Assembly (NCBI GenBank): GCA_903902345.1 | Contig: CAIUUR010000499.1 | Span: 1 to 56,433 of the forward strand | Direction: 5' to 3' | Origin: an uncultured Geobacteraceae bacterium | GTDB taxonomy: Bacteria > Desulfobacterota > Desulfuromonadia > Geobacterales > CAIOGM01 | DNA length: 56,433 nucleotides | In this document: in pieces, positions 1 to 56,433 of the stretch | Layout of the letters: every line of letters begins with the position of its first letter | Position numbering within the stretch: the stretch's first letter is position 1 | Translations under genes and position numbers: made by a program | The notes under the pieces: model-generated | The model's database searches: none | Seen by the model: only the letters and a program-made list of their open reading frames with translations | What the model was told of the DNA's origin: nothing

Positions 1-913
1 AGGCCAGCGCCATGGCTGCCAGCAGGACCATGAACATCCCCGGCAGATAATAATTCCTGAACCGTGTGATCGGCTGAAACGCTTCCTCAATGGGGTAGTT
101 GGCGGTCAGTATCCAGCCGGTACTTTGAAGTCGCTTGAATGAAGAAAGGAACTGCTCACCACTGGAATTGGTTGTTTCCCCTGATCCCTCGAAGCCAGCC
201 AGCGCCCTGTCAAACATCCTGTTTACACCCGGATTAGCGCCCTGTTTCATGATTCGCAAGGCGTCGGGGTGCATGATCATGGTACGATCGGGAGCGAACA
301 TATAGAGATAGCCGGATGCTCCGATGCGAATATCCCTCAACGATCCGATGATCCCTTCCTTGTCCAGCGTGTCAATAGAGCCGCACAACAGTCCGATGAT
401 AGACCCGTCCTTTGCCATGAGGGGCGCGGTCATGGTGATAACCGGGTGACCGCTCTTCACTGCAATATGTGGTGAAGAGATAAACGGCTTGCCGGTTTTC
501 ATACTGGTGGTGAAATAGTTACAGTCGGCGGCGGACATCCCGTACTTATCCTGCATTGCCGGAAACGAAGCTCGCAGTATCCCCTTTTTATCCATGATCG
601 TCACGCTGTCGGTGAAATAGGTCCGTAGGCCCACGCGGTTGTCCAGCCATTTTTGAACTGCTTCGCGGTTGTCCATGCTGACGAAAGGAGCCAATTTTGC
701 TACATTAATAAGGAGGTTGTGAGCTTTCGTGAGCTCATGGTCGAGATCGTTCGCCTTGGCCGTAATCATGGAGAACTGCTGAGCAAAAATCAGTTGTCGG
801 GTCGTATCCCGGAAATAGGCATAGGTTCCCGCGGCGATCACACCAAGAAGCAGCATGATAAACAGGCTGCTGGAGAGCACAAGTTTGTTCCTGATACTTG
901 AAAATAATTTCAT
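1..913 (-). CDS. Sensor protein, N-terminal part (TM helix, Cache-like extracytoplasmic domain, TM helix); the output domain lies outside the window
   Basis: Absent from the ORF track because it runs off the window edge. Reverse complement from ATG (913-911) reads MKLFSSIRNKLVLSSSLFIMLLLGVIAAGTYAYFRD...GASGYLYMFAPDRTMIMHPD...GWILTANYPIEEAF...YYLPGMFMVLLAAMALA with no stop down to base 1. That gives one hydrophobic helix, about 270 aa with Cache-type sensor motifs, then a second hydrophobic helix. Confidence 0.6.
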   Translation of the reverse strand, partial: MKLFSSIRNKLVLSSSLFIMLLLGVIAAGTYAYFRDTTRQLIFAQQFSMITAKANDLDHELTKAHNLLINVAKLAPFVSMDNREAVQKWLDNRVGLRTYFTDSVTIMDKKGILRASFPAMQDKYGMSAADCNYFTTSMKTGKPFISSPHIAVKSGHPVITMTAPLMAKDGSIIGLLCGSIDTLDKEGIIGSLRDIRIGASGYLYMFAPDRTMIMHPDALRIMKQGANPGVNRMFDRALAGFEGSGETTNSSGEQFLSSFKRLQSTGWILTANYPIEEAFQPITRFRNYYLPGMFMVLLAAMALA

Positions 914-1165
914 AATCAGTCGAGTTCTCCTCTAAACCGCACGAGACATGAGTTTCACTATACTGATAATCGGATTGCCGGGGAATAAAAATACGCCATA
1001 GAGCCAAAGTAGTAATTATTCAACGTGGTGAGGGGAACGTTTCGGATGGCTCCATCCCATCGGCCCCGGTATGTTGTAAGTTGTCTTTTACTTCCGATGC
1101 AGGGTGTGTAACAATCTGTTCCGGCGATTCATGCGCCGGTTAATACATTTCAGGGGTAGTCAACG

Positions 1166-1825
1166 ATGTTCCTCGGTCACTTCAGCGTCGGATTTGCGGC
1201 CAAAGCGCTTGCTCCCAGAACCTCTCTCGGGACGCTACTCCTGGCGTCACAATTCCTTGATCTGATCTGGTCAACGCTCCTTATCCTCGGTATCGAGCGC
1301 GTCAGGTTAGACCCCGGCGTCACCGGGGCCGTGCCGTTGATCTTCGAGTATTATCCTTTTTCTCATAGCCTCTCCCTTGCTCTGATCTGGGGAGTAGTCG
1401 TTGCCGCGATCTATCTGGTGGTCAGCAACTATACCCGGGGGGCTATTGTCATGGGCCTCGTTGTGGTCAGCCACTGGTTTCTTGACCTCCTCGTTCATCG
1501 CTCGGATCTGCCGCTTTACCCTGGCAGTCGGCTGTTCGGCATGGGCTTATGGGATTCGAAGTCAGGGACAGTCGTTGTGGAGATGGTGATATTTATCGTA
1601 AGCCTCGGCGTCTACTTCAACGCAACCGCCACCAGGAAAGATGGGGGGGACTGGTGCCTCGGTTGCCTGCTACTGGTGCTGATGGGGATCTATATCGAAA
1701 GCCTTTTCGGACCGCTTCCCCCCAGCGTCAATGTCATTGCCTGGGGAGGGGAGGCGCAGTGGTTGCTGATAGCCTGGGGATATTGGATAGAGCGGCATCG
1801 TGTGTCAGTGGACCCGGAACGGTAG
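1166..1825 (+). CDS. Integral membrane protein (possibly YdjM/DUF457-like membrane hydrolase fold; function uncertain)
   Basis: 219-aa ORF MFLGHFSVGFAAKALAP... with about 6 hydrophobic segments and conserved-looking His/Asp (HWFLDLLVHRSD). No competing ORF. Confidence 0.55.
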   Translation: MFLGHFSVGFAAKALAPRTSLGTLLLASQFLDLIWSTLLILGIERVRLDPGVTGAVPLIFEYYPFSHSLSLALIWGVVVAAIYLVVSNYTRGAIVMGLVVVSHWFLDLLVHRSDLPLYPGSRLFGMGLWDSKSGTVVVEMVIFIVSLGVYFNATATRKDGGDWCLGCLLLVLMGIYIESLFGPLPPSVNVIAWGGEAQWLLIAWGYWIERHRVSVDPER

Positions 1826-1958
1826 GGCAACAATTGCCGGGTCTCCCCGTCCCCCACGGCACGGTCAGCTTCCTTCAGAAAGGTTTTGACACCGGAAGGG
1901 AGAACCTTTAGGGTAAAATAGTACTGTTTTTTCGGCAGAGGAGTTCTCGGGAGGACGG

Positions 1959-3005
1959 ATGGAAGACCATGACCCCGCCATCAACGTTTTGACAACAGCC
2001 CCCGTGTCACCTTTTCATGGTCTGATCCCGACTTTGCGCCGCGCCATGATTCTCCTGGTCACCCCCCTGCTGTCGTTACTGTCGGTTACCCTTGCGTGGC
2101 CGGGGGAGCCTCTCCGAATTTCGGTATCGAAAACTCCACTATCACTCCCGTTCTATGTTGCACAGAGTCAAGACTATTTTGCTGCCGAGGGGGTGAACGT
2201 AAGGATAAGCGATGTGCTTGGAGGGCATCGTTCCCTGCAGCAATTGCTGGAAGGAATGGCCGACCTTGCCACTTCGTCCGAAGCTGTGGTGATGTTCAAC
2301 AGCTTTCAGCGGAGAGATTTTGCCGTCATTGCTTCCTTTGTCACCAGCGACGATGACGTGAAGATCATTACCCGCACCGATACGGGAATTACCCAGCCCG
2401 GGCAACTGGCCGGAAAGCTGGTCGGTACGGTAACCGGGGCGGCCAGCCACTACTTTCTTGAGACAGTGCTCCTGCTGAAAGGGGTTGATCCCGCTACGGT
2501 ACGACTCCGTAATCTTCAGCCCGAGCAGATGGCCGAGTCGCTGAAGCGGAGGGAGGTGGATGCCCTTGCTATTTGGGAGCCCTACCCATTCAATGCCCTC
2601 AAAACCGTGCCGGGAGCCCGGATGCTCCCTAAGTCCGGTATCTACCGGCTGACCTTCAACCTCATTGCGGACAAAAAACTGCTGGGGGCGCGGGATAACG
2701 ATCTGGTCAAGATTCTCCGCGCCTTGGATCGTGCCGAGCAGTTCATCAGCAGAGAGCCGCAAAAAGCCAAGGCGATACTCCGGAAGTCACTGACGCTGGA
2801 CAACGCCTACATAGAGTGGATCTGGCCCCGGTACAGCTACCGCCTTCTTCTTGACCAATCGTTGATTACGACGCTGGAAGGTGAAGCCCGTTGGGCCCGG
2901 CAGGAGGGGCTGGTGAGAAGTGACAAAAGCCCGAACTATCTCGACTTCATCCACACCGCGCCCTTACGTGCGGTTCGCCCGGCGGCGGTCACCATCATCA
3001 GGTAG
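1959..3005 (+). CDS. Periplasmic substrate-binding protein, NMT1/SsuA/TauA-like (NitT/TauT-type), probably sensor-associated
   Basis: 348-aa ORF with a hydrophobic N-terminal segment (start may be the internal ATG at AMILLVTPLL). Type-2 binding-protein pattern (LRISVSKTPLSLPFYVAQ...GVNVRISDV...ALAIWEPYP). Ends 4 nt before the histidine kinase gene. Confidence 0.6.
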   Translation: MEDHDPAINVLTTAPVSPFHGLIPTLRRAMILLVTPLLSLLSVTLAWPGEPLRISVSKTPLSLPFYVAQSQDYFAAEGVNVRISDVLGGHRSLQQLLEGMADLATSSEAVVMFNSFQRRDFAVIASFVTSDDDVKIITRTDTGITQPGQLAGKLVGTVTGAASHYFLETVLLLKGVDPATVRLRNLQPEQMAESLKRREVDALAIWEPYPFNALKTVPGARMLPKSGIYRLTFNLIADKKLLGARDNDLVKILRALDRAEQFISREPQKAKAILRKSLTLDNAYIEWIWPRYSYRLLLDQSLITTLEGEARWARQEGLVRSDKSPNYLDFIHTAPLRAVRPAAVTIIR

Positions 3006-3008
3006 CTC

Positions 3009-5324
3009 ATGCGGATCAGGACACTCCTCCATGTATCTCTTGCCATAGCCATTTTCATGGTGATCGGCCTTGCCGCGACCAGTTGGTTCATCACGGCCAA
3101 GTTGGCCAAGGTATCTCTCACTCAGGAACGGGTGCAAGCTGCCGCTCAGCAGGTCTCGAGCCTGCTGGTTCTTACGCACGAATTCGCACTCTACTCCGAA
3201 GAAAGGGCCGAACAGCAGTGGCGTTCGCAACATGCCGACATCATCTCCAAGCTGGAGGCGGGAGCCGGCGACGTCGTTCCCGCCCCCCCGGAGGCCCTCA
3301 GCGAGGCAAAACTGCTGTCCGAGCTGTTTCAACAACTGGTTGTCGTCGTTTCCCAGAAAAACGACCTGAGTGTCCGCCAACGAAATTTGCTTGTCAATCA
3401 ACTGCAGGCCGGTTCCCAGGCCCTTGCCGACTCGGTACATCGCTGGGGGATCGCGACTGCCGGCAAGCGTGAGAAAACCGAGGAGGCGTACCGGATACTG
3501 GCCGTCACCATTCCCGTACTGATGTTCCTGATCCTGCTGGTCATAACCTTCATTCTTAACCGACGTGTGCTGAATCCTCTCCTGAAGCTCCAGCAGGCCG
3601 TTCAGGCCACCGCAAAAGGAGACCTGTCGGTACGGAGCGCCACTGGGGTGGATGATGAATTCGGCGAGTTGTCCCGGACGTTCGACGCCATGGCCATCGA
3701 TCTGGTGGCCGGGCTCAAGCAGGAGATCGCCGTACGGACAAAGGCGGAAGAAAAGCTTCGGATCAGCGAGGAACAGTACCGCCTTTTGGCCGATAATGCC
3801 TTGGATAACATCTGGATAATGGGGCGCAACCGCACCTTTACCTATGTGAGCCCCTCCATCGGGAACATACTGGGGTACACCCCCGAAGAATTCATGGGGC
3901 ACTCACTGGAAGAGCTCCTGACTCCCCCTTCACTCCCCGTTGCACTGGGCTATTTTGAAAGGTTGGATGCGGCGGTGCGGTTGGGGACTCCTCCTGAAAA
4001 TTTCCGGGGAGAGCTCCAGGTGTACCGCAAAGACGGCACTACCGTCTGGACCGAGGTCACCGCGTCCCCCATTCTTGGCGCCAATGGCGCCATCGCGGAA
4101 CTGGTGGGGGTGACTCGCGACGTCAGCGAACGAAAACAGTACGAATGTGAACTGGAACGCGCCCGGGAAGCCGCCGAAGCCGCCAACCTGGCCAAGAGTG
4201 AATTTCTCTCCAACATGAGCCATGAAATCCGCACCCCCATGAACGGCATCATGGGGATGGCACAACTACTGGCTTACACCGAGCTCACCGATGAACAGCG
4301 GGAATACCTGAGTGCCATAAATACATCTTCGGACGGGCTCCTGTCGCTCATCAACGATATCCTCGATCTCTCCAAGATTGAGGCCGGCAAGATCGAATTG
4401 GAGTGCAGGGCGTTCACTCTCCGGAACAGCATCAGCGACGTCATCATGACCCAGACCTCTCTCCTTCACCGCAAGGGGCTCACCATTGCTACCGACATTC
4501 CGGTCGGCGTGCCGGATAACCTGACGGGGGACCAACTCCGGCTGAAGCAGATCCTGATCAATCTTCTGGGGAACGCCATCAAGTTCACCTCACGGGGGGG
4601 AATACGGATTGCTGTTGCGGTCACCGAACGGAGCGATCGTATCGTGTTGCTGAAAATTTCCGTCACGGATAGTGGTATCGGCATCAGTTCCTCCGCCATG
4701 GAGAAGATCTTCGACCCCTTTGTTCAGGGTGACGGTTCAACTACTCGAAAATACGGTGGCACCGGTCTCGGCCTTTCCATCTGTACCCGTTTGGCGGAGT
4801 TGATGGGAGGGCGGATTTGGGTGGAAAGCGTGGAGGGCGCCGGTAGCACCTTCAACGTTGCCATCCCCTTTGACGTGAATGAGGCCGTTACCGAGGGGGA
4901 TGACTTCATGAGTGACGGGGCCGTCGTGCTCTGGAACGGCCCCCCTCTCTCCATCCTGGTTGTGGATGACCTGGAGGTAAACCTGATGTTTACCTCCAGG
5001 TTGCTGGAGAAGGCCGGGCATACGGTAGTCACCGTCCGCAACGGCCAGGAAGCCCTGGAGGTCTGGAGCAGGGGGGCTTTTGATCTGATTCTCATGGACA
5101 TACAGATGCCGGTTATGAACGGCATCGAGGCCACCCGGGCCATTCGGGAGCGGGAAGCGGGGGGGACCGGTCACGTTCCGATTATCGCCTTGACGGCCCG
5201 GGCCCTACGGGACGAGCGGGAAAAGATTCTGAACCAGGGGGTAGACGGCTATCTTGCCAAACCGATCCAGATTTCAGTCCTGTTCGACGAGTTGCGTCGC
5301 TGTTTGCCGGGTAGTGCGCCATAG
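3009..5324 (+). CDS. Hybrid sensor histidine kinase/response regulator (TM-HAMP-PAS-HisKA-HATPase-REC)
   Basis: H-box [12 protein letters not shown]-box [10 protein letters not shown]-boxes DSGIGI and [12 protein letters not shown] region ([20 protein letters not shown]...). C-terminal receiver ([10 protein letters not shown]...[10 protein letters not shown]...ALTA...AKP). Confidence 0.93.
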
Positions 5325-5586
5325 GAATCTGATGACACATGGCTACTGTTGCCTGGATGAGATTTTCCCGGGATGTTGTTGAATACTAGCCAGGCCTGGC
5401 CCTGCAACGGAGCAGCATGAAAGCGTAGAAATCCCTTGTTCTGAGCCACATAATATGCTTGATTGACGTAGTGACATATGGTAGTTACAAGCTTGCATGG
5501 TGGCATATGGATCATTAAAATGATTCATGCGAGATGGTGCTACTGGCTGATAATAGTGGATTACATTCCACGCTGGAGGTTCTGAA

Positions 5587-6114
5587 GTGAAAAGAGTCGT
5601 TACGGTTTTATTGGTTCTTGGTGGTATGTCGTTAGTGGGTTGCTCTGGAATTCCTGCAAAGAAGGATACTCCTTTGGCTAATTACGGCAAGTTAATTGTT
5701 CGGCCCGTTGATTTTGCGGAGACTGCAACAGATAAGATTGATGCCAGTGAGGTTGCTGCATACAAGGCTTCGTGGCAATCCTTAGGCGACAAATTTAAGA
5801 GTGAGTTTGATAAAAATATCAAGGAAACCGGATATTTTGATCAGGTTCTCTACAGCGCGGATGCTGTAGCCGACAAGAATTCCGTTGTTCTCGAAACAAA
5901 AATCGTATCGCTGGATCCAGGTATCAGATGGGTAATGCCTGGAGTCGCGTTTTATCAGGGTACGTTGAGAAATTCCGAGGGGAAGACAATTGGTAAATAT
6001 TCCGCCAAAAGATCGGTTTCAAGGCCTATTACCAGCACAATGGCCGGAGCAATTGAATCACTTGTTTCGGAATTGGGGGAAGATGCGGCATCAAGTATAG
6101 GAGAAGCAAAATAG
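5587..6114 (+). CDS. Small lipoprotein, function unknown (DUF4410-like is a weak guess)
   Basis: GTG start preceded by GGAGG. MKRVVTVLLVLGGMSLVGCSG gives a lipobox LVGC. The gene is clearly lower in GC than its surroundings. Confidence 0.6.
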   Translation: MKRVVTVLLVLGGMSLVGCSGIPAKKDTPLANYGKLIVRPVDFAETATDKIDASEVAAYKASWQSLGDKFKSEFDKNIKETGYFDQVLYSADAVADKNSVVLETKIVSLDPGIRWVMPGVAFYQGTLRNSEGKTIGKYSAKRSVSRPITSTMAGAIESLVSELGEDAASSIGEAK

Positions 6115-6159
6115 TGGAGAACGGTAACCTTGCGTGACGCTGCATGGCCAGGTCAGCCA

Positions 6160-6219
6160 GGAACAACACAGGCGGTCGGGATATACACCCCGCCGCCTGT
6201 GTTGTTCCGATATTTTTTT
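6160..6219 (+). terminator. Rho-independent terminator after the 5587-6114 lipoprotein gene
   Basis: Perfect 16-bp stem ggaacaacacaggcgg / ccgcctgtgttgttcc (6160-6175 / 6193-6208) followed by a T-run at 6212-6219. Confidence 0.8.
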
Positions 6220-6371
6220 CATTGTGGAGAGTGTCTCTTTACCTGATGCCGGCTGAAAACAGGTATAACCACTATTGCGATGGACATCCCGTAAATTTTG
6301 CGGCAAAATAATTTCTGAAATCCTCAAGTTTATCTCGAATCTGTCGATACCTCTCTGATAAGGGGAAATTT

Positions 6372-6641
6372 ATGTCGTCAGTCATTTCCGATAGCTCATC
6401 GAGAGCCCTGGCCGCGTACCGCACTAATCAGGTGGCGAATGTCAGCGCGCCTGGTTCCATCACCGCCGGCAGTTCTCTGCCCGGGAACAAGGGGGGCGGT
6501 ATGCCAAAAATTTCAGACACGGTGGACCTATCGGATCAGGCTTATGATCTGCTTCTTACCCCTGGAAATTACCGGCCCAACGTCAAGGCAGCCCCCGTAG
6601 AGGGACAGATGACCAAGACAATTATCAGCTTAACGGCTTGA
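6372..6641 (+). CDS. Hypothetical small protein (89 aa), Ser/Gly/Pro-rich, probably disordered
   Basis: ORF with an AGGGGA-type SD 8 nt upstream of the ATG. No recognisable domain. Confidence 0.4.
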   Translation: MSSVISDSSSRALAAYRTNQVANVSAPGSITAGSSLPGNKGGGMPKISDTVDLSDQAYDLLLTPGNYRPNVKAAPVEGQMTKTIISLTA

Positions 6642-6700
6642 CATCGAGCGCACTCCCGCCGTTCCTGCCTCGTTTTACCATCCCATACAAGGTGCAATGA

Positions 6701-7348
6701 ATGAACAAGCTTCTTTCCTCCACGGTCGCCTCTCTTGGTCTGTTTTCTTTCGTTGGTGTCGTCTGTGCGGCCGACATGCTTTCTTCGCATACGCCCACCA
6801 TTACACCTCCTCCCGTTTCTGCCAAGGCAACTCCTCGCGCTCCGATACCTTCCCCTCTTCCCGCGCACAACCCTGCTCCCGCTGTCCCCTCCGCACCGGC
6901 ACCCGCCCCTGCGCCGGTAATTTCTCCAGCGCCTGCGGTTTCCGAGGTGAAGAAAGAAGAGGTTAGGCCTCTGAAGAAAAAAGCGAAAACTAAAAAGAAA
7001 ATAAAAGCCAGAGAGCTCAAAAAAGCGCATAAATCGGGTAAAGGGACCAAGGCGGCAGCCTCAAAGAAGGCGCAGCAGAGCAAAAAAACGCAAAAGTCAA
7101 AAAAAGCGAAGAAGTCGAAGCATGCCAAAAAGACGGACAAGGCAGTGAAGGTAAGCAAGAGCCACAAGGTGGTGAAAGCCGGGAAAATAAAGAAAGCCAC
7201 TAAGGCCGTTAAGGCGAACAAGGTAAACAAGGCAGCCAAGGGTAAAAAGGTCAAGAAGGTAAAGAAGGTTGCCAAAGTCAGGAAGGCGAAAGAGCACGAC
7301 ACGACGACTGACGCAGTTGCCCAACCGGTTGCTCCGGCAGGCAACTGA
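6701..7348 (+). CDS. Secreted low-complexity protein: signal peptide, Pro/Ala-rich spacer, long Lys-rich polycationic tail
   Basis: MNKLLSSTVASLGLFSFVGVVCAAD (signal peptide), then PPPVSAKATPRAPIPSPLPAHNPAPAVPSAPAPAPAP, then about 120 aa of KKAKTKKKIKA...KKAKKSKHAKK...KGKKVKKVKKVAKVRKAK. Followed by a strong terminator. Confidence 0.7.
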   Translation: MNKLLSSTVASLGLFSFVGVVCAADMLSSHTPTITPPPVSAKATPRAPIPSPLPAHNPAPAVPSAPAPAPAPVISPAPAVSEVKKEEVRPLKKKAKTKKKIKARELKKAHKSGKGTKAAASKKAQQSKKTQKSKKAKKSKHAKKTDKAVKVSKSHKVVKAGKIKKATKAVKANKVNKAAKGKKVKKVKKVAKVRKAKEHDTTTDAVAQPVAPAGN

Positions 7349-7374
7349 TTTTCTGCGTAGGTTAGTTAAACAAG

Positions 7375-7409
7375 AAAAGCCGCACCCCCCCCGGGTGCGG
7401 CTTTTCTTG
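7375..7409 (+). terminator. Rho-independent terminator
   Basis: aaaagccgcaccc / gggtgcggctttt stem with a C-rich loop, followed by cttttctt. Confidence 0.8.
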
Positions 7410-7528
7410 TGCAATCGTGGTTTTTGAAGATGGGGGGACGGCCAGGTACTGTTTCATCCTACCTCCCGTTTTTAGACTTTGCGTGAAAGAACGGCTTAAT
7501 AATTCTTGGTCGTCAGTCATCAAATGAA

Positions 7529-7558
7529 TTGACAGGACACATTCAAATAATGTAAATA
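7529..7558 (+). promoter_or_regulatory. Candidate sigma70-type promoter for the 17-gene lipid operon
   Basis: TTGACA (7529-7534), 17-nt spacer, GTAAAT/TAAATA, in an AT-rich stretch about 40 nt upstream of the first gene (7596). Motif match only. Confidence 0.3.
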
Positions 7559-7595
7559 ATTTGTTTCGTTTACGGTTTTTTCGGAACAGACGACC

Positions 7596-8450
7596 ATGGA
7601 AAACGCGCTGACTATCGATGTGGAAGAGTGGTACCATCTTTGCGGTCCGGGGCCACTGCCGGAACCGGAGGGGCGAGAGCGTCGGGTTGTGAAAAATACC
7701 ACGGCGATCCTGGACCTTCTTCAGGAATTCGGCATCAAGGCGACCTTTTTCATCCTGGGGAGCGTTGCGGAGATGGAGCCCGCCCTGGCGCCGCTCATTG
7801 CCGGGGGGGGGCATGAGATCGCTTCCCACGGATGGAGTCACCGACTGGTGACGACTCTTACTCCGGCAGAGTTTCGTGGGGAACTGCGGCGTACCGGAGA
7901 GCTCCTGGAGCGGCAGTGCGGCCGGCGCCCCGTGGGATTTCGCGCCCCCCAGTGGTCGCTGGGGAGTTCGACCCCCTGGGCCTACGAGATCCTGCAGGAA
8001 GAGGGGTACCGGTATGACTCCAGCCTCAATCCGCTTCCCTTTGTGGGAGACCGGCGGGGGCCCCGGATTCCCCACAGGATCGCCGGAGCGTTGCTGGAAT
8101 TTCCACCCCTGGTCACCCCCTTTCCCGGCATGAACCTCCCCACGGGAGGTGGGTGGGGATTTCGGTTCTTCCCCCGCTCCTTCGCCATGGGGAGTACCCG
8201 GACGCTGAACGACCAAGGCTACCCGGCACTCCTTTATCTTCACCCCCGGGAGATGGATCCCGACGGTCCTCGGGTGAAGCTCTCCCCACTTCGGGAGTTC
8301 GTGGTCTACGGACCCCGTCGTTCTGCGGCTGAGGTGCTGAGGCCGATACTGTCTCGCTATCGTTTTACAACTCTGGAGCGTCTGGCTGACCTGTGGGATA
8401 CTGCGTTATCATCCCGGCATACAATGCCGCCTCAACCCTCCCCGCCGTAG
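7596..8450 (+). CDS. Polysaccharide deacetylase (NodB homology; resembles the DUF3473/PEP-CTERM-locus subtype)
   Basis: MENALTIDVEEWYHL..., ATFFILGSVAEMEP...GGHEIASHGWSH (NodB metal and catalytic motifs). Confidence 0.8.
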   Translation: MENALTIDVEEWYHLCGPGPLPEPEGRERRVVKNTTAILDLLQEFGIKATFFILGSVAEMEPALAPLIAGGGHEIASHGWSHRLVTTLTPAEFRGELRRTGELLERQCGRRPVGFRAPQWSLGSSTPWAYEILQEEGYRYDSSLNPLPFVGDRRGPRIPHRIAGALLEFPPLVTPFPGMNLPTGGGWGFRFFPRSFAMGSTRTLNDQGYPALLYLHPREMDPDGPRVKLSPLREFVVYGPRRSAAEVLRPILSRYRFTTLERLADLWDTALSSRHTMPPQPSPP

Positions 8451-9055
8451 CGGTGGAGGTGCTCACCTGCGGGGCGCCGCTCCTGGTGGTGGATGACGGC
8501 TCCAGCGACGGCACAGCCCGTTCGGTGGAGGGACTCCCGTTGAATCTGATTCGCCACGACCGGAATCGGGGGAAGGGGGCCGCACTGAGGAGCGGTTTTG
8601 ACTGGATGTTCCTGCATGGGTTCACCGGCGCCGTTACCCTGGACGCCGACGGCCAGCATGATCCGTCGGCCATCCAGCTCCTGCTGGCGGCCGCCCGACA
8701 GGACGACCTGGACATCCTTATCGCCTCCCGCGCGGTTCAGTTCCACCAGATGGGGGGATTGCGGAGCTGGTGGAACCGCTTCGGCGTATGGTGCATGAAG
8801 AAAAAAACCGGGTTCGATATCACCGACAGCCAGTCGGGGTTTCGCTACTACTCGGCGCGGCTCCTCCGTTCTCTGGAGATGGATGCCGTCGGGTATCACC
8901 TGGAGATGGAAATACTCATGAAAGCCTGGCGTGGTGGTTTTCGTATCGCCTCCCTCCCCGTGGCGGCCCGGGTGGCTGACGGCAGGGGGACCAGTCATTT
9001 CCGGCCGGTGCGGGACACCTGGAACATCTGCATGACCTTTCTTAGGTATTATTGA
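8393..9055 (+). CDS. Family 2 glycosyltransferase (DPM1/ApeJ-like)
   Basis: GTG start. CVIIPAYNAASTL, VVDDGSSDGT, RNRGKGAALRSGF, LDADGQHDP. The GT-A fold begins at residue 4, so the 58-nt overlap with the upstream gene appears real. Confidence 0.85.
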   Translation: MGYCVIIPAYNAASTLPAVAVEVLTCGAPLLVVDDGSSDGTARSVEGLPLNLIRHDRNRGKGAALRSGFDWMFLHGFTGAVTLDADGQHDPSAIQLLLAAARQDDLDILIASRAVQFHQMGGLRSWWNRFGVWCMKKKTGFDITDSQSGFRYYSARLLRSLEMDAVGYHLEMEILMKAWRGGFRIASLPVAARVADGRGTSHFRPVRDTWNICMTFLRYY

Positions 9056-9069
9056 GAGTGTGACCCCCT

Positions 9070-10431
9070 ATGCTGCAAAGCCTGAAAAACTATTCCACCG
9101 AAAAAATCGTTTCCCTCCTCCTCTCCCTGGGAGCTTCCTGCTCCAACGAGAACCTGGCCAGGATGACCCATCTCATGGAGCTGATCCCCCGGAAGGAGTC
9201 GTACAAGGAAAAGATCCGGTGGATCCGGCGGCTCATCCTGGAAAATCACCCCGCCATGGAGTTCCCCCGGCGAATTCTTCGGGATGTGCATCCCAACCAA
9301 CGGGAAAAATGGATTACCAACCTGACGGTGAACCACCTCCTTTCGGGGACCAACAAGCGAAAAGCCTGGCAGGATAAGGAGGGGTACTATCCCCCTTCCA
9401 CCGTGGTCATCAGCCTGACCATGAAGTGCAACCTTTCCTGCTACGGCTGCTATGCCGGCGACTACGAGAAGGAGCTGGAGCTGACCAACGACGAGGTGGA
9501 TTCCGTCCTCACTCAGATGAAAGAGATGGGGGTCTACTTTGCGGTTATCTCCGGTGGCGAACCGTTCTTCAAGAAGGATCTCTTCGATATTTTCCGGAAG
9601 CACTCGGACATGGCCTTTTTAGTCTTCACCCATGGCGGACTCATAAACGAGGGGGTTGTGGCCCAGCTCGTGGAGGTGGGAAACGTCATGCCCGCTTTTT
9701 CCCTGGAAGGGTACGAGGCCGAAACCGATGAGCGTCGCGGTGCGGGGCATTTCCAAAAGGTGATGCGGGCCATGGATCTTCTCCGGGGTGCGGGGCTCAC
9801 CTACTGCGGCTCCTTCACCCAGACCAGCCGGAACACAGGTGTCATCACCGACGGCCGGTATATGGACTTCCTCCTGGAGAAGGGGGTCTACGCCCTCTGG
9901 CTCTTTACCTACGTCCCCGTGGGGCGGGAGCCCGACCTGGAGTTGATGGCGACCCCGGAGCAGCGGGAGTTGCTTCGCTCCCGCATTGCCGAGTTCCGCG
10001 AAACCAAGCCGATGCTCTTCGTGGATTTCTGGAACGACGGCCCCATCATCGACGGCTGCATCGCCGGGGGGCGTAAATACTTCCATATCAATGCCAACGG
10101 TGACATCGAACCCTGCGTTTTCTGCCACATGGCGGTGGACAATATCCGTCGAAACTCCCTTAAGGAGGCGCTCCGCTCGCCACTGTTCACCAGAATTCGG
10201 GAAAAACAGGGAACGCATGAGAATCTCCTCCGTCCCTGCATGCTCCTGGACCATCCGGAAAACGGCAGGGAGTTTCTTGCCATGGAGGGGGTCTACCCCA
10301 CTCATGGTGGCGCCGATGCGATCTTCACGGAACTGGCGCCGCAGATGGACGAGTATGCCGCACGATATGGCGAAATCGCCGATAAGGTTTGGGAGGATGA
10401 ACTCTCACCCGGTCGCCCTCCCCGGCAATGA
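9070..10431 (+). CDS. Radical SAM protein with C-terminal Cys-rich SPASM/twitch-like extension
   Basis: CX3CX2C motif in SLTMKCNLSCYGCYAGDY, SAM-binding ISGGEPF, C-terminal DGCIAGGRKYFHINANGDIEPCVFCH...RPCML. Confidence 0.85.
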   Translation: MLQSLKNYSTEKIVSLLLSLGASCSNENLARMTHLMELIPRKESYKEKIRWIRRLILENHPAMEFPRRILRDVHPNQREKWITNLTVNHLLSGTNKRKAWQDKEGYYPPSTVVISLTMKCNLSCYGCYAGDYEKELELTNDEVDSVLTQMKEMGVYFAVISGGEPFFKKDLFDIFRKHSDMAFLVFTHGGLINEGVVAQLVEVGNVMPAFSLEGYEAETDERRGAGHFQKVMRAMDLLRGAGLTYCGSFTQTSRNTGVITDGRYMDFLLEKGVYALWLFTYVPVGREPDLELMATPEQRELLRSRIAEFRETKPMLFVDFWNDGPIIDGCIAGGRKYFHINANGDIEPCVFCHMAVDNIRRNSLKEALRSPLFTRIREKQGTHENLLRPCMLLDHPENGREFLAMEGVYPTHGGADAIFTELAPQMDEYAARYGEIADKVWEDELSPGRPPRQ

Positions 10432-11303
10432 CCCTCTACAGCGGACTGAGTCTGTTCATCATTAATCTTTTCACCCGCTTGGTACCGCGTCGGCTCTTCC
10501 CCCTCTTCGCCGCAGCCACGGGGTGGCTGGTCTATCTCTTCGTCCCCCTGCAGCGGCGCGGGATGCGGGAGAACCTTCGGACCGTGACCGGGCGAAGGTC
10601 GGTGGAACTGCTGGTTCTCAGCGCCTTTTACAAATATTCCCGGAACTGGGCCGACGTCATGCTGATGATCCGGTTGCGGGGGAACGAGCTCTTTGGTCTC
10701 ATGGGAAATCGTTCCAGCAGCCGTCCCCTGGATGACGCACTGGCCGCCGGGACCGGGGCCATCCTGGTCTCTCCCCATCTGGGGAACTGGGAACTGGGGG
10801 GGCTGGGGCTGGCGGAGATGGGCTACGTGCAGAACATCATGACCTTTCGGGAGCCCGATGAAAAGGTCAACGATCTGCGGGAAAAGTTTCGGTCGGAGCG
10901 GGGAATCGGCATCATTTACGTGGACCGCAACGACACCTCCCCCCTGGCGATCATCCAGGCGGTGAATGCCCTGAGGAGAAACGAGATCGTGGTTCTCCTG
11001 GGGGAGCGGGACGGTTCGTCGCACACCATGCGGCTGGAATTTTTCGGGCGCCCCACGGAGATCCCGGTGGGGGCCGCCTACCTGGCTCTGGCCAGCGGCG
11101 CGCCGGTGATACCGGTTTTCGTCCCGTTGGAGGGGGACCGGTATGCCACCTACATGGAGGAGCCGATCTATTTCCGGGGCAAACAGGGCGATCACGCCGC
11201 AGCCATCCGGAAGGGGACGGAGCAGCTGCTTCGGGTCTTCGAACGGTATATCCGGCGCTACCCGGATCAGTGGTACAATTTTTTTTCCTACTGGCGAAAC
11301 TAA
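10428..11303 (+). CDS. LpxL/HtrB-family (lysophospholipid/lipid A-type) acyltransferase
   Basis: N-terminal membrane anchor, then SPHLGNWELGG (H-x4-E/D acyltransferase motif) and LLGERDGS. ATGA overlap with the upstream gene. Confidence 0.8.
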   Translation: MTLYSGLSLFIINLFTRLVPRRLFPLFAAATGWLVYLFVPLQRRGMRENLRTVTGRRSVELLVLSAFYKYSRNWADVMLMIRLRGNELFGLMGNRSSSRPLDDALAAGTGAILVSPHLGNWELGGLGLAEMGYVQNIMTFREPDEKVNDLREKFRSERGIGIIYVDRNDTSPLAIIQAVNALRRNEIVVLLGERDGSSHTMRLEFFGRPTEIPVGAAYLALASGAPVIPVFVPLEGDRYATYMEEPIYFRGKQGDHAAAIRKGTEQLLRVFERYIRRYPDQWYNFFSYWRN

Positions 11304-11324
11304 TCCATATAAAGAGGTACTCCC

Positions 11325-11582
11325 ATGTCAGAATCATTGATAGAACCGGTCAAACAGCTCATCATCGACGCTCTCCGCATCGAGGGGATGACCACGGCGG
11401 ATATCGACTCCGACGCTCCCCTCTTTGGGGAGGGGCTGGGGCTCGACTCCATCGACGCCCTGCAGCTGGTGGTGGCCATGGAGAAGGAGTACGGGGTGGT
11501 GGTTCCCGACGCAGCCACGGGGACAACGGTCTTCCAGTCTGTCCGGAGCATGGCGGCGCATATCGCGGAACATCGTAAATGA
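11325..11582 (+). CDS. Acyl carrier protein
   Basis: 85 aa with LGLDSIDALQLVVAMEKEYG (phosphopantetheine Ser in DSI). Confidence 0.9.
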   Translation: MSESLIEPVKQLIIDALRIEGMTTADIDSDAPLFGEGLGLDSIDALQLVVAMEKEYGVVVPDAATGTTVFQSVRSMAAHIAEHRK

Positions 11583-12868
11583 AAATTCTTTTTGTCGTCC
11601 CTGGCTGGCCCAAGGGGCGGCTCTGGGGAGAACTCGGCTTCAAGTTTCCCTCCCTTTCTCTGGCGGCCCTGGCGGCGGTGACCCCCGACTCCTTCCAGGT
11701 CGAGCTCCGGGACGAAAACATCGAGAAGCTGGAGCTGGACGCAGCAGTCGACCTGGTGGCCATCACCGCCATGACCCCCCAGGCGCCGAGGGCCTATGCC
11801 ATTGCCGACGCCTTCCGACGGCGGGGGATTCCGGTGGTCATGGGGGGCTTTCACGCCAGCGTTCTACCCCATGAGGCGCTGGAGCATGTGGATTCGGTGG
11901 TGGTGGGGGAGGGGGAGAGTGCCTGGCCCCTGCTCCTGAGCGACTTCCGACAGGGGAAGATGGCGCCGCTCTACCGGAGCGACAAGCCGGCGGCCATGGC
12001 CGACATCCCCCGGGCGGGACGGTCCCTCTTCGCGGGGAAGCGGTACCTCCTCACCAATACTCTCCAGACGACCCGCGGCTGCCCCTTTGAGTGTGAATTC
12101 TGCTCAGTGACCGCTTTTTACGGCAGGAAATACCGTACCCGGCCGGTGGCGGGTGTCCTGGCTGAACTGGAGGAGCTTCGCCGTAAGAACTCCTTTGCCT
12201 TCTTCGTGGATGACAATCTTGTGGCCAACCGCTCCTATGCCCTGGAGCTCTTCACCGGGATGAAGGGGATGGGATTCAAATGGCTTTCCCATGCCCCCAT
12301 CGATTTCGGCCGTGATCCGGAGCTCCTGCGGGCCGCCGGCGATTCCGGTTGCGTGGGGATGTTCGTCGGTTTCGAATCTCTGAATCAGGATACTCTGGCA
12401 GCCATGGGAAAGGTCACTAACCGGGCCACCTCCTACCTGAATGACGCCAAGGCGTTTCGTGACAACGGCATCGGTATCCTGGGCTCTTTCGTTCTCGGTT
12501 GCGATGGTGATACGCCGGATATTTTCCCGCAGATTCTCCGCTTTTGCGAGGAGGCGCGGCTGGAGTCGGCCATCTTCCCCATTCTGACCCCCTATCCGGG
12601 GACGGCGGTGAGACAGAGGTTGGAGGAAGAGGGGCGGATCATTTCCAACGCCTGGGAGGATTACGACATGGGGCATGTCAACTTCCTTCCCAGGGGAATG
12701 AGTGTTGCAGAGCTGCAGGACGGGCATGACTGGCTCAACCGCTCTTTTTACTCACTTGGCTCCATGTACCGCAGGCTCTTCAAGGCTCACCGGTCGGTGC
12801 AGGTTTTCGGTCCCATGAACTTCGGCTTCCGGAGCGCCATCCGGCGTTGTGCCAAGGTTTCCGTATGA
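11579..12868 (+). CDS. B12-binding-domain radical SAM protein (class B-like), paralog of 22160-23521
   Basis: N-terminal Rossmann/cobalamin-type domain (VAITAMTPQAPRAYAIADAFRRRGIPVVMGGFHAS...VVVGEGE), then TTRGCPFECEFCSV. ATGA overlap with the ACP gene. Confidence 0.85.
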   Translation: MKILFVVPGWPKGRLWGELGFKFPSLSLAALAAVTPDSFQVELRDENIEKLELDAAVDLVAITAMTPQAPRAYAIADAFRRRGIPVVMGGFHASVLPHEALEHVDSVVVGEGESAWPLLLSDFRQGKMAPLYRSDKPAAMADIPRAGRSLFAGKRYLLTNTLQTTRGCPFECEFCSVTAFYGRKYRTRPVAGVLAELEELRRKNSFAFFVDDNLVANRSYALELFTGMKGMGFKWLSHAPIDFGRDPELLRAAGDSGCVGMFVGFESLNQDTLAAMGKVTNRATSYLNDAKAFRDNGIGILGSFVLGCDGDTPDIFPQILRFCEEARLESAIFPILTPYPGTAVRQRLEEEGRIISNAWEDYDMGHVNFLPRGMSVAELQDGHDWLNRSFYSLGSMYRRLFKAHRSVQVFGPMNFGFRSAIRRCAKVSV

Positions 12869-13710
12869 ACTGCTATATGTTTCCCGGCCAGCCTCTTTCC
12901 CGTTCCCGGGGGATCCCCCAGGACCATGATGGGGAACAGATTGCGGAACTCTGCCGGCGCCATGCCCTGTTCGATCCGGAGAGCTGGGAGTGGCTGACGC
13001 CGGATGGTACGGACAATGTGGCCCTGCAGCTACATGGGGTGGCCATGAGTCTGCATGGGGCGCGCACCCTGAAAAAGGGGGGAGTAACGCCGGGAATCGT
13101 CGCCGAGCATAGTATGGGAATCTACCCGGCAGCGGCCCTTTGTGGCTCCCTGGCGGAAGAGTCTGTTCTGGAGATCACCAGCAGGGGGGGGCGGGCCATG
13201 GCTGCCATGGGGAGTTCCCGGCACTACTCCCTGGGATGTGTGGTGGGTCTGACGGTGGAGCCGGTTACCGCGCTTGCGGAAAACCATGGGGTCTATCTGG
13301 CCAATGTCAACACCGACCGTCACTTTCTCCTCGCCGGTGAGCTGGACCCCATGAACGGCGCCATGGCGGAGGCCCTCGCCGTTGGCGCCTTCTCCGCCAA
13401 CTCTTTTTCCTGCGACGCCCCGCTCCACACTCCCCTCATGGGAGAGCTGGAGGGGGAGTTGAGGGCGATTTTCTCCGACTACCGCTACCGCGATCCCCAG
13501 GTGCCGCTCATGAACCATGTGGACCAGTGCTGTCTTTGCGGCAGTGACCTGGCCGACTTCATGTACCGGGAACTTCTCCTCCCCGTGCAGTGGGAGCGCA
13601 CCTACCGGGCGCTCCGGAGTGCGGGAGTCGATCATTTTTTCGAAGTGGGGCAGGGGGATTCACTGAAAAAATACAACCGCTGGCTTGAGAGCCGGTGGGA
13701 AGGAAGCTGA
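12865..13710 (+). CDS. FabD-like (malonyl-CoA:ACP) acyltransferase
   Basis: MNCYMFPGQPLS (FabD-type N-terminus), nucleophile elbow EHSMGIY. ATG at 12865 chosen over the TTG at 12847 because it makes an ATGA overlap with the upstream stop. Confidence 0.8.
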   Translation: MNCYMFPGQPLSRSRGIPQDHDGEQIAELCRRHALFDPESWEWLTPDGTDNVALQLHGVAMSLHGARTLKKGGVTPGIVAEHSMGIYPAAALCGSLAEESVLEITSRGGRAMAAMGSSRHYSLGCVVGLTVEPVTALAENHGVYLANVNTDRHFLLAGELDPMNGAMAEALAVGAFSANSFSCDAPLHTPLMGELEGELRAIFSDYRYRDPQVPLMNHVDQCCLCGSDLADFMYRELLLPVQWERTYRALRSAGVDHFFEVGQGDSLKKYNRWLESRWEGS

Positions 13711-13713
13711 TTC

Positions 13714-14136
13714 ATGATCTGGCATGAGACCCCACTTACGGTGCGTTTTAACGAAGTGGACGCCTATCAGGTGGCCTGGCACGGGCACTTTGTCGCCTGG
13801 ATGGAGGTGGGGCGCAATGACCTGGCGGGCCGATTCGACCTCAATGCCCAGCAGATCCGCACCGCCGGCTACCGGGCGCCGGTGGTGAATCTGGAACTCT
13901 CCTACAAGCGGCCGGCCCGGTTCAACGAGGAGCTGAGTGTCGGGACGGTTGCCCGCCGCACGGAGATCGCTACCCTTGAGTTTCTCACCCGGATCACCGG
14001 CGCCGACGGCGCCGTTATCGCTACCGGCAGGACCGTTCATGTCCTCACCGACGATGGGGGGACCCTCCTCTACCGGCTTCCACCCCTCATCGCCGGGCGT
14101 CTGGAGCGGATGTTTACTCATCTGGAGGGAGCGTGA
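13714..14136 (+). CDS. Hotdog-fold acyl-CoA/ACP thioesterase (4HBT/YbgC-like)
   Basis: TVRFNEVDAYQVAWHGHFVAWMEVGRND matches the 4HBT signature. 140 aa. Confidence 0.8.
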   Translation: MIWHETPLTVRFNEVDAYQVAWHGHFVAWMEVGRNDLAGRFDLNAQQIRTAGYRAPVVNLELSYKRPARFNEELSVGTVARRTEIATLEFLTRITGADGAVIATGRTVHVLTDDGGTLLYRLPPLIAGRLERMFTHLEGA

Positions 14137-15521
14137 GGCTCCTCCTCGTTTCAGCCAACCGGGAGCGGTCACCGTACCCGGTTTTTCCCATCGGACTCGC
14201 CTATCTGGCCGCTCCTCTGGCGGCTGCGGGGCACCATCTGGAGCTCATTGATCTCTGCTTCACGTCGGAGCCGACCCGGGAGCTGGCCGATGCCATCGTC
14301 CGTTACCGTCCTCACGCCATTTTGGTCTCCATCCGGAACGTGGACAACGTTACCTGGCCCGGCTCCCGCTCCTACCTGGAAGGGATACGTGAGGCGGTGA
14401 CGATCTGCACGGGGGATGCGCCGGTTATTTTGGGGGGCTCCGGCTTCTCCCTCATGCCGGTGGAGTTGCTGGATTTCTTGGGTGGGGATATGGGAGTGGT
14501 GGGTGAGGGAGAAGAGGTCATCATCCCCCTGCTGGAGATCCTGGAACGGGGAGAGAGCCCTGCCGGGCTTCCCGGAGTACTGCTGCCGGGGGAGAGCTCC
14601 TGGCTTCCCCCTCTGCCGGTGCGGAATATCGGGGGGCCGGACCGGACCCTCTTTCCTCTTGCTCGCTACAGTCGTGAGGGGGGGATGGCCAACCTCCAGA
14701 CCAAGCGGGGGTGCCCCTTCGGCTGTGTCTACTGCACCTATCCCCTCCTGGAAGGGAGTCGGGTCAGGCTCCGTCCGGTGGGGGAGGTCATGGCCGAGAT
14801 CCGGGAACTGACGGAGCTCCGGGGGGTGGAGTACCTCTATTTCGTGGATGACATCTTCAACTACCCTCCCGACTATGCGCTGGAGCTTTGCCGGGCCATG
14901 GTGAGTGGAGGGGTGAAGGTCAACTGGTCCGCGTTTATCAATCCCCAGTTCGTCTCCCCCCAGCAGGTGGATGCCATGGTGGCGGCGGGATGCGACGCTC
15001 TGGAGTACGGCAGTGATTCCGGTTCCGCCGCCATGCTTCGTTCTCTGGGAAAGTCGTTCACCGTGGAGCAGATTCGGAGCGCCTCGGAACTCTGTCACCA
15101 GCGGGGAGTCGATTTTGCTCACTACATCCTCTTTGGCGGGCCCGGGGAGAGTGTGGCAACCATCGACGAGACCTTTGCCACCATGGACGAGGTGGATCCC
15201 ACGGCGGTTATCGCCATGACCGGTATCCGGATCTTCCCGGGAACTCCTCTTCACGAACGGGCCATCGCCGACGGGATCATCGGGGAAAATACGTCGCTTC
15301 TGGAGCCGGCCTTCTACATTTCACCGCCGCTGCGCCATTCCCTGGCTGACCTGGTAACAGAGCGGGCACTGCTTCGACGTAACTGGGTTGCCCCCGGCCT
15401 GGAGATCAACATGAGCGATGCCATGCTGGAAGCGCTTCGCTCCTTTCCGGTGCGTGGTCCCCTCTGGAAACTGATGAAGCGGTTGGGACGGAACCGGGTT
15501 CGCCCCATGACACCCAGCTGA
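14133..15521 (+). CDS. B12-binding-domain radical SAM protein (distinct subfamily; resembles the 'lipid biosynthesis B12-binding/radical SAM' type)
   Basis: MRLLLVSANRERSPYPVFPIGLAYLAAPL... N-terminal domain, then QTKRGCPFGCVYCTY. GTGA overlap with the thioesterase gene. Confidence 0.85.
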   Translation: MRLLLVSANRERSPYPVFPIGLAYLAAPLAAAGHHLELIDLCFTSEPTRELADAIVRYRPHAILVSIRNVDNVTWPGSRSYLEGIREAVTICTGDAPVILGGSGFSLMPVELLDFLGGDMGVVGEGEEVIIPLLEILERGESPAGLPGVLLPGESSWLPPLPVRNIGGPDRTLFPLARYSREGGMANLQTKRGCPFGCVYCTYPLLEGSRVRLRPVGEVMAEIRELTELRGVEYLYFVDDIFNYPPDYALELCRAMVSGGVKVNWSAFINPQFVSPQQVDAMVAAGCDALEYGSDSGSAAMLRSLGKSFTVEQIRSASELCHQRGVDFAHYILFGGPGESVATIDETFATMDEVDPTAVIAMTGIRIFPGTPLHERAIADGIIGENTSLLEPAFYISPPLRHSLADLVTERALLRRNWVAPGLEINMSDAMLEALRSFPVRGPLWKLMKRLGRNRVRPMTPS

Positions 15522-15537
15522 TACCAACGAGGCATCC

Positions 15538-16278
15538 ATGGAATTTTCAGATAAAATTGTCGTCGTTACCGGGGGGACCCGCGGCATCGGTCGGGCCATA
15601 TCCCTCCACTTCGCCCGCCAGGGAGCAAAGGTTTTCGCCGCATTCCGGGAGAACGCCGAGGCCGCCTCGTCACTGGAGGCGGAAGCTGTCGGGCTCCCGG
15701 GGGGCGTCACCGCCGTTCAGGCCGATGTGGGGTGTTCCCAAGGGGCCATTGCTCTTCTGGATACGGCGGCACACGGAACCGGGGGGGTCGATATCCTGGT
15801 GAACAATGCCGGGATCATCCGGGATTGCTATCTGGCCATGATGTCGGAAGACGACTGGGATGCGGTGGTTCAAAACAACCTCAATCCCCTGTTCCATTGC
15901 TGCAAATGGGGAGTGCGGAAGATGATCGGCCGAAAAGGGTGCGCCATCGTCAACCTCTCGTCTATTTCGGCCCTCACCGGCGCCGGGGGGCAGTGCAACT
16001 ATGCCGCCACCAAGGGAGGGATCATCAGCTTCACCAAGTCCCTGGCCCGGGAGGTGGGTCCCCTGGGAATCAGGGTCAATGCTGTGGCCCCCGGCCTCAT
16101 CCAGACCGAGATGATCGCCGGGATGAAGCCCGATCAGGTAAAGAAGGTTATTTCCGGTGGCAGTATGGGGCGACTGGGTACGCCGGAAGAGGTGGCCGAA
16201 GCGGTGGCCTTCCTCGCCTCTCCCCGGGCCTCCTATATAAACGGTCACTGTCTCGTGGTGGATGGGGGAATCGTCTGA
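15538..16278 (+). CDS. 3-oxoacyl-ACP reductase (FabG-like SDR)
   Basis: VTGGTRGIGRAI, NNAG, SSISALTGAGGQCNYAATKGG (catalytic S...YxxxK). Confidence 0.92.
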   Translation: MEFSDKIVVVTGGTRGIGRAISLHFARQGAKVFAAFRENAEAASSLEAEAVGLPGGVTAVQADVGCSQGAIALLDTAAHGTGGVDILVNNAGIIRDCYLAMMSEDDWDAVVQNNLNPLFHCCKWGVRKMIGRKGCAIVNLSSISALTGAGGQCNYAATKGGIISFTKSLAREVGPLGIRVNAVAPGLIQTEMIAGMKPDQVKKVISGGSMGRLGTPEEVAEAVAFLASPRASYINGHCLVVDGGIV

Positions 16279-16382
16279 TCCTGCAAAAACAGATTGTTTC
16301 CGGATGTCGTAACAGGTAAGATAGCACTAACTGTTTTATGCTTGTTTTGACCGGATCTGTAGACAATTTTTAGGTGCGCCTC

Positions 16383-17594
16383 ATGCTTGAAACATCCATA
16401 GCCATAACAGGAATCGGCGTCTACTGCTCCGCAGGAAAGGATGTTCCGGCGTTCACTACGGCCCTGCGCCAGGGGCAAAGCGGTATCGGTCCGGTGGAGC
16501 TCTTCGATGTCTCCCCCTTTCCCTCTCGTATCGGGGGAGAAATTCGCGGTTATGACCCCCGCGATCGTTTCACCCGGAGGGAGGCGCTTCGCACCTCCCG
16601 GGCGGACCAGTTTGCCATCATCGCGGCAGGAGAGGCCCTGCGCAGTTCCGGGGTGCTGGCGGCCTACGATTCCTTTGACCTGGGGGTCTCCGTGGGGGGG
16701 GGCGCTGCCGGGATGCTTCACGGTGAGCAATGGCTCAAGGGGGTACTGGAAGGACGTCGAGTGGACCCGGCGCTTCTGGCGGGACTTCTCCCCGATCGGA
16801 CGGCCACGGTCCTGGCTCATCGCTTTCAACTGGCGGGATATCAGGGGAGCGTCACCACGGCCTGTTCGTCGTCGGCCACGGCCATCGGTTGGGGCGCTGA
16901 TCTGGTGGCTACGGGGAGGGTGAAGGCTACCCTCTGCGGGGGAACCGATGCCCTTTCGCTTCTCACCTATGCCGGGTTTAACTCTCTCCGGGTGGTTGAC
17001 CCGAATCCCTGTGCTCCCTTTAGTCTGGGACGGGAGGGAATCACTCTGGGAGAAGGTTCCGCCTTCCTTGTCCTGGAGCGGGAAGAGCTGGCCCGGCGGC
17101 GCGGGGCGGTGGTTCTGGGGAGGATACTGGGATACGCCATGGCCGGCGAAGGGTACCACATGACCGCGCCCGAGCCCACCGGTTCCGAGGCTGCCCGGGT
17201 GATGAACTCTGCCCTGGAGTATGCCGGAATATCAGCCGGTTCCGTGGGGTGGGTCAATGCCCACGGCACCGGCACCCCGTTGAACGATGTGGTGGAGACC
17301 AAGGGGATGAAGCTTCTCTTCGGCGGTCGGGCGCCGGAGGTGCCGCTGGTTTCCACCAAGGGACTCACCGGTCACTGTCTCGGCGCTGCCGGGGCCATGG
17401 AGGCGCTGGCCACGATCATCGCCCTTCAGGAGGGGTTCATCCCGCAGACGCTCCATTTCCGGGGCGCCGACCCGGAGTGCGATCTGGATTACTGTCACGG
17501 GGGCCCCCGGGAGTCGGGTGCATCCATCGCCCTCTCCAACTCCTTTGCCTTTGGGGGAAACATTACAACTCTGGTGATGGGAAATGGTCGATAG
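16383..17594 (+). CDS. Beta-ketoacyl-ACP synthase (KAS II/type II PKS KS-alpha-like), full Cys-His-His triad
   Basis: TTACSSSATAIG (Cys), GYHMTAPEP (His), VNAHGTGTPLND (His). ATG at 16383; a GTG at 16374 is an alternative start. Confidence 0.9.
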   Translation: MLETSIAITGIGVYCSAGKDVPAFTTALRQGQSGIGPVELFDVSPFPSRIGGEIRGYDPRDRFTRREALRTSRADQFAIIAAGEALRSSGVLAAYDSFDLGVSVGGGAAGMLHGEQWLKGVLEGRRVDPALLAGLLPDRTATVLAHRFQLAGYQGSVTTACSSSATAIGWGADLVATGRVKATLCGGTDALSLLTYAGFNSLRVVDPNPCAPFSLGREGITLGEGSAFLVLEREELARRRGAVVLGRILGYAMAGEGYHMTAPEPTGSEAARVMNSALEYAGISAGSVGWVNAHGTGTPLNDVVETKGMKLLFGGRAPEVPLVSTKGLTGHCLGAAGAMEALATIIALQEGFIPQTLHFRGADPECDLDYCHGGPRESGASIALSNSFAFGGNITTLVMGNGR

Positions 17595-18630
17595 TTCTGT
17601 TGTCATAACCGGCGTCGGTGCGGTCTCTTCCGCGGGAGTCGGGGTGGAACCGCTCATGGACGCCATCCGGAGCGGTCGCTGCTGTTTTCAACCGTTTCCC
17701 GAGGAAATCTTCTCCGGAGGGGGGGATGAATGGGCTCCCGCGTCGGCCTTCCGGGTTGCCGACTTCATGCCGCCGCTAAAGGCGCGTAAATTCGACCGCT
17801 GCAGCCAGTTCGCCATTGCCGCGGCGGGGATGGCGCTGAAGGACGCCTCAATTGTGGTGGGGGAGCTGGAGCCGACCCGGATCGGAATTGTGCTGGGGTG
17901 CGGCTTCGGCGGGATCACCAATTCCGCGGAGTTTCTGAAGGGGTACTTTTCCGGCGGCGCCGACGGTCTCATCCCCCTGTTGTTTCCCAATACTGTCCCC
18001 AATGCGGCCGCCAGTAATACCTCCATGGAATACCGGCTCAAGGGGCCCAACGTCACCATGGTTCAGCGGTTCTGTTCGGCGGAGTCGGCCCTCCTTCTGG
18101 CGCAACGTTTTCTGGAGGAAGAGCGGGCCGATGTCATGCTTGTGGGGGGGGTGGACGAGATCATCCCCATCATCCTCAAGGGATTCCGGGCGCTTGGCCA
18201 ACTGCGCACTGGCGGGGCCGGTGGGAGATTCGGCGAAGGGGCCGGGATACTGGTTCTGGAGCGTGGTGGTCATGCGGCCCGTCGCGGCGCCCGGGTCCGG
18301 GGACGTCTGAAGGGAGTCCGGACGATCGGTCTCCTTCCCCCGGGACGGGAAGATGAAGGAGTCCATCGGCTCCTGGCCGGATTCCCCCAGCCGGAACTCC
18401 TCTCCCTTTCCGGAGTCGCCCCGGAGTGTGGGAAGTTGGCCGGGCTCTTCCCCGGAGTCCCCCGCCTGGACTCCGGGGCACTCCTGGGGCGCTCCCTTGC
18501 CATGGGAGGAATCGCCCTGACGGCGCATCTTCTGACTCTGCACCCCGGGGGGCGCGGCATTCATCTGGCGGCTTCTCCCGAGGGGCCCTGGTTTGCCGTA
18601 GCCCTGGAAGGGGGGGATTCCCCGCCGTGA
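17584..18630 (+). CDS. KS-like partner subunit (chain-length-factor/ApeC-like), lacks the His-His motifs
   Basis: Thiolase-fold N-half (VVITGVGAVSSAG..., VQRFCSAESALLLA). No HxTxP or NAHGTG motif in the shortened C-half (348 aa). 11-nt overlap with the KS gene. Confidence 0.75.
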   Translation: MVDSSVVITGVGAVSSAGVGVEPLMDAIRSGRCCFQPFPEEIFSGGGDEWAPASAFRVADFMPPLKARKFDRCSQFAIAAAGMALKDASIVVGELEPTRIGIVLGCGFGGITNSAEFLKGYFSGGADGLIPLLFPNTVPNAAASNTSMEYRLKGPNVTMVQRFCSAESALLLAQRFLEEERADVMLVGGVDEIIPIILKGFRALGQLRTGGAGGRFGEGAGILVLERGGHAARRGARVRGRLKGVRTIGLLPPGREDEGVHRLLAGFPQPELLSLSGVAPECGKLAGLFPGVPRLDSGALLGRSLAMGGIALTAHLLTLHPGGRGIHLAASPEGPWFAVALEGGDSPP

Positions 18631-19004
18631 TCGATCCTGCCCAACGTCTTCCCCATCGTAATCCGTTCCTCTTTCTTGACCGTGTCACCACCCTGGAGCC
18701 GGGCGTCCGTGGTGAGGCCATCGCTCTGGTGTCTCACCTTCCCGGCGCCTCCCCGCTGCTTCTTGTGGAGGCCATGGCTCAGCTTGCAGGAGTGGTGGCC
18801 ATTGAGCAGGAGGGGGAGATCGGTTCCCTGGCAGCCATCGACCGGGCGGAATTTCTTGCACCGGTGTCGCCAGGGGATTGCCTGTTTATCTCCATGCGGA
18901 TAATCAAGAGGTTCGGCCGTCTCATTCTCTGCCAGGGCGAGATTACCTCTGCAGGGGAAACGGTGGCCACGGCCACTCTGACTCTGGGGGTGGGCGCCCC
19001 GTGA
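18627..19004 (+). CDS. FabZ/FabA-like 3-hydroxyacyl-ACP dehydratase (hotdog)
   Basis: GTG at 18627 (GTGA overlap) gives VIDPAQRLPHRNPFLFLDRV..., which is the FabZ HR(Y/N)PFLLVDRV motif. The ORF-track start at 18426 lies inside the upstream gene. Confidence 0.8.
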   Translation: MIDPAQRLPHRNPFLFLDRVTTLEPGVRGEAIALVSHLPGASPLLLVEAMAQLAGVVAIEQEGEIGSLAAIDRAEFLAPVSPGDCLFISMRIIKRFGRLILCQGEITSAGETVATATLTLGVGAP

Positions 19005-19648
19005 ACCGACATACGGTTTTCTCCGTGCCTCCGTGCCTCCGTGGTTTAACTGTCGTTCTCCTGTTTCTCTGTATGGTTTCCGTCGCAACAACCGCCGTTG
19101 CTGAACCGCTTACCCCCTTGGAGGGGCTGGAACTCCTCCGCCGGGGCTTTGCGGGGATGACCGACTTTACCGCGGAGATAACCCAGGAGAAACAGCTTTC
19201 GATCATGAAAAAGAAGCTGACCTCCACCGGCCGAGTCCGGTTTCGGCGTCCCGGAACCTTTTTCATGGAGATCTTTTCCCCCTATCCCAGCCGTCTCCTC
19301 CTGGAGAACAGCGATCTGACGATCTTCTATCCGGCCGCGAAAAACAGACAAAAAATTCCGCTTCCCGCCGAAGAGGGGCTTGGGCAATGGTTCGCCTACC
19401 TGGACAACCCCATTACCACCCTTCCCGAGGGGTTGCAACTGCAGGCCGAACGCCACGGGGAAAACTGCACACTCAGGATTTTACCCCAGGGAAAGCAGGG
19501 AATACGGGAGTTGACCCTCCTCTTCCTGGATGACGGACGGATCAAAAAGCTTGTCATTCAGGAGCAGAACGGGGACCGCAACAGCATCACCTTCCGGAAC
19601 ATGAAGAAAAACGTGGGGCTCACGGAGAAGGAGTTCCGCCTGGAATGA
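19001..19648 (+). CDS. LolA-like outer-membrane lipoprotein carrier protein
   Basis: GTG at 19001 (GTGA overlap). Signal peptide LTVVLLFLCMVSVATTAVA, then the LolA pattern FTAEITQEKQLSIMKKKLTSTGRVRFRRPGTFFMEI. Confidence 0.75.
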   Translation: MNRHTVFSVPPCLRGLTVVLLFLCMVSVATTAVAEPLTPLEGLELLRRGFAGMTDFTAEITQEKQLSIMKKKLTSTGRVRFRRPGTFFMEIFSPYPSRLLLENSDLTIFYPAAKNRQKIPLPAEEGLGQWFAYLDNPITTLPEGLQLQAERHGENCTLRILPQGKQGIRELTLLFLDDGRIKKLVIQEQNGDRNSITFRNMKKNVGLTEKEFRLE

Positions 19649-22170
19649 AGCATCGTCTACTTGCCTGCCTCAATGCTGCCATCATCGCCCACCTTACCTG
19701 GATCTGGCGGGTATCCGTCCGCTCACCCCGGCAGTTCCTCCTGGGGACACTCCTGCTTCTGGTCCCGGCTCTCTGGGGGGTGACGACCACCCGTTTCGAG
19801 TTCGATATCTTCCGGCTCTTCCCCGCGGAAAAAGGGGCGCTTCGGCTCTTCCTTGACTCCCTGGAGTGGACAGGGAGCGGTCAGGAAGCGTTCTTTGTTC
19901 TGGAAGGGGAGAAGGAGAAGCTGATCCCGGCGGCTGCGGAATTCGCCGGCAAACTCTCTGCTCTCAAGGTGGACGGAAGCCCGGCTTTCAAGAAGGTGAT
20001 CTGGCGGACGATGGATCCGGCTGAGGCTCAACCCTTTGCCGCCTTCATCGGCTATGCCGCCACCCGCCCTGAACTTTTCCTCACTCCACCCGACCTGGCG
20101 GAACTGAAAGCACGGCTCACCCCCCGGGGGATGGACGGTGCGCTTCGGCGCGCCACTACCGAGTTGGCAGGGGAGGGGGGGATGGTCTCCCGGGATCTCA
20201 TTGTCGCCGATCCCCTGGGAATTCGGGAGATGATTCTCCCCCGCCTCCGACAGGGAAGCCGGACCCTGGATCTGGACAGCTCCTCTCCCTATTTTCTTTC
20301 CCGGGACGGCCGGGTCCTGGTCATCATCGCACAGCCGGCCAGGCCGGTGCAGGAGATGGCCTTTGCCCGGAAGCTGGTGGCCGGAATTAATGGTGCTCGT
20401 GCCGGCGCCACGGTGCATATCTCCTGCGCCGGCGCCCATCTGAGCGCGGTCATTGATGAGTCGAGCATGAAGGGGAATATCGTCTCCTGCATCGTCTCCT
20501 CCCTGATCGTGGTTCTGGGGATCTTCTATTTCACCTACCGACGGCTCCTCCCCACGCTCCTCATTCCGGTGATCATCTCCTGCGGCGTCTTCCTCGCGCT
20601 GGGGACGGCCGGGCTCTTTCTCCCCTCCATTCATATCATCTCCTTTGCCTTCACCGCCCTCATCATTGGTCTCGGCACCGACTACTCCATCCATATCTAC
20701 GACCGGTTTTATGGGGAGCGGGCTGCGGGGGTCGATCCGGTGGAGGCGCTCCGGTTGGCCATCGTTGACACCGGTTACGGGGTCTTCACTGCAGCCTTCA
20801 CCACCGCCGTGCCGTTTTTGGCACTCACCATCTCCGACGTCCGGGCTCTCTTCGAGCTGGGGCTACTCGTGGGACTGGGGGTGCTTTTCTCGCTCTATGC
20901 CACCTATTTCTTTTTGCCGCCACTCCTCCTCTTCATGGAGAGGCGTTTTCCGTTCTCCCTCTACCATCCTCTCCCCACCTTCGGCTTGGGTGGACTCTGG
21001 GACCGTTGTCTTCGGTCCCGGCGGTGGATCGCGGTGGTCACCACCCTGCTGATCGTGGTTTTTCTGGCGGCGGCAACCAGGATCGGATTCGAGGGGGATC
21101 TGAAAAAGCTCCAGCCCCGGCAGTCGGAGGCGATGCTGACCCAGGAAAAGATCGAACAGCACCTGAACTTGAGCCCCAAGTCGCTGATGGTGGCGGTGGA
21201 GGGAACCGATCTCAACGAGGTCATGAGCAAGGGGGCCAAGGTAGATACCCTGGCGGAACGGTACCGGCGGGAGGGGGAGCTTGTCGCCTACTCTTCCCTG
21301 GGGCAGATTCTCAATGGACCCCAGCGGCAGCGGGAGATGACGATCCAGCTGGCGACGACCCTGGGAGGAAGCGATCTGTCAGGGAAACTTCGCACCGTCC
21401 TGGAGCGGAGCGGGTTCGATCCTGCCCCCTTTGCACCGGCGTTGGTCGGGGTCGCAGCACTGGCCGAACCCCGAACCGGCGGGGCGGAAGAGGCGGTGAG
21501 GATGCTCTCCGCCTCGCCGCTGAAGGGGATAGTGGAGCGGCATCTGGTCAAGCATGATGGTGTCTGGCGGCTCCTCAGCCATCTTTCCTACCGGGGGAAG
21601 GAGTTTCATCGGGAGCGGTTCCTTGAGGAGTTGGCGATACAGGTTCCCGGCGCGAGGGTAACAGGGATAGACCTGGTGGGTGAGCAGCTCTCCGCGTCGG
21701 TGCGGCGGAGTTTCGGCTGGAGCTTTCTCCTGGGGGGAATCCTCGTGCTCTTCCTCCTGATGTCCCATTTTGATACGCGTGCCGGGATCTATGCCTCGCT
21801 CTTTCCGGTACTTGCCGGAGGTATTGCCATGCTGGGGCTCATGGTTCTCACCGGGATGAAAATTAATTTCATGAATTCCATGGTGGTTGTCACCATCCTG
21901 GGGATGGGGAGCGATTACGGGCTCCATATCTTCCACCGGGCCGGAATCGTCGGACCGAAACAGCGGGATCAGTTTATCCAGGCGGGGCGGGCGGTGTTCC
22001 TTTCGGCTCTTACCACGGTTGCCGGGTTTGGCTCCCTGGCCTTCACCGATTACGGCGCCATGTCTTCCATCGGTTGGGCCACCAACTACGGCGTTATTGC
22101 CACAGTCATTTTTTCCCTGGTCTCCCTGCCGGCGCTCCTGGCGTTTCGTGGTCACTCTCATGGTAACTGA
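19645..22170 (+). CDS. MMPL/RND-superfamily exporter (two 6-TM bundles with large periplasmic loops)
   Basis: 841 aa with two hydrophobic blocks (about aa 280-430 and 690-830), each preceded by a soluble domain. GLGTDYSIH and GMGSDYGLH repeat motifs. ATGA overlap with the LolA-like gene. Confidence 0.85.
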   Translation: MKHRLLACLNAAIIAHLTWIWRVSVRSPRQFLLGTLLLLVPALWGVTTTRFEFDIFRLFPAEKGALRLFLDSLEWTGSGQEAFFVLEGEKEKLIPAAAEFAGKLSALKVDGSPAFKKVIWRTMDPAEAQPFAAFIGYAATRPELFLTPPDLAELKARLTPRGMDGALRRATTELAGEGGMVSRDLIVADPLGIREMILPRLRQGSRTLDLDSSSPYFLSRDGRVLVIIAQPARPVQEMAFARKLVAGINGARAGATVHISCAGAHLSAVIDESSMKGNIVSCIVSSLIVVLGIFYFTYRRLLPTLLIPVIISCGVFLALGTAGLFLPSIHIISFAFTALIIGLGTDYSIHIYDRFYGERAAGVDPVEALRLAIVDTGYGVFTAAFTTAVPFLALTISDVRALFELGLLVGLGVLFSLYATYFFLPPLLLFMERRFPFSLYHPLPTFGLGGLWDRCLRSRRWIAVVTTLLIVVFLAAATRIGFEGDLKKLQPRQSEAMLTQEKIEQHLNLSPKSLMVAVEGTDLNEVMSKGAKVDTLAERYRREGELVAYSSLGQILNGPQRQREMTIQLATTLGGSDLSGKLRTVLERSGFDPAPFAPALVGVAALAEPRTGGAEEAVRMLSASPLKGIVERHLVKHDGVWRLLSHLSYRGKEFHRERFLEELAIQVPGARVTGIDLVGEQLSASVRRSFGWSFLLGGILVLFLLMSHFDTRAGIYASLFPVLAGGIAMLGLMVLTGMKINFMNSMVVVTILGMGSDYGLHIFHRAGIVGPKQRDQFIQAGRAVFLSALTTVAGFGSLAFTDYGAMSSIGWATNYGVIATVIFSLVSLPALLAFRGHSHGN

Positions 22171-23521
22171 TATTCCCCCTCCCTCCGGCACACTCCGGCC
22201 CCGTCTCCTGCTTGTCTACCCGGCGACAGTCAAGCTGGGTTGGGTGAGACGGTTCCAACTCCCCTCCCTGTCGCTTCAGCAGGTGGCTGCTGTCGTTCCG
22301 GCTTCCTGGGAGGTGACCCTGGTGGACGAGGTGCATGAAGATATTCCCTGGGACCGATCGTACGATCTGGTGGGAATCACCGCCATGTCCCATCAAGCGA
22401 CCCGGGCCTACGAGATTGCCGACCGGTTTCGGGCCTGGGGGATTCCGGTGGTTATGGGGGGGATTCACCCCTCGGTCCTTCCGGAGGAGGCGTTGACCCA
22501 TGCCGATTCGGTTGTCGTCGGTGAGGCGGAGCCGGTTATGGAGCGGCTGTTGAACGATTGCCGGGGCGGACAGCTGCAACCGATCTACCGCTCTTCACCC
22601 CCCAGTGACGATCTGCTCACCGTCCCCTGGCCCCGGCGGGAACTCCTGGCCGGGAAACGGTATCTTACCACCCAGACGATTCAGGCCAGCCGCGGCTGTC
22701 CCTACGACTGCCCCTTCTGCACGGTTACCCCCTACTTCGGCCGAAGTTTCCGCTACCGGGACCCGGATGACATTCTGGCGGAGCTCCGTTCCTTCAGTGG
22801 TCGGCTCACGATCTTTCTGGACGACAACATTTTGGGGGACCCGGAGCGGGCTCGCCCGATTCTCAAGGGGATGGTGGGAATGGGACTCAAATGGGGGGGG
22901 CAGGCCAACCTCCGTTTTGCCGAAGATCCTGAACTGGTCCGGTTGGTGGCCGCTTCGGGGTGCATCGGGATTTTCGTGGGGATTGAGACCGCAACCGGTT
23001 CCTATGCCAACCTCCCCAAGAACAGTGGCGGCTCTTCTCCCGCACAGCTGATCCGGCGGGTACGGGACGCGGGAATCGTCCTGGAGGCGTCCCTCATCTT
23101 CGGTTTTGACGATCACGACGAGAGCATCTTTGATCGGACACTTCGTTTTCTGGATGAATGTTCTCCCGGTGTCGCCACCTTCAACGTCCTCACTCCCTAT
23201 CCCGGAACGGCGCTCTTCACGCAGTTTCAGGAGGAGGGGCGGATACTGCACCAGGATTGGAGCCGGTACGATCACTCCCAGGTGGTCTTCCAGCCCAAGC
23301 TCATGACCCCGGACCGTCTCCATCGGGGGTGGCTGGAGGTCCGCCGGGAGGTGTACCGCTGGCCGGCCATCTTTTCTCGCGTACTTTCCTCTCCCAGGGG
23401 GCGGTTCACTACACTGGCTTATAATCTGCTGCGCCGTGGGGGAAATCTCTCTGCTGCCGACCTGGCCATCCTGGCGGCTCATGACCTGTCCGGGACCGGT
23501 TCAGGAGGGAGTTCTTCGTGA
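22160..23521 (+). CDS. B12-binding-domain radical SAM protein, paralog of 11579-12868
   Basis: ATG at 22160 (MVTDIPPPSG...). VGITAMSHQATRAYEIADRFRAWGIPVVMGGIHPS...VVVGEAE and ASRGCPYDCPFCTV. The ORF-track start at 21887 lies inside the MMPL gene. Confidence 0.85.
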   Translation: MVTDIPPPSGTLRPRLLLVYPATVKLGWVRRFQLPSLSLQQVAAVVPASWEVTLVDEVHEDIPWDRSYDLVGITAMSHQATRAYEIADRFRAWGIPVVMGGIHPSVLPEEALTHADSVVVGEAEPVMERLLNDCRGGQLQPIYRSSPPSDDLLTVPWPRRELLAGKRYLTTQTIQASRGCPYDCPFCTVTPYFGRSFRYRDPDDILAELRSFSGRLTIFLDDNILGDPERARPILKGMVGMGLKWGGQANLRFAEDPELVRLVAASGCIGIFVGIETATGSYANLPKNSGGSSPAQLIRRVRDAGIVLEASLIFGFDDHDESIFDRTLRFLDECSPGVATFNVLTPYPGTALFTQFQEEGRILHQDWSRYDHSQVVFQPKLMTPDRLHRGWLEVRREVYRWPAIFSRVLSSPRGRFTTLAYNLLRRGGNLSAADLAILAAHDLSGTGSGGSSS

Positions 23522-24105
23522 TCACTATTCTCAACTTTTCACAGCGGGCGGAGGGGATCAACGACAGGATTTGCGCGGAATTGCTGGCAGGATTTACCGC
23601 ACGGGGAATTCATCCCCGCTACATCAAGGCTCGCGACCTGACGATCGGCTTTTGCAACAACTGCCGAAGCTGTATGCAGGCGGCCGGAGACGAGTTGGGA
23701 GAGTGCCATCTGCCGGACGATATGAAGGGACTCCTGGAGAGTATATTGAAATCCCGTTGCCTCATTGTCTCGGCTCCCATCAACTGTTACGATCTCCCGG
23801 CGCTGCTTCGGGTGATTCTGGAGCGAATGAGCGTCTTCTGCCACTGGCCCGACGACAACTACTCCCCTGCCGTACGGAAAATGCCCAATGAGATCAAGGG
23901 GGTTTTGATTACTACCAGCGCCCTCCCCGGAATCATGGTCCCCCTTCTAACCCGGGCGAGAAAGAGTTTCAGGCTCTTTGCCCGCCCCCTAAGAGTCACG
24001 AAGATCGACTATTATCATCTGGGGTTCAAGGGACGAAAGGCAGACATGATCTATGCGGAGAATGATCGCCGCATCGTTGGAAAGATCATTGCCTCACTTG
24101 CATGA
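23518..24105 (+). CDS. Flavodoxin-fold / NAD(P)H-dependent FMN reductase-like (iron-sulfur flavoprotein-like) protein
   Basis: 195 aa. MITILNFSQRAEG...CNNCRSCMQ...LIVSAPINCYDLPALLRVILERM resembles the flavodoxin-like fold family. GTGA overlap with the preceding radical SAM gene. Last gene of the operon. Confidence 0.55.
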   Translation: MITILNFSQRAEGINDRICAELLAGFTARGIHPRYIKARDLTIGFCNNCRSCMQAAGDELGECHLPDDMKGLLESILKSRCLIVSAPINCYDLPALLRVILERMSVFCHWPDDNYSPAVRKMPNEIKGVLITTSALPGIMVPLLTRARKSFRLFARPLRVTKIDYYHLGFKGRKADMIYAENDRRIVGKIIASLA

Positions 24106-24135
24106 TGAACCGCCGAGGCGCTCTGTTTTTTCCAG

Positions 24136-24483
24136 CTACTGAGGTTTTGGTTTAAGGTCCTTGACCACGGTCCCCTTAACCTTGAAAATATAACCGTTGA
24201 GTACATACGCCCAGAACCACTGTTCTTCTATGACCGGATTGAGCAGCCGGTCCCCCTGCTTGCTTTGGAGTGCCTCATCGTAGGCTTTCTGAAACCTGTC
24301 ATTCTGATTGATGGGAATAATATTAAAGAGCATGATTCCCACAGAGCTTCCCTCACCTTCTCCCATCACCTGATAATCTTTTCCTTCAACTTCTCCCGGC
24401 ATGACGGCATTCATTCTTACCGGGACCGATGAGCAGGCAGACAGTAGAACACCAAGGCTGACGACGGCTAGCATCTTTCTCAT
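24136..24483 (-). CDS. Small lipoprotein, function unknown
   Basis: Start moved to the ATG at 24483, preceded by AGGAGA. MRKMLAVVSLGVLLSACSS gives a lipobox LSAC. Lower GC than the flanks. Confidence 0.6.
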   Translation of the reverse strand: MRKMLAVVSLGVLLSACSSVPVRMNAVMPGEVEGKDYQVMGEGEGSSVGIMLFNIIPINQNDRFQKAYDEALQSKQGDRLLNPVIEEQWFWAYVLNGYIFKVKGTVVKDLKPKPQ

Positions 24484-24520
24484 CTCTCTTCTCCTTTTGG
24501 GAACTGTTATCGTTTTCAGT

Positions 24521-24890
24521 TCAGTAGAGCTTCCGGATGAAGTCGGCGATGTTCTCGCCGCAACTCTTTGCCTGATGCGGAAAGAGATCGTCAAAACTTT
24601 CCATGGTAGCCACTCCCTTGTAACCGGTCTCCTGATCCTCGAAGTTCGCCAGTTCTTTCCCTGATTGGGCGTCGACCATGCGTCCCTTTATTTTCAGATA
24701 TGTCTTCCCGGCGCCGAAACCGACCCAGAACCTGAGTGCGCGGCTGCCACCGTTGAACTCCGTAAAGCTTCCTTCCTGTATGACCGTGTTTCCCTTGGCT
24801 TCTCCACCCCTCTGGATGTTCTTGAACAGTTTACGGATCTTTAGTTCCGCAGAGCCCCAGAAGTACGACCAACAAGAGTAATTTTTGCAT
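24521..24890 (-). pseudogene. Frameshifted small lipoprotein gene (signal peptide and mature part are in different frames)
   Basis: ATG at 24890 (SD AAGGAGG upstream) gives MQKLLLLVVLLGLCGTKDP then TAA (24833-24831). The adjacent frame continues ...ELKIRKLFKNIQRGGEAKGNTVIQEGSFTEFNGGSRALRFWVGFGAGKTYLKIKGRMVDAQSGKELANF...IADFIRKLY to TGA at 24523-24521. The span is 370 nt, not a multiple of 3. Confidence 0.6.
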
Positions 24891-24981
24891 AAATCCTCCT
24901 TTGATTTTGTAAATTATAGCGCAGCAATAGTCAAGATGCACGCAGTTACTTTTTCATAGCTGCCGGTCGGGGGAAAATGTT

Positions 24982-25575
24982 TCAGAATAATTGTGAAATA
25001 CCCACCAGGAAATGGCTGGAATTCAGTGGTTCATTGGGTGTACCGGTGCCGGCGTTGGAGATATGGTGATAGCGGTACTCTCCCACCATTGCCAGGTCCG
25101 GCCGGATGAGGTACTGGAGGCCGGTTCCCCCCTGATAGGAGAAGTTGAGGCTGGTCCCCATGGTGGGAAGATTTAGATTGGTGTAGACAACACCTCCGCC
25201 GGCAAAGGCGTAGGGAAGCCAGGGGCCCAGTGAGGTGAATTTCCAGCTCCCGAGGAAATACGCCCCGGTTATTATCGCGGTTTTAGGATCCATCACCAGG
25301 TGGAGAGGTAGTTCAGTCAGGAGTTCGTGACGTCCCTGGTACCAGGAGCCGACGCCGACCTCGTCGGAGAGAAACCAACCGAAACGGCCGATGAGATCCA
25401 CCGTCTGCACCTGGGTCCGGGTATCACCGAAACCGCGATGGGTGATGCCGTACCCACTGAGGATGGCCAACTCGCTCTTGGCTGAAGCGGCGGTTTCCGC
25501 CGCTTCAGTCGAGGATACGGTGACGAACAGCAACCATGCGGCCCAGAGGCTCCTGCCGAGATATCCACGTTTCAT
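24982..25575 (-). CDS. PagL-like lipid A 3-O-deacylase / acyloxyacyl hydrolase family outer-membrane barrel
   Basis: Signal peptide, alternating beta-strand pattern, conserved YRYHHISNAGTGTPNEPLN (His...Ser catalytic motif of the family), C-terminal ...GISQLF. Confidence 0.7.
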   Translation of the reverse strand: MKRGYLGRSLWAAWLLFVTVSSTEAAETAASAKSELAILSGYGITHRGFGDTRTQVQTVDLIGRFGWFLSDEVGVGSWYQGRHELLTELPLHLVMDPKTAIITGAYFLGSWKFTSLGPWLPYAFAGGGVVYTNLNLPTMGTSLNFSYQGGTGLQYLIRPDLAMVGEYRYHHISNAGTGTPNEPLNSSHFLVGISQLF

Positions 25576-25989
25576 GCTCCGCCCTCCCCTTCCTTCTTCC
25601 TATTTTTACGGTGAATCAAAAGTGTACCTGATTATTACCAATCTGCGGCTACCTGAATCTCCCTCCCCTTCAAGGGGGAGGAACGAAAAAAGCCGGAGAT
25701 TAGTACCAATCAGAAAAGTGTATGCCGCGTAATCTATCCGGTTTCGCTGAGGAAAGCAAACGGAAAGGGGTGGTCATGGCCTCATGCCTATCCGGCGACC
25801 GGGGCGGAATGAGTCGACTACGCTGACAGTGGCAGTGGTTTAGTTTTAATTCGCTTGATAATTAATAAATTTTACATTACTGTTTGCTAAATAAATTAGA
25901 TTGCATTTATTGCTAATCCGGCAATGACGATCGGTAGGGGGACGGCGCACCGTACCCCTACCGACAATAACAAATAAGGAGTAATAATC

Positions 25990-27198
25990 ATGAGACGCCA
26001 CATCCTGTTATTGACCTTCCCCCTGTTGATCGTACTCCTGGCTGGCTGCGCCGGGAAGATAACCCCCTGTAACTCGTACGAAGACAATCCGCAGCATCAC
26101 TATCTCCGCGGCATGGAGTCCCTGGAGATCGGCAAGCTCGACGATGCCCAGAGCTCGTTTGATCGCGCTATCAGCTGCAACGAAAAGTTCGGTCCCGGCT
26201 TCGCGGGACTGGCCATCGTTGCCGCCGAAAAGGGGGGAACTGCGACCGATACCGGTTCCCGTACTTTCCAGGTCGAACGGGCCAGGGAAAATCTTGCCAG
26301 ATCAAAAAAGCAGGCTGAAAGCGCCGAGCAGAGATTCGACTACCAGATGGCTCGTCTCAGGATCTCCCCGCTGCTCAAGGAAAAGAAGTGGCTGGTTACG
26401 GCGGAAAATGCCAGTGACGATGCTCAAAAGCTGAAGGTGGACGAGGCGAAGCTGCTTTACTACCGGGGGAAAGAAGCCGCACCATATTTCTTGGGGTTGG
26501 CCTATCTGGAAGCGCTGGAATTTCCCAAGGCCAGGGAACAGTTTGAACAGGTTCTCGGCTCCAGGCGGGAAGGGAAATGGCAAGAAAGGGCCGACCGGGG
26601 TTGGAAACGGGTAGACCGGATACTTCGGGCCATGGCGGGTATGACCGTGGGAGATGTGGGCAAGAAGATCGCCGTGAAGGGTAGCGTCAGTCGGGGAGAG
26701 CTGGCGGCACTGTTCGTCGACGAGTTGACGATTGATAAACTATTTGCCGGCCGGATCCCCATAGCCCCCCAGGCGGCTAAGTTGCAGGCGGAATTTACTC
26801 CCGCGGATCTGGTCGATTACCCGTTCAGGGGAGAAATTCTCACTCTGATGAAGTGGAAGGTCAGGGGGATGGAGCCCCGATATGACTCAACCTCCCAGGC
26901 GTACCTCTTCAAACCGACCGAACCGGTCAGTCGGGGAGAACTGGCATTGACCCTGGAAGACCTGCTGATCAAGCTAACCGGAAATGAGAAACTTGCTACC
27001 GCCTATTTGGGACAGGAGAAGTCACCGTTCCCTGATGTCCGGTCGACATCTCACTACTACAATGCGGTCATGAACATGACAACCCGGGGGATCATGGTGG
27101 GGGAGCTTTCCGGCGAGTTCCGTGCAAACGACCCGGTTGACGGCGCCGATGCGCTGCTGGCCATCAGGATGCTCCAGCAAAAGAAGAATATTCATTGA
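25990..27198 (+). CDS. Lipoprotein with N-terminal TPR-like helices and C-terminal SLH-like repeats
   Basis: MRRHILLLTFPLLIVLLAGCAG (lipobox). Repeated (S)VSRGELA(A/L) segments and HYYNAVMNMTTRGIMVGELSGEFRANDPVDGADALLAI resemble S-layer-homology motifs. Confidence 0.6.
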   Translation: MRRHILLLTFPLLIVLLAGCAGKITPCNSYEDNPQHHYLRGMESLEIGKLDDAQSSFDRAISCNEKFGPGFAGLAIVAAEKGGTATDTGSRTFQVERARENLARSKKQAESAEQRFDYQMARLRISPLLKEKKWLVTAENASDDAQKLKVDEAKLLYYRGKEAAPYFLGLAYLEALEFPKAREQFEQVLGSRREGKWQERADRGWKRVDRILRAMAGMTVGDVGKKIAVKGSVSRGELAALFVDELTIDKLFAGRIPIAPQAAKLQAEFTPADLVDYPFRGEILTLMKWKVRGMEPRYDSTSQAYLFKPTEPVSRGELALTLEDLLIKLTGNEKLATAYLGQEKSPFPDVRSTSHYYNAVMNMTTRGIMVGELSGEFRANDPVDGADALLAIRMLQQKKNIH

Positions 27199-27212
27199 AC
27201 TCAAAAACGGTA

Positions 27213-27378
27213 TTTACACCACAGAGTCATAGAGAGCACAGAGAAATCATTGAAAAAAGTTGGACACCTTTTCATTTAGAGTATGAAGTCAAGGTCGAGA
27301 ACGAAGATTCCGTAAACGTAAGTATTGCATGCGCTTTACCTCTGTGATCTCTGTGACTCTGTGGTGAACTGCTTTTTC
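27213..27378. repeat. Structured palindromic intergenic element, copy 1 (arms made of tandem CACAGAG octamers)
   Basis: Left arm caccacagagtcatagagagcacagagaaa. Right arm tctgtgatctctgtgactctgtggtgaactgcttttt. About 90-nt spacer. Same architecture at 45290-45458 and 46526-46668. Confidence 0.85.
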
Positions 27379-27439
27379 AAGGTTGAAGGGAACCGCCGTC
27401 AATGGCCCCACTCATTGCAAACGTAAAGGAGAGTAAATC

Positions 27440-27523
27440 ATGAAAAGAGTTATCGTCATCGGCGTCCTGCTTGCCTGCTCCCTTCTAACCGGTTCCGCCT
27501 TGCCGTGGAGGGAACCACGATAA
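27440..27523 (+). other. Orphan lipoprotein signal-peptide mini-ORF, out of frame with the following LPP20-like gene
   Basis: AAGGAGAG SD, ATG at 27440, MKRVIVIGVLLACSLLTGSALPWREPR then TAA at 27521. The downstream ORF is open only from 27490 and is in another frame. Confidence 0.55.
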
Positions 27524-28401
27524 AGCTTGATGAAACGTTCACCAAGGCCAACGAATGGTTGCAAAAAAACAATCTTCAGCTCACCGGCAGCCCCACCATG
27601 CGCAATGACGAAGCCGCCTTTGAGCAGGAGACTCTTCTCTTTTACGGTGAGGGGTACGGTAATCCGGCGCATACCAATGCGGCCCAGCGGGAAGGGATGG
27701 CCAAGCGGGCCGCAGTGGTCACCGCCCAGCGGGCAGTGGCCGAATACCTGGAAGGGTTTGCCATAGTCGGCGCCACCGAGGTCGATCAGGGGATCATCGT
27801 CAGGGACCATATCAAAACGGCGGTGGCTTCATTCATCAAGGGGGTTCAGGTGGTTTTCGAGGATTACAACAGAGAGAAGGAGACCGCCATCGCCATCATC
27901 AAGATCGGACTGCACGGCCCCAAGGGATTCGGAACCTACCTCTATGAGAGGATCAACACCGATCCTGTTCTGAAAAAGGCGGTGACCACCGACAAACCGG
28001 CATTTAAACCTCCCCCGGTGGCGGCGGAGGAAGCCGGGGTTGTGCCGGCGATGCTGGATCACCCCTATGATGGGCTCATTATCGACGCCACCGAGCAGGA
28101 TTTCCGACCGGCCCTGATCAATCGGATCTTTACCGTCAAGGGGGAGGTCCTTTATGACCCGGCCAAAGTGAGTCAGAAGGTGTTGGTGGAGCAGGGGTGC
28201 GGCGAATACACCAATAGTCAGGATAAGGCCAGGGCGGCTCTGGCCGTGCGGGGGGTGACTAACCCGCTCCTTCTTAAGGCGTCCGGGGCAAACAACCGCT
28301 CCGATCTTCAAGTCAGTGATGAAGACGCCATCAAGGTTTTTACCGCAAATCAGAAGGGTAATTTTCTCGGCGACGCCAAGGTGGCGTTTGTCCTGAAATA
28401 A
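27505..28401 (+). CDS. LPP20-family-like protein (probably a lipoprotein whose signal peptide has been separated by a 1-nt frameshift)
   Basis: AAQREGMAKRAAVVTAQRAVAEYLEGFAIVG is the LPP20-type helix motif. GTG at 27505 is the first possible start in this frame. Confidence 0.65.
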   Translation: MEGTTIKLDETFTKANEWLQKNNLQLTGSPTMRNDEAAFEQETLLFYGEGYGNPAHTNAAQREGMAKRAAVVTAQRAVAEYLEGFAIVGATEVDQGIIVRDHIKTAVASFIKGVQVVFEDYNREKETAIAIIKIGLHGPKGFGTYLYERINTDPVLKKAVTTDKPAFKPPPVAAEEAGVVPAMLDHPYDGLIIDATEQDFRPALINRIFTVKGEVLYDPAKVSQKVLVEQGCGEYTNSQDKARAALAVRGVTNPLLLKASGANNRSDLQVSDEDAIKVFTANQKGNFLGDAKVAFVLK

Positions 28402-28405
28402 GGGG

Positions 28406-30685
28406 ATGAGATACCTGCTGCTTCTCCTCCTGTTTCTGCCGTCGGCCGGTTGCGCTCCAACCCTCAAGCTGGAGCAGCACACGCGACCGGTCACGGAGAT
28501 CGCCGACAACGATTTACCCCGGATCGTCGCGATTCTTCCCTTTGACAACGGTAGCCGGGAGGAGGGAAGTGAAACCATGGTGCGGCGAGCTGTCGCCAAT
28601 CATTTCAGCGCCAAGGCGTATGGGGAGATGAAGCTTCCGGTGGTGGACGAGAAGCTTCTCCGGTTCCGGCAGGCATCGGGGAAGAGGATTGCCGACGCCA
28701 CCCCTCAGGAATTGGCCCAGGCCTTGGGGTGCGACGGTCTGCTCTTCGGCCGGATAACCGAGTTTAAGTGGCTTTATGCGGGGGTCTATTCCCAAATAGG
28801 GGTGGAGGCGGAGATTTGGATGATCAACGCCCGCAACGGGAAAGAGCTCTTTCGCCTGAAAAAAGCGGTGCGCTACCATGAGGGGGGGATACCCCTTAGC
28901 CCCCTTTCCGCTGTCGTAACCGTTGTCTCCACGGCGCTGAATCTGCGTGACATCCAGCGGGTCCGGTTGGTGAACGAACTTGCCTACGAATTCATGAAAG
29001 AGGTGCCCACGCCGGAGACGGCTCAGGTTGACGTCGCGCCGACCATTCGTGAGGTGCTTACCAATGCCTTGGATGGTCCCTTCGGCAGGCGGCGGGTGAT
29101 CAGAGTCGGTCTTCAGGGGGAACCGGGGATGATAGCCTCCTTTGATATTGGCTCATTCCGGAAGGGGGTACCCCTGCGGGAGCGGGAACCGGGCCTATAT
29201 GCCGGAGAGTACGTCGTACTCCCCGGTGACGCAACCGCGGAGATGCCTCTCTCCGTCACGTTGGCTCGCCCCGGCGGTGGGGAGGCGGTCTGGGGTGACC
29301 TGGGAGAGTACGTCACCATCGACACTCAGTCGCCCCCGCCGGTTCAAGGACTCCGGGTGAAGGGGTATGCCGACCGGATCGAGCTGACCTGGGAGGGGGT
29401 TAAGGATGTCCCTGACCTGAAGGGGTATCGGCTCCTCCGGAGTGAATCTCCACTCTCCGGGTACGTGGAATTGGTTTTGACGGAAATGACGGCGTTCACC
29501 GACGTCACGGCCAGGCAAGGAGAGTTTTATTATTACCGGGTGATCCCTGTTGACCGGGCAGGGAATGAGCCGGAAGTTGCCGATTCTGTCCGCTGCGCCC
29601 TGCGAGCCGTGGAATCCCGTCCCCTCGCCGGAGAACTGAAGGGAGACCTGACCCTGGACGGAGACTATTTTGTGGGGGAGACGGTGATTGTTCCCTGCGG
29701 CGTAACTTTGACCATCGCCGACGGATCACGGCTTCTCTTTGCACCGGACACGGGGTTGATCGTCAGGGGAGCGCTGTCGGTACAAGGTGGAGAGAGTCCG
29801 GTGGAGTTTGTGCCGACAGCGGAAGGGAGCTGGGAGGGGATTACGCTGAATGGCGGAACGGTGGCCATGAAGAGGTTCCGTCTGCGGGATGCCGCCGTGG
29901 GGATTACCTTCAGGGATGTGGAAGGGGAGGTTGAAGGGGGGAGTATTACCGGCTGTGGTATCGGGATGCTCCTGACGGGAAGCAGGCCTTTGACGCTAAG
30001 AAACATGATCGTCTCCGGTTCCACCGTGGGTGTCAGGTTCACCGGGAGCGCGGCCCGGCTCGTGGGGAGCACGATCATTCAGAATGGTGATGGTGTGGCG
30101 GTGGAGGGGTTTTCCGGGGAGTTGCGGGATAACACTCTTCGTGACAACAAGCGGAACGTGACGAGCGACAAATTCATTACCATCGGCCCCAACTGGTTCG
30201 GCTCCATCCGGCGGGACGAACTGGGGCTGGATCCCACCGTAGCCGTGGAACTGGTCCATGACGCCCCGTTCCCGGAAGGCAAGCCGGCGCCGCCGGTGGA
30301 CGACCCCTATCTACGCCTCACAGCCCAGGAGCGGCAGATAAAGGGGACCGAATTGGTTATTCAGGCGGGGGTCTTCTTCCGCCAAGCCAACTACGGCCAT
30401 GCCGCCATTCTTTTGGACGAGGCGCGCAAGGCGGCGCCCACCGCCGAGATCTATTATTTCCTGGGGATCTGTTACCAGCAGATGAAGGAGCCGGAGCGGG
30501 GGGTGATCCTGCTGCGTGAAGGGACGGGTAAGTTTCCCCAGGATCCCCTCCTCTGGAAATCCCTGGGACTGCTCTTGATCGACCGGGAAAAGTCCGAAGA
30601 GGCTCGCGCCGCCCTGGACGAAGCGCTCCGTCTCCACCCGGAGGATCGCCAAGCCCGGTTCCTGCGTGACCGGCTGGGACCGTAG
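28406..30685 (+). CDS. Multidomain lipoprotein: DUF799/GNA1162-like N-domain, FN3, right-handed beta-helix repeats, C-terminal TPR
   Basis: LLLFLPSAGCAP lipobox. RIVAILPFDNGS (DUF799-like). PPPVQGLRVKGYADRIELTWEGV...YYYRVIPVDRAGNE (FN3). Repeated G-x-I/V turns from about aa 430-600 (beta-helix). TPR-like AEIYYFLGICYQQMKEPERG...EALRLHPED. Confidence 0.7.
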   Translation: MRYLLLLLLFLPSAGCAPTLKLEQHTRPVTEIADNDLPRIVAILPFDNGSREEGSETMVRRAVANHFSAKAYGEMKLPVVDEKLLRFRQASGKRIADATPQELAQALGCDGLLFGRITEFKWLYAGVYSQIGVEAEIWMINARNGKELFRLKKAVRYHEGGIPLSPLSAVVTVVSTALNLRDIQRVRLVNELAYEFMKEVPTPETAQVDVAPTIREVLTNALDGPFGRRRVIRVGLQGEPGMIASFDIGSFRKGVPLREREPGLYAGEYVVLPGDATAEMPLSVTLARPGGGEAVWGDLGEYVTIDTQSPPPVQGLRVKGYADRIELTWEGVKDVPDLKGYRLLRSESPLSGYVELVLTEMTAFTDVTARQGEFYYYRVIPVDRAGNEPEVADSVRCALRAVESRPLAGELKGDLTLDGDYFVGETVIVPCGVTLTIADGSRLLFAPDTGLIVRGALSVQGGESPVEFVPTAEGSWEGITLNGGTVAMKRFRLRDAAVGITFRDVEGEVEGGSITGCGIGMLLTGSRPLTLRNMIVSGSTVGVRFTGSAARLVGSTIIQNGDGVAVEGFSGELRDNTLRDNKRNVTSDKFITIGPNWFGSIRRDELGLDPTVAVELVHDAPFPEGKPAPPVDDPYLRLTAQERQIKGTELVIQAGVFFRQANYGHAAILLDEARKAAPTAEIYYFLGICYQQMKEPERGVILLREGTGKFPQDPLLWKSLGLLLIDREKSEEARAALDEALRLHPEDRQARFLRDRLGP

Positions 30686-30733
30686 GGCGTCACACGCTAT
30701 CAGGTCGTTACGACAAAGAACAGGGAGATAACG

Positions 30734-30925
30734 ATGAAGATCCTGTTGCAGAGCTGGATGATACTGTTGACGCTCTTTATTGGGGCGACGGCATCGGCGG
30801 CGCCGGTGGTGCTGTTGACGGAGCGGGAGGCGGCCATCCCCTCAGGGAGGCACAAGATCAGGGTCACCATCACCGATGATAAGGGGGGATTCACTCAGGA
30901 GACCTTCGTGATGAAAGTCCCGTGA
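30734..30925 (+). CDS. Small secreted protein (63 aa), function unknown
   Basis: Signal peptide MKILLQSWMILLTLFIGATASA, then about 40 aa of beta-rich sequence. Tightly packed between operon genes. Confidence 0.45.
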   Translation: MKILLQSWMILLTLFIGATASAAPVVLLTEREAAIPSGRHKIRVTITDDKGGFTQETFVMKVP

Positions 30926-30929
30926 CCGG

Positions 30930-32693
30930 ATGAGGTGCGTCATGATCAACTCAACGATTCCACTATTGATGCTGATGGTTATCGTATCTGTTGCTCCCCG
31001 GTCAACCGAGGCCAAGACCCTCGTCCTGGAAGGGGAGCTGGAGAGTGACATCAAGTTGACGCAACAGGTTCGCTTTACGGTGGACAAGCCGCTTACTTCC
31101 CACTCGTTCCGCTTCGCACTGCCGACTTCCTTTGCTAACAGGGCCGTATCCCAGGATACACGGGAGTTGGCGGTCAGCTACTCCCCCCGCCCGGAGCGGG
31201 AAGAGGTTGACGTGGACAAGTTCGGCAACCATTACAAAAAGGCATACTGGAAGGAGTTGACGGCGGACGCCCGGATCACCATTCGGTATCGGAGCCGAGT
31301 CAAGGTGACCCTTTCCGCCATGGAGAGCAAGGCGCCGTTTCCGCTGCCGGAAGTTTCTCCTGCCGATGAGCAGTTTCTTCAGGCGACCGGGGAGGTGCAA
31401 AGCGGTGATCCGGAAATCCGCGCCATCGCCGGGAACCTGACCCAGGATAGCGCCACCGAATACGACGCGGTCACTGCCCTCCTGACCCATGTGGCCGATA
31501 CGATCAGATACGCTTACAATCCGCCCCAGTATGATGCGCTCTACACTCTCAGGGCCGGTAGCGGGAACTGCCAGAACCTGGCCCACTACAGCCTGGCGCT
31601 CCTCCGGGCGTCGGGCATTCCGGCCCGCATTGTCGGCGGGATCAGCCTCAGCGAGCCGTGGCAGATTGCCATGGAAAACGGGCAATCCTGGGTTCAGCGG
31701 ATGGGGCAGGGGGGGCACGCCTGGATAGAGGTCTATTTTCCTGATCTGGGGTGGCTTTCCTATGATCCGCTCTACTCCCGGCAGTTTACTCCGACCCGGC
31801 ATATAAAGCAGACTCATGGTCTTGATGCCGGCGACATCAATGATTCCTGGTCGTCTGCACCGACTCACCCCGAATACAGTGAAACCGTAACGGCGGAGTT
31901 CCAGGATGACCGGATAAACGTCAGGGTTGCCGCCTCCTCCACCGCGCCGCGCAGTTACCTCCTGAGTAACCGGTTTCTGGCCAAGGGCCCCCAGTCGCCG
32001 GGAGAAGCGAGACCAGGGGGCGTTCACCCCGAGGCGCCGGCGGGACCGTCGCCACTCCCTCCATCCTGGAAAAAACCGGAACCGAAACCACCGGCCATGA
32101 AGCCGTTCCCCGTGAAACCGTCAACCGGGGGGACCATCGAATTCGGCAATATGGAGTTTCCGAACCTGGTGGACGCCTATCGCATGGTGGGAAATGAAGG
32201 GCGAAAGATCATGGACAAGGAGACCTCCGAGTACGCTACCTCCCGGCAGATCTACGCCCAGGCTTTCACTACGCCGGAGATCATGGAGCTGGAAAAGATT
32301 TCGCTGGCCATGCGAAAGTTCGGCGGTGACGGGACCATCTACGTGGATGTCGTGGCGGATGATAACGGTAAACCGGGCATGGCAGGAGTCCGTTCCACTC
32401 CGATCTTCGTTGAGACCATCACCCGTAAACCGGGTTATTACTGGGTCGATTTTTCCTTCCCCAAGGATTCGGGGCTCCATCTGATGCGGGAGAAATACTG
32501 GATCGTACTTCGCCACTCCGGCGAAACCGTCATGAACTGGTTTTTTACTCCCGGCAAACCGTATGGCGGCAGCGACGACACCCGTTCCACTGCCAAGGGG
32601 TATCTGTGGGAGGATATGCTCAACTACGATTTCGTCTTCAAGGTGACGGGAAAGCCTACGGGCTCGAAGAGCCCCAAGACCCCGTCTTTATAA
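30930..32693 (+). CDS. Secreted transglutaminase-like cysteine protease-fold protein with Pro-rich linker and unknown C-terminal domain
   Basis: GSGNCQNLAHYSLALLRASGIPARIV (Cys), GGHAWIEVYFPDLGWLSYDP (His, Asp). Linker PSPLPPSWKKPEPKPPAMKPFPVKP. Confidence 0.8.
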   Translation: MRCVMINSTIPLLMLMVIVSVAPRSTEAKTLVLEGELESDIKLTQQVRFTVDKPLTSHSFRFALPTSFANRAVSQDTRELAVSYSPRPEREEVDVDKFGNHYKKAYWKELTADARITIRYRSRVKVTLSAMESKAPFPLPEVSPADEQFLQATGEVQSGDPEIRAIAGNLTQDSATEYDAVTALLTHVADTIRYAYNPPQYDALYTLRAGSGNCQNLAHYSLALLRASGIPARIVGGISLSEPWQIAMENGQSWVQRMGQGGHAWIEVYFPDLGWLSYDPLYSRQFTPTRHIKQTHGLDAGDINDSWSSAPTHPEYSETVTAEFQDDRINVRVAASSTAPRSYLLSNRFLAKGPQSPGEARPGGVHPEAPAGPSPLPPSWKKPEPKPPAMKPFPVKPSTGGTIEFGNMEFPNLVDAYRMVGNEGRKIMDKETSEYATSRQIYAQAFTTPEIMELEKISLAMRKFGGDGTIYVDVVADDNGKPGMAGVRSTPIFVETITRKPGYYWVDFSFPKDSGLHLMREKYWIVLRHSGETVMNWFFTPGKPYGGSDDTRSTAKGYLWEDMLNYDFVFKVTGKPTGSKSPKTPSL

Positions 32694-32749
32694 CGCAGAG
32701 GACGGAGGGCGCGCAGAGGAAAACCTGTAGGTAAACGAGGGGGAACATC

Positions 32750-35110
32750 ATGTCATGGAAACCGGGTCACACGGGTGTCTGTCGTTGTCTCATGGCGCTG
32801 CTCACGCTGCTTCTTGCGTTGCCGTTTTCCAGTGTCGCCAAAGAGCCATCCAAGACGGTTCGGAAACCACCGACAGCCGTGGCGGATACCGTCTGTGAGC
32901 TTCCCCTCGGGGGGCAACATTTTACCGCGTCGGAAGTGGAGCACGGAACCTTTGCCATTGATCTCAGCGTGGCGTACACCACCGACCAGATCGCCCAGAT
33001 CGAGAGTAATGTCAAGGCGTGTCAAAGTCTGATCTCCAGTCGTCTTCTCGGTTTTCAGGACAGAGGCTCCATTCTGATTCGTGACAAGGCGTCCATGGAA
33101 GGAATGCGCAATATTAAGGACCAGATTGACATCCTGAAGACGCTGGAGTCGGAAAAAAATGATATCAGGAACACTCTCGGCAACGATCTGGCGCAGGTAA
33201 GCCTGAAAGGATTGTATGCTGTCGTCCTTGAGGCGGACTTGAAAACCCCCCGTGACCAATTGCTGGACAAGGCGAAAAAACTGATTGCCCCCAAGGCGGT
33301 TCAAGATCTCCGGGGAGTGGCGATCAGCTCCGTATCGGTTGTGGAGGAGAGCCGATCGGTGTTCGACAGGGTGGTGGCCGAGACCTCGGGAGAAATGGAT
33401 GTGGAGGTTGTCGCCTTTGAGGATCGTAAATCCTTTCTTGGTAAAGCACAGCTTCTGTATGTGGCGGTGGTGCGGGTCAATCCCCTTTTCGGCGGCATCA
33501 GACACGATGGGGCCGGCGTCAGCCTGACCAGGGGGTTCGTGGCGGATCTCCTCTCCCTCAAGAATAACTCCTCATTTTTCAGACAGGATCTCGCCAAATA
33601 CACCAGCCCCACCTATGCGACGGAAAAAACACGATCGTTGGAAGAGATTGTTGCGGTCTGGCAAAACGTGATCCAGCAGGGAAACGCCCAAGCGAACAAG
33701 AAAAGTGGCGAACTGTTGGCTCAGCTTGCCCGGAGGATCAAGGAGAAGGACGACGAGATAAAGCTTACGACCCGCAAGATTGAGGATATGCGACGCAAAC
33801 TTGGCGAATACTACGATCAGACCGGCTACCGGTGCGACCTTGTGGCCGAGGAGTGTCTGGACAGGGCGATAGCACATATTGATCAGGGAATTTCCGAGGT
33901 CGTCACTGCCGGACTGACGGAAAAGGGGAGGGAAATGGTCTCCGCCAAGGGGATTGTCATCGGCGCCGGTGACCCGGAAAAAGAGGTGCAGCGACTGGTC
34001 CAGGATTTCTATCAAAATTTGCGAACCACCTACGCCAAACGGGAACAGTTTCTGAATCTTCAGGTCGTTGAAAGCGGCATGATGACGAGTGAGACCGGTC
34101 GGCAAGGCTACTACATAGTCAGGACTCCGCGTGAAGTTAATGTGTACCCCTATTATGATGAAAACGGCAATATGCTTGCCATGGAGGTGATGGCCTTCCG
34201 GGTGGCGCAGGAACAGGCCGGAGTGCCGGTCCAGTCGTCGTCTCCCCCCCCCGTCCCCGGCAGTAGATCGGTTACATCTACCTCCCCCGGGAAATCGGAG
34301 AGAAAGACGGTGGTGAAACCGCCGGAGAAACGGAACAAAGAAGCAATAACCGCTCCGGAAAAGCCGAAACCGGAGCACCGGTTGCCGCCGGTCAGCCAGG
34401 GTGGCGCCACTACCGATCCCGAGACCGGAATGAAACTCGTGTTCGTGCAGGGTGGATGCTACAAGATGGGGAGCAGCAGCAGAGACGACAATGCGTTGCC
34501 TCTCCACGAGGTTTGTCTGGACGGTTTTTACATGGGAAAATATGAAGTTACCCAGGAAGAGTGGCAGAAAATCATGGGGAGTAATCCTGCGAAAAATAAG
34601 GAGGGGACAAACTATCCGGTGGAGAGTGTGAGTTGGCACGACGCAAAACTGTTCATAGGGAAGTTAAACAAGTTGACCGGGAGAGATTACCGCTTGCCCA
34701 CTGAAGCCCAGTGGGAATATGCAGCGCGTGAGCGTGGTGGTGCGACTGTCTGGTCCGGGACGTCGACGGAAAAAACAGTAGCTGATTACGCCTGGTACAA
34801 GGCGAACTCCGATGGCAAGAGCCACGCGGTCGGTCAAAAAAAACCGAACAGCATCGGGATTCACGACCTGACCGGCAATGTGTGGGAATGGACGGAGGAC
34901 TGTGACAACTCTGATGCCGATACCGTGCTGGGTAAGAATAATCCGGTCCATACCGGAGGGAGGTGCTGGTCGGCCGTCCGGAGGGGGGGGAGCTTCGAAA
35001 GCAAGGCGGAACAAACGACGAACTGCTCCCGTGATGGTCATCGAAAAGGGAAGAACAACGCCGATCACGGTTTCAGAATAGTTCTTCCGGTGCAGGGCCC
35101 TGCTCAATAA
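32750..35110 (+). CDS. Secreted protein with long coiled-coil-rich N-region, Pro-rich linker and C-terminal FGE-sulfatase (SUMF1/C-type-lectin-fold) domain
   Basis: Signal peptide CLMALLTLLLALPFSSVA. C-terminus GGCYKMGS...PLHEVCLDGFYMGKYEVTQEEWQKIMG...YPVESVSWHDAKLFIGKLN...RLPTEAQWEYAAR...HDLTGNVWEWTEDC...RGGSF...GFRIV. Confidence 0.8.
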   Translation: MSWKPGHTGVCRCLMALLTLLLALPFSSVAKEPSKTVRKPPTAVADTVCELPLGGQHFTASEVEHGTFAIDLSVAYTTDQIAQIESNVKACQSLISSRLLGFQDRGSILIRDKASMEGMRNIKDQIDILKTLESEKNDIRNTLGNDLAQVSLKGLYAVVLEADLKTPRDQLLDKAKKLIAPKAVQDLRGVAISSVSVVEESRSVFDRVVAETSGEMDVEVVAFEDRKSFLGKAQLLYVAVVRVNPLFGGIRHDGAGVSLTRGFVADLLSLKNNSSFFRQDLAKYTSPTYATEKTRSLEEIVAVWQNVIQQGNAQANKKSGELLAQLARRIKEKDDEIKLTTRKIEDMRRKLGEYYDQTGYRCDLVAEECLDRAIAHIDQGISEVVTAGLTEKGREMVSAKGIVIGAGDPEKEVQRLVQDFYQNLRTTYAKREQFLNLQVVESGMMTSETGRQGYYIVRTPREVNVYPYYDENGNMLAMEVMAFRVAQEQAGVPVQSSSPPPVPGSRSVTSTSPGKSERKTVVKPPEKRNKEAITAPEKPKPEHRLPPVSQGGATTDPETGMKLVFVQGGCYKMGSSSRDDNALPLHEVCLDGFYMGKYEVTQEEWQKIMGSNPAKNKEGTNYPVESVSWHDAKLFIGKLNKLTGRDYRLPTEAQWEYAARERGGATVWSGTSTEKTVADYAWYKANSDGKSHAVGQKKPNSIGIHDLTGNVWEWTEDCDNSDADTVLGKNNPVHTGGRCWSAVRRGGSFESKAEQTTNCSRDGHRKGKNNADHGFRIVLPVQGPAQ

Positions 35111-35158
35111 TCGGGTGTCTCTTCAGGGGGACGCGCGCTCTACCCCGAGTATTCTTTT

Positions 35159-36577
35159 CTACCACTTTTGTTTCATCTGGAATTTAACGATCTCCGGCAG
35201 ATTCCTGAGGAAGGTCAGGACACTCTGGGGCGATTTCCAGAGCATCTTCGTATACCCCCAGTGGATGCGACTGCGGCGGTAAAAGCCGCGGATGAACTCG
35301 GTGTAGAGTCCCTCCAGTTCCTCTTTGGTCATGCCATGGGGGATGAAGACGAAATTGAGGCAGTTCATCAGCTCCCATTTTTCGTTGAACTCACCCTGCT
35401 CCCGGATGGTTTTGTAGACCGGGGCGCCGGGAAAGGGGGTGAATTTGGTGACATTGATCTCGTCCAACGGCAGGGTGAGGGCATAGTTTATGGTCCGGCG
35501 GATGGCCACAGCGTCTTCCCCCGGTAGCCCCACCATGAAGAGCCCCTTGACCCGCATTCCGTTGTTGCGCACCATGAGAAGTTTTTGTCCTACTTCGTCC
35601 AGAGAGTAGAATTTGCGATGTTTTTTGAGTATCTCCGGGTCCCCCGATTCGATGCCGAAGTTTACCTGCCAGCACCCCGAACGCTTCAGGAGGGAGATCA
35701 GTTCGGCGTCCACATGCTCCAGGCGGGCGATGCAGTTGTAGCTGACGGGGAGTTGCGCCCGTTCCTTCAGTTCGCAGAAGCGGGCGATGCGGGCGCGATC
35801 GGCCGTGAAGAGATCGTCATAGAAAAAGACGTGACGGATGCCGTAATCCCGGTGGAGCATCTTCATATGCTCGATGATGTATTCCGGTGAGTTGAAACGG
35901 AATCCCCGAGAGAAGACGGAACGGTCACAGTAGGAACAGCTGTAGGGACAGCCGCGGCTGGAGATGATGCTTGTGTTGGGCGCCGTGGGAAAGCTGAAGA
36001 GGGGGAGAGAGTAACGCCGGGGAAACTGGGGGAGCCGGTGATAGGCCGGGAAGGGGAGGGTGTCCAGGTCGGCAATCAGTTCCCGAATCGCGGAAAGGGT
36101 TCCTACTCCCTCACGGCGGTAGCCGATGCCGGGGATGGTCTCCACGTTGCGGCAGCCGGACTCTACTAGCTCATGAAACGAGACTTCCCCCTCCCCGATG
36201 ACCAGGTAGTCGATGGCCGGGAAGTTGTCCAGGAGTCCGACCCCCACGGAGCAGGCATGGGCCCCCCCGAATACCGTGACTATTTTCGGTGACCGTTCCT
36301 TGAGCAGTGCCGCGAAGCCGTACCCCTCAAGAAACGACGAGGTGGTGCAGGAGAAACCGACCACGTCGGGTGACCGACGGATGATCTCCGTGATGAGCTC
36401 TTCGGGAGTCATGGGAGTGGCGTAGCAGTCGATGATCTCCGCCGCTATCCCCCGGGCTTCCAGATAGGCGACCATGCTGAGCATACCCAGAGGGGGCATG
36501 AGGTTGAAGATCGTGGTGAGATCCTTGCCGACTCCCATCCAGTTGCTGCCGTAGGGATGTATGAACAGAACTTTCAT
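35159..36577 (-). CDS. B12-binding-domain radical SAM protein
   Basis: MKVLFIHPYG...MPPLGMLSMVAYLEARG...VVGFSCTTSS...VFGGAHA (cobalamin-type domain), SSRGCPYSCSYCD (CX3CX2C). Starts 7 nt after the SNF2 stop codon. Confidence 0.85.
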   Translation of the reverse strand: MKVLFIHPYGSNWMGVGKDLTTIFNLMPPLGMLSMVAYLEARGIAAEIIDCYATPMTPEELITEIIRRSPDVVGFSCTTSSFLEGYGFAALLKERSPKIVTVFGGAHACSVGVGLLDNFPAIDYLVIGEGEVSFHELVESGCRNVETIPGIGYRREGVGTLSAIRELIADLDTLPFPAYHRLPQFPRRYSLPLFSFPTAPNTSIISSRGCPYSCSYCDRSVFSRGFRFNSPEYIIEHMKMLHRDYGIRHVFFYDDLFTADRARIARFCELKERAQLPVSYNCIARLEHVDAELISLLKRSGCWQVNFGIESGDPEILKKHRKFYSLDEVGQKLLMVRNNGMRVKGLFMVGLPGEDAVAIRRTINYALTLPLDEINVTKFTPFPGAPVYKTIREQGEFNEKWELMNCLNFVFIPHGMTKEELEGLYTEFIRGFYRRSRIHWGYTKMLWKSPQSVLTFLRNLPEIVKFQMKQKW

Positions 36578-36584
36578 GGCGCCA

Positions 36585-39500
36585 TTATCCTTGTCCCCCC
36601 AGCAGGAAGTCGAAATCCGCCCTGGTGAGCGATCCCCCCGCCGTGCCGGTGGCGTCTTCCAGAAGCGCCTTGTAGAGTTTGAGCTTGCGTTCTTTCAGGG
36701 ACATCATTTTCTCCTCCACGGTGTGCCGCATGAGGAGTCGGGTGACGGTTACCTGACCGGTCTGGCCGATCCGGTGGGCCCGGTCCGATGCCTGGTTTTC
36801 CACCGCCGGGTTCCACCAGGGGTCCAGGTGGTAAACGTAGGTGGCGCGGGTCAGGTTGAGCCCCTTCCCCCCCGCCTTGAGGCTGATGAGAAAGACCCGC
36901 GGTCCGGAGCTTTCCTGAAAACTCTTGACGAGATCCTTTCGCTTGGGGACCGGTGTGGAGCCGTCCAGCCGGAGGGTCTCCAGCCCCCTGCACTTCAGCC
37001 CCTCCTCCACGATATCCAAAAAACCGGTGAACTGGGAGAAGACCAGGGCGCTATGCCCCTCGTCACGCAGTTCAAGAAGTTGCTCCGCCAATGCCTCCAG
37101 TTTGGGGGATTCCACCTTCCCCTTGACAAAGAGGGAGGGGCAGAGGCAGATCTGTCGGAGTCTCAGGATGGCGGTGAGGGCGATCATCTGTGCCTGCCCG
37201 GTAGCCTTGGCCTGGTACGCCTCGGCCACCGTCCCCCGGACCTCTTCCACGGTCTTCTGGTACAGCGCCCGTTGCCGGGGGGTCAGCTCCAGGTAGAGGT
37301 CGCTCTCGATACGCGGGGGGAGTTCGTCGGCGATCATCTGCTTGGTCCGGCGCAGGACAAAGGGTCTGGTCCGGCGGATCAGCGTGTCGATCCCCCCGAA
37401 TCCCTTGATATCGATTTTTCGCCGGAACTCCTCGTAGGAGCCGAGCAGCCCCGGCAGGGCGAGATCCAGGATGGCGTAGTACTCTCCCAGATGATTCTCC
37501 ATGGGGGTGCCGGTGAGGGCCAGGGTGAACTCCCCCCTCAGGCGGCGGGCAGCTGTCGTGGTGGATGTCTGCAGGTTCTTTACCTGCTGGGCTTCGTCGA
37601 AGATGATGACATGAAAGGGGATCTCCGCCAGCTTGTCCACATCCCGCTGGAGGATGCCGTAGCTCGTCAGGACGACATCTACTCCCTGGAATTCCAGGGA
37701 ACGCTTCGCTCCGCTGTAGGTGACAACCCGGAGTGCGGGGGCGAATCTCGCAAGCTCGTTCTCCCAGTTAAACAACAGAGACGGCGGCACCACGACCAAG
37801 TGCGGTAGCTCCAGGGTGGTCACCGGAGGAATTCGTCCTTCGGCCAGCCCGGCCAGGAGGCTGATGGCTTGTACCGTTTTTCCCAGCCCCATGTCGTCGG
37901 CCAAGCAGGCGCCGAAGCGATGCTCGTAGAGGAAGGAGAGCCACTCGTATCCCTCCTGCTGATAGGGGCGGAGGGTGGCATTCAGTCCCACCGGGAGTGG
38001 GCGTTGCGGGAGCCGCTCCAGCCGGGTAAGGCTCGTAATGAGCTCCTCCATCTGTGGGGGGAGACGGAGCGTAACTCCGTGGGATCGCAGTTCGAGCCAG
38101 TCGAGAATCTGGAGCCGGGGAATCCGGACCGGCTCAACTTTCCGTTTTTTCTTCCCTCCGCTTCCCCCCCCCACCACGAGGAGTTCCAGTATCCTCCGTT
38201 GCTCGTCACCCAAAAGAATGAGCGACTCCCCCTGGGGGAGCATTCCACCGCTGAGGAGCGCCTTCAGCGCACCGTCACTGAGCAGTTCACCGTTGCAGCG
38301 GATCTCGGGGCGGAGCTCAAACCAGTCGATGGAACCGTTCACCGTTGTGGGGAGCGCCTCCACGGAGAATTCCCACTCACCCTGCTGGAGGAGAGTGCCA
38401 CCGAACCGGAGATCGAACCCCGCACCTCTGAGCGCAGCGGTTAGCTCCCCCAGTCGGGGGAGGAGTTCCCGCTGCGGGACCGCCAGTTCGGCGGGAAATG
38501 AAACCTCACCGCCGAATGAATCCAGACCGAAAAAGTGGTAGATGAGTTCCACGAGTCGGGCTTGTCCCCTCCGATCGTCGGCGACAAAGCGCCAGCCGTC
38601 GGCGGCGGCCAGGAGCACGAGCATCCGGTGGCCGGCACTCTCCATAAACCCCTGGACTATCTCCTTGGCCTCAGCCTTGATCTTCCGTTTGGCAAAGTCG
38701 GGGGGGGGGAGGGCGGCGCGGATCGCCTGGGCGCGCCCCGTTGCCGTGGTCGCCGCGAGAGCGGCGAATCCCCCCTCCAGCATCGCCGTGACCCGTTTCT
38801 TTGCCTTCAATGGCTGACTGAGATGGGAACGGTGTGCCGGAGAGAGAAGCCAGAACATCTCCTGGGAGAGTGGGAAGGATACTCCCGAGGCCTCCCCTTG
38901 AGGGATGAGTCGTATTGTTTCCCCCGTCAACTCCGAGGCGATGGAGAGGAAAAACGAGGGAGAGAGCGTCTGAGCCGGGTCCACCGGGACGCCGTCGACG
39001 GTGAAACGGCAGCTCTCGGCAAAGGAGGGGAATCCGCTCAGGTTAGCTCTGATGGCGGCTGCAGAGAAGAAGAGCGCATCCATGGAGACCGCGCCCGGCT
39101 CGTGCCGGAGATGGATGGCGCCGGTCTCCTCTTCGCTGAACTGCAGCTCGTCCAGCACTGACTCCATGAACCGCCATGCCTGGACATTCCTGAAGGGGTG
39201 GATGGCGCCGGAGGCCAGGTCGAAGAGGCACTCTCCCACGACTTTGATCTCCGCGGGTTCCTGCTCCGCGCCATCAAAGGTGCGGCGGACCGTGACCCGG
39301 CCGTCCCGAAGATCGAAGTCGACCCCGGCAGAGCGCGGGGAAAATTCATGGTAGGTGAGGGGGGTTTCCGACCCGTCGGGATGCTTCATGACCACGGGGT
39401 ACTTGCCCGGAAGGGAGATGAAGTCGTGGAAATAGTGCTGCGAGGCGCGAAAGAAGTAGTGTTGCACCAGGAACTTGGCCAGATCCCGGGGAGCCGGCAT

Positions 39501-40076
39501 CCCGGGATAGAGGTGCGTATCTCCGTAACGGAGCTGCCCGCTAACCGAATCCCCCTGCTGGAACAGGACCAGCCGGTAGGCCCGGGAGGGGAGTTGTTTA
39601 AAGGATGGCGGGATGGGGGGCGCGCCGGTGGCCGCACGGGTGGCAAATCGCGGACTTTGCCTTTCACGGGACGGTTGCGTTGTGGCGGGCGTCTCCATGG
39701 GAACGAGTCCCAGCATGAGGGCCACGGCATCCAGGTGGCGCATGTCGAAACGAACATGGCTCAGGCTCCCCGGGGTAACCAGGCGCTTGAGGATCGCCAT
39801 GACCGAAACCACCCGGGACGACCGGCGGGGGCCGTCGCCGGTGATCCGCAGCTCACCGGCAGTGCTGGAGATCGTCACGTAGGAGAGTTCCGAGAGCTTC
39901 ACCACCAACTCCCGGCCTTCCTCACGCACCGCGATGCTGTCGATGACCGGGTTGGAACAGTGGCTGAGTCCCTCCAGCACGGCTTCCTTATCGGCCAGCA
40001 GATAGATGTCACCTGACGGGGTTTGCCGCAGGAGCTCCAGAACGGTGGAGGGTCGGTTGTCGGGTTCTGTATTCAT
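36585..40076 (-). CDS. SNF2-family helicase/ATPase with about 640-aa uncharacterised N-terminal region
   Basis: LADDMGLGKTVQAISLL (motif I), IIFDEAQQVKN (II), LTGTPMENHL (III), SLKAGGKGLNLTRATYVYHLDPWWNPAVENQASDRAHRIGQ (V-VI). ATG at 40076 preferred; the TTG at 40097 lies inside the rplI terminator. Confidence 0.88.
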   Translation of the reverse strand: MNTEPDNRPSTVLELLRQTPSGDIYLLADKEAVLEGLSHCSNPVIDSIAVREEGRELVVKLSELSYVTISSTAGELRITGDGPRRSSRVVSVMAILKRLVTPGSLSHVRFDMRHLDAVALMLGLVPMETPATTQPSRERQSPRFATRAATGAPPIPPSFKQLPSRAYRLVLFQQGDSVSGQLRYGDTHLYPGMPAPRDLAKFLVQHYFFRASQHYFHDFISLPGKYPVVMKHPDGSETPLTYHEFSPRSAGVDFDLRDGRVTVRRTFDGAEQEPAEIKVVGECLFDLASGAIHPFRNVQAWRFMESVLDELQFSEEETGAIHLRHEPGAVSMDALFFSAAAIRANLSGFPSFAESCRFTVDGVPVDPAQTLSPSFFLSIASELTGETIRLIPQGEASGVSFPLSQEMFWLLSPAHRSHLSQPLKAKKRVTAMLEGGFAALAATTATGRAQAIRAALPPPDFAKRKIKAEAKEIVQGFMESAGHRMLVLLAAADGWRFVADDRRGQARLVELIYHFFGLDSFGGEVSFPAELAVPQRELLPRLGELTAALRGAGFDLRFGGTLLQQGEWEFSVEALPTTVNGSIDWFELRPEIRCNGELLSDGALKALLSGGMLPQGESLILLGDEQRRILELLVVGGGSGGKKKRKVEPVRIPRLQILDWLELRSHGVTLRLPPQMEELITSLTRLERLPQRPLPVGLNATLRPYQQEGYEWLSFLYEHRFGACLADDMGLGKTVQAISLLAGLAEGRIPPVTTLELPHLVVVPPSLLFNWENELARFAPALRVVTYSGAKRSLEFQGVDVVLTSYGILQRDVDKLAEIPFHVIIFDEAQQVKNLQTSTTTAARRLRGEFTLALTGTPMENHLGEYYAILDLALPGLLGSYEEFRRKIDIKGFGGIDTLIRRTRPFVLRRTKQMIADELPPRIESDLYLELTPRQRALYQKTVEEVRGTVAEAYQAKATGQAQMIALTAILRLRQICLCPSLFVKGKVESPKLEALAEQLLELRDEGHSALVFSQFTGFLDIVEEGLKCRGLETLRLDGSTPVPKRKDLVKSFQESSGPRVFLISLKAGGKGLNLTRATYVYHLDPWWNPAVENQASDRAHRIGQTGQVTVTRLLMRHTVEEKMMSLKERKLKLYKALLEDATGTAGGSLTRADFDFLLGGQG

Positions 40077-40094
40077 GGGAGGGGGGGCGAAATC

Positions 40095-40130
40095 CAAAAA
40101 AGCCCCTCACAATAGGTCATTGTGAGGGGC
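40095..40130 (-). terminator. Rho-independent terminator after rplI
   Basis: On the minus strand: agcccctcacaat gacct attgtgaggggct followed by tttttt. Confidence 0.8.
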
Positions 40131-40157
40131 TTCCCTGTTGTGTGCATTTGTCGTAAA

Positions 40158-40601
40158 CTAAGCGACGGCCACGATGGAGACCTTGAGGGTCGCCGTGATT
40201 TCCGGATGGATTTTCACCGGAATGGCATAATCGCCGGTGTGCTTGATGGGATCGGACACGATCTTCTTCCGATCTACCTCTATCCCTGCTTCAAGGAGTT
40301 TTTCCGCCAGTTCCTTGGTGGTAACGGCGCCAAAGAGTTTCCCTTCTTCGCCGGCCTGGTGAGTTATGGAGAGGGAGAGCGCCTCGATGCGGGCGACAAT
40401 GCCGCGGGCCGCTTCCATGACCTTGTTCTTTTTGTATTCCAGGTGCTTTTTGGTATGTTCCAGAGCCTTGGCGTTGCGCTCGGTGGCCTCAACAACCAGC
40501 CCCTTGGGGAGCAGATAGTTGCGGGCGTAGCCGGGGGCTACCTTGACGATGTCACCGATGTGACCCAGATGTTCGACGTTTTCCTTGAGAATGACTTGCA
40601 T
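40158..40601 (-). CDS. rplI: 50S ribosomal protein L9
   Basis: MQVILKENVEHLGHIGDIVKVAPGYARNYLLPKG. 147 aa. Confidence 0.97.
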   Translation of the reverse strand: MQVILKENVEHLGHIGDIVKVAPGYARNYLLPKGLVVEATERNAKALEHTKKHLEYKKNKVMEAARGIVARIEALSLSITHQAGEEGKLFGAVTTKELAEKLLEAGIEVDRKKIVSDPIKHTGDYAIPVKIHPEITATLKVSIVAVA

Positions 40602-40625
40602 ATGTTTGTTCCTCCCAGCCTGAAG

Positions 40626-41567
40626 TTACAGGTTTTCCCCCGTTCTGGGGGTGCGAAAGTTGAGCCAGAGATCGAAGAGACCGAAGAGGGTCACCCCGAT
40701 GGCCAGATAGGGTTGTATCGCCAGTAGCAGATAGAAAAATCCCCTCATGATGGGGGAAACGGCGAAGCGGTCGAAGAACGTTATGATGATTGCCACTCCC
40801 TGCATGAAGTAAAGCCCCAGGGTGACGATCAGGATATTGAGTCCCCCCTGAAACAGGATCGGCTGATCCAGCAGGAGGAGAAATCCCGAAACGATGACCA
40901 GCCAGATCAGATGGTCAGGGTTCCGGTAGGCGCTGAATTTTCCCAGCTTAGGCGGTTGCTGCAACCGGGTGGCGCTCTTGCGGAGCAGCGCCAGGTTCAG
41001 TCCGGCGAAGGAGGCCACGAGAAGAAGGAGCAGCGCGGGATAGATACTTCCCATGAGGATGCCGCTCTGCTTCAGTGCCTCCTGAATGGTCGACAACTCT
41101 TCCGCAGAAAAATTCCCCTTCTTGTACAGGGCCGCGGTCTGGGCGATGCTGGAGGCGATTCCGGTGCGGATTGCTCCGTCCAGATTGCCCCCGCCTCCCA
41201 GAGTATAAACCGTCGCCGCAACGACGGCCAGAAGCGCAATAATGGAAACTGCGCCGGCTATGCTCTTCGCCCCCCCCATCCCCCGTTGGAGAAATTCCGC
41301 CAGGAGAATAGAGAGGAGGCCCCCCTGAAACAGGTAGAGGAGCGCCACCGTCGGCTCGGTCAGAGCCAAAACCACCAACGCCACCAGCACGATGGCCAGG
41401 CCCACGACCCGGCCCCGTTTCAGCGAATAGAACAGGGCCGGGAAGGGAGCAAGTATGCCGGCTGGAGTGCCGACCAGGGGGAAAACGGCGTAGGCCAGAA
41501 ACAGCACTACGGTCGCCGAACTCCCCTTGATGACGTCACGGAGGGACTCCCTGGTTCCAGGAGTCAT
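40626..41567 (-). CDS. DUF2232 (YybS-like) integral membrane protein
   Basis: 313 aa, multi-pass hydrophobic, located between rpsR and rplI, which is the usual position of this family. Confidence 0.7.
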   Translation of the reverse strand: MTPGTRESLRDVIKGSSATVVLFLAYAVFPLVGTPAGILAPFPALFYSLKRGRVVGLAIVLVALVVLALTEPTVALLYLFQGGLLSILLAEFLQRGMGGAKSIAGAVSIIALLAVVAATVYTLGGGGNLDGAIRTGIASSIAQTAALYKKGNFSAEELSTIQEALKQSGILMGSIYPALLLLLVASFAGLNLALLRKSATRLQQPPKLGKFSAYRNPDHLIWLVIVSGFLLLLDQPILFQGGLNILIVTLGLYFMQGVAIIITFFDRFAVSPIMRGFFYLLLAIQPYLAIGVTLFGLFDLWLNFRTPRTGENL

Positions 41568-41578
41568 GTCAGGGTCCG

Positions 41579-41857
41579 TTATTGGGAGACGTGCGCTGAG
41601 GCAATGGGGAGCAGGGCGATGTTACGGGCCCGCTTGATCGCCTCGGAGATCGCACGCTGGTGAGCGGAGCAGTTCCCGGAAATCCGGCGTGGTACGATCT
41701 TGCCCCGTTCACTGATGAAGTAGCGGAGGGTGCGCGGCTCTTTGTAGTCTATGGCAAGGGTCTTGTCGGCGCAGAAACGGCAGACTTTGCGGCGCTGAAA
41801 TGTCCGCTTCTTCCGGGGGCCGCTGGGGCGTGGTGATCTTTCTCTTTCGTCAGCCAT
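41579..41857 (-). CDS. rpsR: 30S ribosomal protein S18
   Basis: ...[63 protein letters not shown]. Confidence 0.97.
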
Positions 41858-41896
41858 GGTATGTATCCTCTCTTTCGTTGGCAGTCGGTAGTCGGT

Positions 41897-42268
41897 TTAC
41901 GCTTCTTCTTCGGTCGTTTCGGATTCCGTCACTTCTTCCCCTTCTTCGGGGACCTCAGCGACTACCGGTGCTACCGTTTCTTTCTCGATCTTGACGGTGA
42001 GATAGCGAAGTATCCGGTCGTCAAGCCGCAGGCGGCGTTCCAGTTCCGCGACCAGCGTCTCGACGCCGTCGTACCGGAGGTACACATACCGTCCCCGGGG
42101 GGACTTCTTGATGACATAGGCCAGTTTTCTGATGCCCCAATCTTCCAGGCGTTTCAGGTCGCCGCCGTTGCCGGCAATGACATCCTGGACCTTGTCCGTA
42201 AGGGCCTTCAGTTCATCCTCGGCCAGGTCCGGCTTGACGATGTAGATCGTCTCGTACTTCCGTATCAT
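41897..42268 (-). CDS. rpsF: 30S ribosomal protein S6 with acidic C-terminal tail
   Basis: Internal ATG at 42268 gives MIRKYETIYIVKPDLAEDELKALTDKV...DWGIRKLAYVIKK...RYLTVK. The ORF-track N-terminal extension has no homology-like content. Confidence 0.95.
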   Translation of the reverse strand: MIRKYETIYIVKPDLAEDELKALTDKVQDVIAGNGGDLKRLEDWGIRKLAYVIKKSPRGRYVYLRYDGVETLVAELERRLRLDDRILRYLTVKIEKETVAPVVAEVPEEGEEVTESETTEEEA

Positions 42269-42535
42269 ACCTTTATTCTCCTCTTGGGTTTTGTAGCCCC
42301 GGTCCCGCCCGGAGCAAGGAGCGACGGTCGAAGGTGACCGCCTCGTGGGAACTGCAACTTTTACCACACTCGGGGGGGATGATTCAAGGATTTTTTTGCT
42401 GGAGCGGATCGACTCGTATGTTGTACCCACATTTGTCTGATTGTGTCCAAGCGTTCATCTTTTCCGGTGTGCCCGTTGTGGGGATTTGTCAGGTTTTCAT
42501 TGCAGTATGTCCCAACTTCAGATAGGATTGCTCAT

Positions 42536-43369
42536 ATGCTCATGAAAAAAATTTCCATATTGCTGTCGTTTGTCTCCCTTCTGGGGGGCTGCCTGATGCC
42601 TGCCGTCGCCGGCGCTGTAAACTATGCCACCGGCGCCACTACGTCCCCTGGCTATTACCTGCGGCTCTACCCGTTTTACTATGACGTGGATACCCGTACC
42701 GATAAGAATGGAAATCCGTCAGTCCAGGGACTGGGTCTGAAAAAATATGGGGTCCATATCAGCAACGACTACTACCTGGGGGACTTCCATTTCAATGCCA
42801 TCATTCCGGTGGGAGGAATTGAGGTTGGCAAGCTCAACAGCGAAGATGCCGGCCTCGGCGACATCCAGTTGCGGGCGGGCTGGTTTCTCCCCGTATCGTG
42901 GGCGACGGTGCAACCGGTGCTGCTGGTCAAGGTACCCACGGGGAGCTATGATGTACAGCGTCCGGTGAATTTCGGCGACGGTCAGACGGATCTGACCATG
43001 GAACTCTATGTTTACAAGCTGATGGAGCCGTTCTCCCTGGATGCCGTATTCAAGTATGCCGTCCGTTGTCGCAACGCTGACAGTGATGTTACTCCCGGCA
43101 ACGAGTTTGTGGCCGAGCTGCTGGCAACCGTCCGCGTAGCCGACAAGATCCGGGTAGGACCGGCCGTAAACTTCATCACAGGGCGGGACAACAAGCAGGG
43201 GGGAGCTACCCTTGCCGACAGCGGACTCCTGCGACTTGCGGTGGGGGGAGAGCTTTCTTTCGGCCGTTTTGATCACGTGAAAATTTCCCTGGCGGGGTAT
43301 CAGGATCTGCTGACCCGTAACAGTACCCAGGGGGTTCTGGTGATAGGGCGTTTTTCCTTTATCTTCTGA
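42536..43369 (+). CDS. Outer-membrane beta-barrel protein (MetA-pathway/'transporter' PF13557-like)
   Basis: MLMKKISILLSFVSLLGGCLMPAVAGA signal, alternating-strand pattern, C-terminal ...VIGRFSFIF. Start placed at the ATG at 42536. Confidence 0.65.
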   Translation: MLMKKISILLSFVSLLGGCLMPAVAGAVNYATGATTSPGYYLRLYPFYYDVDTRTDKNGNPSVQGLGLKKYGVHISNDYYLGDFHFNAIIPVGGIEVGKLNSEDAGLGDIQLRAGWFLPVSWATVQPVLLVKVPTGSYDVQRPVNFGDGQTDLTMELYVYKLMEPFSLDAVFKYAVRCRNADSDVTPGNEFVAELLATVRVADKIRVGPAVNFITGRDNKQGGATLADSGLLRLAVGGELSFGRFDHVKISLAGYQDLLTRNSTQGVLVIGRFSFIF

Positions 43370-43403
43370 CGCCCCACCGGGTGATTACTCCGCGATTCTC
43401 TCC

Positions 43404-44840
43404 TTATCTCGGTGATCCGCAGGAATCGGTGACGATCCGGATCTTCGTGACCCTGGCCAGGAGAGGTCCGGTGGCCAGGGCCAACTCGCTCCCCGGGGTC
43501 AGAGTGCTGATGATGGCCTTCCCCACCAGTTGTTTCGCTTCCTTCCCCTCCTTGTCCTTGACGGTGACCCCCCAGAGATCGTGAAACACCAGCGGTTTCC
43601 CGTCCCTGATTCCCACGTAGAGCATGATGTGCCCCTTCAGGTAGACCAGCGTCAGGAAGGGGACCCCCTTCTCCACCAGTATCCTCGATTTCTCGTCCAG
43701 GCTCTTTCCCGCCAGTGAAATGGTTGTGCCACTGTGGGTCTGGTCATAGGAGCCCCGCCCCAGCCAGACCCCGAAGGGGAGGAAGAAATCACGAATCATG
43801 GCCGAGCAGTCGCGGTCATCGAAGAGCTCTCCCCAGCCGTAGGGGGTGCCGATCATCTGGTTGCCGATGCGGGCCACATCTGCTCCAACGAACTCCAACG
43901 GGTGCCGCCGGGCGATCTCCTTGGGGACCCTGGCGCGAAGCTCCACCACCCCGCCATCCGGTTCCGACCGTGCCGCCAGGTAGACCTCGAAGAATTCTTC
44001 CGTCTCGCGGGCCAGGGGGAGAATCGTCCCGATCTTGGCTGACCGGACGAAGCCCCCGGTAATATCCCGCAGGGGGACGAAATCCTTGATGATTACCACC
44101 TGCTCCGCGTTCCGCCACCACCTGCTGGTGTGGTCATCGGTATACGCGAGATCCCTGCACGGTATCCAGCCGCTGGCGTAGGAGGTCTCCACGAACGCCC
44201 AGAGACCGTCACGGGAGAGATGGAGGACCCGGAGCGGTTCGTTCAGCTTGACGCCGCTCTGCTGCAGCATATCGAAGGGGAAGCCGTCTCCCCGTTTGAA
44301 GAAGGGCCTGGCTGTGGGAAGTACCCGCATGTTGGTGGCGACGACGGTGATGCCACGCCGGTTCAGGGAGGGGAGGCGCCCCAGGTCGCAGTTCTCCCGG
44401 AGGGATGCCAGGGTGGTGCGGGGGAGTTGGCGTCGGTTCTCTCCGTACCACTCCTTGCCTAACTCCTTGTTCATGTCCCTGATCATTTCGGAGGGATCGA
44501 AGATTGGCGCACCGCTGTCCCAGGGGGAGAAATAATGCTTTCGGAATTGGGAGGCGAGGCTTTCCCGGCAGGCCGGGGCGATACTCCCGCCGGCAAGGGG
44601 GGAGCTGTAGACGCTCATATCCTGGGGAAGGGTCCGGATGTCGGCCAGTTCGTACTCTGCCGGGAGGGGTGGGGGAGGGGGCTCCTCCACCTCTACGGCG
44701 GTCTCCTTGACCGCAGTTTTCTCCGGTGGGAGAGGGCTCGCGGCCTGCGGTTCGGAGCATCTGTTGGGACAGAGTTCAGCGGGTTGGGGGGCGACTACGG
44801 TGGCCGCAGCCAGGAGAAGCAGGGCTATAAACGTCATCAT
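43404..44840 (-). CDS. Secreted NlpC/P60 (C40) peptidase with N-terminal SH3-like domains
   Basis: MMTFIALLLLAAATVVA signal (start at 44840 makes an ATGA overlap with the upstream gene). Catalytic DCSAMIRDFFLPFGVWLGRGSYDQ and downstream His (KGHIMLYVG). Confidence 0.8.
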   Translation of the reverse strand: MMTFIALLLLAAATVVAPQPAELCPNRCSEPQAASPLPPEKTAVKETAVEVEEPPPPPLPAEYELADIRTLPQDMSVYSSPLAGGSIAPACRESLASQFRKHYFSPWDSGAPIFDPSEMIRDMNKELGKEWYGENRRQLPRTTLASLRENCDLGRLPSLNRRGITVVATNMRVLPTARPFFKRGDGFPFDMLQQSGVKLNEPLRVLHLSRDGLWAFVETSYASGWIPCRDLAYTDDHTSRWWRNAEQVVIIKDFVPLRDITGGFVRSAKIGTILPLARETEEFFEVYLAARSEPDGGVVELRARVPKEIARRHPLEFVGADVARIGNQMIGTPYGWGELFDDRDCSAMIRDFFLPFGVWLGRGSYDQTHSGTTISLAGKSLDEKSRILVEKGVPFLTLVYLKGHIMLYVGIRDGKPLVFHDLWGVTVKDKEGKEAKQLVGKAIISTLTPGSELALATGPLLARVTKIRIVTDSCGSPR

Positions 44841-45205
44841 TTTTTCTTGTCCGCGCAGATATGGAGCTGACAATGGAGACAGCTCCTGAGGTAGAGGGGG
44901 GTGACGCCATGCATATGGAACAGATTGCCGCAGCGGGGGCATCTGGCGGTGGTCACGAAACCGACCGCCACGACCAGCAGAATGAGCCAGATCCCGAAGA
45001 GCACCCCTGTGGTCCTGTCCGAATGAGTCAGGGTAAGGGAGGTCCAGATTGCCGGGAGGTAGGCGGTGATGAGCGACCAGAGGAACCAGCGGCGCTTACG
45101 TAGCTTACGCAATCCTGCGGCGATTACCATCGGGTCCACGGTTGTCGACTCGTCCATGTTCCTACCCTCTCTCCCCCTGCTCCCCGCCATGATGCTCATT
45201 CTCAC
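44837..45205 (-). CDS. Small membrane protein with C-terminal Cys4 zinc-ribbon-like motif
   Basis: Two hydrophobic helices (WFLWSLITAYLPAIWTSL, VLFGIWLILLVVAVGFV), then CPRCGNLFHM...CLHCQLHIC. The start may be the internal ATG at 45157. Confidence 0.5.
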   Translation of the reverse strand: MRMSIMAGSRGREGRNMDESTTVDPMVIAAGLRKLRKRRWFLWSLITAYLPAIWTSLTLTHSDRTTGVLFGIWLILLVVAVGFVTTARCPRCGNLFHMHGVTPLYLRSCLHCQLHICADKKK

Positions 45206-45289
45206 AGGCGACGTTATGTTTCTATCACAGGAGCGTCATGATGTAGAGCTGAAAGTGTCGACAGGGTGCGTCACATTTCATTCCGAAAA

Positions 45290-45458
45290 CGGCTTTTCAC
45301 CACAGAGTCACAGAGAACACAGAGAAATCATTGGAGAAAACGTAGTAGTACGACCATACACCGTATGGGTAAATCCAAGGCCAAGAACGGGTGCGCTATA
45401 ACTGCTTTATTTGTTTATGCTTTATCTCTGTGACCTCTGTGGTGAACTGCTTTTTCCC
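45290..45458. repeat. Structured palindromic intergenic element, copy 2
   Basis: Left arm ttcaccacagagtcacagagaacacagagaaat. Right arm atctctgtgacctctgtggtgaactgcttttt. Confidence 0.85.
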
Positions 45459-45583
45459 GGTTGATTGCACCTTACGTCGAAAATGAAATTGCTAGTTAAT
45501 GGTTGATGGTTTACTCTCCCCGGAAGCAGTGACTGGTGACTGGGGCAAACTCTGAACCTTGAACCTTGAACGGGTGTTGATTT

Positions 45584-46513
45584 GTGACTACGCGGGCATT
45601 GGAATTATTTAGCGGTATCGGTGGGTTTGCCGCGGCGGTGGCGGGCAGGGGCGTTCGGGTGGTGGCGGCGTTGGAGCAGGAGCCGTCGGCCCTGGCAACC
45701 TATCGCCTCAACTTTCCGGAGCACCCGACCCGGCAGGTGGATCTGGAGCGGATCGGCGCCTGGGAACTGACTGCACCGGCCGCGGAGCTCTGGTGGCTCT
45801 CCCCCCCCTGCCAGCCCTACTGCGAACGGGGTGCACGGCGGGATCTGGACGATGGTCGGGCGGGGAGCCTTCGGCAGCTCCTGGCGATCCTGGCCAGGCT
45901 TCCGGAGGAGCTTCTTCCGCGGTACCTGGCCCTGGAGAATGTCGCCGGATTTCAGGGATCGCAGGCCCATGGCCGTCTCACCGACGTTCTCGCCGGTCGG
46001 GGGTATAACCTGCGGGAACGGCTTCTCTGCCCCACTCAATTGGGCGTCCCCTCCCGTCGTCCCCGCCTCTACCTCGCCGCATCCCTCCTGCCCCTGGCTC
46101 CGGAACAGTGCATTGATCCTTTCCCCCTCCGACACCTTGCCGGATACCTTGATCCGGCGATGGCTGAGAACGCTCCCCATGAACTCCTTCTCTCCCCTGA
46201 GATTGTCGCTTCCTACGGTGATGCGCTCCCCATTCTGGCGCCTGCCGACCCCGTCGCCTGTACCACCTGTTTCACCTCCGGCTATGGCCGTTCCCTGGTA
46301 AACGCCGGTTCGTACCTCCGGTGCGGTTCCCGGGTCCGCCGCTTTACCCCCGAGGAGATCGTTCGCCTGCTTCATTTCCCGGAGAGCTTCCGTTTTCCCG
46401 ACGGAATGACGCTTCGGAGGAGATGGGGGCTGGCGGGGAACAGCCTCTCCATTGTCGCCGTGAGGGAGATTCTCCGAGCGTTTCCGGATTTGGCGGAGAC
46501 GCAATTAGCCTAA
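45584..46513 (+). CDS. Dnmt2-type cytosine-5 methyltransferase (probable tRNA C38 methyltransferase)
   Basis: GTG start. LELFSGIGGF (motif I), SPPCQPY (IV), LALENVAGF (VI), GVPSRRPRLYL (VIII), the Dnmt2-specific CFTSGYG, RRFTPEEIVRLLHFPESFRFP (IX), GNSLSIV (X). Only 309 aa with a very short target-recognition region. Confidence 0.85.
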   Translation: MTTRALELFSGIGGFAAAVAGRGVRVVAALEQEPSALATYRLNFPEHPTRQVDLERIGAWELTAPAAELWWLSPPCQPYCERGARRDLDDGRAGSLRQLLAILARLPEELLPRYLALENVAGFQGSQAHGRLTDVLAGRGYNLRERLLCPTQLGVPSRRPRLYLAASLLPLAPEQCIDPFPLRHLAGYLDPAMAENAPHELLLSPEIVASYGDALPILAPADPVACTTCFTSGYGRSLVNAGSYLRCGSRVRRFTPEEIVRLLHFPESFRFPDGMTLRRRWGLAGNSLSIVAVREILRAFPDLAETQLA

Positions 46514-46525
46514 AAGCGGCGGTCA

Positions 46526-46668
46526 ATCACGCGGAGACGCGGAGACCGCGGAGAAATTCAAGATGTTATGGTACGTGGTGCCTGCGCCAGTCAGGTAAAA
46601 GAAAATTGCGCCGTAATTGACTTGTTTGCCTCGTTTTCTCCGCGTCGCCGCGTGCAACTGCTTTTTTT
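46526..46668. repeat. Structured palindromic intergenic element, copy 3 (CGCGGAG arm variant)
   Basis: Left arm cacgcggagacgcggagaccgcggagaaat. Right arm ttctccgcgtcgccgcgtgcaactgcttttttt. Confidence 0.8.
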
Positions 46669-46761
46669 AGAATTAAAAATGATTGCCGATAACAGCTTGC
46701 CTTGCGGAGTGCAAGAATGCTAGTATTGGAAAAATTTGTTTAAACCCGTTCGCCTTGGGAC

Positions 46762-48852
46762 GTGACCACTATGTCCGCTCTCCCTCCTGAAACCATCCGC
46801 AATATCGGCATCATCTCTCACATTGACGCGGGGAAGACCACCGTGTCGGAACGGATTCTCTTCTACTCCGGCGAAACCCACAAAATGGGTGAGGTCCACG
46901 ACGGGGCCGCGGTCATGGACTGGATGCCCCAGGAGCAGGAACGGGGGATCACCATTACCGCCAGCGCCACCACCTGCCAGTGGCGGGATGTCACCATCAA
47001 CCTTATCGATACCCCCGGCCATATCGATTTCACCATGGAAGTGGAACGGAGTATGCGGGTGCTGGATGGCGCCATCGCGGTCTTCAGCGCCGTGGAGGGG
47101 GTCCAGCCTCAAAGCGAGTCGGTCTGGAGGCAGGCGGAACGGTATGGGGTTCCCCGCATCTGCTTTGTGAACAAGATGGACCGGGTGGGGGCTGACCTGG
47201 AGAACGTCATGCTGCGAATCCGGGAGCGGCTCAAGGCGCGGCCGCTTCTCCTGCAGCTCCCTCTGGGGAGCGAAAGCCGCTTTTCCGGGGTCATCGATCT
47301 GCTTACGGAAGAGGTGGTGACCTTTGACGAGGGGGATCAGGGGCGGACCGTCACCCGGCGACCCCTTCCGGAGGAGTACCGGGAGGTTGCGGCCAGAGCT
47401 CGGGAGCTGATCGTGGAGGCTGCGGCGGATTTTGACGACGCGGTCATGGCTGATTACCTTGCGGGGGTCGCGATCTCCCCGGAGAGGCTCCTCCCCCCGC
47501 TTCGGGCGGCGGTCCTTTCCTGCCGGCTTTTCCCCCTGTTTCTGGGGAGTGCGCTGCGCAACAAGGGGATTCAGCCGCTCCTGGACGGGGTGGCGGCCTT
47601 TCTCCCTTCGCCTCTGGACAGGGGGACGGTTCGCGGGAGTAACCCGGTCACGGGTGTCGAAGAGGAGGTCATCTGCCGCGCCCCAGGGCCGTTGCGGGCG
47701 CTGGCGTTCAAGGTCCAGGCGGATGAGGGGCGCAAGCTGACCTATCTCCGGATCTACTCCGGCGCCCTCCGGACGGGGGAGTCGCTGCTCAACAGCTCGA
47801 GAAACAGGGTCGAGAAGATCGGGCGCCTCTTCCGGATGCACTCCCACCGGCGGGAACAGATCGAAAGCGCCTCGGCCGGCGATATCGTCGCCGTCGCCGG
47901 GTTCAAGGAGGCGCTTACCGGGGACACCCTTTGCGATCCGCATCATCCCCTGCTGCTGGAGGGGGTGGCTATCCCCGAACCGGTGGTCTCGCTGGCAGTG
48001 GAGGCTCAAGGGGTCGATGACCGGGAGCGGCTCCCTGCCGCCCTGGAAAAGCTCCTCTGGGAAGATCCCACGTTCAGAGTTCATGAAGAGCGGGATACGG
48101 GGCAAACCATCCTCACGGGAATGGGGGAACTTCATCTGGAGATCCTTCTGGATCGACTTTTTCGGGAGTTCGGCGTTCGGGTCAGTAGCGGCCCTCCCCG
48201 GGTGGTCTACCGGGAGACCATTCAGCAGCAGGTGGAACACCGGGAGCTCTTTTTGAGGGAGGTGGAGGGAAGGGTGCAGAAGGGGGAGGTGCTCCTGCGG
48301 CTCACCCCACTCCCACGGGGGGCCGGGGTGCGGGTCGTGCTGCCGCCGCCGGAGCGGCTCCCGCTCACCCCGGAACAGCTGCGGAACCTGACCTCCTCCC
48401 TGCTCCAGGGGTGTGCGGCCGGCTCCTTCTCCGGTTACCCCCTGACGGATCTGGAGCTGCTCCTTCTGGAGACCCCCTTTGAGCCGGGGATTACCACCGA
48501 GCTGGGGCTACGGGCCGCAGCCCTGAAGGGGCTTGTGATGGCGGCCCGCTCTGCGCTTCCCACCCTCCTGGAGCCGGTCATGGCGCTGGAACTGACGGTG
48601 CCGGCTGAAACGACGGGGAAAGTCCTGGGCGGAATTCAGCAGAGGCGGGGGCGGGTGGAGGGGGTCGAGGGTCGAGATGACCGGGAGATTATCCGGGCGT
48701 TGGCCCCCCTGGCGGGGATGTTCGGGTATATGACCGAACTTCGGAGCGCCACCAGGGGGCGGGGGAGTTATACCATGGAATTCTCCCACTATGACCGGGC
48801 GCCGCTGGAGGTTCAGTGGCGGTTCGGGGTGTTATCTCCTCTCCCCCAGTAA
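46762..48852 (+). CDS. Elongation factor G family GTPase (stand-alone paralog, not in a str operon)
   Basis: [16 protein letters not shown] (G1), DTPGHIDF (G3), NKMDR (G4). Five-domain length (696 aa). Start is GTG 46762 or ATG 46771. Confidence 0.9.
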
Positions 48853-50418
48853 CCTCCGCGCTTCGGCGGCTCCGTCAAAGTCAGGGGAGATATTCAGCGC
48901 CTTCTCCACCTCTGTGCGACCCGTCACGCTCTGCCCTGCCTTGAGAAGCGCCACTCCGTAATGGTAATGGTGGGCCGGACTGGCAGGTTGTCCACTTGTA
49001 GCCAGCCGCAGGAGGGGAAGGGCCTGGTTCAGCTTTCCCTGCTTGAAGAGGACCCACCCCATGGTGTCCTGCACCGCAGGCTCCCTGGGGTAGCGGGAGT
49101 AAATCCGGGATGCCAGTTCGGCCGCCCGTGCCAGGTCGTAGCCATGCTCAGCGTGGAGCAGGGCCGCATTGTTGATGATCGTACGGTTATTGGGGGACCG
49201 CTTGAGAGCCTCTTCATAGCATTGCAGCGCCGGGATATACTCCCGGCGCCGGACGTAAAGCTCACCCAGGGCAACCAGCGGCAGCGGTGAGACCGTGTCC
49301 TGTCTAGCCGCCTCCTTGAGCATCGTTTCCGCCTCTCCTCGCCGTCCCTCGCCATCACGGGCGGTTGCCAGTGCCGCCTTCAGATCCGTATCCCGGGGGT
49401 TCACTCTCAGGCCGTTTTCCGCCTCTCGTCCGGCGTCGGCAAAGGAGTGGGAGTTGAGGAGCATGCCGACGAGAAGATTTCTGACCTCTCTGTTGGCGGA
49501 ATTGGTCGCCAGTATGGCCCGGTATTGCTCCGCCGCCGGCTCCACCCTTCCGGTGGAGCGGTAGATTCCCGCCAGCAGCAATCGTGGTTCCGGCGCCTTC
49601 TGCGCCAGGAGCAGCGCCAGACCAGCCTCGGTGACGGCCTCTTCCTTCAGCCCCATGGCAAAGGCGAGTTGCCCCAGTTCCAGATGGGCGAGGTAGAGTT
49701 TGGGTTCGATTCTCACCGACTCCTTATACCCCCTGCGGGCTTCAGGCAGGTTGCCCAGCTGCCAGTGACAGCGGGCCAGCCAGAGGAGAGCCTCGTAGTC
49801 GTTGGGATTTTCCTTGATGGCGTTACGGAGTTCCACTGTTGCCTCCCGGAATTGCTGCTGTCGGAAGTAGCGGACGGCGCTGGTCAGGTAGCGGGATGCA
49901 AGGGATTGCTGCTGTAGAAGTTTGTACTGTCGCACCCCCCAGATGCTTCCAAGGGCAAGAACCCCCACAACCCCCCCAACGCAGAATCTCATGCTGCTTC
50001 TTTTAAGCCACCATCGATAGAAATGAACCTTGGTGGCGCGTTGGTAGGTGCGCCGGGAGATGAAGAGGTCGACGAGCACCAAGATGGTCATGATCAGGGC
50101 TATGCCGAGCCCCCACCTTACCATGAACGGGAGTCGTATCCGCTTCAGAATCTCCGGGAGAACCAGAGTGTATTCTTGCAGGAGGAGAGCCAGGGAAAAG
50201 ACGATCACCAACGCAGCCATCCCCAGGAGTTTGACACCGTTCATGGTGGCCCAGCGTTGGAGGAAGGGGAGAAAGCGGGAGGTGCTTCCCCGTTTGCGCC
50301 GATTCTGGCTCCAGGCAAAGCTGAGATCGACGGTTAAAAAAATGATCAAGGTTGCGAGCAGCAGTGACCATAACAGCGGTGTTGTCATATGCGGTACCTC
50401 AAGTAGGGGAACGTTCAC
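48832..50418 (-). CDS. Membrane-anchored TPR-repeat protein
   Basis: About 170 aa with 4-5 hydrophobic helices, then at least 8 TPR-like repeats ([22 protein letters not shown]..., [31 protein letters not shown]...). Confidence 0.8.
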
Positions 50419-50531
50419 CTACCGGAATTCACGGAAAGACGTCCCTCCCCTTGGGTTAAGGGAAGGACAGGAGGGGTTACGATAGTCATGCGTTTGCATT
50501 GAGCTGGATAGTTCCCAACTTTTTACGTCTG

Positions 50532-50568
50532 ACACTGAAAAGCCCGCCGTGAGGCGGGCTTTTCAGTG
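50532..50568. terminator. Bidirectional-looking Rho-independent terminator (ends the PEP-CTERM gene on the minus strand)
   Basis: Perfect 17-bp stem acactgaaaagcccgcc gtga ggcgggcttttcagtgt. Confidence 0.8.
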
Positions 50569-50594
50569 TTACACAAATAAGAGGTCGCTCCGGT

Positions 50595-51233
50595 TTAAAC
50601 TGTTTTGCTCAGTTTCTTCCGGGCAAAACCAACCACTCCCAGGCTGAGGCAGAGGAGGAGATAGGTAGTGGGCTCGGGGGTGACGTACATGGAGGTCAGC
50701 TGGACTCCGTCGGTATTCCCGCCGTTGGTGCCGAGCTGGAACGGTGAAATCCCTGTGGGGGCCGTCGGTGATGTTGCGGCAAACACCAGCTGGAAATCCC
50801 CGGTGTACGATCTTGGCGGTGTGCTTTCCGTAAGAATATCCGGTGTACCCCAAGTCTTGCTGGTGGGGCTGGAGGTCGCCTGCCCCACCAGCTGAGATCC
50901 TTCCGCCATGTTCAGTCCGAGGATCGATGTGTCGAAAATTACCGAACTGAAATCGCCCAGATTGAATGTGCCATTGCCGTCGGTGGAATTGCTCACGGTC
51001 AGGGTGAGATAGGGAACCGCAGCGAGTCCGCCGGGTGTTGTCAGATCGAAGGTGTTGAGTCCCGGATTCGATAGAAGGAGGCTGTCGAAATGGATGGTGC
51101 CGTTGACCTCAGCGCTATTTGGACCGTCGGTGAAGGCGGAACCCAGAAAGGTAAAGTCGATGGCAATGAGCGAGGCCGCCGCCGGGAGAGCGGTTGCGAG
51201 TAGCAGCAGCAGGGCAAGTAGAATTCGTTTCAT
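50595..51233 (-). CDS. PEP-CTERM sorting-domain secreted protein
   Basis: Signal peptide MKRILLALLLLLATALPAAAS. C-terminus VTPEPTTYLLLCLSLGVVGFARKKL (PEP motif, TM helix, basic tail). Confidence 0.85.
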   Translation of the reverse strand: MKRILLALLLLLATALPAAASLIAIDFTFLGSAFTDGPNSAEVNGTIHFDSLLLSNPGLNTFDLTTPGGLAAVPYLTLTVSNSTDGNGTFNLGDFSSVIFDTSILGLNMAEGSQLVGQATSSPTSKTWGTPDILTESTPPRSYTGDFQLVFAATSPTAPTGISPFQLGTNGGNTDGVQLTSMYVTPEPTTYLLLCLSLGVVGFARKKLSKTV

Positions 51234-51264
51234 CAGTTCCTCCCTAAAATGATAGTTACGACAG

Positions 51265-54087
51265 TTACTGGACCTGTCCGGTCAAGTTCGTGGTTCCCGT
51301 GCCGCCGCCGGTGGCGGAATAATTGATGGAGACGTTGAACTTGGTCAGTTTCGGGCAGGTGCCGAAGTTAATGGGGATGGCCGCTGTGGCCCCGGTGGCG
51401 CCGGCGAGGATAGTTCCCGTTCCGGCGGTAACATTTATGGGGGTGGCGGCAACCGTGGCCGGTTGACAGGCGCTACTCGTGCCCGACGAAAAAACGATGG
51501 AGGTGATTTTCGCCGAGGTGACCTGGGTAGCTCCGCTGTTGGTCAGATTGATCGTCCAATTCCGCACTCCTGCACCGGTGCCCGCCACCTTGGTTGGAAC
51601 GGATGCGCTGAGAGTCAATGAAACTGTGGCCATATTGGCGGTGAGTGTGACGGGGCCGGTAAGGGCGGTCAGTGTTGTCGCCGCGCTGGCCGGAGTCGCC
51701 GCTGCACCGCTCCACGAGACGAAGTCGTAGCCGGCCGCGGCGGTGGCGATGAACGAGGGGGTGCTCCCCGCCGGGTACCAGGTGGCCACGGCAGGGATGG
51801 TCGTCCCGCTGGCGGGGGTCACGGTGCTTCCCACTTTCAACTGCGGGGTCACCAGATACTCAGTTTCGAAGGCGGCGGTGTAGGTAGTGTCCGTGCCGGG
51901 GGTCGTCACGGAGTGGCTCTGTGCTCCGCCGTCGGACCAGGATTTGTAATCATAGCGGTATCCTGTCGCACCGGCCTGCTGCGAAGTGGCGACGTTGATG
52001 GTATGGCTTTCTCCCACCGGCCACCAGAAAGTCGTGGCTACGGACAACGATGCCCCGCCGTCCACGGTATAAGACTTGCCGGTGGGTGTGGTCGTCACGA
52101 CCACCTTGGTCAGCACACTCTGGGTTATGGCCCCGGAGGTGGAGGTGATGAAATTGCCGACGCTGTCGGTGAACACCGCGGTGATGGTGTGGTTGCCGGG
52201 GGTAAGCGCGGTGGTGGCGTAGGTGGCGACTCCTGCCGTGACGGTGGCGCCGGAGGCATTCAGCGCGGTGGCGCCATCATAGAAGACCACCTTTCCGGAG
52301 GCATTAGATGGGGTGATCGTCGCCTTGAAGGTAACCGAGGCGCCGTGGTTGGAAGGGGTCACGCTGCCGCTGTTCAGCGCCAGAACGGCCGTCGTGGGGA
52401 TCGCGTTAATAGTCAGAGCGATGGGATCGGAAGTTTTCAGCGGTTGGTAGCCATCCTGGTTCGGGTCAATGGTGGCGTAGACGCTATGGACTCCCGCTTT
52501 CAGGGTCGAGGTTGAAAATGTCGCGGTTCCATTGTTTGCCGCAATCAGAGTCGTCTGATAAATTTGCGTAGTTCCATCCTTGATGAGCAGGGTTCCCGTG
52601 GCGTCCGGCTTGTTGACCTTCACCGTAAAGGTGATCGGGTCCCCGTAGTTTGTGAGAGTTTTGTCGGAGGAGATGAGGATGACGAAGCTGGTGGAGGCAT
52701 CAAGAGACTGGCTTCGACTGGGTGACGTGGAACCGTTGTAGTTGGGATCGCCGTTGTCATTGTAGACGGCGTAAACGGGATAGCTTCCGGTGTTATATCC
52801 GGTGGTAACAAATGACGATGTGGCCGTTCCGTTGACGAGGGCAACTGTTTCCTTGTTGACGCCGTCAAAGTAGAAGTCCACCGTCCCTGTAGCGTCGGAG
52901 GGCGAAACAGTGGCGGTGTAGGTTACCTGCTGATCTGCCGGAGAGGCCCAGGCACTGGAGCTTACCGCAGTAGTGGTGCCGTTCTTGAACTTCATCACGG
53001 TCGCGGGACCAGATGCGCCATCCTTGTAAGCCAAATGAGGTATTCCGTCAGAAGAAAATGCCAGGGAAGTGTAGGATACTGTCCCGGCGGAGAGTCCGGC
53101 GCTTCCGACAGTGCTCCAGCTGGCGGCGATATTGTCATACCTTTTTACTGTCGCTCCGTTATGGTTATTGTCTTGGAACGCAATGTAGAGCGTGCCGTCC
53201 GGGGCGATGGCCGATGTTATGTAGCTGTATTGATCGCTACTTGCCGGAGTAGTGAGGGGGGACCAGCTCAACGATGTCGGACCAAGCTTCTGCACAGCCA
53301 CCGCGTAATTTGTTTGGCCGTCATCTGACTTGTACGTCAGATACATGGTTCCGTCGGGAGCAATCGCCAGCGATGGGTATGTCGCAATGCCGGTAAGTCC
53401 GGTGCCTGCGGCACTCCAGGAACCGCCGCTGAACTTCATGACCGCAGCAGAACCGCCGTTGTTCTGATACGCCACATAGGGAGTCCCGTCAGGAGCAAAG
53501 GCCAGAGAGACGTAACTTGTGACGCCGGAACCGATGGAGCCAACGGCAGACCAGGATGTTCCATTGAACATCATGACAGTCGCATTGTTGGTTGCGTCCT
53601 GATATGCCACATAGGGGGTTCCGTTGGGAGCAAAGGCCAATGAGGTGTAACTTGCCACATCGGTTGAGAATCCGGGTGACCCGACATCATCCCAGGTATA
53701 ACCATTACTATTGAATTTTTTCACTGTTACGAATCCGCTGGAGTTACTATCGGAATACGCCACGTAAGGTGTTCCATCGGGAGCAAAGGCCAATGATGTG
53801 TAATCAGCCTGACCGGCGGAAAACCCGGCGGCACCCAGCGAGCCCCAGGCGGGGGAGGTGCGCGTTGCCGCTGCTATTGTGGTAATAGTTGTCGTTGCCG
53901 GGGTCTCCTGGAGGGTGATATTGCCGGCGGTGAAGCAGACCGTGTACGGAGTAGCTTGGGTCAGGTTGCGCACGGTATAATGTGCAGAGATGTTGGCGAA
54001 GAGGGGGAGCGAGCCATGGTACGGCGCCGCAACACCACCGGCCGACAGTCCCGCTTTAATCTCAGACTTCCTGATCCAGACGGCATT
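51265..54087 (-). pseudogene. 5'-truncated large surface protein gene (six ~48-aa propeller-like repeats plus several Ig-like domains), interrupted by the IS element
   Basis: The frame is open from 54087 to the stop at 51265 but has no ATG and no signal peptide at its 5' end. The open frame reads straight out of the IS-proximal sequence (...IKAGLSAGGVAAPYHGSLPLFANISAHYTVRNLTQATPYTV...). The GTG at 53973 used by the ORF track sits in mid-domain. Confidence 0.6.
52968..53850 (-). repeat. Six tandem ~145-nt coding repeats (YTSLAFAPDGTPYVAY blades)
   Basis: Protein-level repeats YTSLAFAPDGTPYVAYSD / YTSLAFAPNGTPYVAYQD / YVSLAFAPDGTPYVAYQN / YPSLAIAPDGTMYLTYKS / YITSAIAPDGTLYIAFQD / YTSLAFSSDGIPHLAYKD. 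DNA-level recurrence of ggagcaaaggcca(a/g)tga...gtaa. Confidence 0.8.
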
Positions 54088-54089
54088 TT

Positions 54090-56433
54090 AGCCTATAATT
54101 CAGTAACTATATTTGGCACATTTATGCTGAAAAGTTTGTCAAAATTTGGTACGTTTGACCAGACTCTATTAGCAGGAGATGGTTATGCTCAAGCAGCAAC
54201 TGCTTCCCGGTTTTCCTGAAGGCGCACAAAAAGTTGGGGCTGCGTTAAACATTCTGGAGAAGGACGGAACAGTCACTTATTTCGTTGGTGGTGACAACTA
54301 TTTCTCTCATCCAAAAAGTGACCAACAAAGCATGCGTTTTGCTTTTGCGAGCTTGTTGGAAAATGGCCATGTTCGAGCGCGCGACCTTGAAAATCCCCCC
54401 CTGAACCTTCCGCACCGCACCGTGATGAATTGGCGGCACCAATACCGCACTGATGGTCCGGTTTCGTTTTATCGTCAGACGAGCCGACCCAAACCACGAG
54501 TCATGACCCCAGACAAATGTGCGGAATGTGCGAACCTTCTGGCAGAGGGCCTTTGCCCATCAGAGGTTGCCAGGCGGGCGCAGGTCTCTGAATACACCCT
54601 GCGCAAGGCTCTGCAACGAAATGCGATTCCCCTTCTCTCGAAAGAAGTGCCCTCTGCCGACAATCAGCCCTTATGCACCAAAAGCGACCGGAGTCGGGCT
54701 GATGCCGTTGCGGCGGACGCCTTGGGCACGGCCTGTACCCGTGCCGACGAGCGGGTCGCGGCGGCCATGGGATTGGCGGAATGCGCAACCACCCGATTCG
54801 AAGCCGGCTGTGACGTGCAAATGGGTGGACTGTTGGCGGCATTGCCGGCCTTGTGCGCTAATGGGCTGTTCAGTGGCCTGGGCAAACACCACCTCTTGCC
54901 GAAGGGATTCTACAGCGCTCTGCACATCCTCATGACCCTTGGCTTCATGGCGTTGGGACGGATTAAACGTCCCGAGGGATTGCGTCATATTCCGCCCGGC
55001 GAATTGGGTAAAACGATTGGCTTGGATCGTGTTCCCGAAGTCCGCACCCTGCGGGAAAAGATCACCCTGATGGCGACCTCGGGCAATCCGAGCGCCTGGA
55101 TGAAAGAGTTGAGCCAAGCGTGGCTGGAACAGGACCCTGACGCCGCCGGCTATCTTTATGTTGATGGCCATGTCCGGGTCTATAATGGCTCTCAGGCGAA
55201 CCTGCCGCGCCGTTATGTGTCGCGGCAACGACTCTGTTTGCGCGGTACCACCGACTACTGGGTCAACGATGCGGTGGGGCGTCCCTTCTTCGTTGTTTCC
55301 AAGGCGGTTACTGCGGGGTTGGCCGAAAGTCTGCTGAAAGACATCGTCCCGGAACTGCTCCGTACTGTTCCCGGACAACCAACCGCAGAGGAACTTGACC
55401 TTGATCCGCAACTCCATCGGTTTGTCATCGTCTTTGATCGTGAAGGTTCAACCCACAGCTTGCTGCACGATCTCTGGCGTCTGCGCATCGGCGCCCTGAC
55501 CTATCGCAAAAACGTCAAGGACGTCTGGCCGGAGTCTGAATTTTTGGAGTATGACGTGCCGGTGCCGGGTGGCGGCAGCGCTCGGATGAAACTCGCATTG
55601 CGTGACACGGAGATAACCGCCGGGACGGCATCCCTCCCGGTTACTGAAGTGCGGTGTCTGACCAAAACCGGCCATCAAACCGCGATCATCACCACCGCTA
55701 AACGTTTGGGAAATACCGACATCGCCAGTCGGATGTTCGCCCGATGGTGCCAGGAAAACTTCTTCGCATACATGATGCAACACTACGATATTGATGGACT
55801 TGTTGAGTACGGAGCGGAAAATATTCCTGGCACGACAATGGTCGTAAACCCGGTGTGGCGTACCCTTGATCGCGAGATCAGAACAACTCGTCACACCGAG
55901 CGCAAACTCCAGGCGGATTTTGCCAAGAAAACCATGAAAGACGGGACTGAAATTCAGAACAAGGCCGAAACGATTGACGCCATCCAGACAATACAGAGTG
56001 AGATTAAGCGCCTGTGCGTCGAACGTAAAAAAACGCCCAAGAAAATAACTATCGAGAGCTTGCCGGAGGAAGATCAACCAACCCAGCTGTTACCCTTGAA
56101 CAAGATACTGACCGATTCGGTGAAAATGATTGCTTACCGTTCCGAGACGGCCTTGGTTGCGTTGTTGCGGCGAAACTTGAAGAAAGAGGAGGAGGCCCGT
56201 GCCCTGATCAGAGAGCTATTTGTTTCATCTGCCGACATTATCCCTGACGAAAATGCTCAGATGCTGACGATCAAAATCCATCGAATGGCAAGTCCAGCTC
56301 ATGATAAGGCAATTGCTGGGTTGTTGGAGGAGTTAACCAAACAGGAGTTCCTGCACCCCGAAACGGGAGCGAAAATGGTCTACGTTCTCGCGTAAAGTGC
56401 CACAGCTACTTCCTGCCGGGTCAAGAAATCTGA
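54090..56433 (+). mobile_element. Insertion sequence (family not assigned), right end at or near the window edge
   Basis: Imperfect terminal/subterminal inverted repeats tttggcacatttatgc (54112-54127) and gcgtaaagtgccaca (56390-56404; reverse complement tgtggcactttacgc). A second direct copy atttggtacgttt lies at about 54144-54156. A single large transposase-like ORF. GC is lower than the flanking gene. It abuts the truncated surface-protein gene. Confidence 0.65.
54179..56395 (+). CDS. Putative transposase (738 aa) with N-terminal HTH-like region
   Basis: N-terminal helix-turn-helix-like segments (SEVARRAQVSEYTLRKALQRN), a central region with acidic residues in conserved-looking contexts (LYVDGHVRVYNG, VIVFDREGS), and a C-terminal coiled region. 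The stop codon lies inside the right inverted repeat. Confidence 0.6.
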   Translation: MVMLKQQLLPGFPEGAQKVGAALNILEKDGTVTYFVGGDNYFSHPKSDQQSMRFAFASLLENGHVRARDLENPPLNLPHRTVMNWRHQYRTDGPVSFYRQTSRPKPRVMTPDKCAECANLLAEGLCPSEVARRAQVSEYTLRKALQRNAIPLLSKEVPSADNQPLCTKSDRSRADAVAADALGTACTRADERVAAAMGLAECATTRFEAGCDVQMGGLLAALPALCANGLFSGLGKHHLLPKGFYSALHILMTLGFMALGRIKRPEGLRHIPPGELGKTIGLDRVPEVRTLREKITLMATSGNPSAWMKELSQAWLEQDPDAAGYLYVDGHVRVYNGSQANLPRRYVSRQRLCLRGTTDYWVNDAVGRPFFVVSKAVTAGLAESLLKDIVPELLRTVPGQPTAEELDLDPQLHRFVIVFDREGSTHSLLHDLWRLRIGALTYRKNVKDVWPESEFLEYDVPVPGGGSARMKLALRDTEITAGTASLPVTEVRCLTKTGHQTAIITTAKRLGNTDIASRMFARWCQENFFAYMMQHYDIDGLVEYGAENIPGTTMVVNPVWRTLDREIRTTRHTERKLQADFAKKTMKDGTEIQNKAETIDAIQTIQSEIKRLCVERKKTPKKITIESLPEEDQPTQLLPLNKILTDSVKMIAYRSETALVALLRRNLKKEEEARALIRELFVSSADIIPDENAQMLTIKIHRMASPAHDKAIAGLLEELTKQEFLHPETGAKMVYVLA

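Follow-up and report, generated by a model that had tools for sequence, protein, structure and literature searches.

What is made by a tightly packed run of seventeen genes on a contig from an uncultured Geobacteraceae bacterium, and does it belong with the aryl polyene (APE) clusters that it recalls? The window that we analysed is a stretch of 56,433 nt (contig CAIUUR010000499.1), and an earlier note on it had described a single translationally coupled lipid cluster with an APE signature and additional radical SAM enzymes. Our answer, given with slightly better than even confidence, is that the locus would be a specialised-lipid cluster in which a 'ladderane-type' FASII/radical SAM cassette is joined to an attachment and export system resembling that of APE lipids.

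The locus is a genuine conserved operon-like gene cluster found among Geobacter relatives. All 17 open reading frames (g1-g17, Table 1) lie on the plus strand between 7596 and 24105 without internal stops, and the near absence of spacing described earlier was reproduced in every overlap: 4 nt at 10428, 11579, 12865, 14133, 18627, 19001, 19645 and 23518, 11 nt at 17584 and 22160, and 58 nt at 8393. The sole sizeable gap separates the ketoreductase (KR) and ketosynthase (KS) genes, g10 and g11. It measures 104 nt (16279-16382), as had been claimed, if g11 starts at ATG 16383, and 95 nt (16279-16373) if it starts at GTG 16374; the ATG is the likelier start because an AGGTG Shine-Dalgarno sequence lies 6 nt 5' of it. 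Upstream, the expected terminator is a hairpin (dG -33.9 kcal/mol; z -9.7 vs shuffles) that closes the preceding unit and sets the 5' boundary of the cluster. The next ORFs downstream, 24136-24594 and 24982-25575, are both on the minus strand and hence convergent to it, again as noted before, while intrinsic terminators within the cluster showed no excess (16 found, 20.8 expected). The start of the cluster, previously placed at 7529, has to be moved: g1 has its first start codon at 7596, and 7529 falls in the promoter-like motif P1. Ahead of the cluster, where a promoter-like stretch had been proposed, this motif is conserved: TTGAC[AT]-N15-17-TGTAnn occurs in the 250 nt before g1 in 33 of 52 related loci, compared with 14 of 2000 random windows. 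P1 was not called by a strict sigma-70 scan.

Table 1. Features of the locus and its surroundings, in window coordinates.
Feature	Coordinates	Strand	Assignment	Basis or detail
Hairpin	7370..7410	+	Intrinsic terminator	18-bp stem GCCGCACCC..GGGTGCGGC, lengthened by A/T runs, then TTTTCTT
P1	7529..7556	+	Promoter-like motif	TTGACA-N16-TGTAAA, conserved upstream of g1
g1	7596..8450	+	NodB/CE4 deacetylase with DUF3473	Pfam Polysacc_deac_1 + DUF3473
g2	8393..9055	+	GT2 lipid-phosphate sugar transferase	Counterpart of ApeJ N-terminal half
g3	9070..10431	+	Radical SAM with SPASM/twitch-like C-terminal domain	Pfam Radical_SAM + SPASM
g4	10428..11303	+	LPLAT/LpxL-family acyltransferase	Pfam Lip_A_acyltrans; counterpart of ApeJ C-terminal half
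g5	11325..11582	+	ApeE-type acyl carrier protein (ACP)	NF006617, 75.1 bits, over cut-off 70
g6	11579..12868	+	B12-binding radical SAM with DUF4070	Pfam; CxxxCxxC conserved
g7	12865..13710	+	FabD/MdcH-like acyltransferase	Pfam Acyl_transf_1
g8	13714..14136	+	Hotdog thioesterase, ApeK-like	Pfam 4HBT_2; 31% identity to ApeK, E 1e-16
g9	14133..15521	+	B12-binding radical SAM, TIGR04072 (rSAM_ladder_B12)	384.5 bits vs cut-off 360
g10	15538..16278	+	FabG-type ketoreductase	Pfam adh_short_C2; 36% identity to ApeQ
P2	16294..16322	+	Promoter-like element	TTGTTT-N17-TAAGAT, in KR-KS gap
g11	16383..17594 (alternative GTG start 16374)	+	Active ketosynthase (predicted)	Cys164/His297/His334
g12	17584..18630	+	Non-canonical KS, chain-length-factor-like partner	N-terminal KS domain only
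g13	18627..19004	+	Short FabZ-like dehydratase (DH)	Pfam FabA; NCBIfam FabZ 68.7 bits, under cut-off
g14	19001..19648	+	LolA-like protein	Pfam LolA; weak ApeL match, E 0.005
g15	19645..22170	+	MMPL/HAE3-type RND transporter	Pfam MMPL; 21% identity to ApeM, E 4e-8
g16	22160..23521	+	B12-binding radical SAM with DUF4070, g6 paralogue	Pfam
g17	23518..24105	+	FMN_red-family protein, accessory, CX2CX2CX10C	Pfam FMN_red, 31.2 bits
PagL-like gene	24982..25575	-	Outer-membrane beta-barrel, probable associated gene	Pfam PagL
Fifth B12-binding radical SAM gene	35159..36577	-	Possible displaced member	Pfam

Pfam and NCBIfam profiles run on the 17 proteins reproduced every domain that had been claimed (NodB, GT2, radical SAM with SPASM, Lip_A_acyltrans, ACP, three B12-binding plus Radical_SAM proteins, Acyl_transf_1, 4HBT, FabG, KS, an N-terminal-only KS, FabZ-like, LolA, MMPL and FMN_red). 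As APE reference we used apeA-R of E. coli CFT073 and Xenorhabdus doucetiae, with BLASTP against the E. coli CFT073 Ape proteins, and the resemblance is real in sequence for five proteins (g2, g4, g5, g8 and g11). E. coli ApeJ is a single fusion protein, whereas its GT2 and acyltransferase halves are two genes in the locus. Over its entire length g2 aligns with ApeJ residues 8-231 (31% identity, E 1e-21), and PpgS is the best NCBIfam match of both proteins (for g2, 82 bits vs 28.8 bits for ArnC); the PDB matches of g2 are DPMS and ArnC. The best match shared with ApeJ, together with these solved relatives, points to the chemistry required for the sugar-1-phosphate-glycerol link that the structure of the APE lipid (APEL) carries (bioRxiv 10.1101/2020.12.19.423268). 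Similarly, g4 aligns with ApeJ residues 363-550 (E 4e-12), its HX4E motif SPHLGNWE standing opposite ASHLGDVE; its nearest NCBIfam model is a PIM acyltransferase, and BLASTP gave no match to ApeD. The LpxL-type acyltransferase proposed earlier is thus a Lip_A_acyltrans family member, but its counterpart is the C-terminal half of ApeJ and not ApeD. The ACP g5 is 46% identical to ApeE, has an A. baumannii APE ACP (9ls6) as its best PDB match and keeps Ser42 in 65 of 65 orthologues.

Also shared with APE clusters are the ApeK-like thioesterase, the FabG-type KR, a LolA-family protein with an MMPL transporter, and the absence of an enoyl reductase. The transporter g15 matched the HAE3 and HpnN-like NCBIfam models, both under their cut-offs. 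By eye, an N-terminal hydrophobic stretch in the g14 translation resembles a signal peptide.

Beyond this, the locus departs from the APE pattern. The claim of an APE gene order fails, since the E. coli order ends in TE-LolA-MMPL-DUF3261-KS-DH-KR-KS, and so does that of an APE-like KS partner and dehydratase: g12 has no detectable kinship to ApeC (hhalign probability 0.2), and g13 gave no BLASTP match to ApeI or ApeP. Judged by its matches, the KS g11 is nearer to FabF (E 1e-81) than to the solved APE ketosynthases (1e-47 to 6e-42); its 40% identity to ApeO extends over 259 aa, in the C-terminal half. The earlier observation that no adenylating/aryl-loading enzyme, methyltransferase or halogenase is present holds in both the domain and the BLASTP comparison. 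The locus lacks ApeH (aryl-loading), the ApeB methyltransferase, ApeD, ApeG (COG4648) and ApeN (DUF3261), with BLASTP finding no counterpart of ApeD, ApeG, ApeH or ApeN, and it has one KS and one ACP only. What it has beyond APE clusters is four radical SAM enzymes, the FabD-like acyltransferase g7 (MdcH 116 bits, FabD 83 bits, both under cut-offs), the NodB deacetylase g1 and the FMN_red protein. For g1 the nearest NCBIfam model is the XrtA-system polysaccharide deacetylase (209.9 bits, under the cut-off of 276), and its PDB matches are generic CE4 deacetylases.

The core of the locus recalls a different family. In gene content, we compared the locus with the 'ladderane-type' clusters kuste3335-3352 of Kuenenia stuttgartiensis and their counterpart in Desulfotalea psychrophila (SAM-radical genes DP1853 and DP1855), as described in Rattray 2009 and Javidpour 2016. 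Common to all are a dedicated ACP, FabG, FabZ, a FabF with a non-canonical FabF, at least two SAM-radical enzymes with a TIGR04072 member among them, and genes for a glycosyltransferase and a polysaccharide-deacetylase-like protein. Absent from the locus are the phytoene-desaturase-like gene, SAM-dependent methylases, phenylacetyl-CoA ligase and VacJ-like protein of those clusters; additional to them are the LolA/MMPL export pair, the ApeJ-half acyltransferase, the thioesterase, the FabD-like acyltransferase and the SPASM-type radical SAM enzyme. The tie to the anammox ladderane proposals drawn in the earlier note is borne out by g9, which passes the trusted cut-off of its curated NCBIfam family. 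At the level of sequence, then, the locus is a mosaic of APE-like attachment and carrier parts and a 'ladderane-type' FASII-radical SAM core.

This core includes a KS pair. The residues Cys164/His297/His334 of g11 are kept in 43 of 43 orthologues, while g12 has Phe163 at the place of the catalytic Cys (Phe163 in 39 of 42 orthologues) and lacks the His-His pair; the same Cys-to-Phe substitution is listed for the non-canonical FabF NP_951518 of G. sulfurreducens (Rattray 2009, PMC2649909). A KS with a translationally coupled dead partner, beside a FabZ-like DH, an ACP and a B12-radical SAM enzyme, is also found in anammox 'Cluster I' (kuste3603-3608: amxACP, amxFabZ, amxFabF2, amxFabFmut, PDH and B12-radical SAM), whose KS/CLF-like heterodimer amxFabF2/amxFabFmut has been shown to decarboxylate malonyl-ACP (bioRxiv 10.64898/2026.05.19.726425). 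However, g11 matches amxFabF2 with E 2e-70 and g12 matches amxFabFmut with 4e-14, no better than they match ordinary FabF (1e-81 for g11, 2e-24 for g12), the ACP is APE-type and not amxACP-like, and PDH is absent.

The radical SAM enzymes fall into two kinds. In g3 the CxxxCxxC motif occupies positions 120/124/127, the C-terminal Cys are only four (330, 349, 352 and 390), and the solved structures closest to it are those of SkfB and BlsE. The cobalamin-binding g6 and g16 share 44% identity. In g9, R68 stands opposite R69 of TsrM, and the place of TsrM Glu273 is taken by Ile; its family is broad (1212 50%-identity clusters at E<=1e-30). The Cys of the g17 motif are at 46, 49, 52 and 63.

The synteny comparison that had been suggested showed the cluster to be conserved in most of 73 Geobacteraceae-type loci, cultured species among them. 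Complete g1-g8 is found in 52 of 56 informative loci, adjacent g10-g13 in 41 of 51, and LolA together with MMPL in 26 of 36; the core cassette is also found in Syntrophobacterales and Thermodesulfobacteriota. Orthologous clusters with near-identical gene order and 45-89% protein identity, as far as each contig reaches (L072 stops just past g9), are present in Geotalea toluenoxydans, Geotalea sp. SG265, Geobacter sp. AOG1, Geobacter argillaceus, Oryzomonas japonica, Pelotalea chapellei and Trichlorobacter thiogenes. P1 precedes g1 in five of the six of these with enough upstream sequence, L077 being the exception. The novelty implied earlier was overstated: similar FASII and SAM-radical clusters were already reported from Geobacter spp., Pelobacter carbinolicus and D. 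psychrophila (Rattray et al. 2009, PMC2649909), so that the locus belongs to an already known orphan family, and at NCBI the orthologues of g9 already bear the name 'lipid biosynthesis B12-binding/radical SAM protein'. The 'ladderane-type' clusters of non-anammox hosts are orphan, as is the locus.

As in the earlier note, this gene set is best explained by a glycolipid that is targeted to the outer membrane and has its chain modified by radical chemistry, and the best reading would be an APEL-like sugar-phosphate lipid with a non-aryl chain tailored by the radical SAM enzymes. In this pathway, which we infer from homology, g7 would load malonyl onto g5, and g11 with g12 would prime and extend the chain after the model of KS/CLF systems and the anammox heterodimer, g10 and g13 processing each unit. 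Since no enoyl reductase is encoded in the cluster, an unsaturated or polyenic chain is probable if no housekeeping FabI steps in. The cobalamin-dependent g6, g9 and g16, and perhaps 35159-36577, may functionalise unactivated chain carbons, most likely by C-methylation and alternatively by C-C bond formation or rearrangement, with g17 as candidate reductant. Between a polyene and a saturated chain, and between methylation and cyclisation, the sequence does not decide. On the head-group side, g2 would attach a HexNAc to a lipid phosphate, this sugar being a possible substrate for N-deacetylation by g1; the target of g3, with its one predicted auxiliary cluster, may be either sugar or chain. As proposed for the fused ApeJ in aryl polyene lipids, g4 would move the ACP-bound chain to the sugar-lipid, with g8 helping in release or editing. 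The pump g15 and the putative periplasmic carrier g14 would then bring the lipid to the outer membrane, where a conserved PagL-like barrel may receive or trim it.

Would the same genes instead remodel lipid A? On that account g4 adds a special ACP-bound chain as a secondary acyl, g2 and g1, in the roles of ArnC and ArnD, make an undecaprenyl-phosphate amino sugar with which lipid A is decorated, and a primary chain is cleaved off by the PagL-like neighbour. The Pfam family of g4, the weak ArnC match of g2, the NodB family that g1 shares with ArnD and the conserved PagL-family neighbour all fit, and, at a time when the APEL structure was not yet available, lipid A had been weighed as a possible anchor for APE (Johnston et al. 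2021, PMC8253772). We nevertheless consider it unlikely, given that g4 aligns with the ApeJ half and is best matched by a sugar acyltransferase and not LpxL, that g2 scores far higher with PpgS, and that the cluster encodes no ArnT-like transferase. Moreover, lipid A is exported by MsbA/Lpt, which would make a dedicated LolA/MMPL pair needless. It is also improbable that the radical SAM enzymes put mid-chain methyl branches or other changes into ordinary membrane acyl chains, the FAS-like genes only supplying a dedicated pool and no special glycolipid being made. The breadth of the g9 family is consistent with such bulk tailoring, as are the ten of 51 informative loci in which g1-g9 lack neighbouring g10-g15, and in two Acidobacteriota loci (L073 and L079; Thermoanaerobaculia and Holophagales) g6 and g9 (54-66% identity) occur without KS, ACP or other FAS genes nearby, so that these enzymes may act on ordinary lipids. 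This would leave unexplained the conserved co-location of split ApeJ, deacetylase, LolA and MMPL in Geobacteraceae, and the dedicated ApeE-type ACP, thioesterase and KS/CLF-like pair.

A true ladderane pathway, leading to concatenated cyclobutane lipids, is very unlikely: the TIGR04072 family of g9 is named for the proposed ladderane radical SAM enzymes, and the FabF pair, ACP, FabZ and FabG recall anammox clusters, yet ladderanes are reported from anammox Planctomycetota only, the locus lacks the anammox phytoene-desaturase-like gene and SAM methyltransferases, and the tie between any such genes and ladderanes is itself unproven. D. psychrophila, which has the most syntenic non-anammox cluster, makes no ladderanes (Rattray 2009, PMC2649909). 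Finally, the locus might comprise two adjoining transcription units with separate products, g1-g10 (head group, ACP, radical SAM) and g11-g17 (KS, DH, export). The single coupled unit of the earlier note is not obviously indivisible: g1-g9 are separable as described above, g17 is confined to few loci, and P2, an element conserved within the clade, lies in the KR-KS gap, where TTGnnn-N17-TAnnAT was seen by eye in about 8 of 13 aligned related gaps of 83-195 nt (e.g. L002, L006, L007, L010 and L014). We still think separate products distinctly unlikely, because g1-g10 have ACP, acyltransferase and thioesterase without a condensing enzyme and g11-g17 have condensing enzymes without an ACP, because the KR and KS genes share 6-13 nt in 27 other loci, and because their adjacency recurs in distant Syntrophobacterales (L080).

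Around the cluster, two genes have counterparts that adjoin it in other genomes. PagL-like orthologues (57-71%) lie convergent and directly 3' of the MMPL gene in five loci (L012, L017, L033, L040 and L050), with partial matches (68-75%) at the contig ends of L035 and L065. Orthologues of 35159-36577 (71-75%) come next after the PagL-like gene where the cluster ends in L012, L017 and L050, while about 9.6 kb of other genes separate the two in the window. Within the cluster, g16 is mobile in position between genomes: it is at the 3' end only in the window and in its closest relative, L002 (g9 82% identical), whereas 20 other loci have the orthologue on the plus strand at a place upstream of g9; in the four of them viewed gene by gene, it sits between g6 and g7. 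The accessory gene g17 is lineage-specific, being found in only two related loci, there inside the cluster, and at the 3' end only in the window among the loci compared.

The cluster consists of 17 consecutive plus-strand ORFs (g1 to g17, numbered 5' to 3'; 7596-24105) without internal stops, and Pfam together with NCBIfam reproduced every gene assignment that an earlier note had made from the sequence alone (see the table). Only two of the 17 proteins pass a curated NCBIfam cut-off. The first, g9, matches TIGR04072 ('rSAM_ladder_B12, lipid biosynthesis B12-binding/radical SAM protein') at 384.5 bits against a cut-off of 360, in a full-length alignment (2-447 / 1-440); the second, the carrier protein g5, matches NF006617 at 75.1 bits (cut-off 70), and its Ser42 is kept in 65/65 orthologues. 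The last gene product, g17, carries a CX2CX2CX10C motif which, we assume, recalls iron-sulfur flavoproteins.

Genes of the cluster and two genes downstream of it, with family assignments
Gene	Coordinates	Strand	Assignment
g1		+	NodB/CE4 + DUF3473
g2		+	GT2
g3		+	radical SAM + SPASM
g4		+	Lip_A_acyltrans
g5		+	ACP
g6		+	B12-binding + radical SAM + DUF4070
g7		+	FabD/MdcH-like acyltransferase
g8		+	4HBT thioesterase
g9		+	B12-binding + radical SAM
g10		+	FabG
g11		+	full ketosynthase (KS)
g12	17584-18630	+	KS N-terminal domain only
g13		+	short FabZ-like
g14		+	LolA
g15		+	MMPL/HAE3 RND
g16		+	g6 paralogue, 44% identity
g17		+	FMN_red
PagL-like gene	24982-25575	-	PagL-family (lipid A 3-O-deacylase-like) outer-membrane barrel (Pfam PagL)
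Fifth B12-radical SAM gene	35159-36577	-	B12-binding radical SAM, outside the 17-gene cluster

All four radical SAM enzymes of the cluster contain the CxxxCxxC motif. In g6, g9 and g16 an N-terminal B12-binding domain (PF02310) precedes the CxxxCxxC core (PF04055), which is the class B architecture, and the three motif cysteines are all kept in 63-64, 79 and 22 orthologues, respectively. The closest solved structures to g9 are TsrM (8e-35), AprD4 (9e-26) and 9ccb (1e-16), and the class B enzymes have no characterised close relative. The B12 domain of g9 aligns with that of TsrM, and R68 of g9, invariant in the family, lies opposite TsrM Arg69, which presumably sits beneath the corrin. TsrM Glu273, which we take to be a ligand of the Fe-S cluster, is replaced by Ile in the g9 alignment; on this ground g9 was rejected as a TsrM-like non-radical methylase, and canonical radical chemistry would therefore be expected of it. 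g6 and g16 fall into the DUF4070 group, with HpnJ, BchE and ApyD as the nearest NCBIfam families, all far below their cut-offs. For g3, the nearest solved relatives are SkfB and the sugar decarboxylase BlsE, and its C-terminal part has only four cysteines, sufficient for one auxiliary cluster. C-methylation is the commonest activity of the cobalamin-dependent radical SAM class, and by analogy it would be our first guess for the reaction of the class B enzymes.

The ketosynthase g11 and its partner g12 form an unequal pair. Cys164, His297 and His334 of g11 are kept in 43/43 orthologues, while g12 has Phe163 in place of the catalytic Cys of g11 (Phe in 39 of 42 orthologues) and lacks the C-terminal His-His region. 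An active KS gene is thus overlapped, by 11 nt, by the gene of an inactive KS-like partner, a coupling of the ketosynthase/chain length factor (KS/CLF) type. Phe163 of g12 is followed, at residue 164, by a Cys found in 42/42 orthologues, so that the inactive partner retains a cysteine shifted by one position from the canonical site. As matches of g11, FabF structures (1e-81) and anammox amxFabF2 (2e-70) outscore the solved aryl polyene (APE) ketosynthases (1e-47 to 6e-42; 7f28_B 1.5e-47, 6qsp_A 1.9e-44). By BLASTP, g11, the one active KS of the cluster, is 40% identical over 259 aa to ApeO of Escherichia coli and 28% identical to ApeR. An ApeC-type CLF was ruled out as an identity for g12, which gave no BLASTP match to ApeC, and hhalign of the g12 family profile returned a probability of 0.2 (E 0.32). 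The FabF pair of anammox 'Cluster I' (kuste3603-3608 of Kuenenia stuttgartiensis) assembles into a heterodimer of the KS/CLF kind with malonyl-ACP decarboxylating activity (bioRxiv 10.64898/2026.05.19.726425), and by analogy this pair is the best functional model for g11/g12.

We compared the 17 proteins by BLASTP with ApeA-R, encoded by the ape cluster of E. coli CFT073 (locus L081, 33728-48749, minus strand). Residues 8-231 of ApeJ, a fused glycosyl/acyltransferase, are matched end to end by g2 (31% identity, E 1e-21), and residues 363-550 by g4 (E 4e-12), the HX4E motif SPHLGNWE of g4 falling on ASHLGDVE of ApeJ; these alignments argue that g2 and g4 are the two halves of ApeJ. As an ApeD or LpxL orthologue, g4 was rejected: it aligns with the C-terminal half of ApeJ, it has no match to ApeD, and its best NCBIfam family is PIM acyltransferase. 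PIM acyltransferase acylates a sugar hydroxyl. The best NCBIfam family of both ApeJ (52.5 bits) and g2 (82 bits), each below the cut-off, is PpgS, polyprenyl-phospho-GalNAc synthase, and among solved structures g2 is related to DPMS and ArnC; PpgS, DPMS and ArnC all put sugar on lipid phosphate. In the aryl polyene lipid (APEL) of Xenorhabdus the polyene is esterified to the sugar of a glycerol-phosphate-GalNAc backbone, and ApeJ was proposed as the enzyme that adds GalNAc and also acylates it from ApeE (bioRxiv 10.1101/2020.12.19.423268).

Further likeness is found in g5, an ACP of the ApeE/ApeF type that is 46% identical to ApeE and has the Acinetobacter baumannii APE ACP 9ls6 as its best PDB match, although the window cluster has this one ACP and ape has two (ApeE/ApeF). 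g8 is 31% identical to ApeK; g10, at 36% identity to ApeQ, is of generic FabG type. As to the ape export set, g14 and g15 belong to the LolA and MMPL families but resemble ApeL (E 0.005) and ApeM (E 4e-8) only weakly. The dehydratase (DH) g13 has no BLASTP match to ApeI or ApeP, and BLASTP found no counterpart of ApeA, B, D, G (COG4648), H or N (DUF3261) among the 17 proteins. As to aryl starter activation, an AMP-binding domain is present in 0/17 proteins and ApeH is matched by none at E<=0.01. The gene order also differs from that of ape. Given these non-matches, the comparison argues that the locus is not an APE cluster, though it has the proteins for carrier, release and anchor attachment in common with one.

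g9 belongs to a large family: 2793 matches at E<=1e-20 were obtained among the 8000 candidates scored, 1212 50%-identity clusters reach E<=1e-30, and when one genome was scanned for each species, at least 581 genomes had a g9 relative. The best 80 of these loci (L001-L080) come almost all from Geobacteraceae/Desulfuromonadales; the closest g9 relatives among them belong to two MAGs (L001 and L002, 82% identity), and cultured carriers, at 61-68% identity, include Geotalea toluenoxydans, Geotalea sp. SG265, Geobacter sp. AOG1, G. argillaceus, Oryzomonas japonica, Pelotalea chapellei and Trichlorobacter thiogenes. Synteny, followed by tblastn of the 17 cluster proteins against the best 80 loci, is strong. 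All of g1-g8 are found in 52 of the 56 informative loci; g10-g13 stand side by side in 41/51 and are missing from the other 10, although these have 5.5 kb or more of sequence downstream; and LolA and MMPL are both found in 26/36. In 20 loci the orthologue of g16 precedes g9 on the plus strand (in L013, L028, L040 and L064 it comes directly after g6 or its ACP and before g7), and it takes the 3' end position in the window and L002 alone; g17 has counterparts in just two further loci, at differing sites within the cluster.

A reduced core is seen in the distant loci L075, L076, L078 and L080 (Thermodesulfobacteriota or Syntrophaceae/Syntrophobacterales MAGs), each as far as the contig reaches. 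The fullest, L080 (71-16589, Syntrophobacterales), encodes LPLAT, ACP, acyltransferase, thioesterase, the g9 orthologue, ketoreductase (KR), KS, a full-length second KS, DH, four B12-radical SAM enzymes and a small membrane protein, then ApbE, and has BcrAD/BadFG-type ATPase and HGD-D/DUF2229 activase-like genes ahead of its core; NodB, GT2, SPASM, LolA and MMPL are all absent from it. Two Acidobacteriota MAGs retain only the g6+g9 pair: L073 (8633-11422, Thermoanaerobaculia; 64-66% identity to the window) and L079 (5510-8188, Holophagales; 54-55%). In L073, where the neighbours were examined, these are a Ser/Thr kinase and unknown proteins, with no fatty acid synthesis (ACP/KS) genes near the pair. 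This suggests that g6+g9 of Acidobacteriota is a horizontally transferred, self-sufficient radical SAM pair. No anammox or Desulfotalea member occurs among the best 80 g9 loci or the 20 distant cluster representatives, the latter named as Deltaproteobacteria MAGs, Schekmanbacteria, Nitrospirota and Paenibacillus.

We are inclined, if only by a modest degree, to see in the locus a specialised outer-membrane glycolipid pathway that combines assembly, radical tailoring, split-ApeJ attachment and export. The chain would be built on the ApeE-type ACP g5 by the KS/dead-KS pair with KR and DH, a dedicated enoyl reductase being absent, and would be tailored by the cobalamin-dependent radical SAM enzymes. 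Homology suggests that g2 makes a lipid-phosphate-HexNAc, which g1 may deacetylate; g4 would move the g5-borne chain onto the sugar-phosphate lipid, and the MMPL and LolA-like proteins would serve export. Our proposal for the product is more tentative: possibly it represents an undescribed lipid class, an outer-membrane sugar-phosphate lipid with a non-aryl, probably polyunsaturated chain on which three to five cobalamin-dependent radical SAM enzymes would carry out C-methylation, cross-linking or rearrangement.

One rival is suggested by the name of the g9 family. FASII clusters with SAM-radical enzymes were described in Kuenenia by Rattray et al. 2009 (PMC2649909), whose Table 2 includes the G. 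sulfurreducens FabF paralogue NP_951518 with Phe163. The same substitution is found in g12; the window cluster has both the canonical plus non-canonical FabF pair (g11/g12) and the TIGR04072 B12-binding radical SAM enzyme (g9) of ladderane-type clusters. The Kuenenia cluster kuste3335-3352 has genes for a glycosyltransferase, for a protein resembling polysaccharide deacetylases, for ACPs, FabG and FabZ, for FabF paralogues, one of them non-canonical, and for a pair of SAM-radical enzymes that lie side by side (PMC4790861). Compared by published description, its phytoene-desaturase-like enzyme, two SAM methylases and phenylacetyl-CoA ligase are absent from the window cluster (PMC4790861), and amine-oxidase/phytoene-desaturase or methyltransferase domains, listed for kuste3335-3352 and kuste3603-3608, are present in 0/17 proteins. 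Ladderanes have been reported in the literature only from anammox bacteria, and Desulfotalea psychrophila makes none (Rattray et al. 2009, PMC2649909); metagenome surveys have recorded antiSMASH 'ladderane' clusters, expressed but without an assigned function, from Desulfobacterota and further phyla outside the anammox group. Papers of 2023 and 2026 call the ladderane pathway itself still unresolved, with no experiment tying such clusters to ladderanes (PMC10139942, PMC13459092, bioRxiv 10.64898/2026.05.19.726425). Weighing likeness against difference, we hold true ladderane synthesis to be extremely improbable here.

Three other readings deserve somewhat more credit. Lipid A remodelling would be in keeping with the family of g4 and the PagL-like gene nearby, and has against it the alignment of g4 with ApeJ; we think it unlikely. 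Tailoring of bulk fatty acids seems to us just as unlikely in a cluster that carries its own candidate attachment and export genes, but this reading gains from the g6+g9 pairs that stand alone and from the loci that lack a neighbouring KS module, the main facts that the glycolipid pathway explains poorly. That two unrelated units simply adjoin in this locus, a reading to which loci without the KS module also speak and which sits less well with the overlap of the KR and KS genes in 27 loci, has a slimmer chance again, though a better one than ladderane synthesis.

The orphan cluster family is already known, having been noticed in Geobacter in 2009, named in NCBI annotation and, by published accounts, flagged by antiSMASH as 'ladderane' outside the anammox bacteria; a literature search found no published work on the Geobacter locus, and only two incidental mentions of aryl polyenes together with Geobacter. 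New, at the level of sequence comparison, are the predicted split ApeJ (g2/g4), which links the attachment chemistry to the solved APEL structure, two conserved promoter-like elements, and the PagL-like gene and the fifth B12-radical SAM gene as recurrent neighbours. If the cluster does make an undescribed lipid class, g9 would become the first experimentally tractable TIGR04072 enzyme, as the cluster sits in culturable Geobacteraceae. This family has long been proposed for ladderane biosynthesis, its action there never having been shown, and none of the enzymes encoded in the proposed ladderane clusters has been linked to a product, one reason being that anammox bacteria lack a genetic system (PMC10139942). 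In most Geobacteraceae-type loci recovered, the TIGR04072 enzyme, its paralogues and the KS/dead-KS pair are embedded in a cluster with APEL-readable attachment chemistry. Since homology to the solved APEL structure makes this chemistry legible, mutant lipidomics in cultured Geobacter relatives could reveal TIGR04072 action on an acyl chain, and could also bring to light an uncharacterised outer-membrane component of Geobacter. The outer membrane of Geobacter is the surface for electron transfer to minerals and electrodes.

The gene junctions are as the earlier note had described: eight 4-nt ATGA/GTGA overlaps (10428, 11579, 12865, 14133, 18627, 19001, 19645 and 23518), two 11-nt overlaps (17584 and 22160) and one of 58 nt (8393). 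The remaining gaps measure 3, 14, 16 and 21 nt, apart from a larger one between g10 and g11, which is 95 nt if g11 starts at GTG 16374 and 104 nt if it starts at ATG 16383; the latter, the start chosen in that note, is likelier because AGGTG lies 6 nt upstream. A hairpin 5' of the cluster (7370-7410) folds with -33.9 kcal/mol (z = -9.7), terminator-like sites are not enriched within the cluster (16 found vs 20.8 expected), and the next ORFs downstream (24136-24594 and the PagL-like gene) are both on the minus strand. No Rfam match, whether to a cobalamin riboswitch or another known RNA element, was found at gathering thresholds anywhere in the window. G+C content is 0.53 (6001-8000) and 0.51 (24001-26000) at the cluster borders and 0.60-0.625 within.

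The cluster had been said to begin at 7529, where no gene starts; this is the position of a TTGACA hexamer, followed 16 nt on by TGTAAA. The corresponding motif, TTGAC[AT]-N15-17-TGTAnn (7529-7556), lies at most 250 nt upstream of g1 in 33/52 loci whose flanks have otherwise diverged, compared with 14/2000 random windows, which lends support to the promoter suggested in the earlier note. KR and KS genes overlap by 6-13 nt in 27 loci and are separated by 83-195 nt in the window's clade, and by eye about eight of 13 aligned KR-KS gaps hold a TTGnnn-N17-TAnnAT element (16294-16322 in the window). A strict sigma-70 scan called neither site, so that it is conservation alone that makes them promoter-like. 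Given these two elements, the cluster may in the window's lineage be transcribed from two promoters, and 'one translationally coupled 17-gene unit' was too strong a wording.

Two minus-strand genes recur beside the cluster. PagL-like orthologues (57-71% identity, more than the orthologues of DH and LolA show at these loci) lie convergently, directly after the MMPL gene, in L012, L017, L033, L040 and L050, and L035 and L065 have partial matches at contig ends. In L012, L017 and L050 the PagL-like gene is followed directly, at the end of the cluster, by an orthologue of the fifth B12-radical SAM gene (71-75%). In the window the two are ~9.6 kb apart, with plus-strand genes between them: a run of probable cell-surface genes (25990-35110) encoding, among others, SLH-domain/TPR, GNA1162-like/TPR/NosD-like, transglutaminase-like and 786-aa FGE-sulfatase-domain proteins. 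The 152-aa minus-strand ORF convergent on g17 (24136-24594) shows by eye a signal of the lipoprotein type (…LLSAC SS); neither Pfam nor NCBIfam gives a match to it, and the 80 related loci lack a counterpart. On the 5' side (1959-5324, plus strand), an NMT1/THI5-like periplasmic binding protein comes first, then a hybrid HAMP-PAS histidine kinase that carries a receiver domain; since the kinase has only weak, partial matches in related loci, it is probably not a dedicated regulator of the cluster. A 1170-aa SNF2-family helicase gene (36585-40097) lies directly upstream of the fifth radical SAM gene on the same, minus strand, and a Transposase_29 gene (54179-56395, plus strand; 738 aa) lies at the 3' end of the window.
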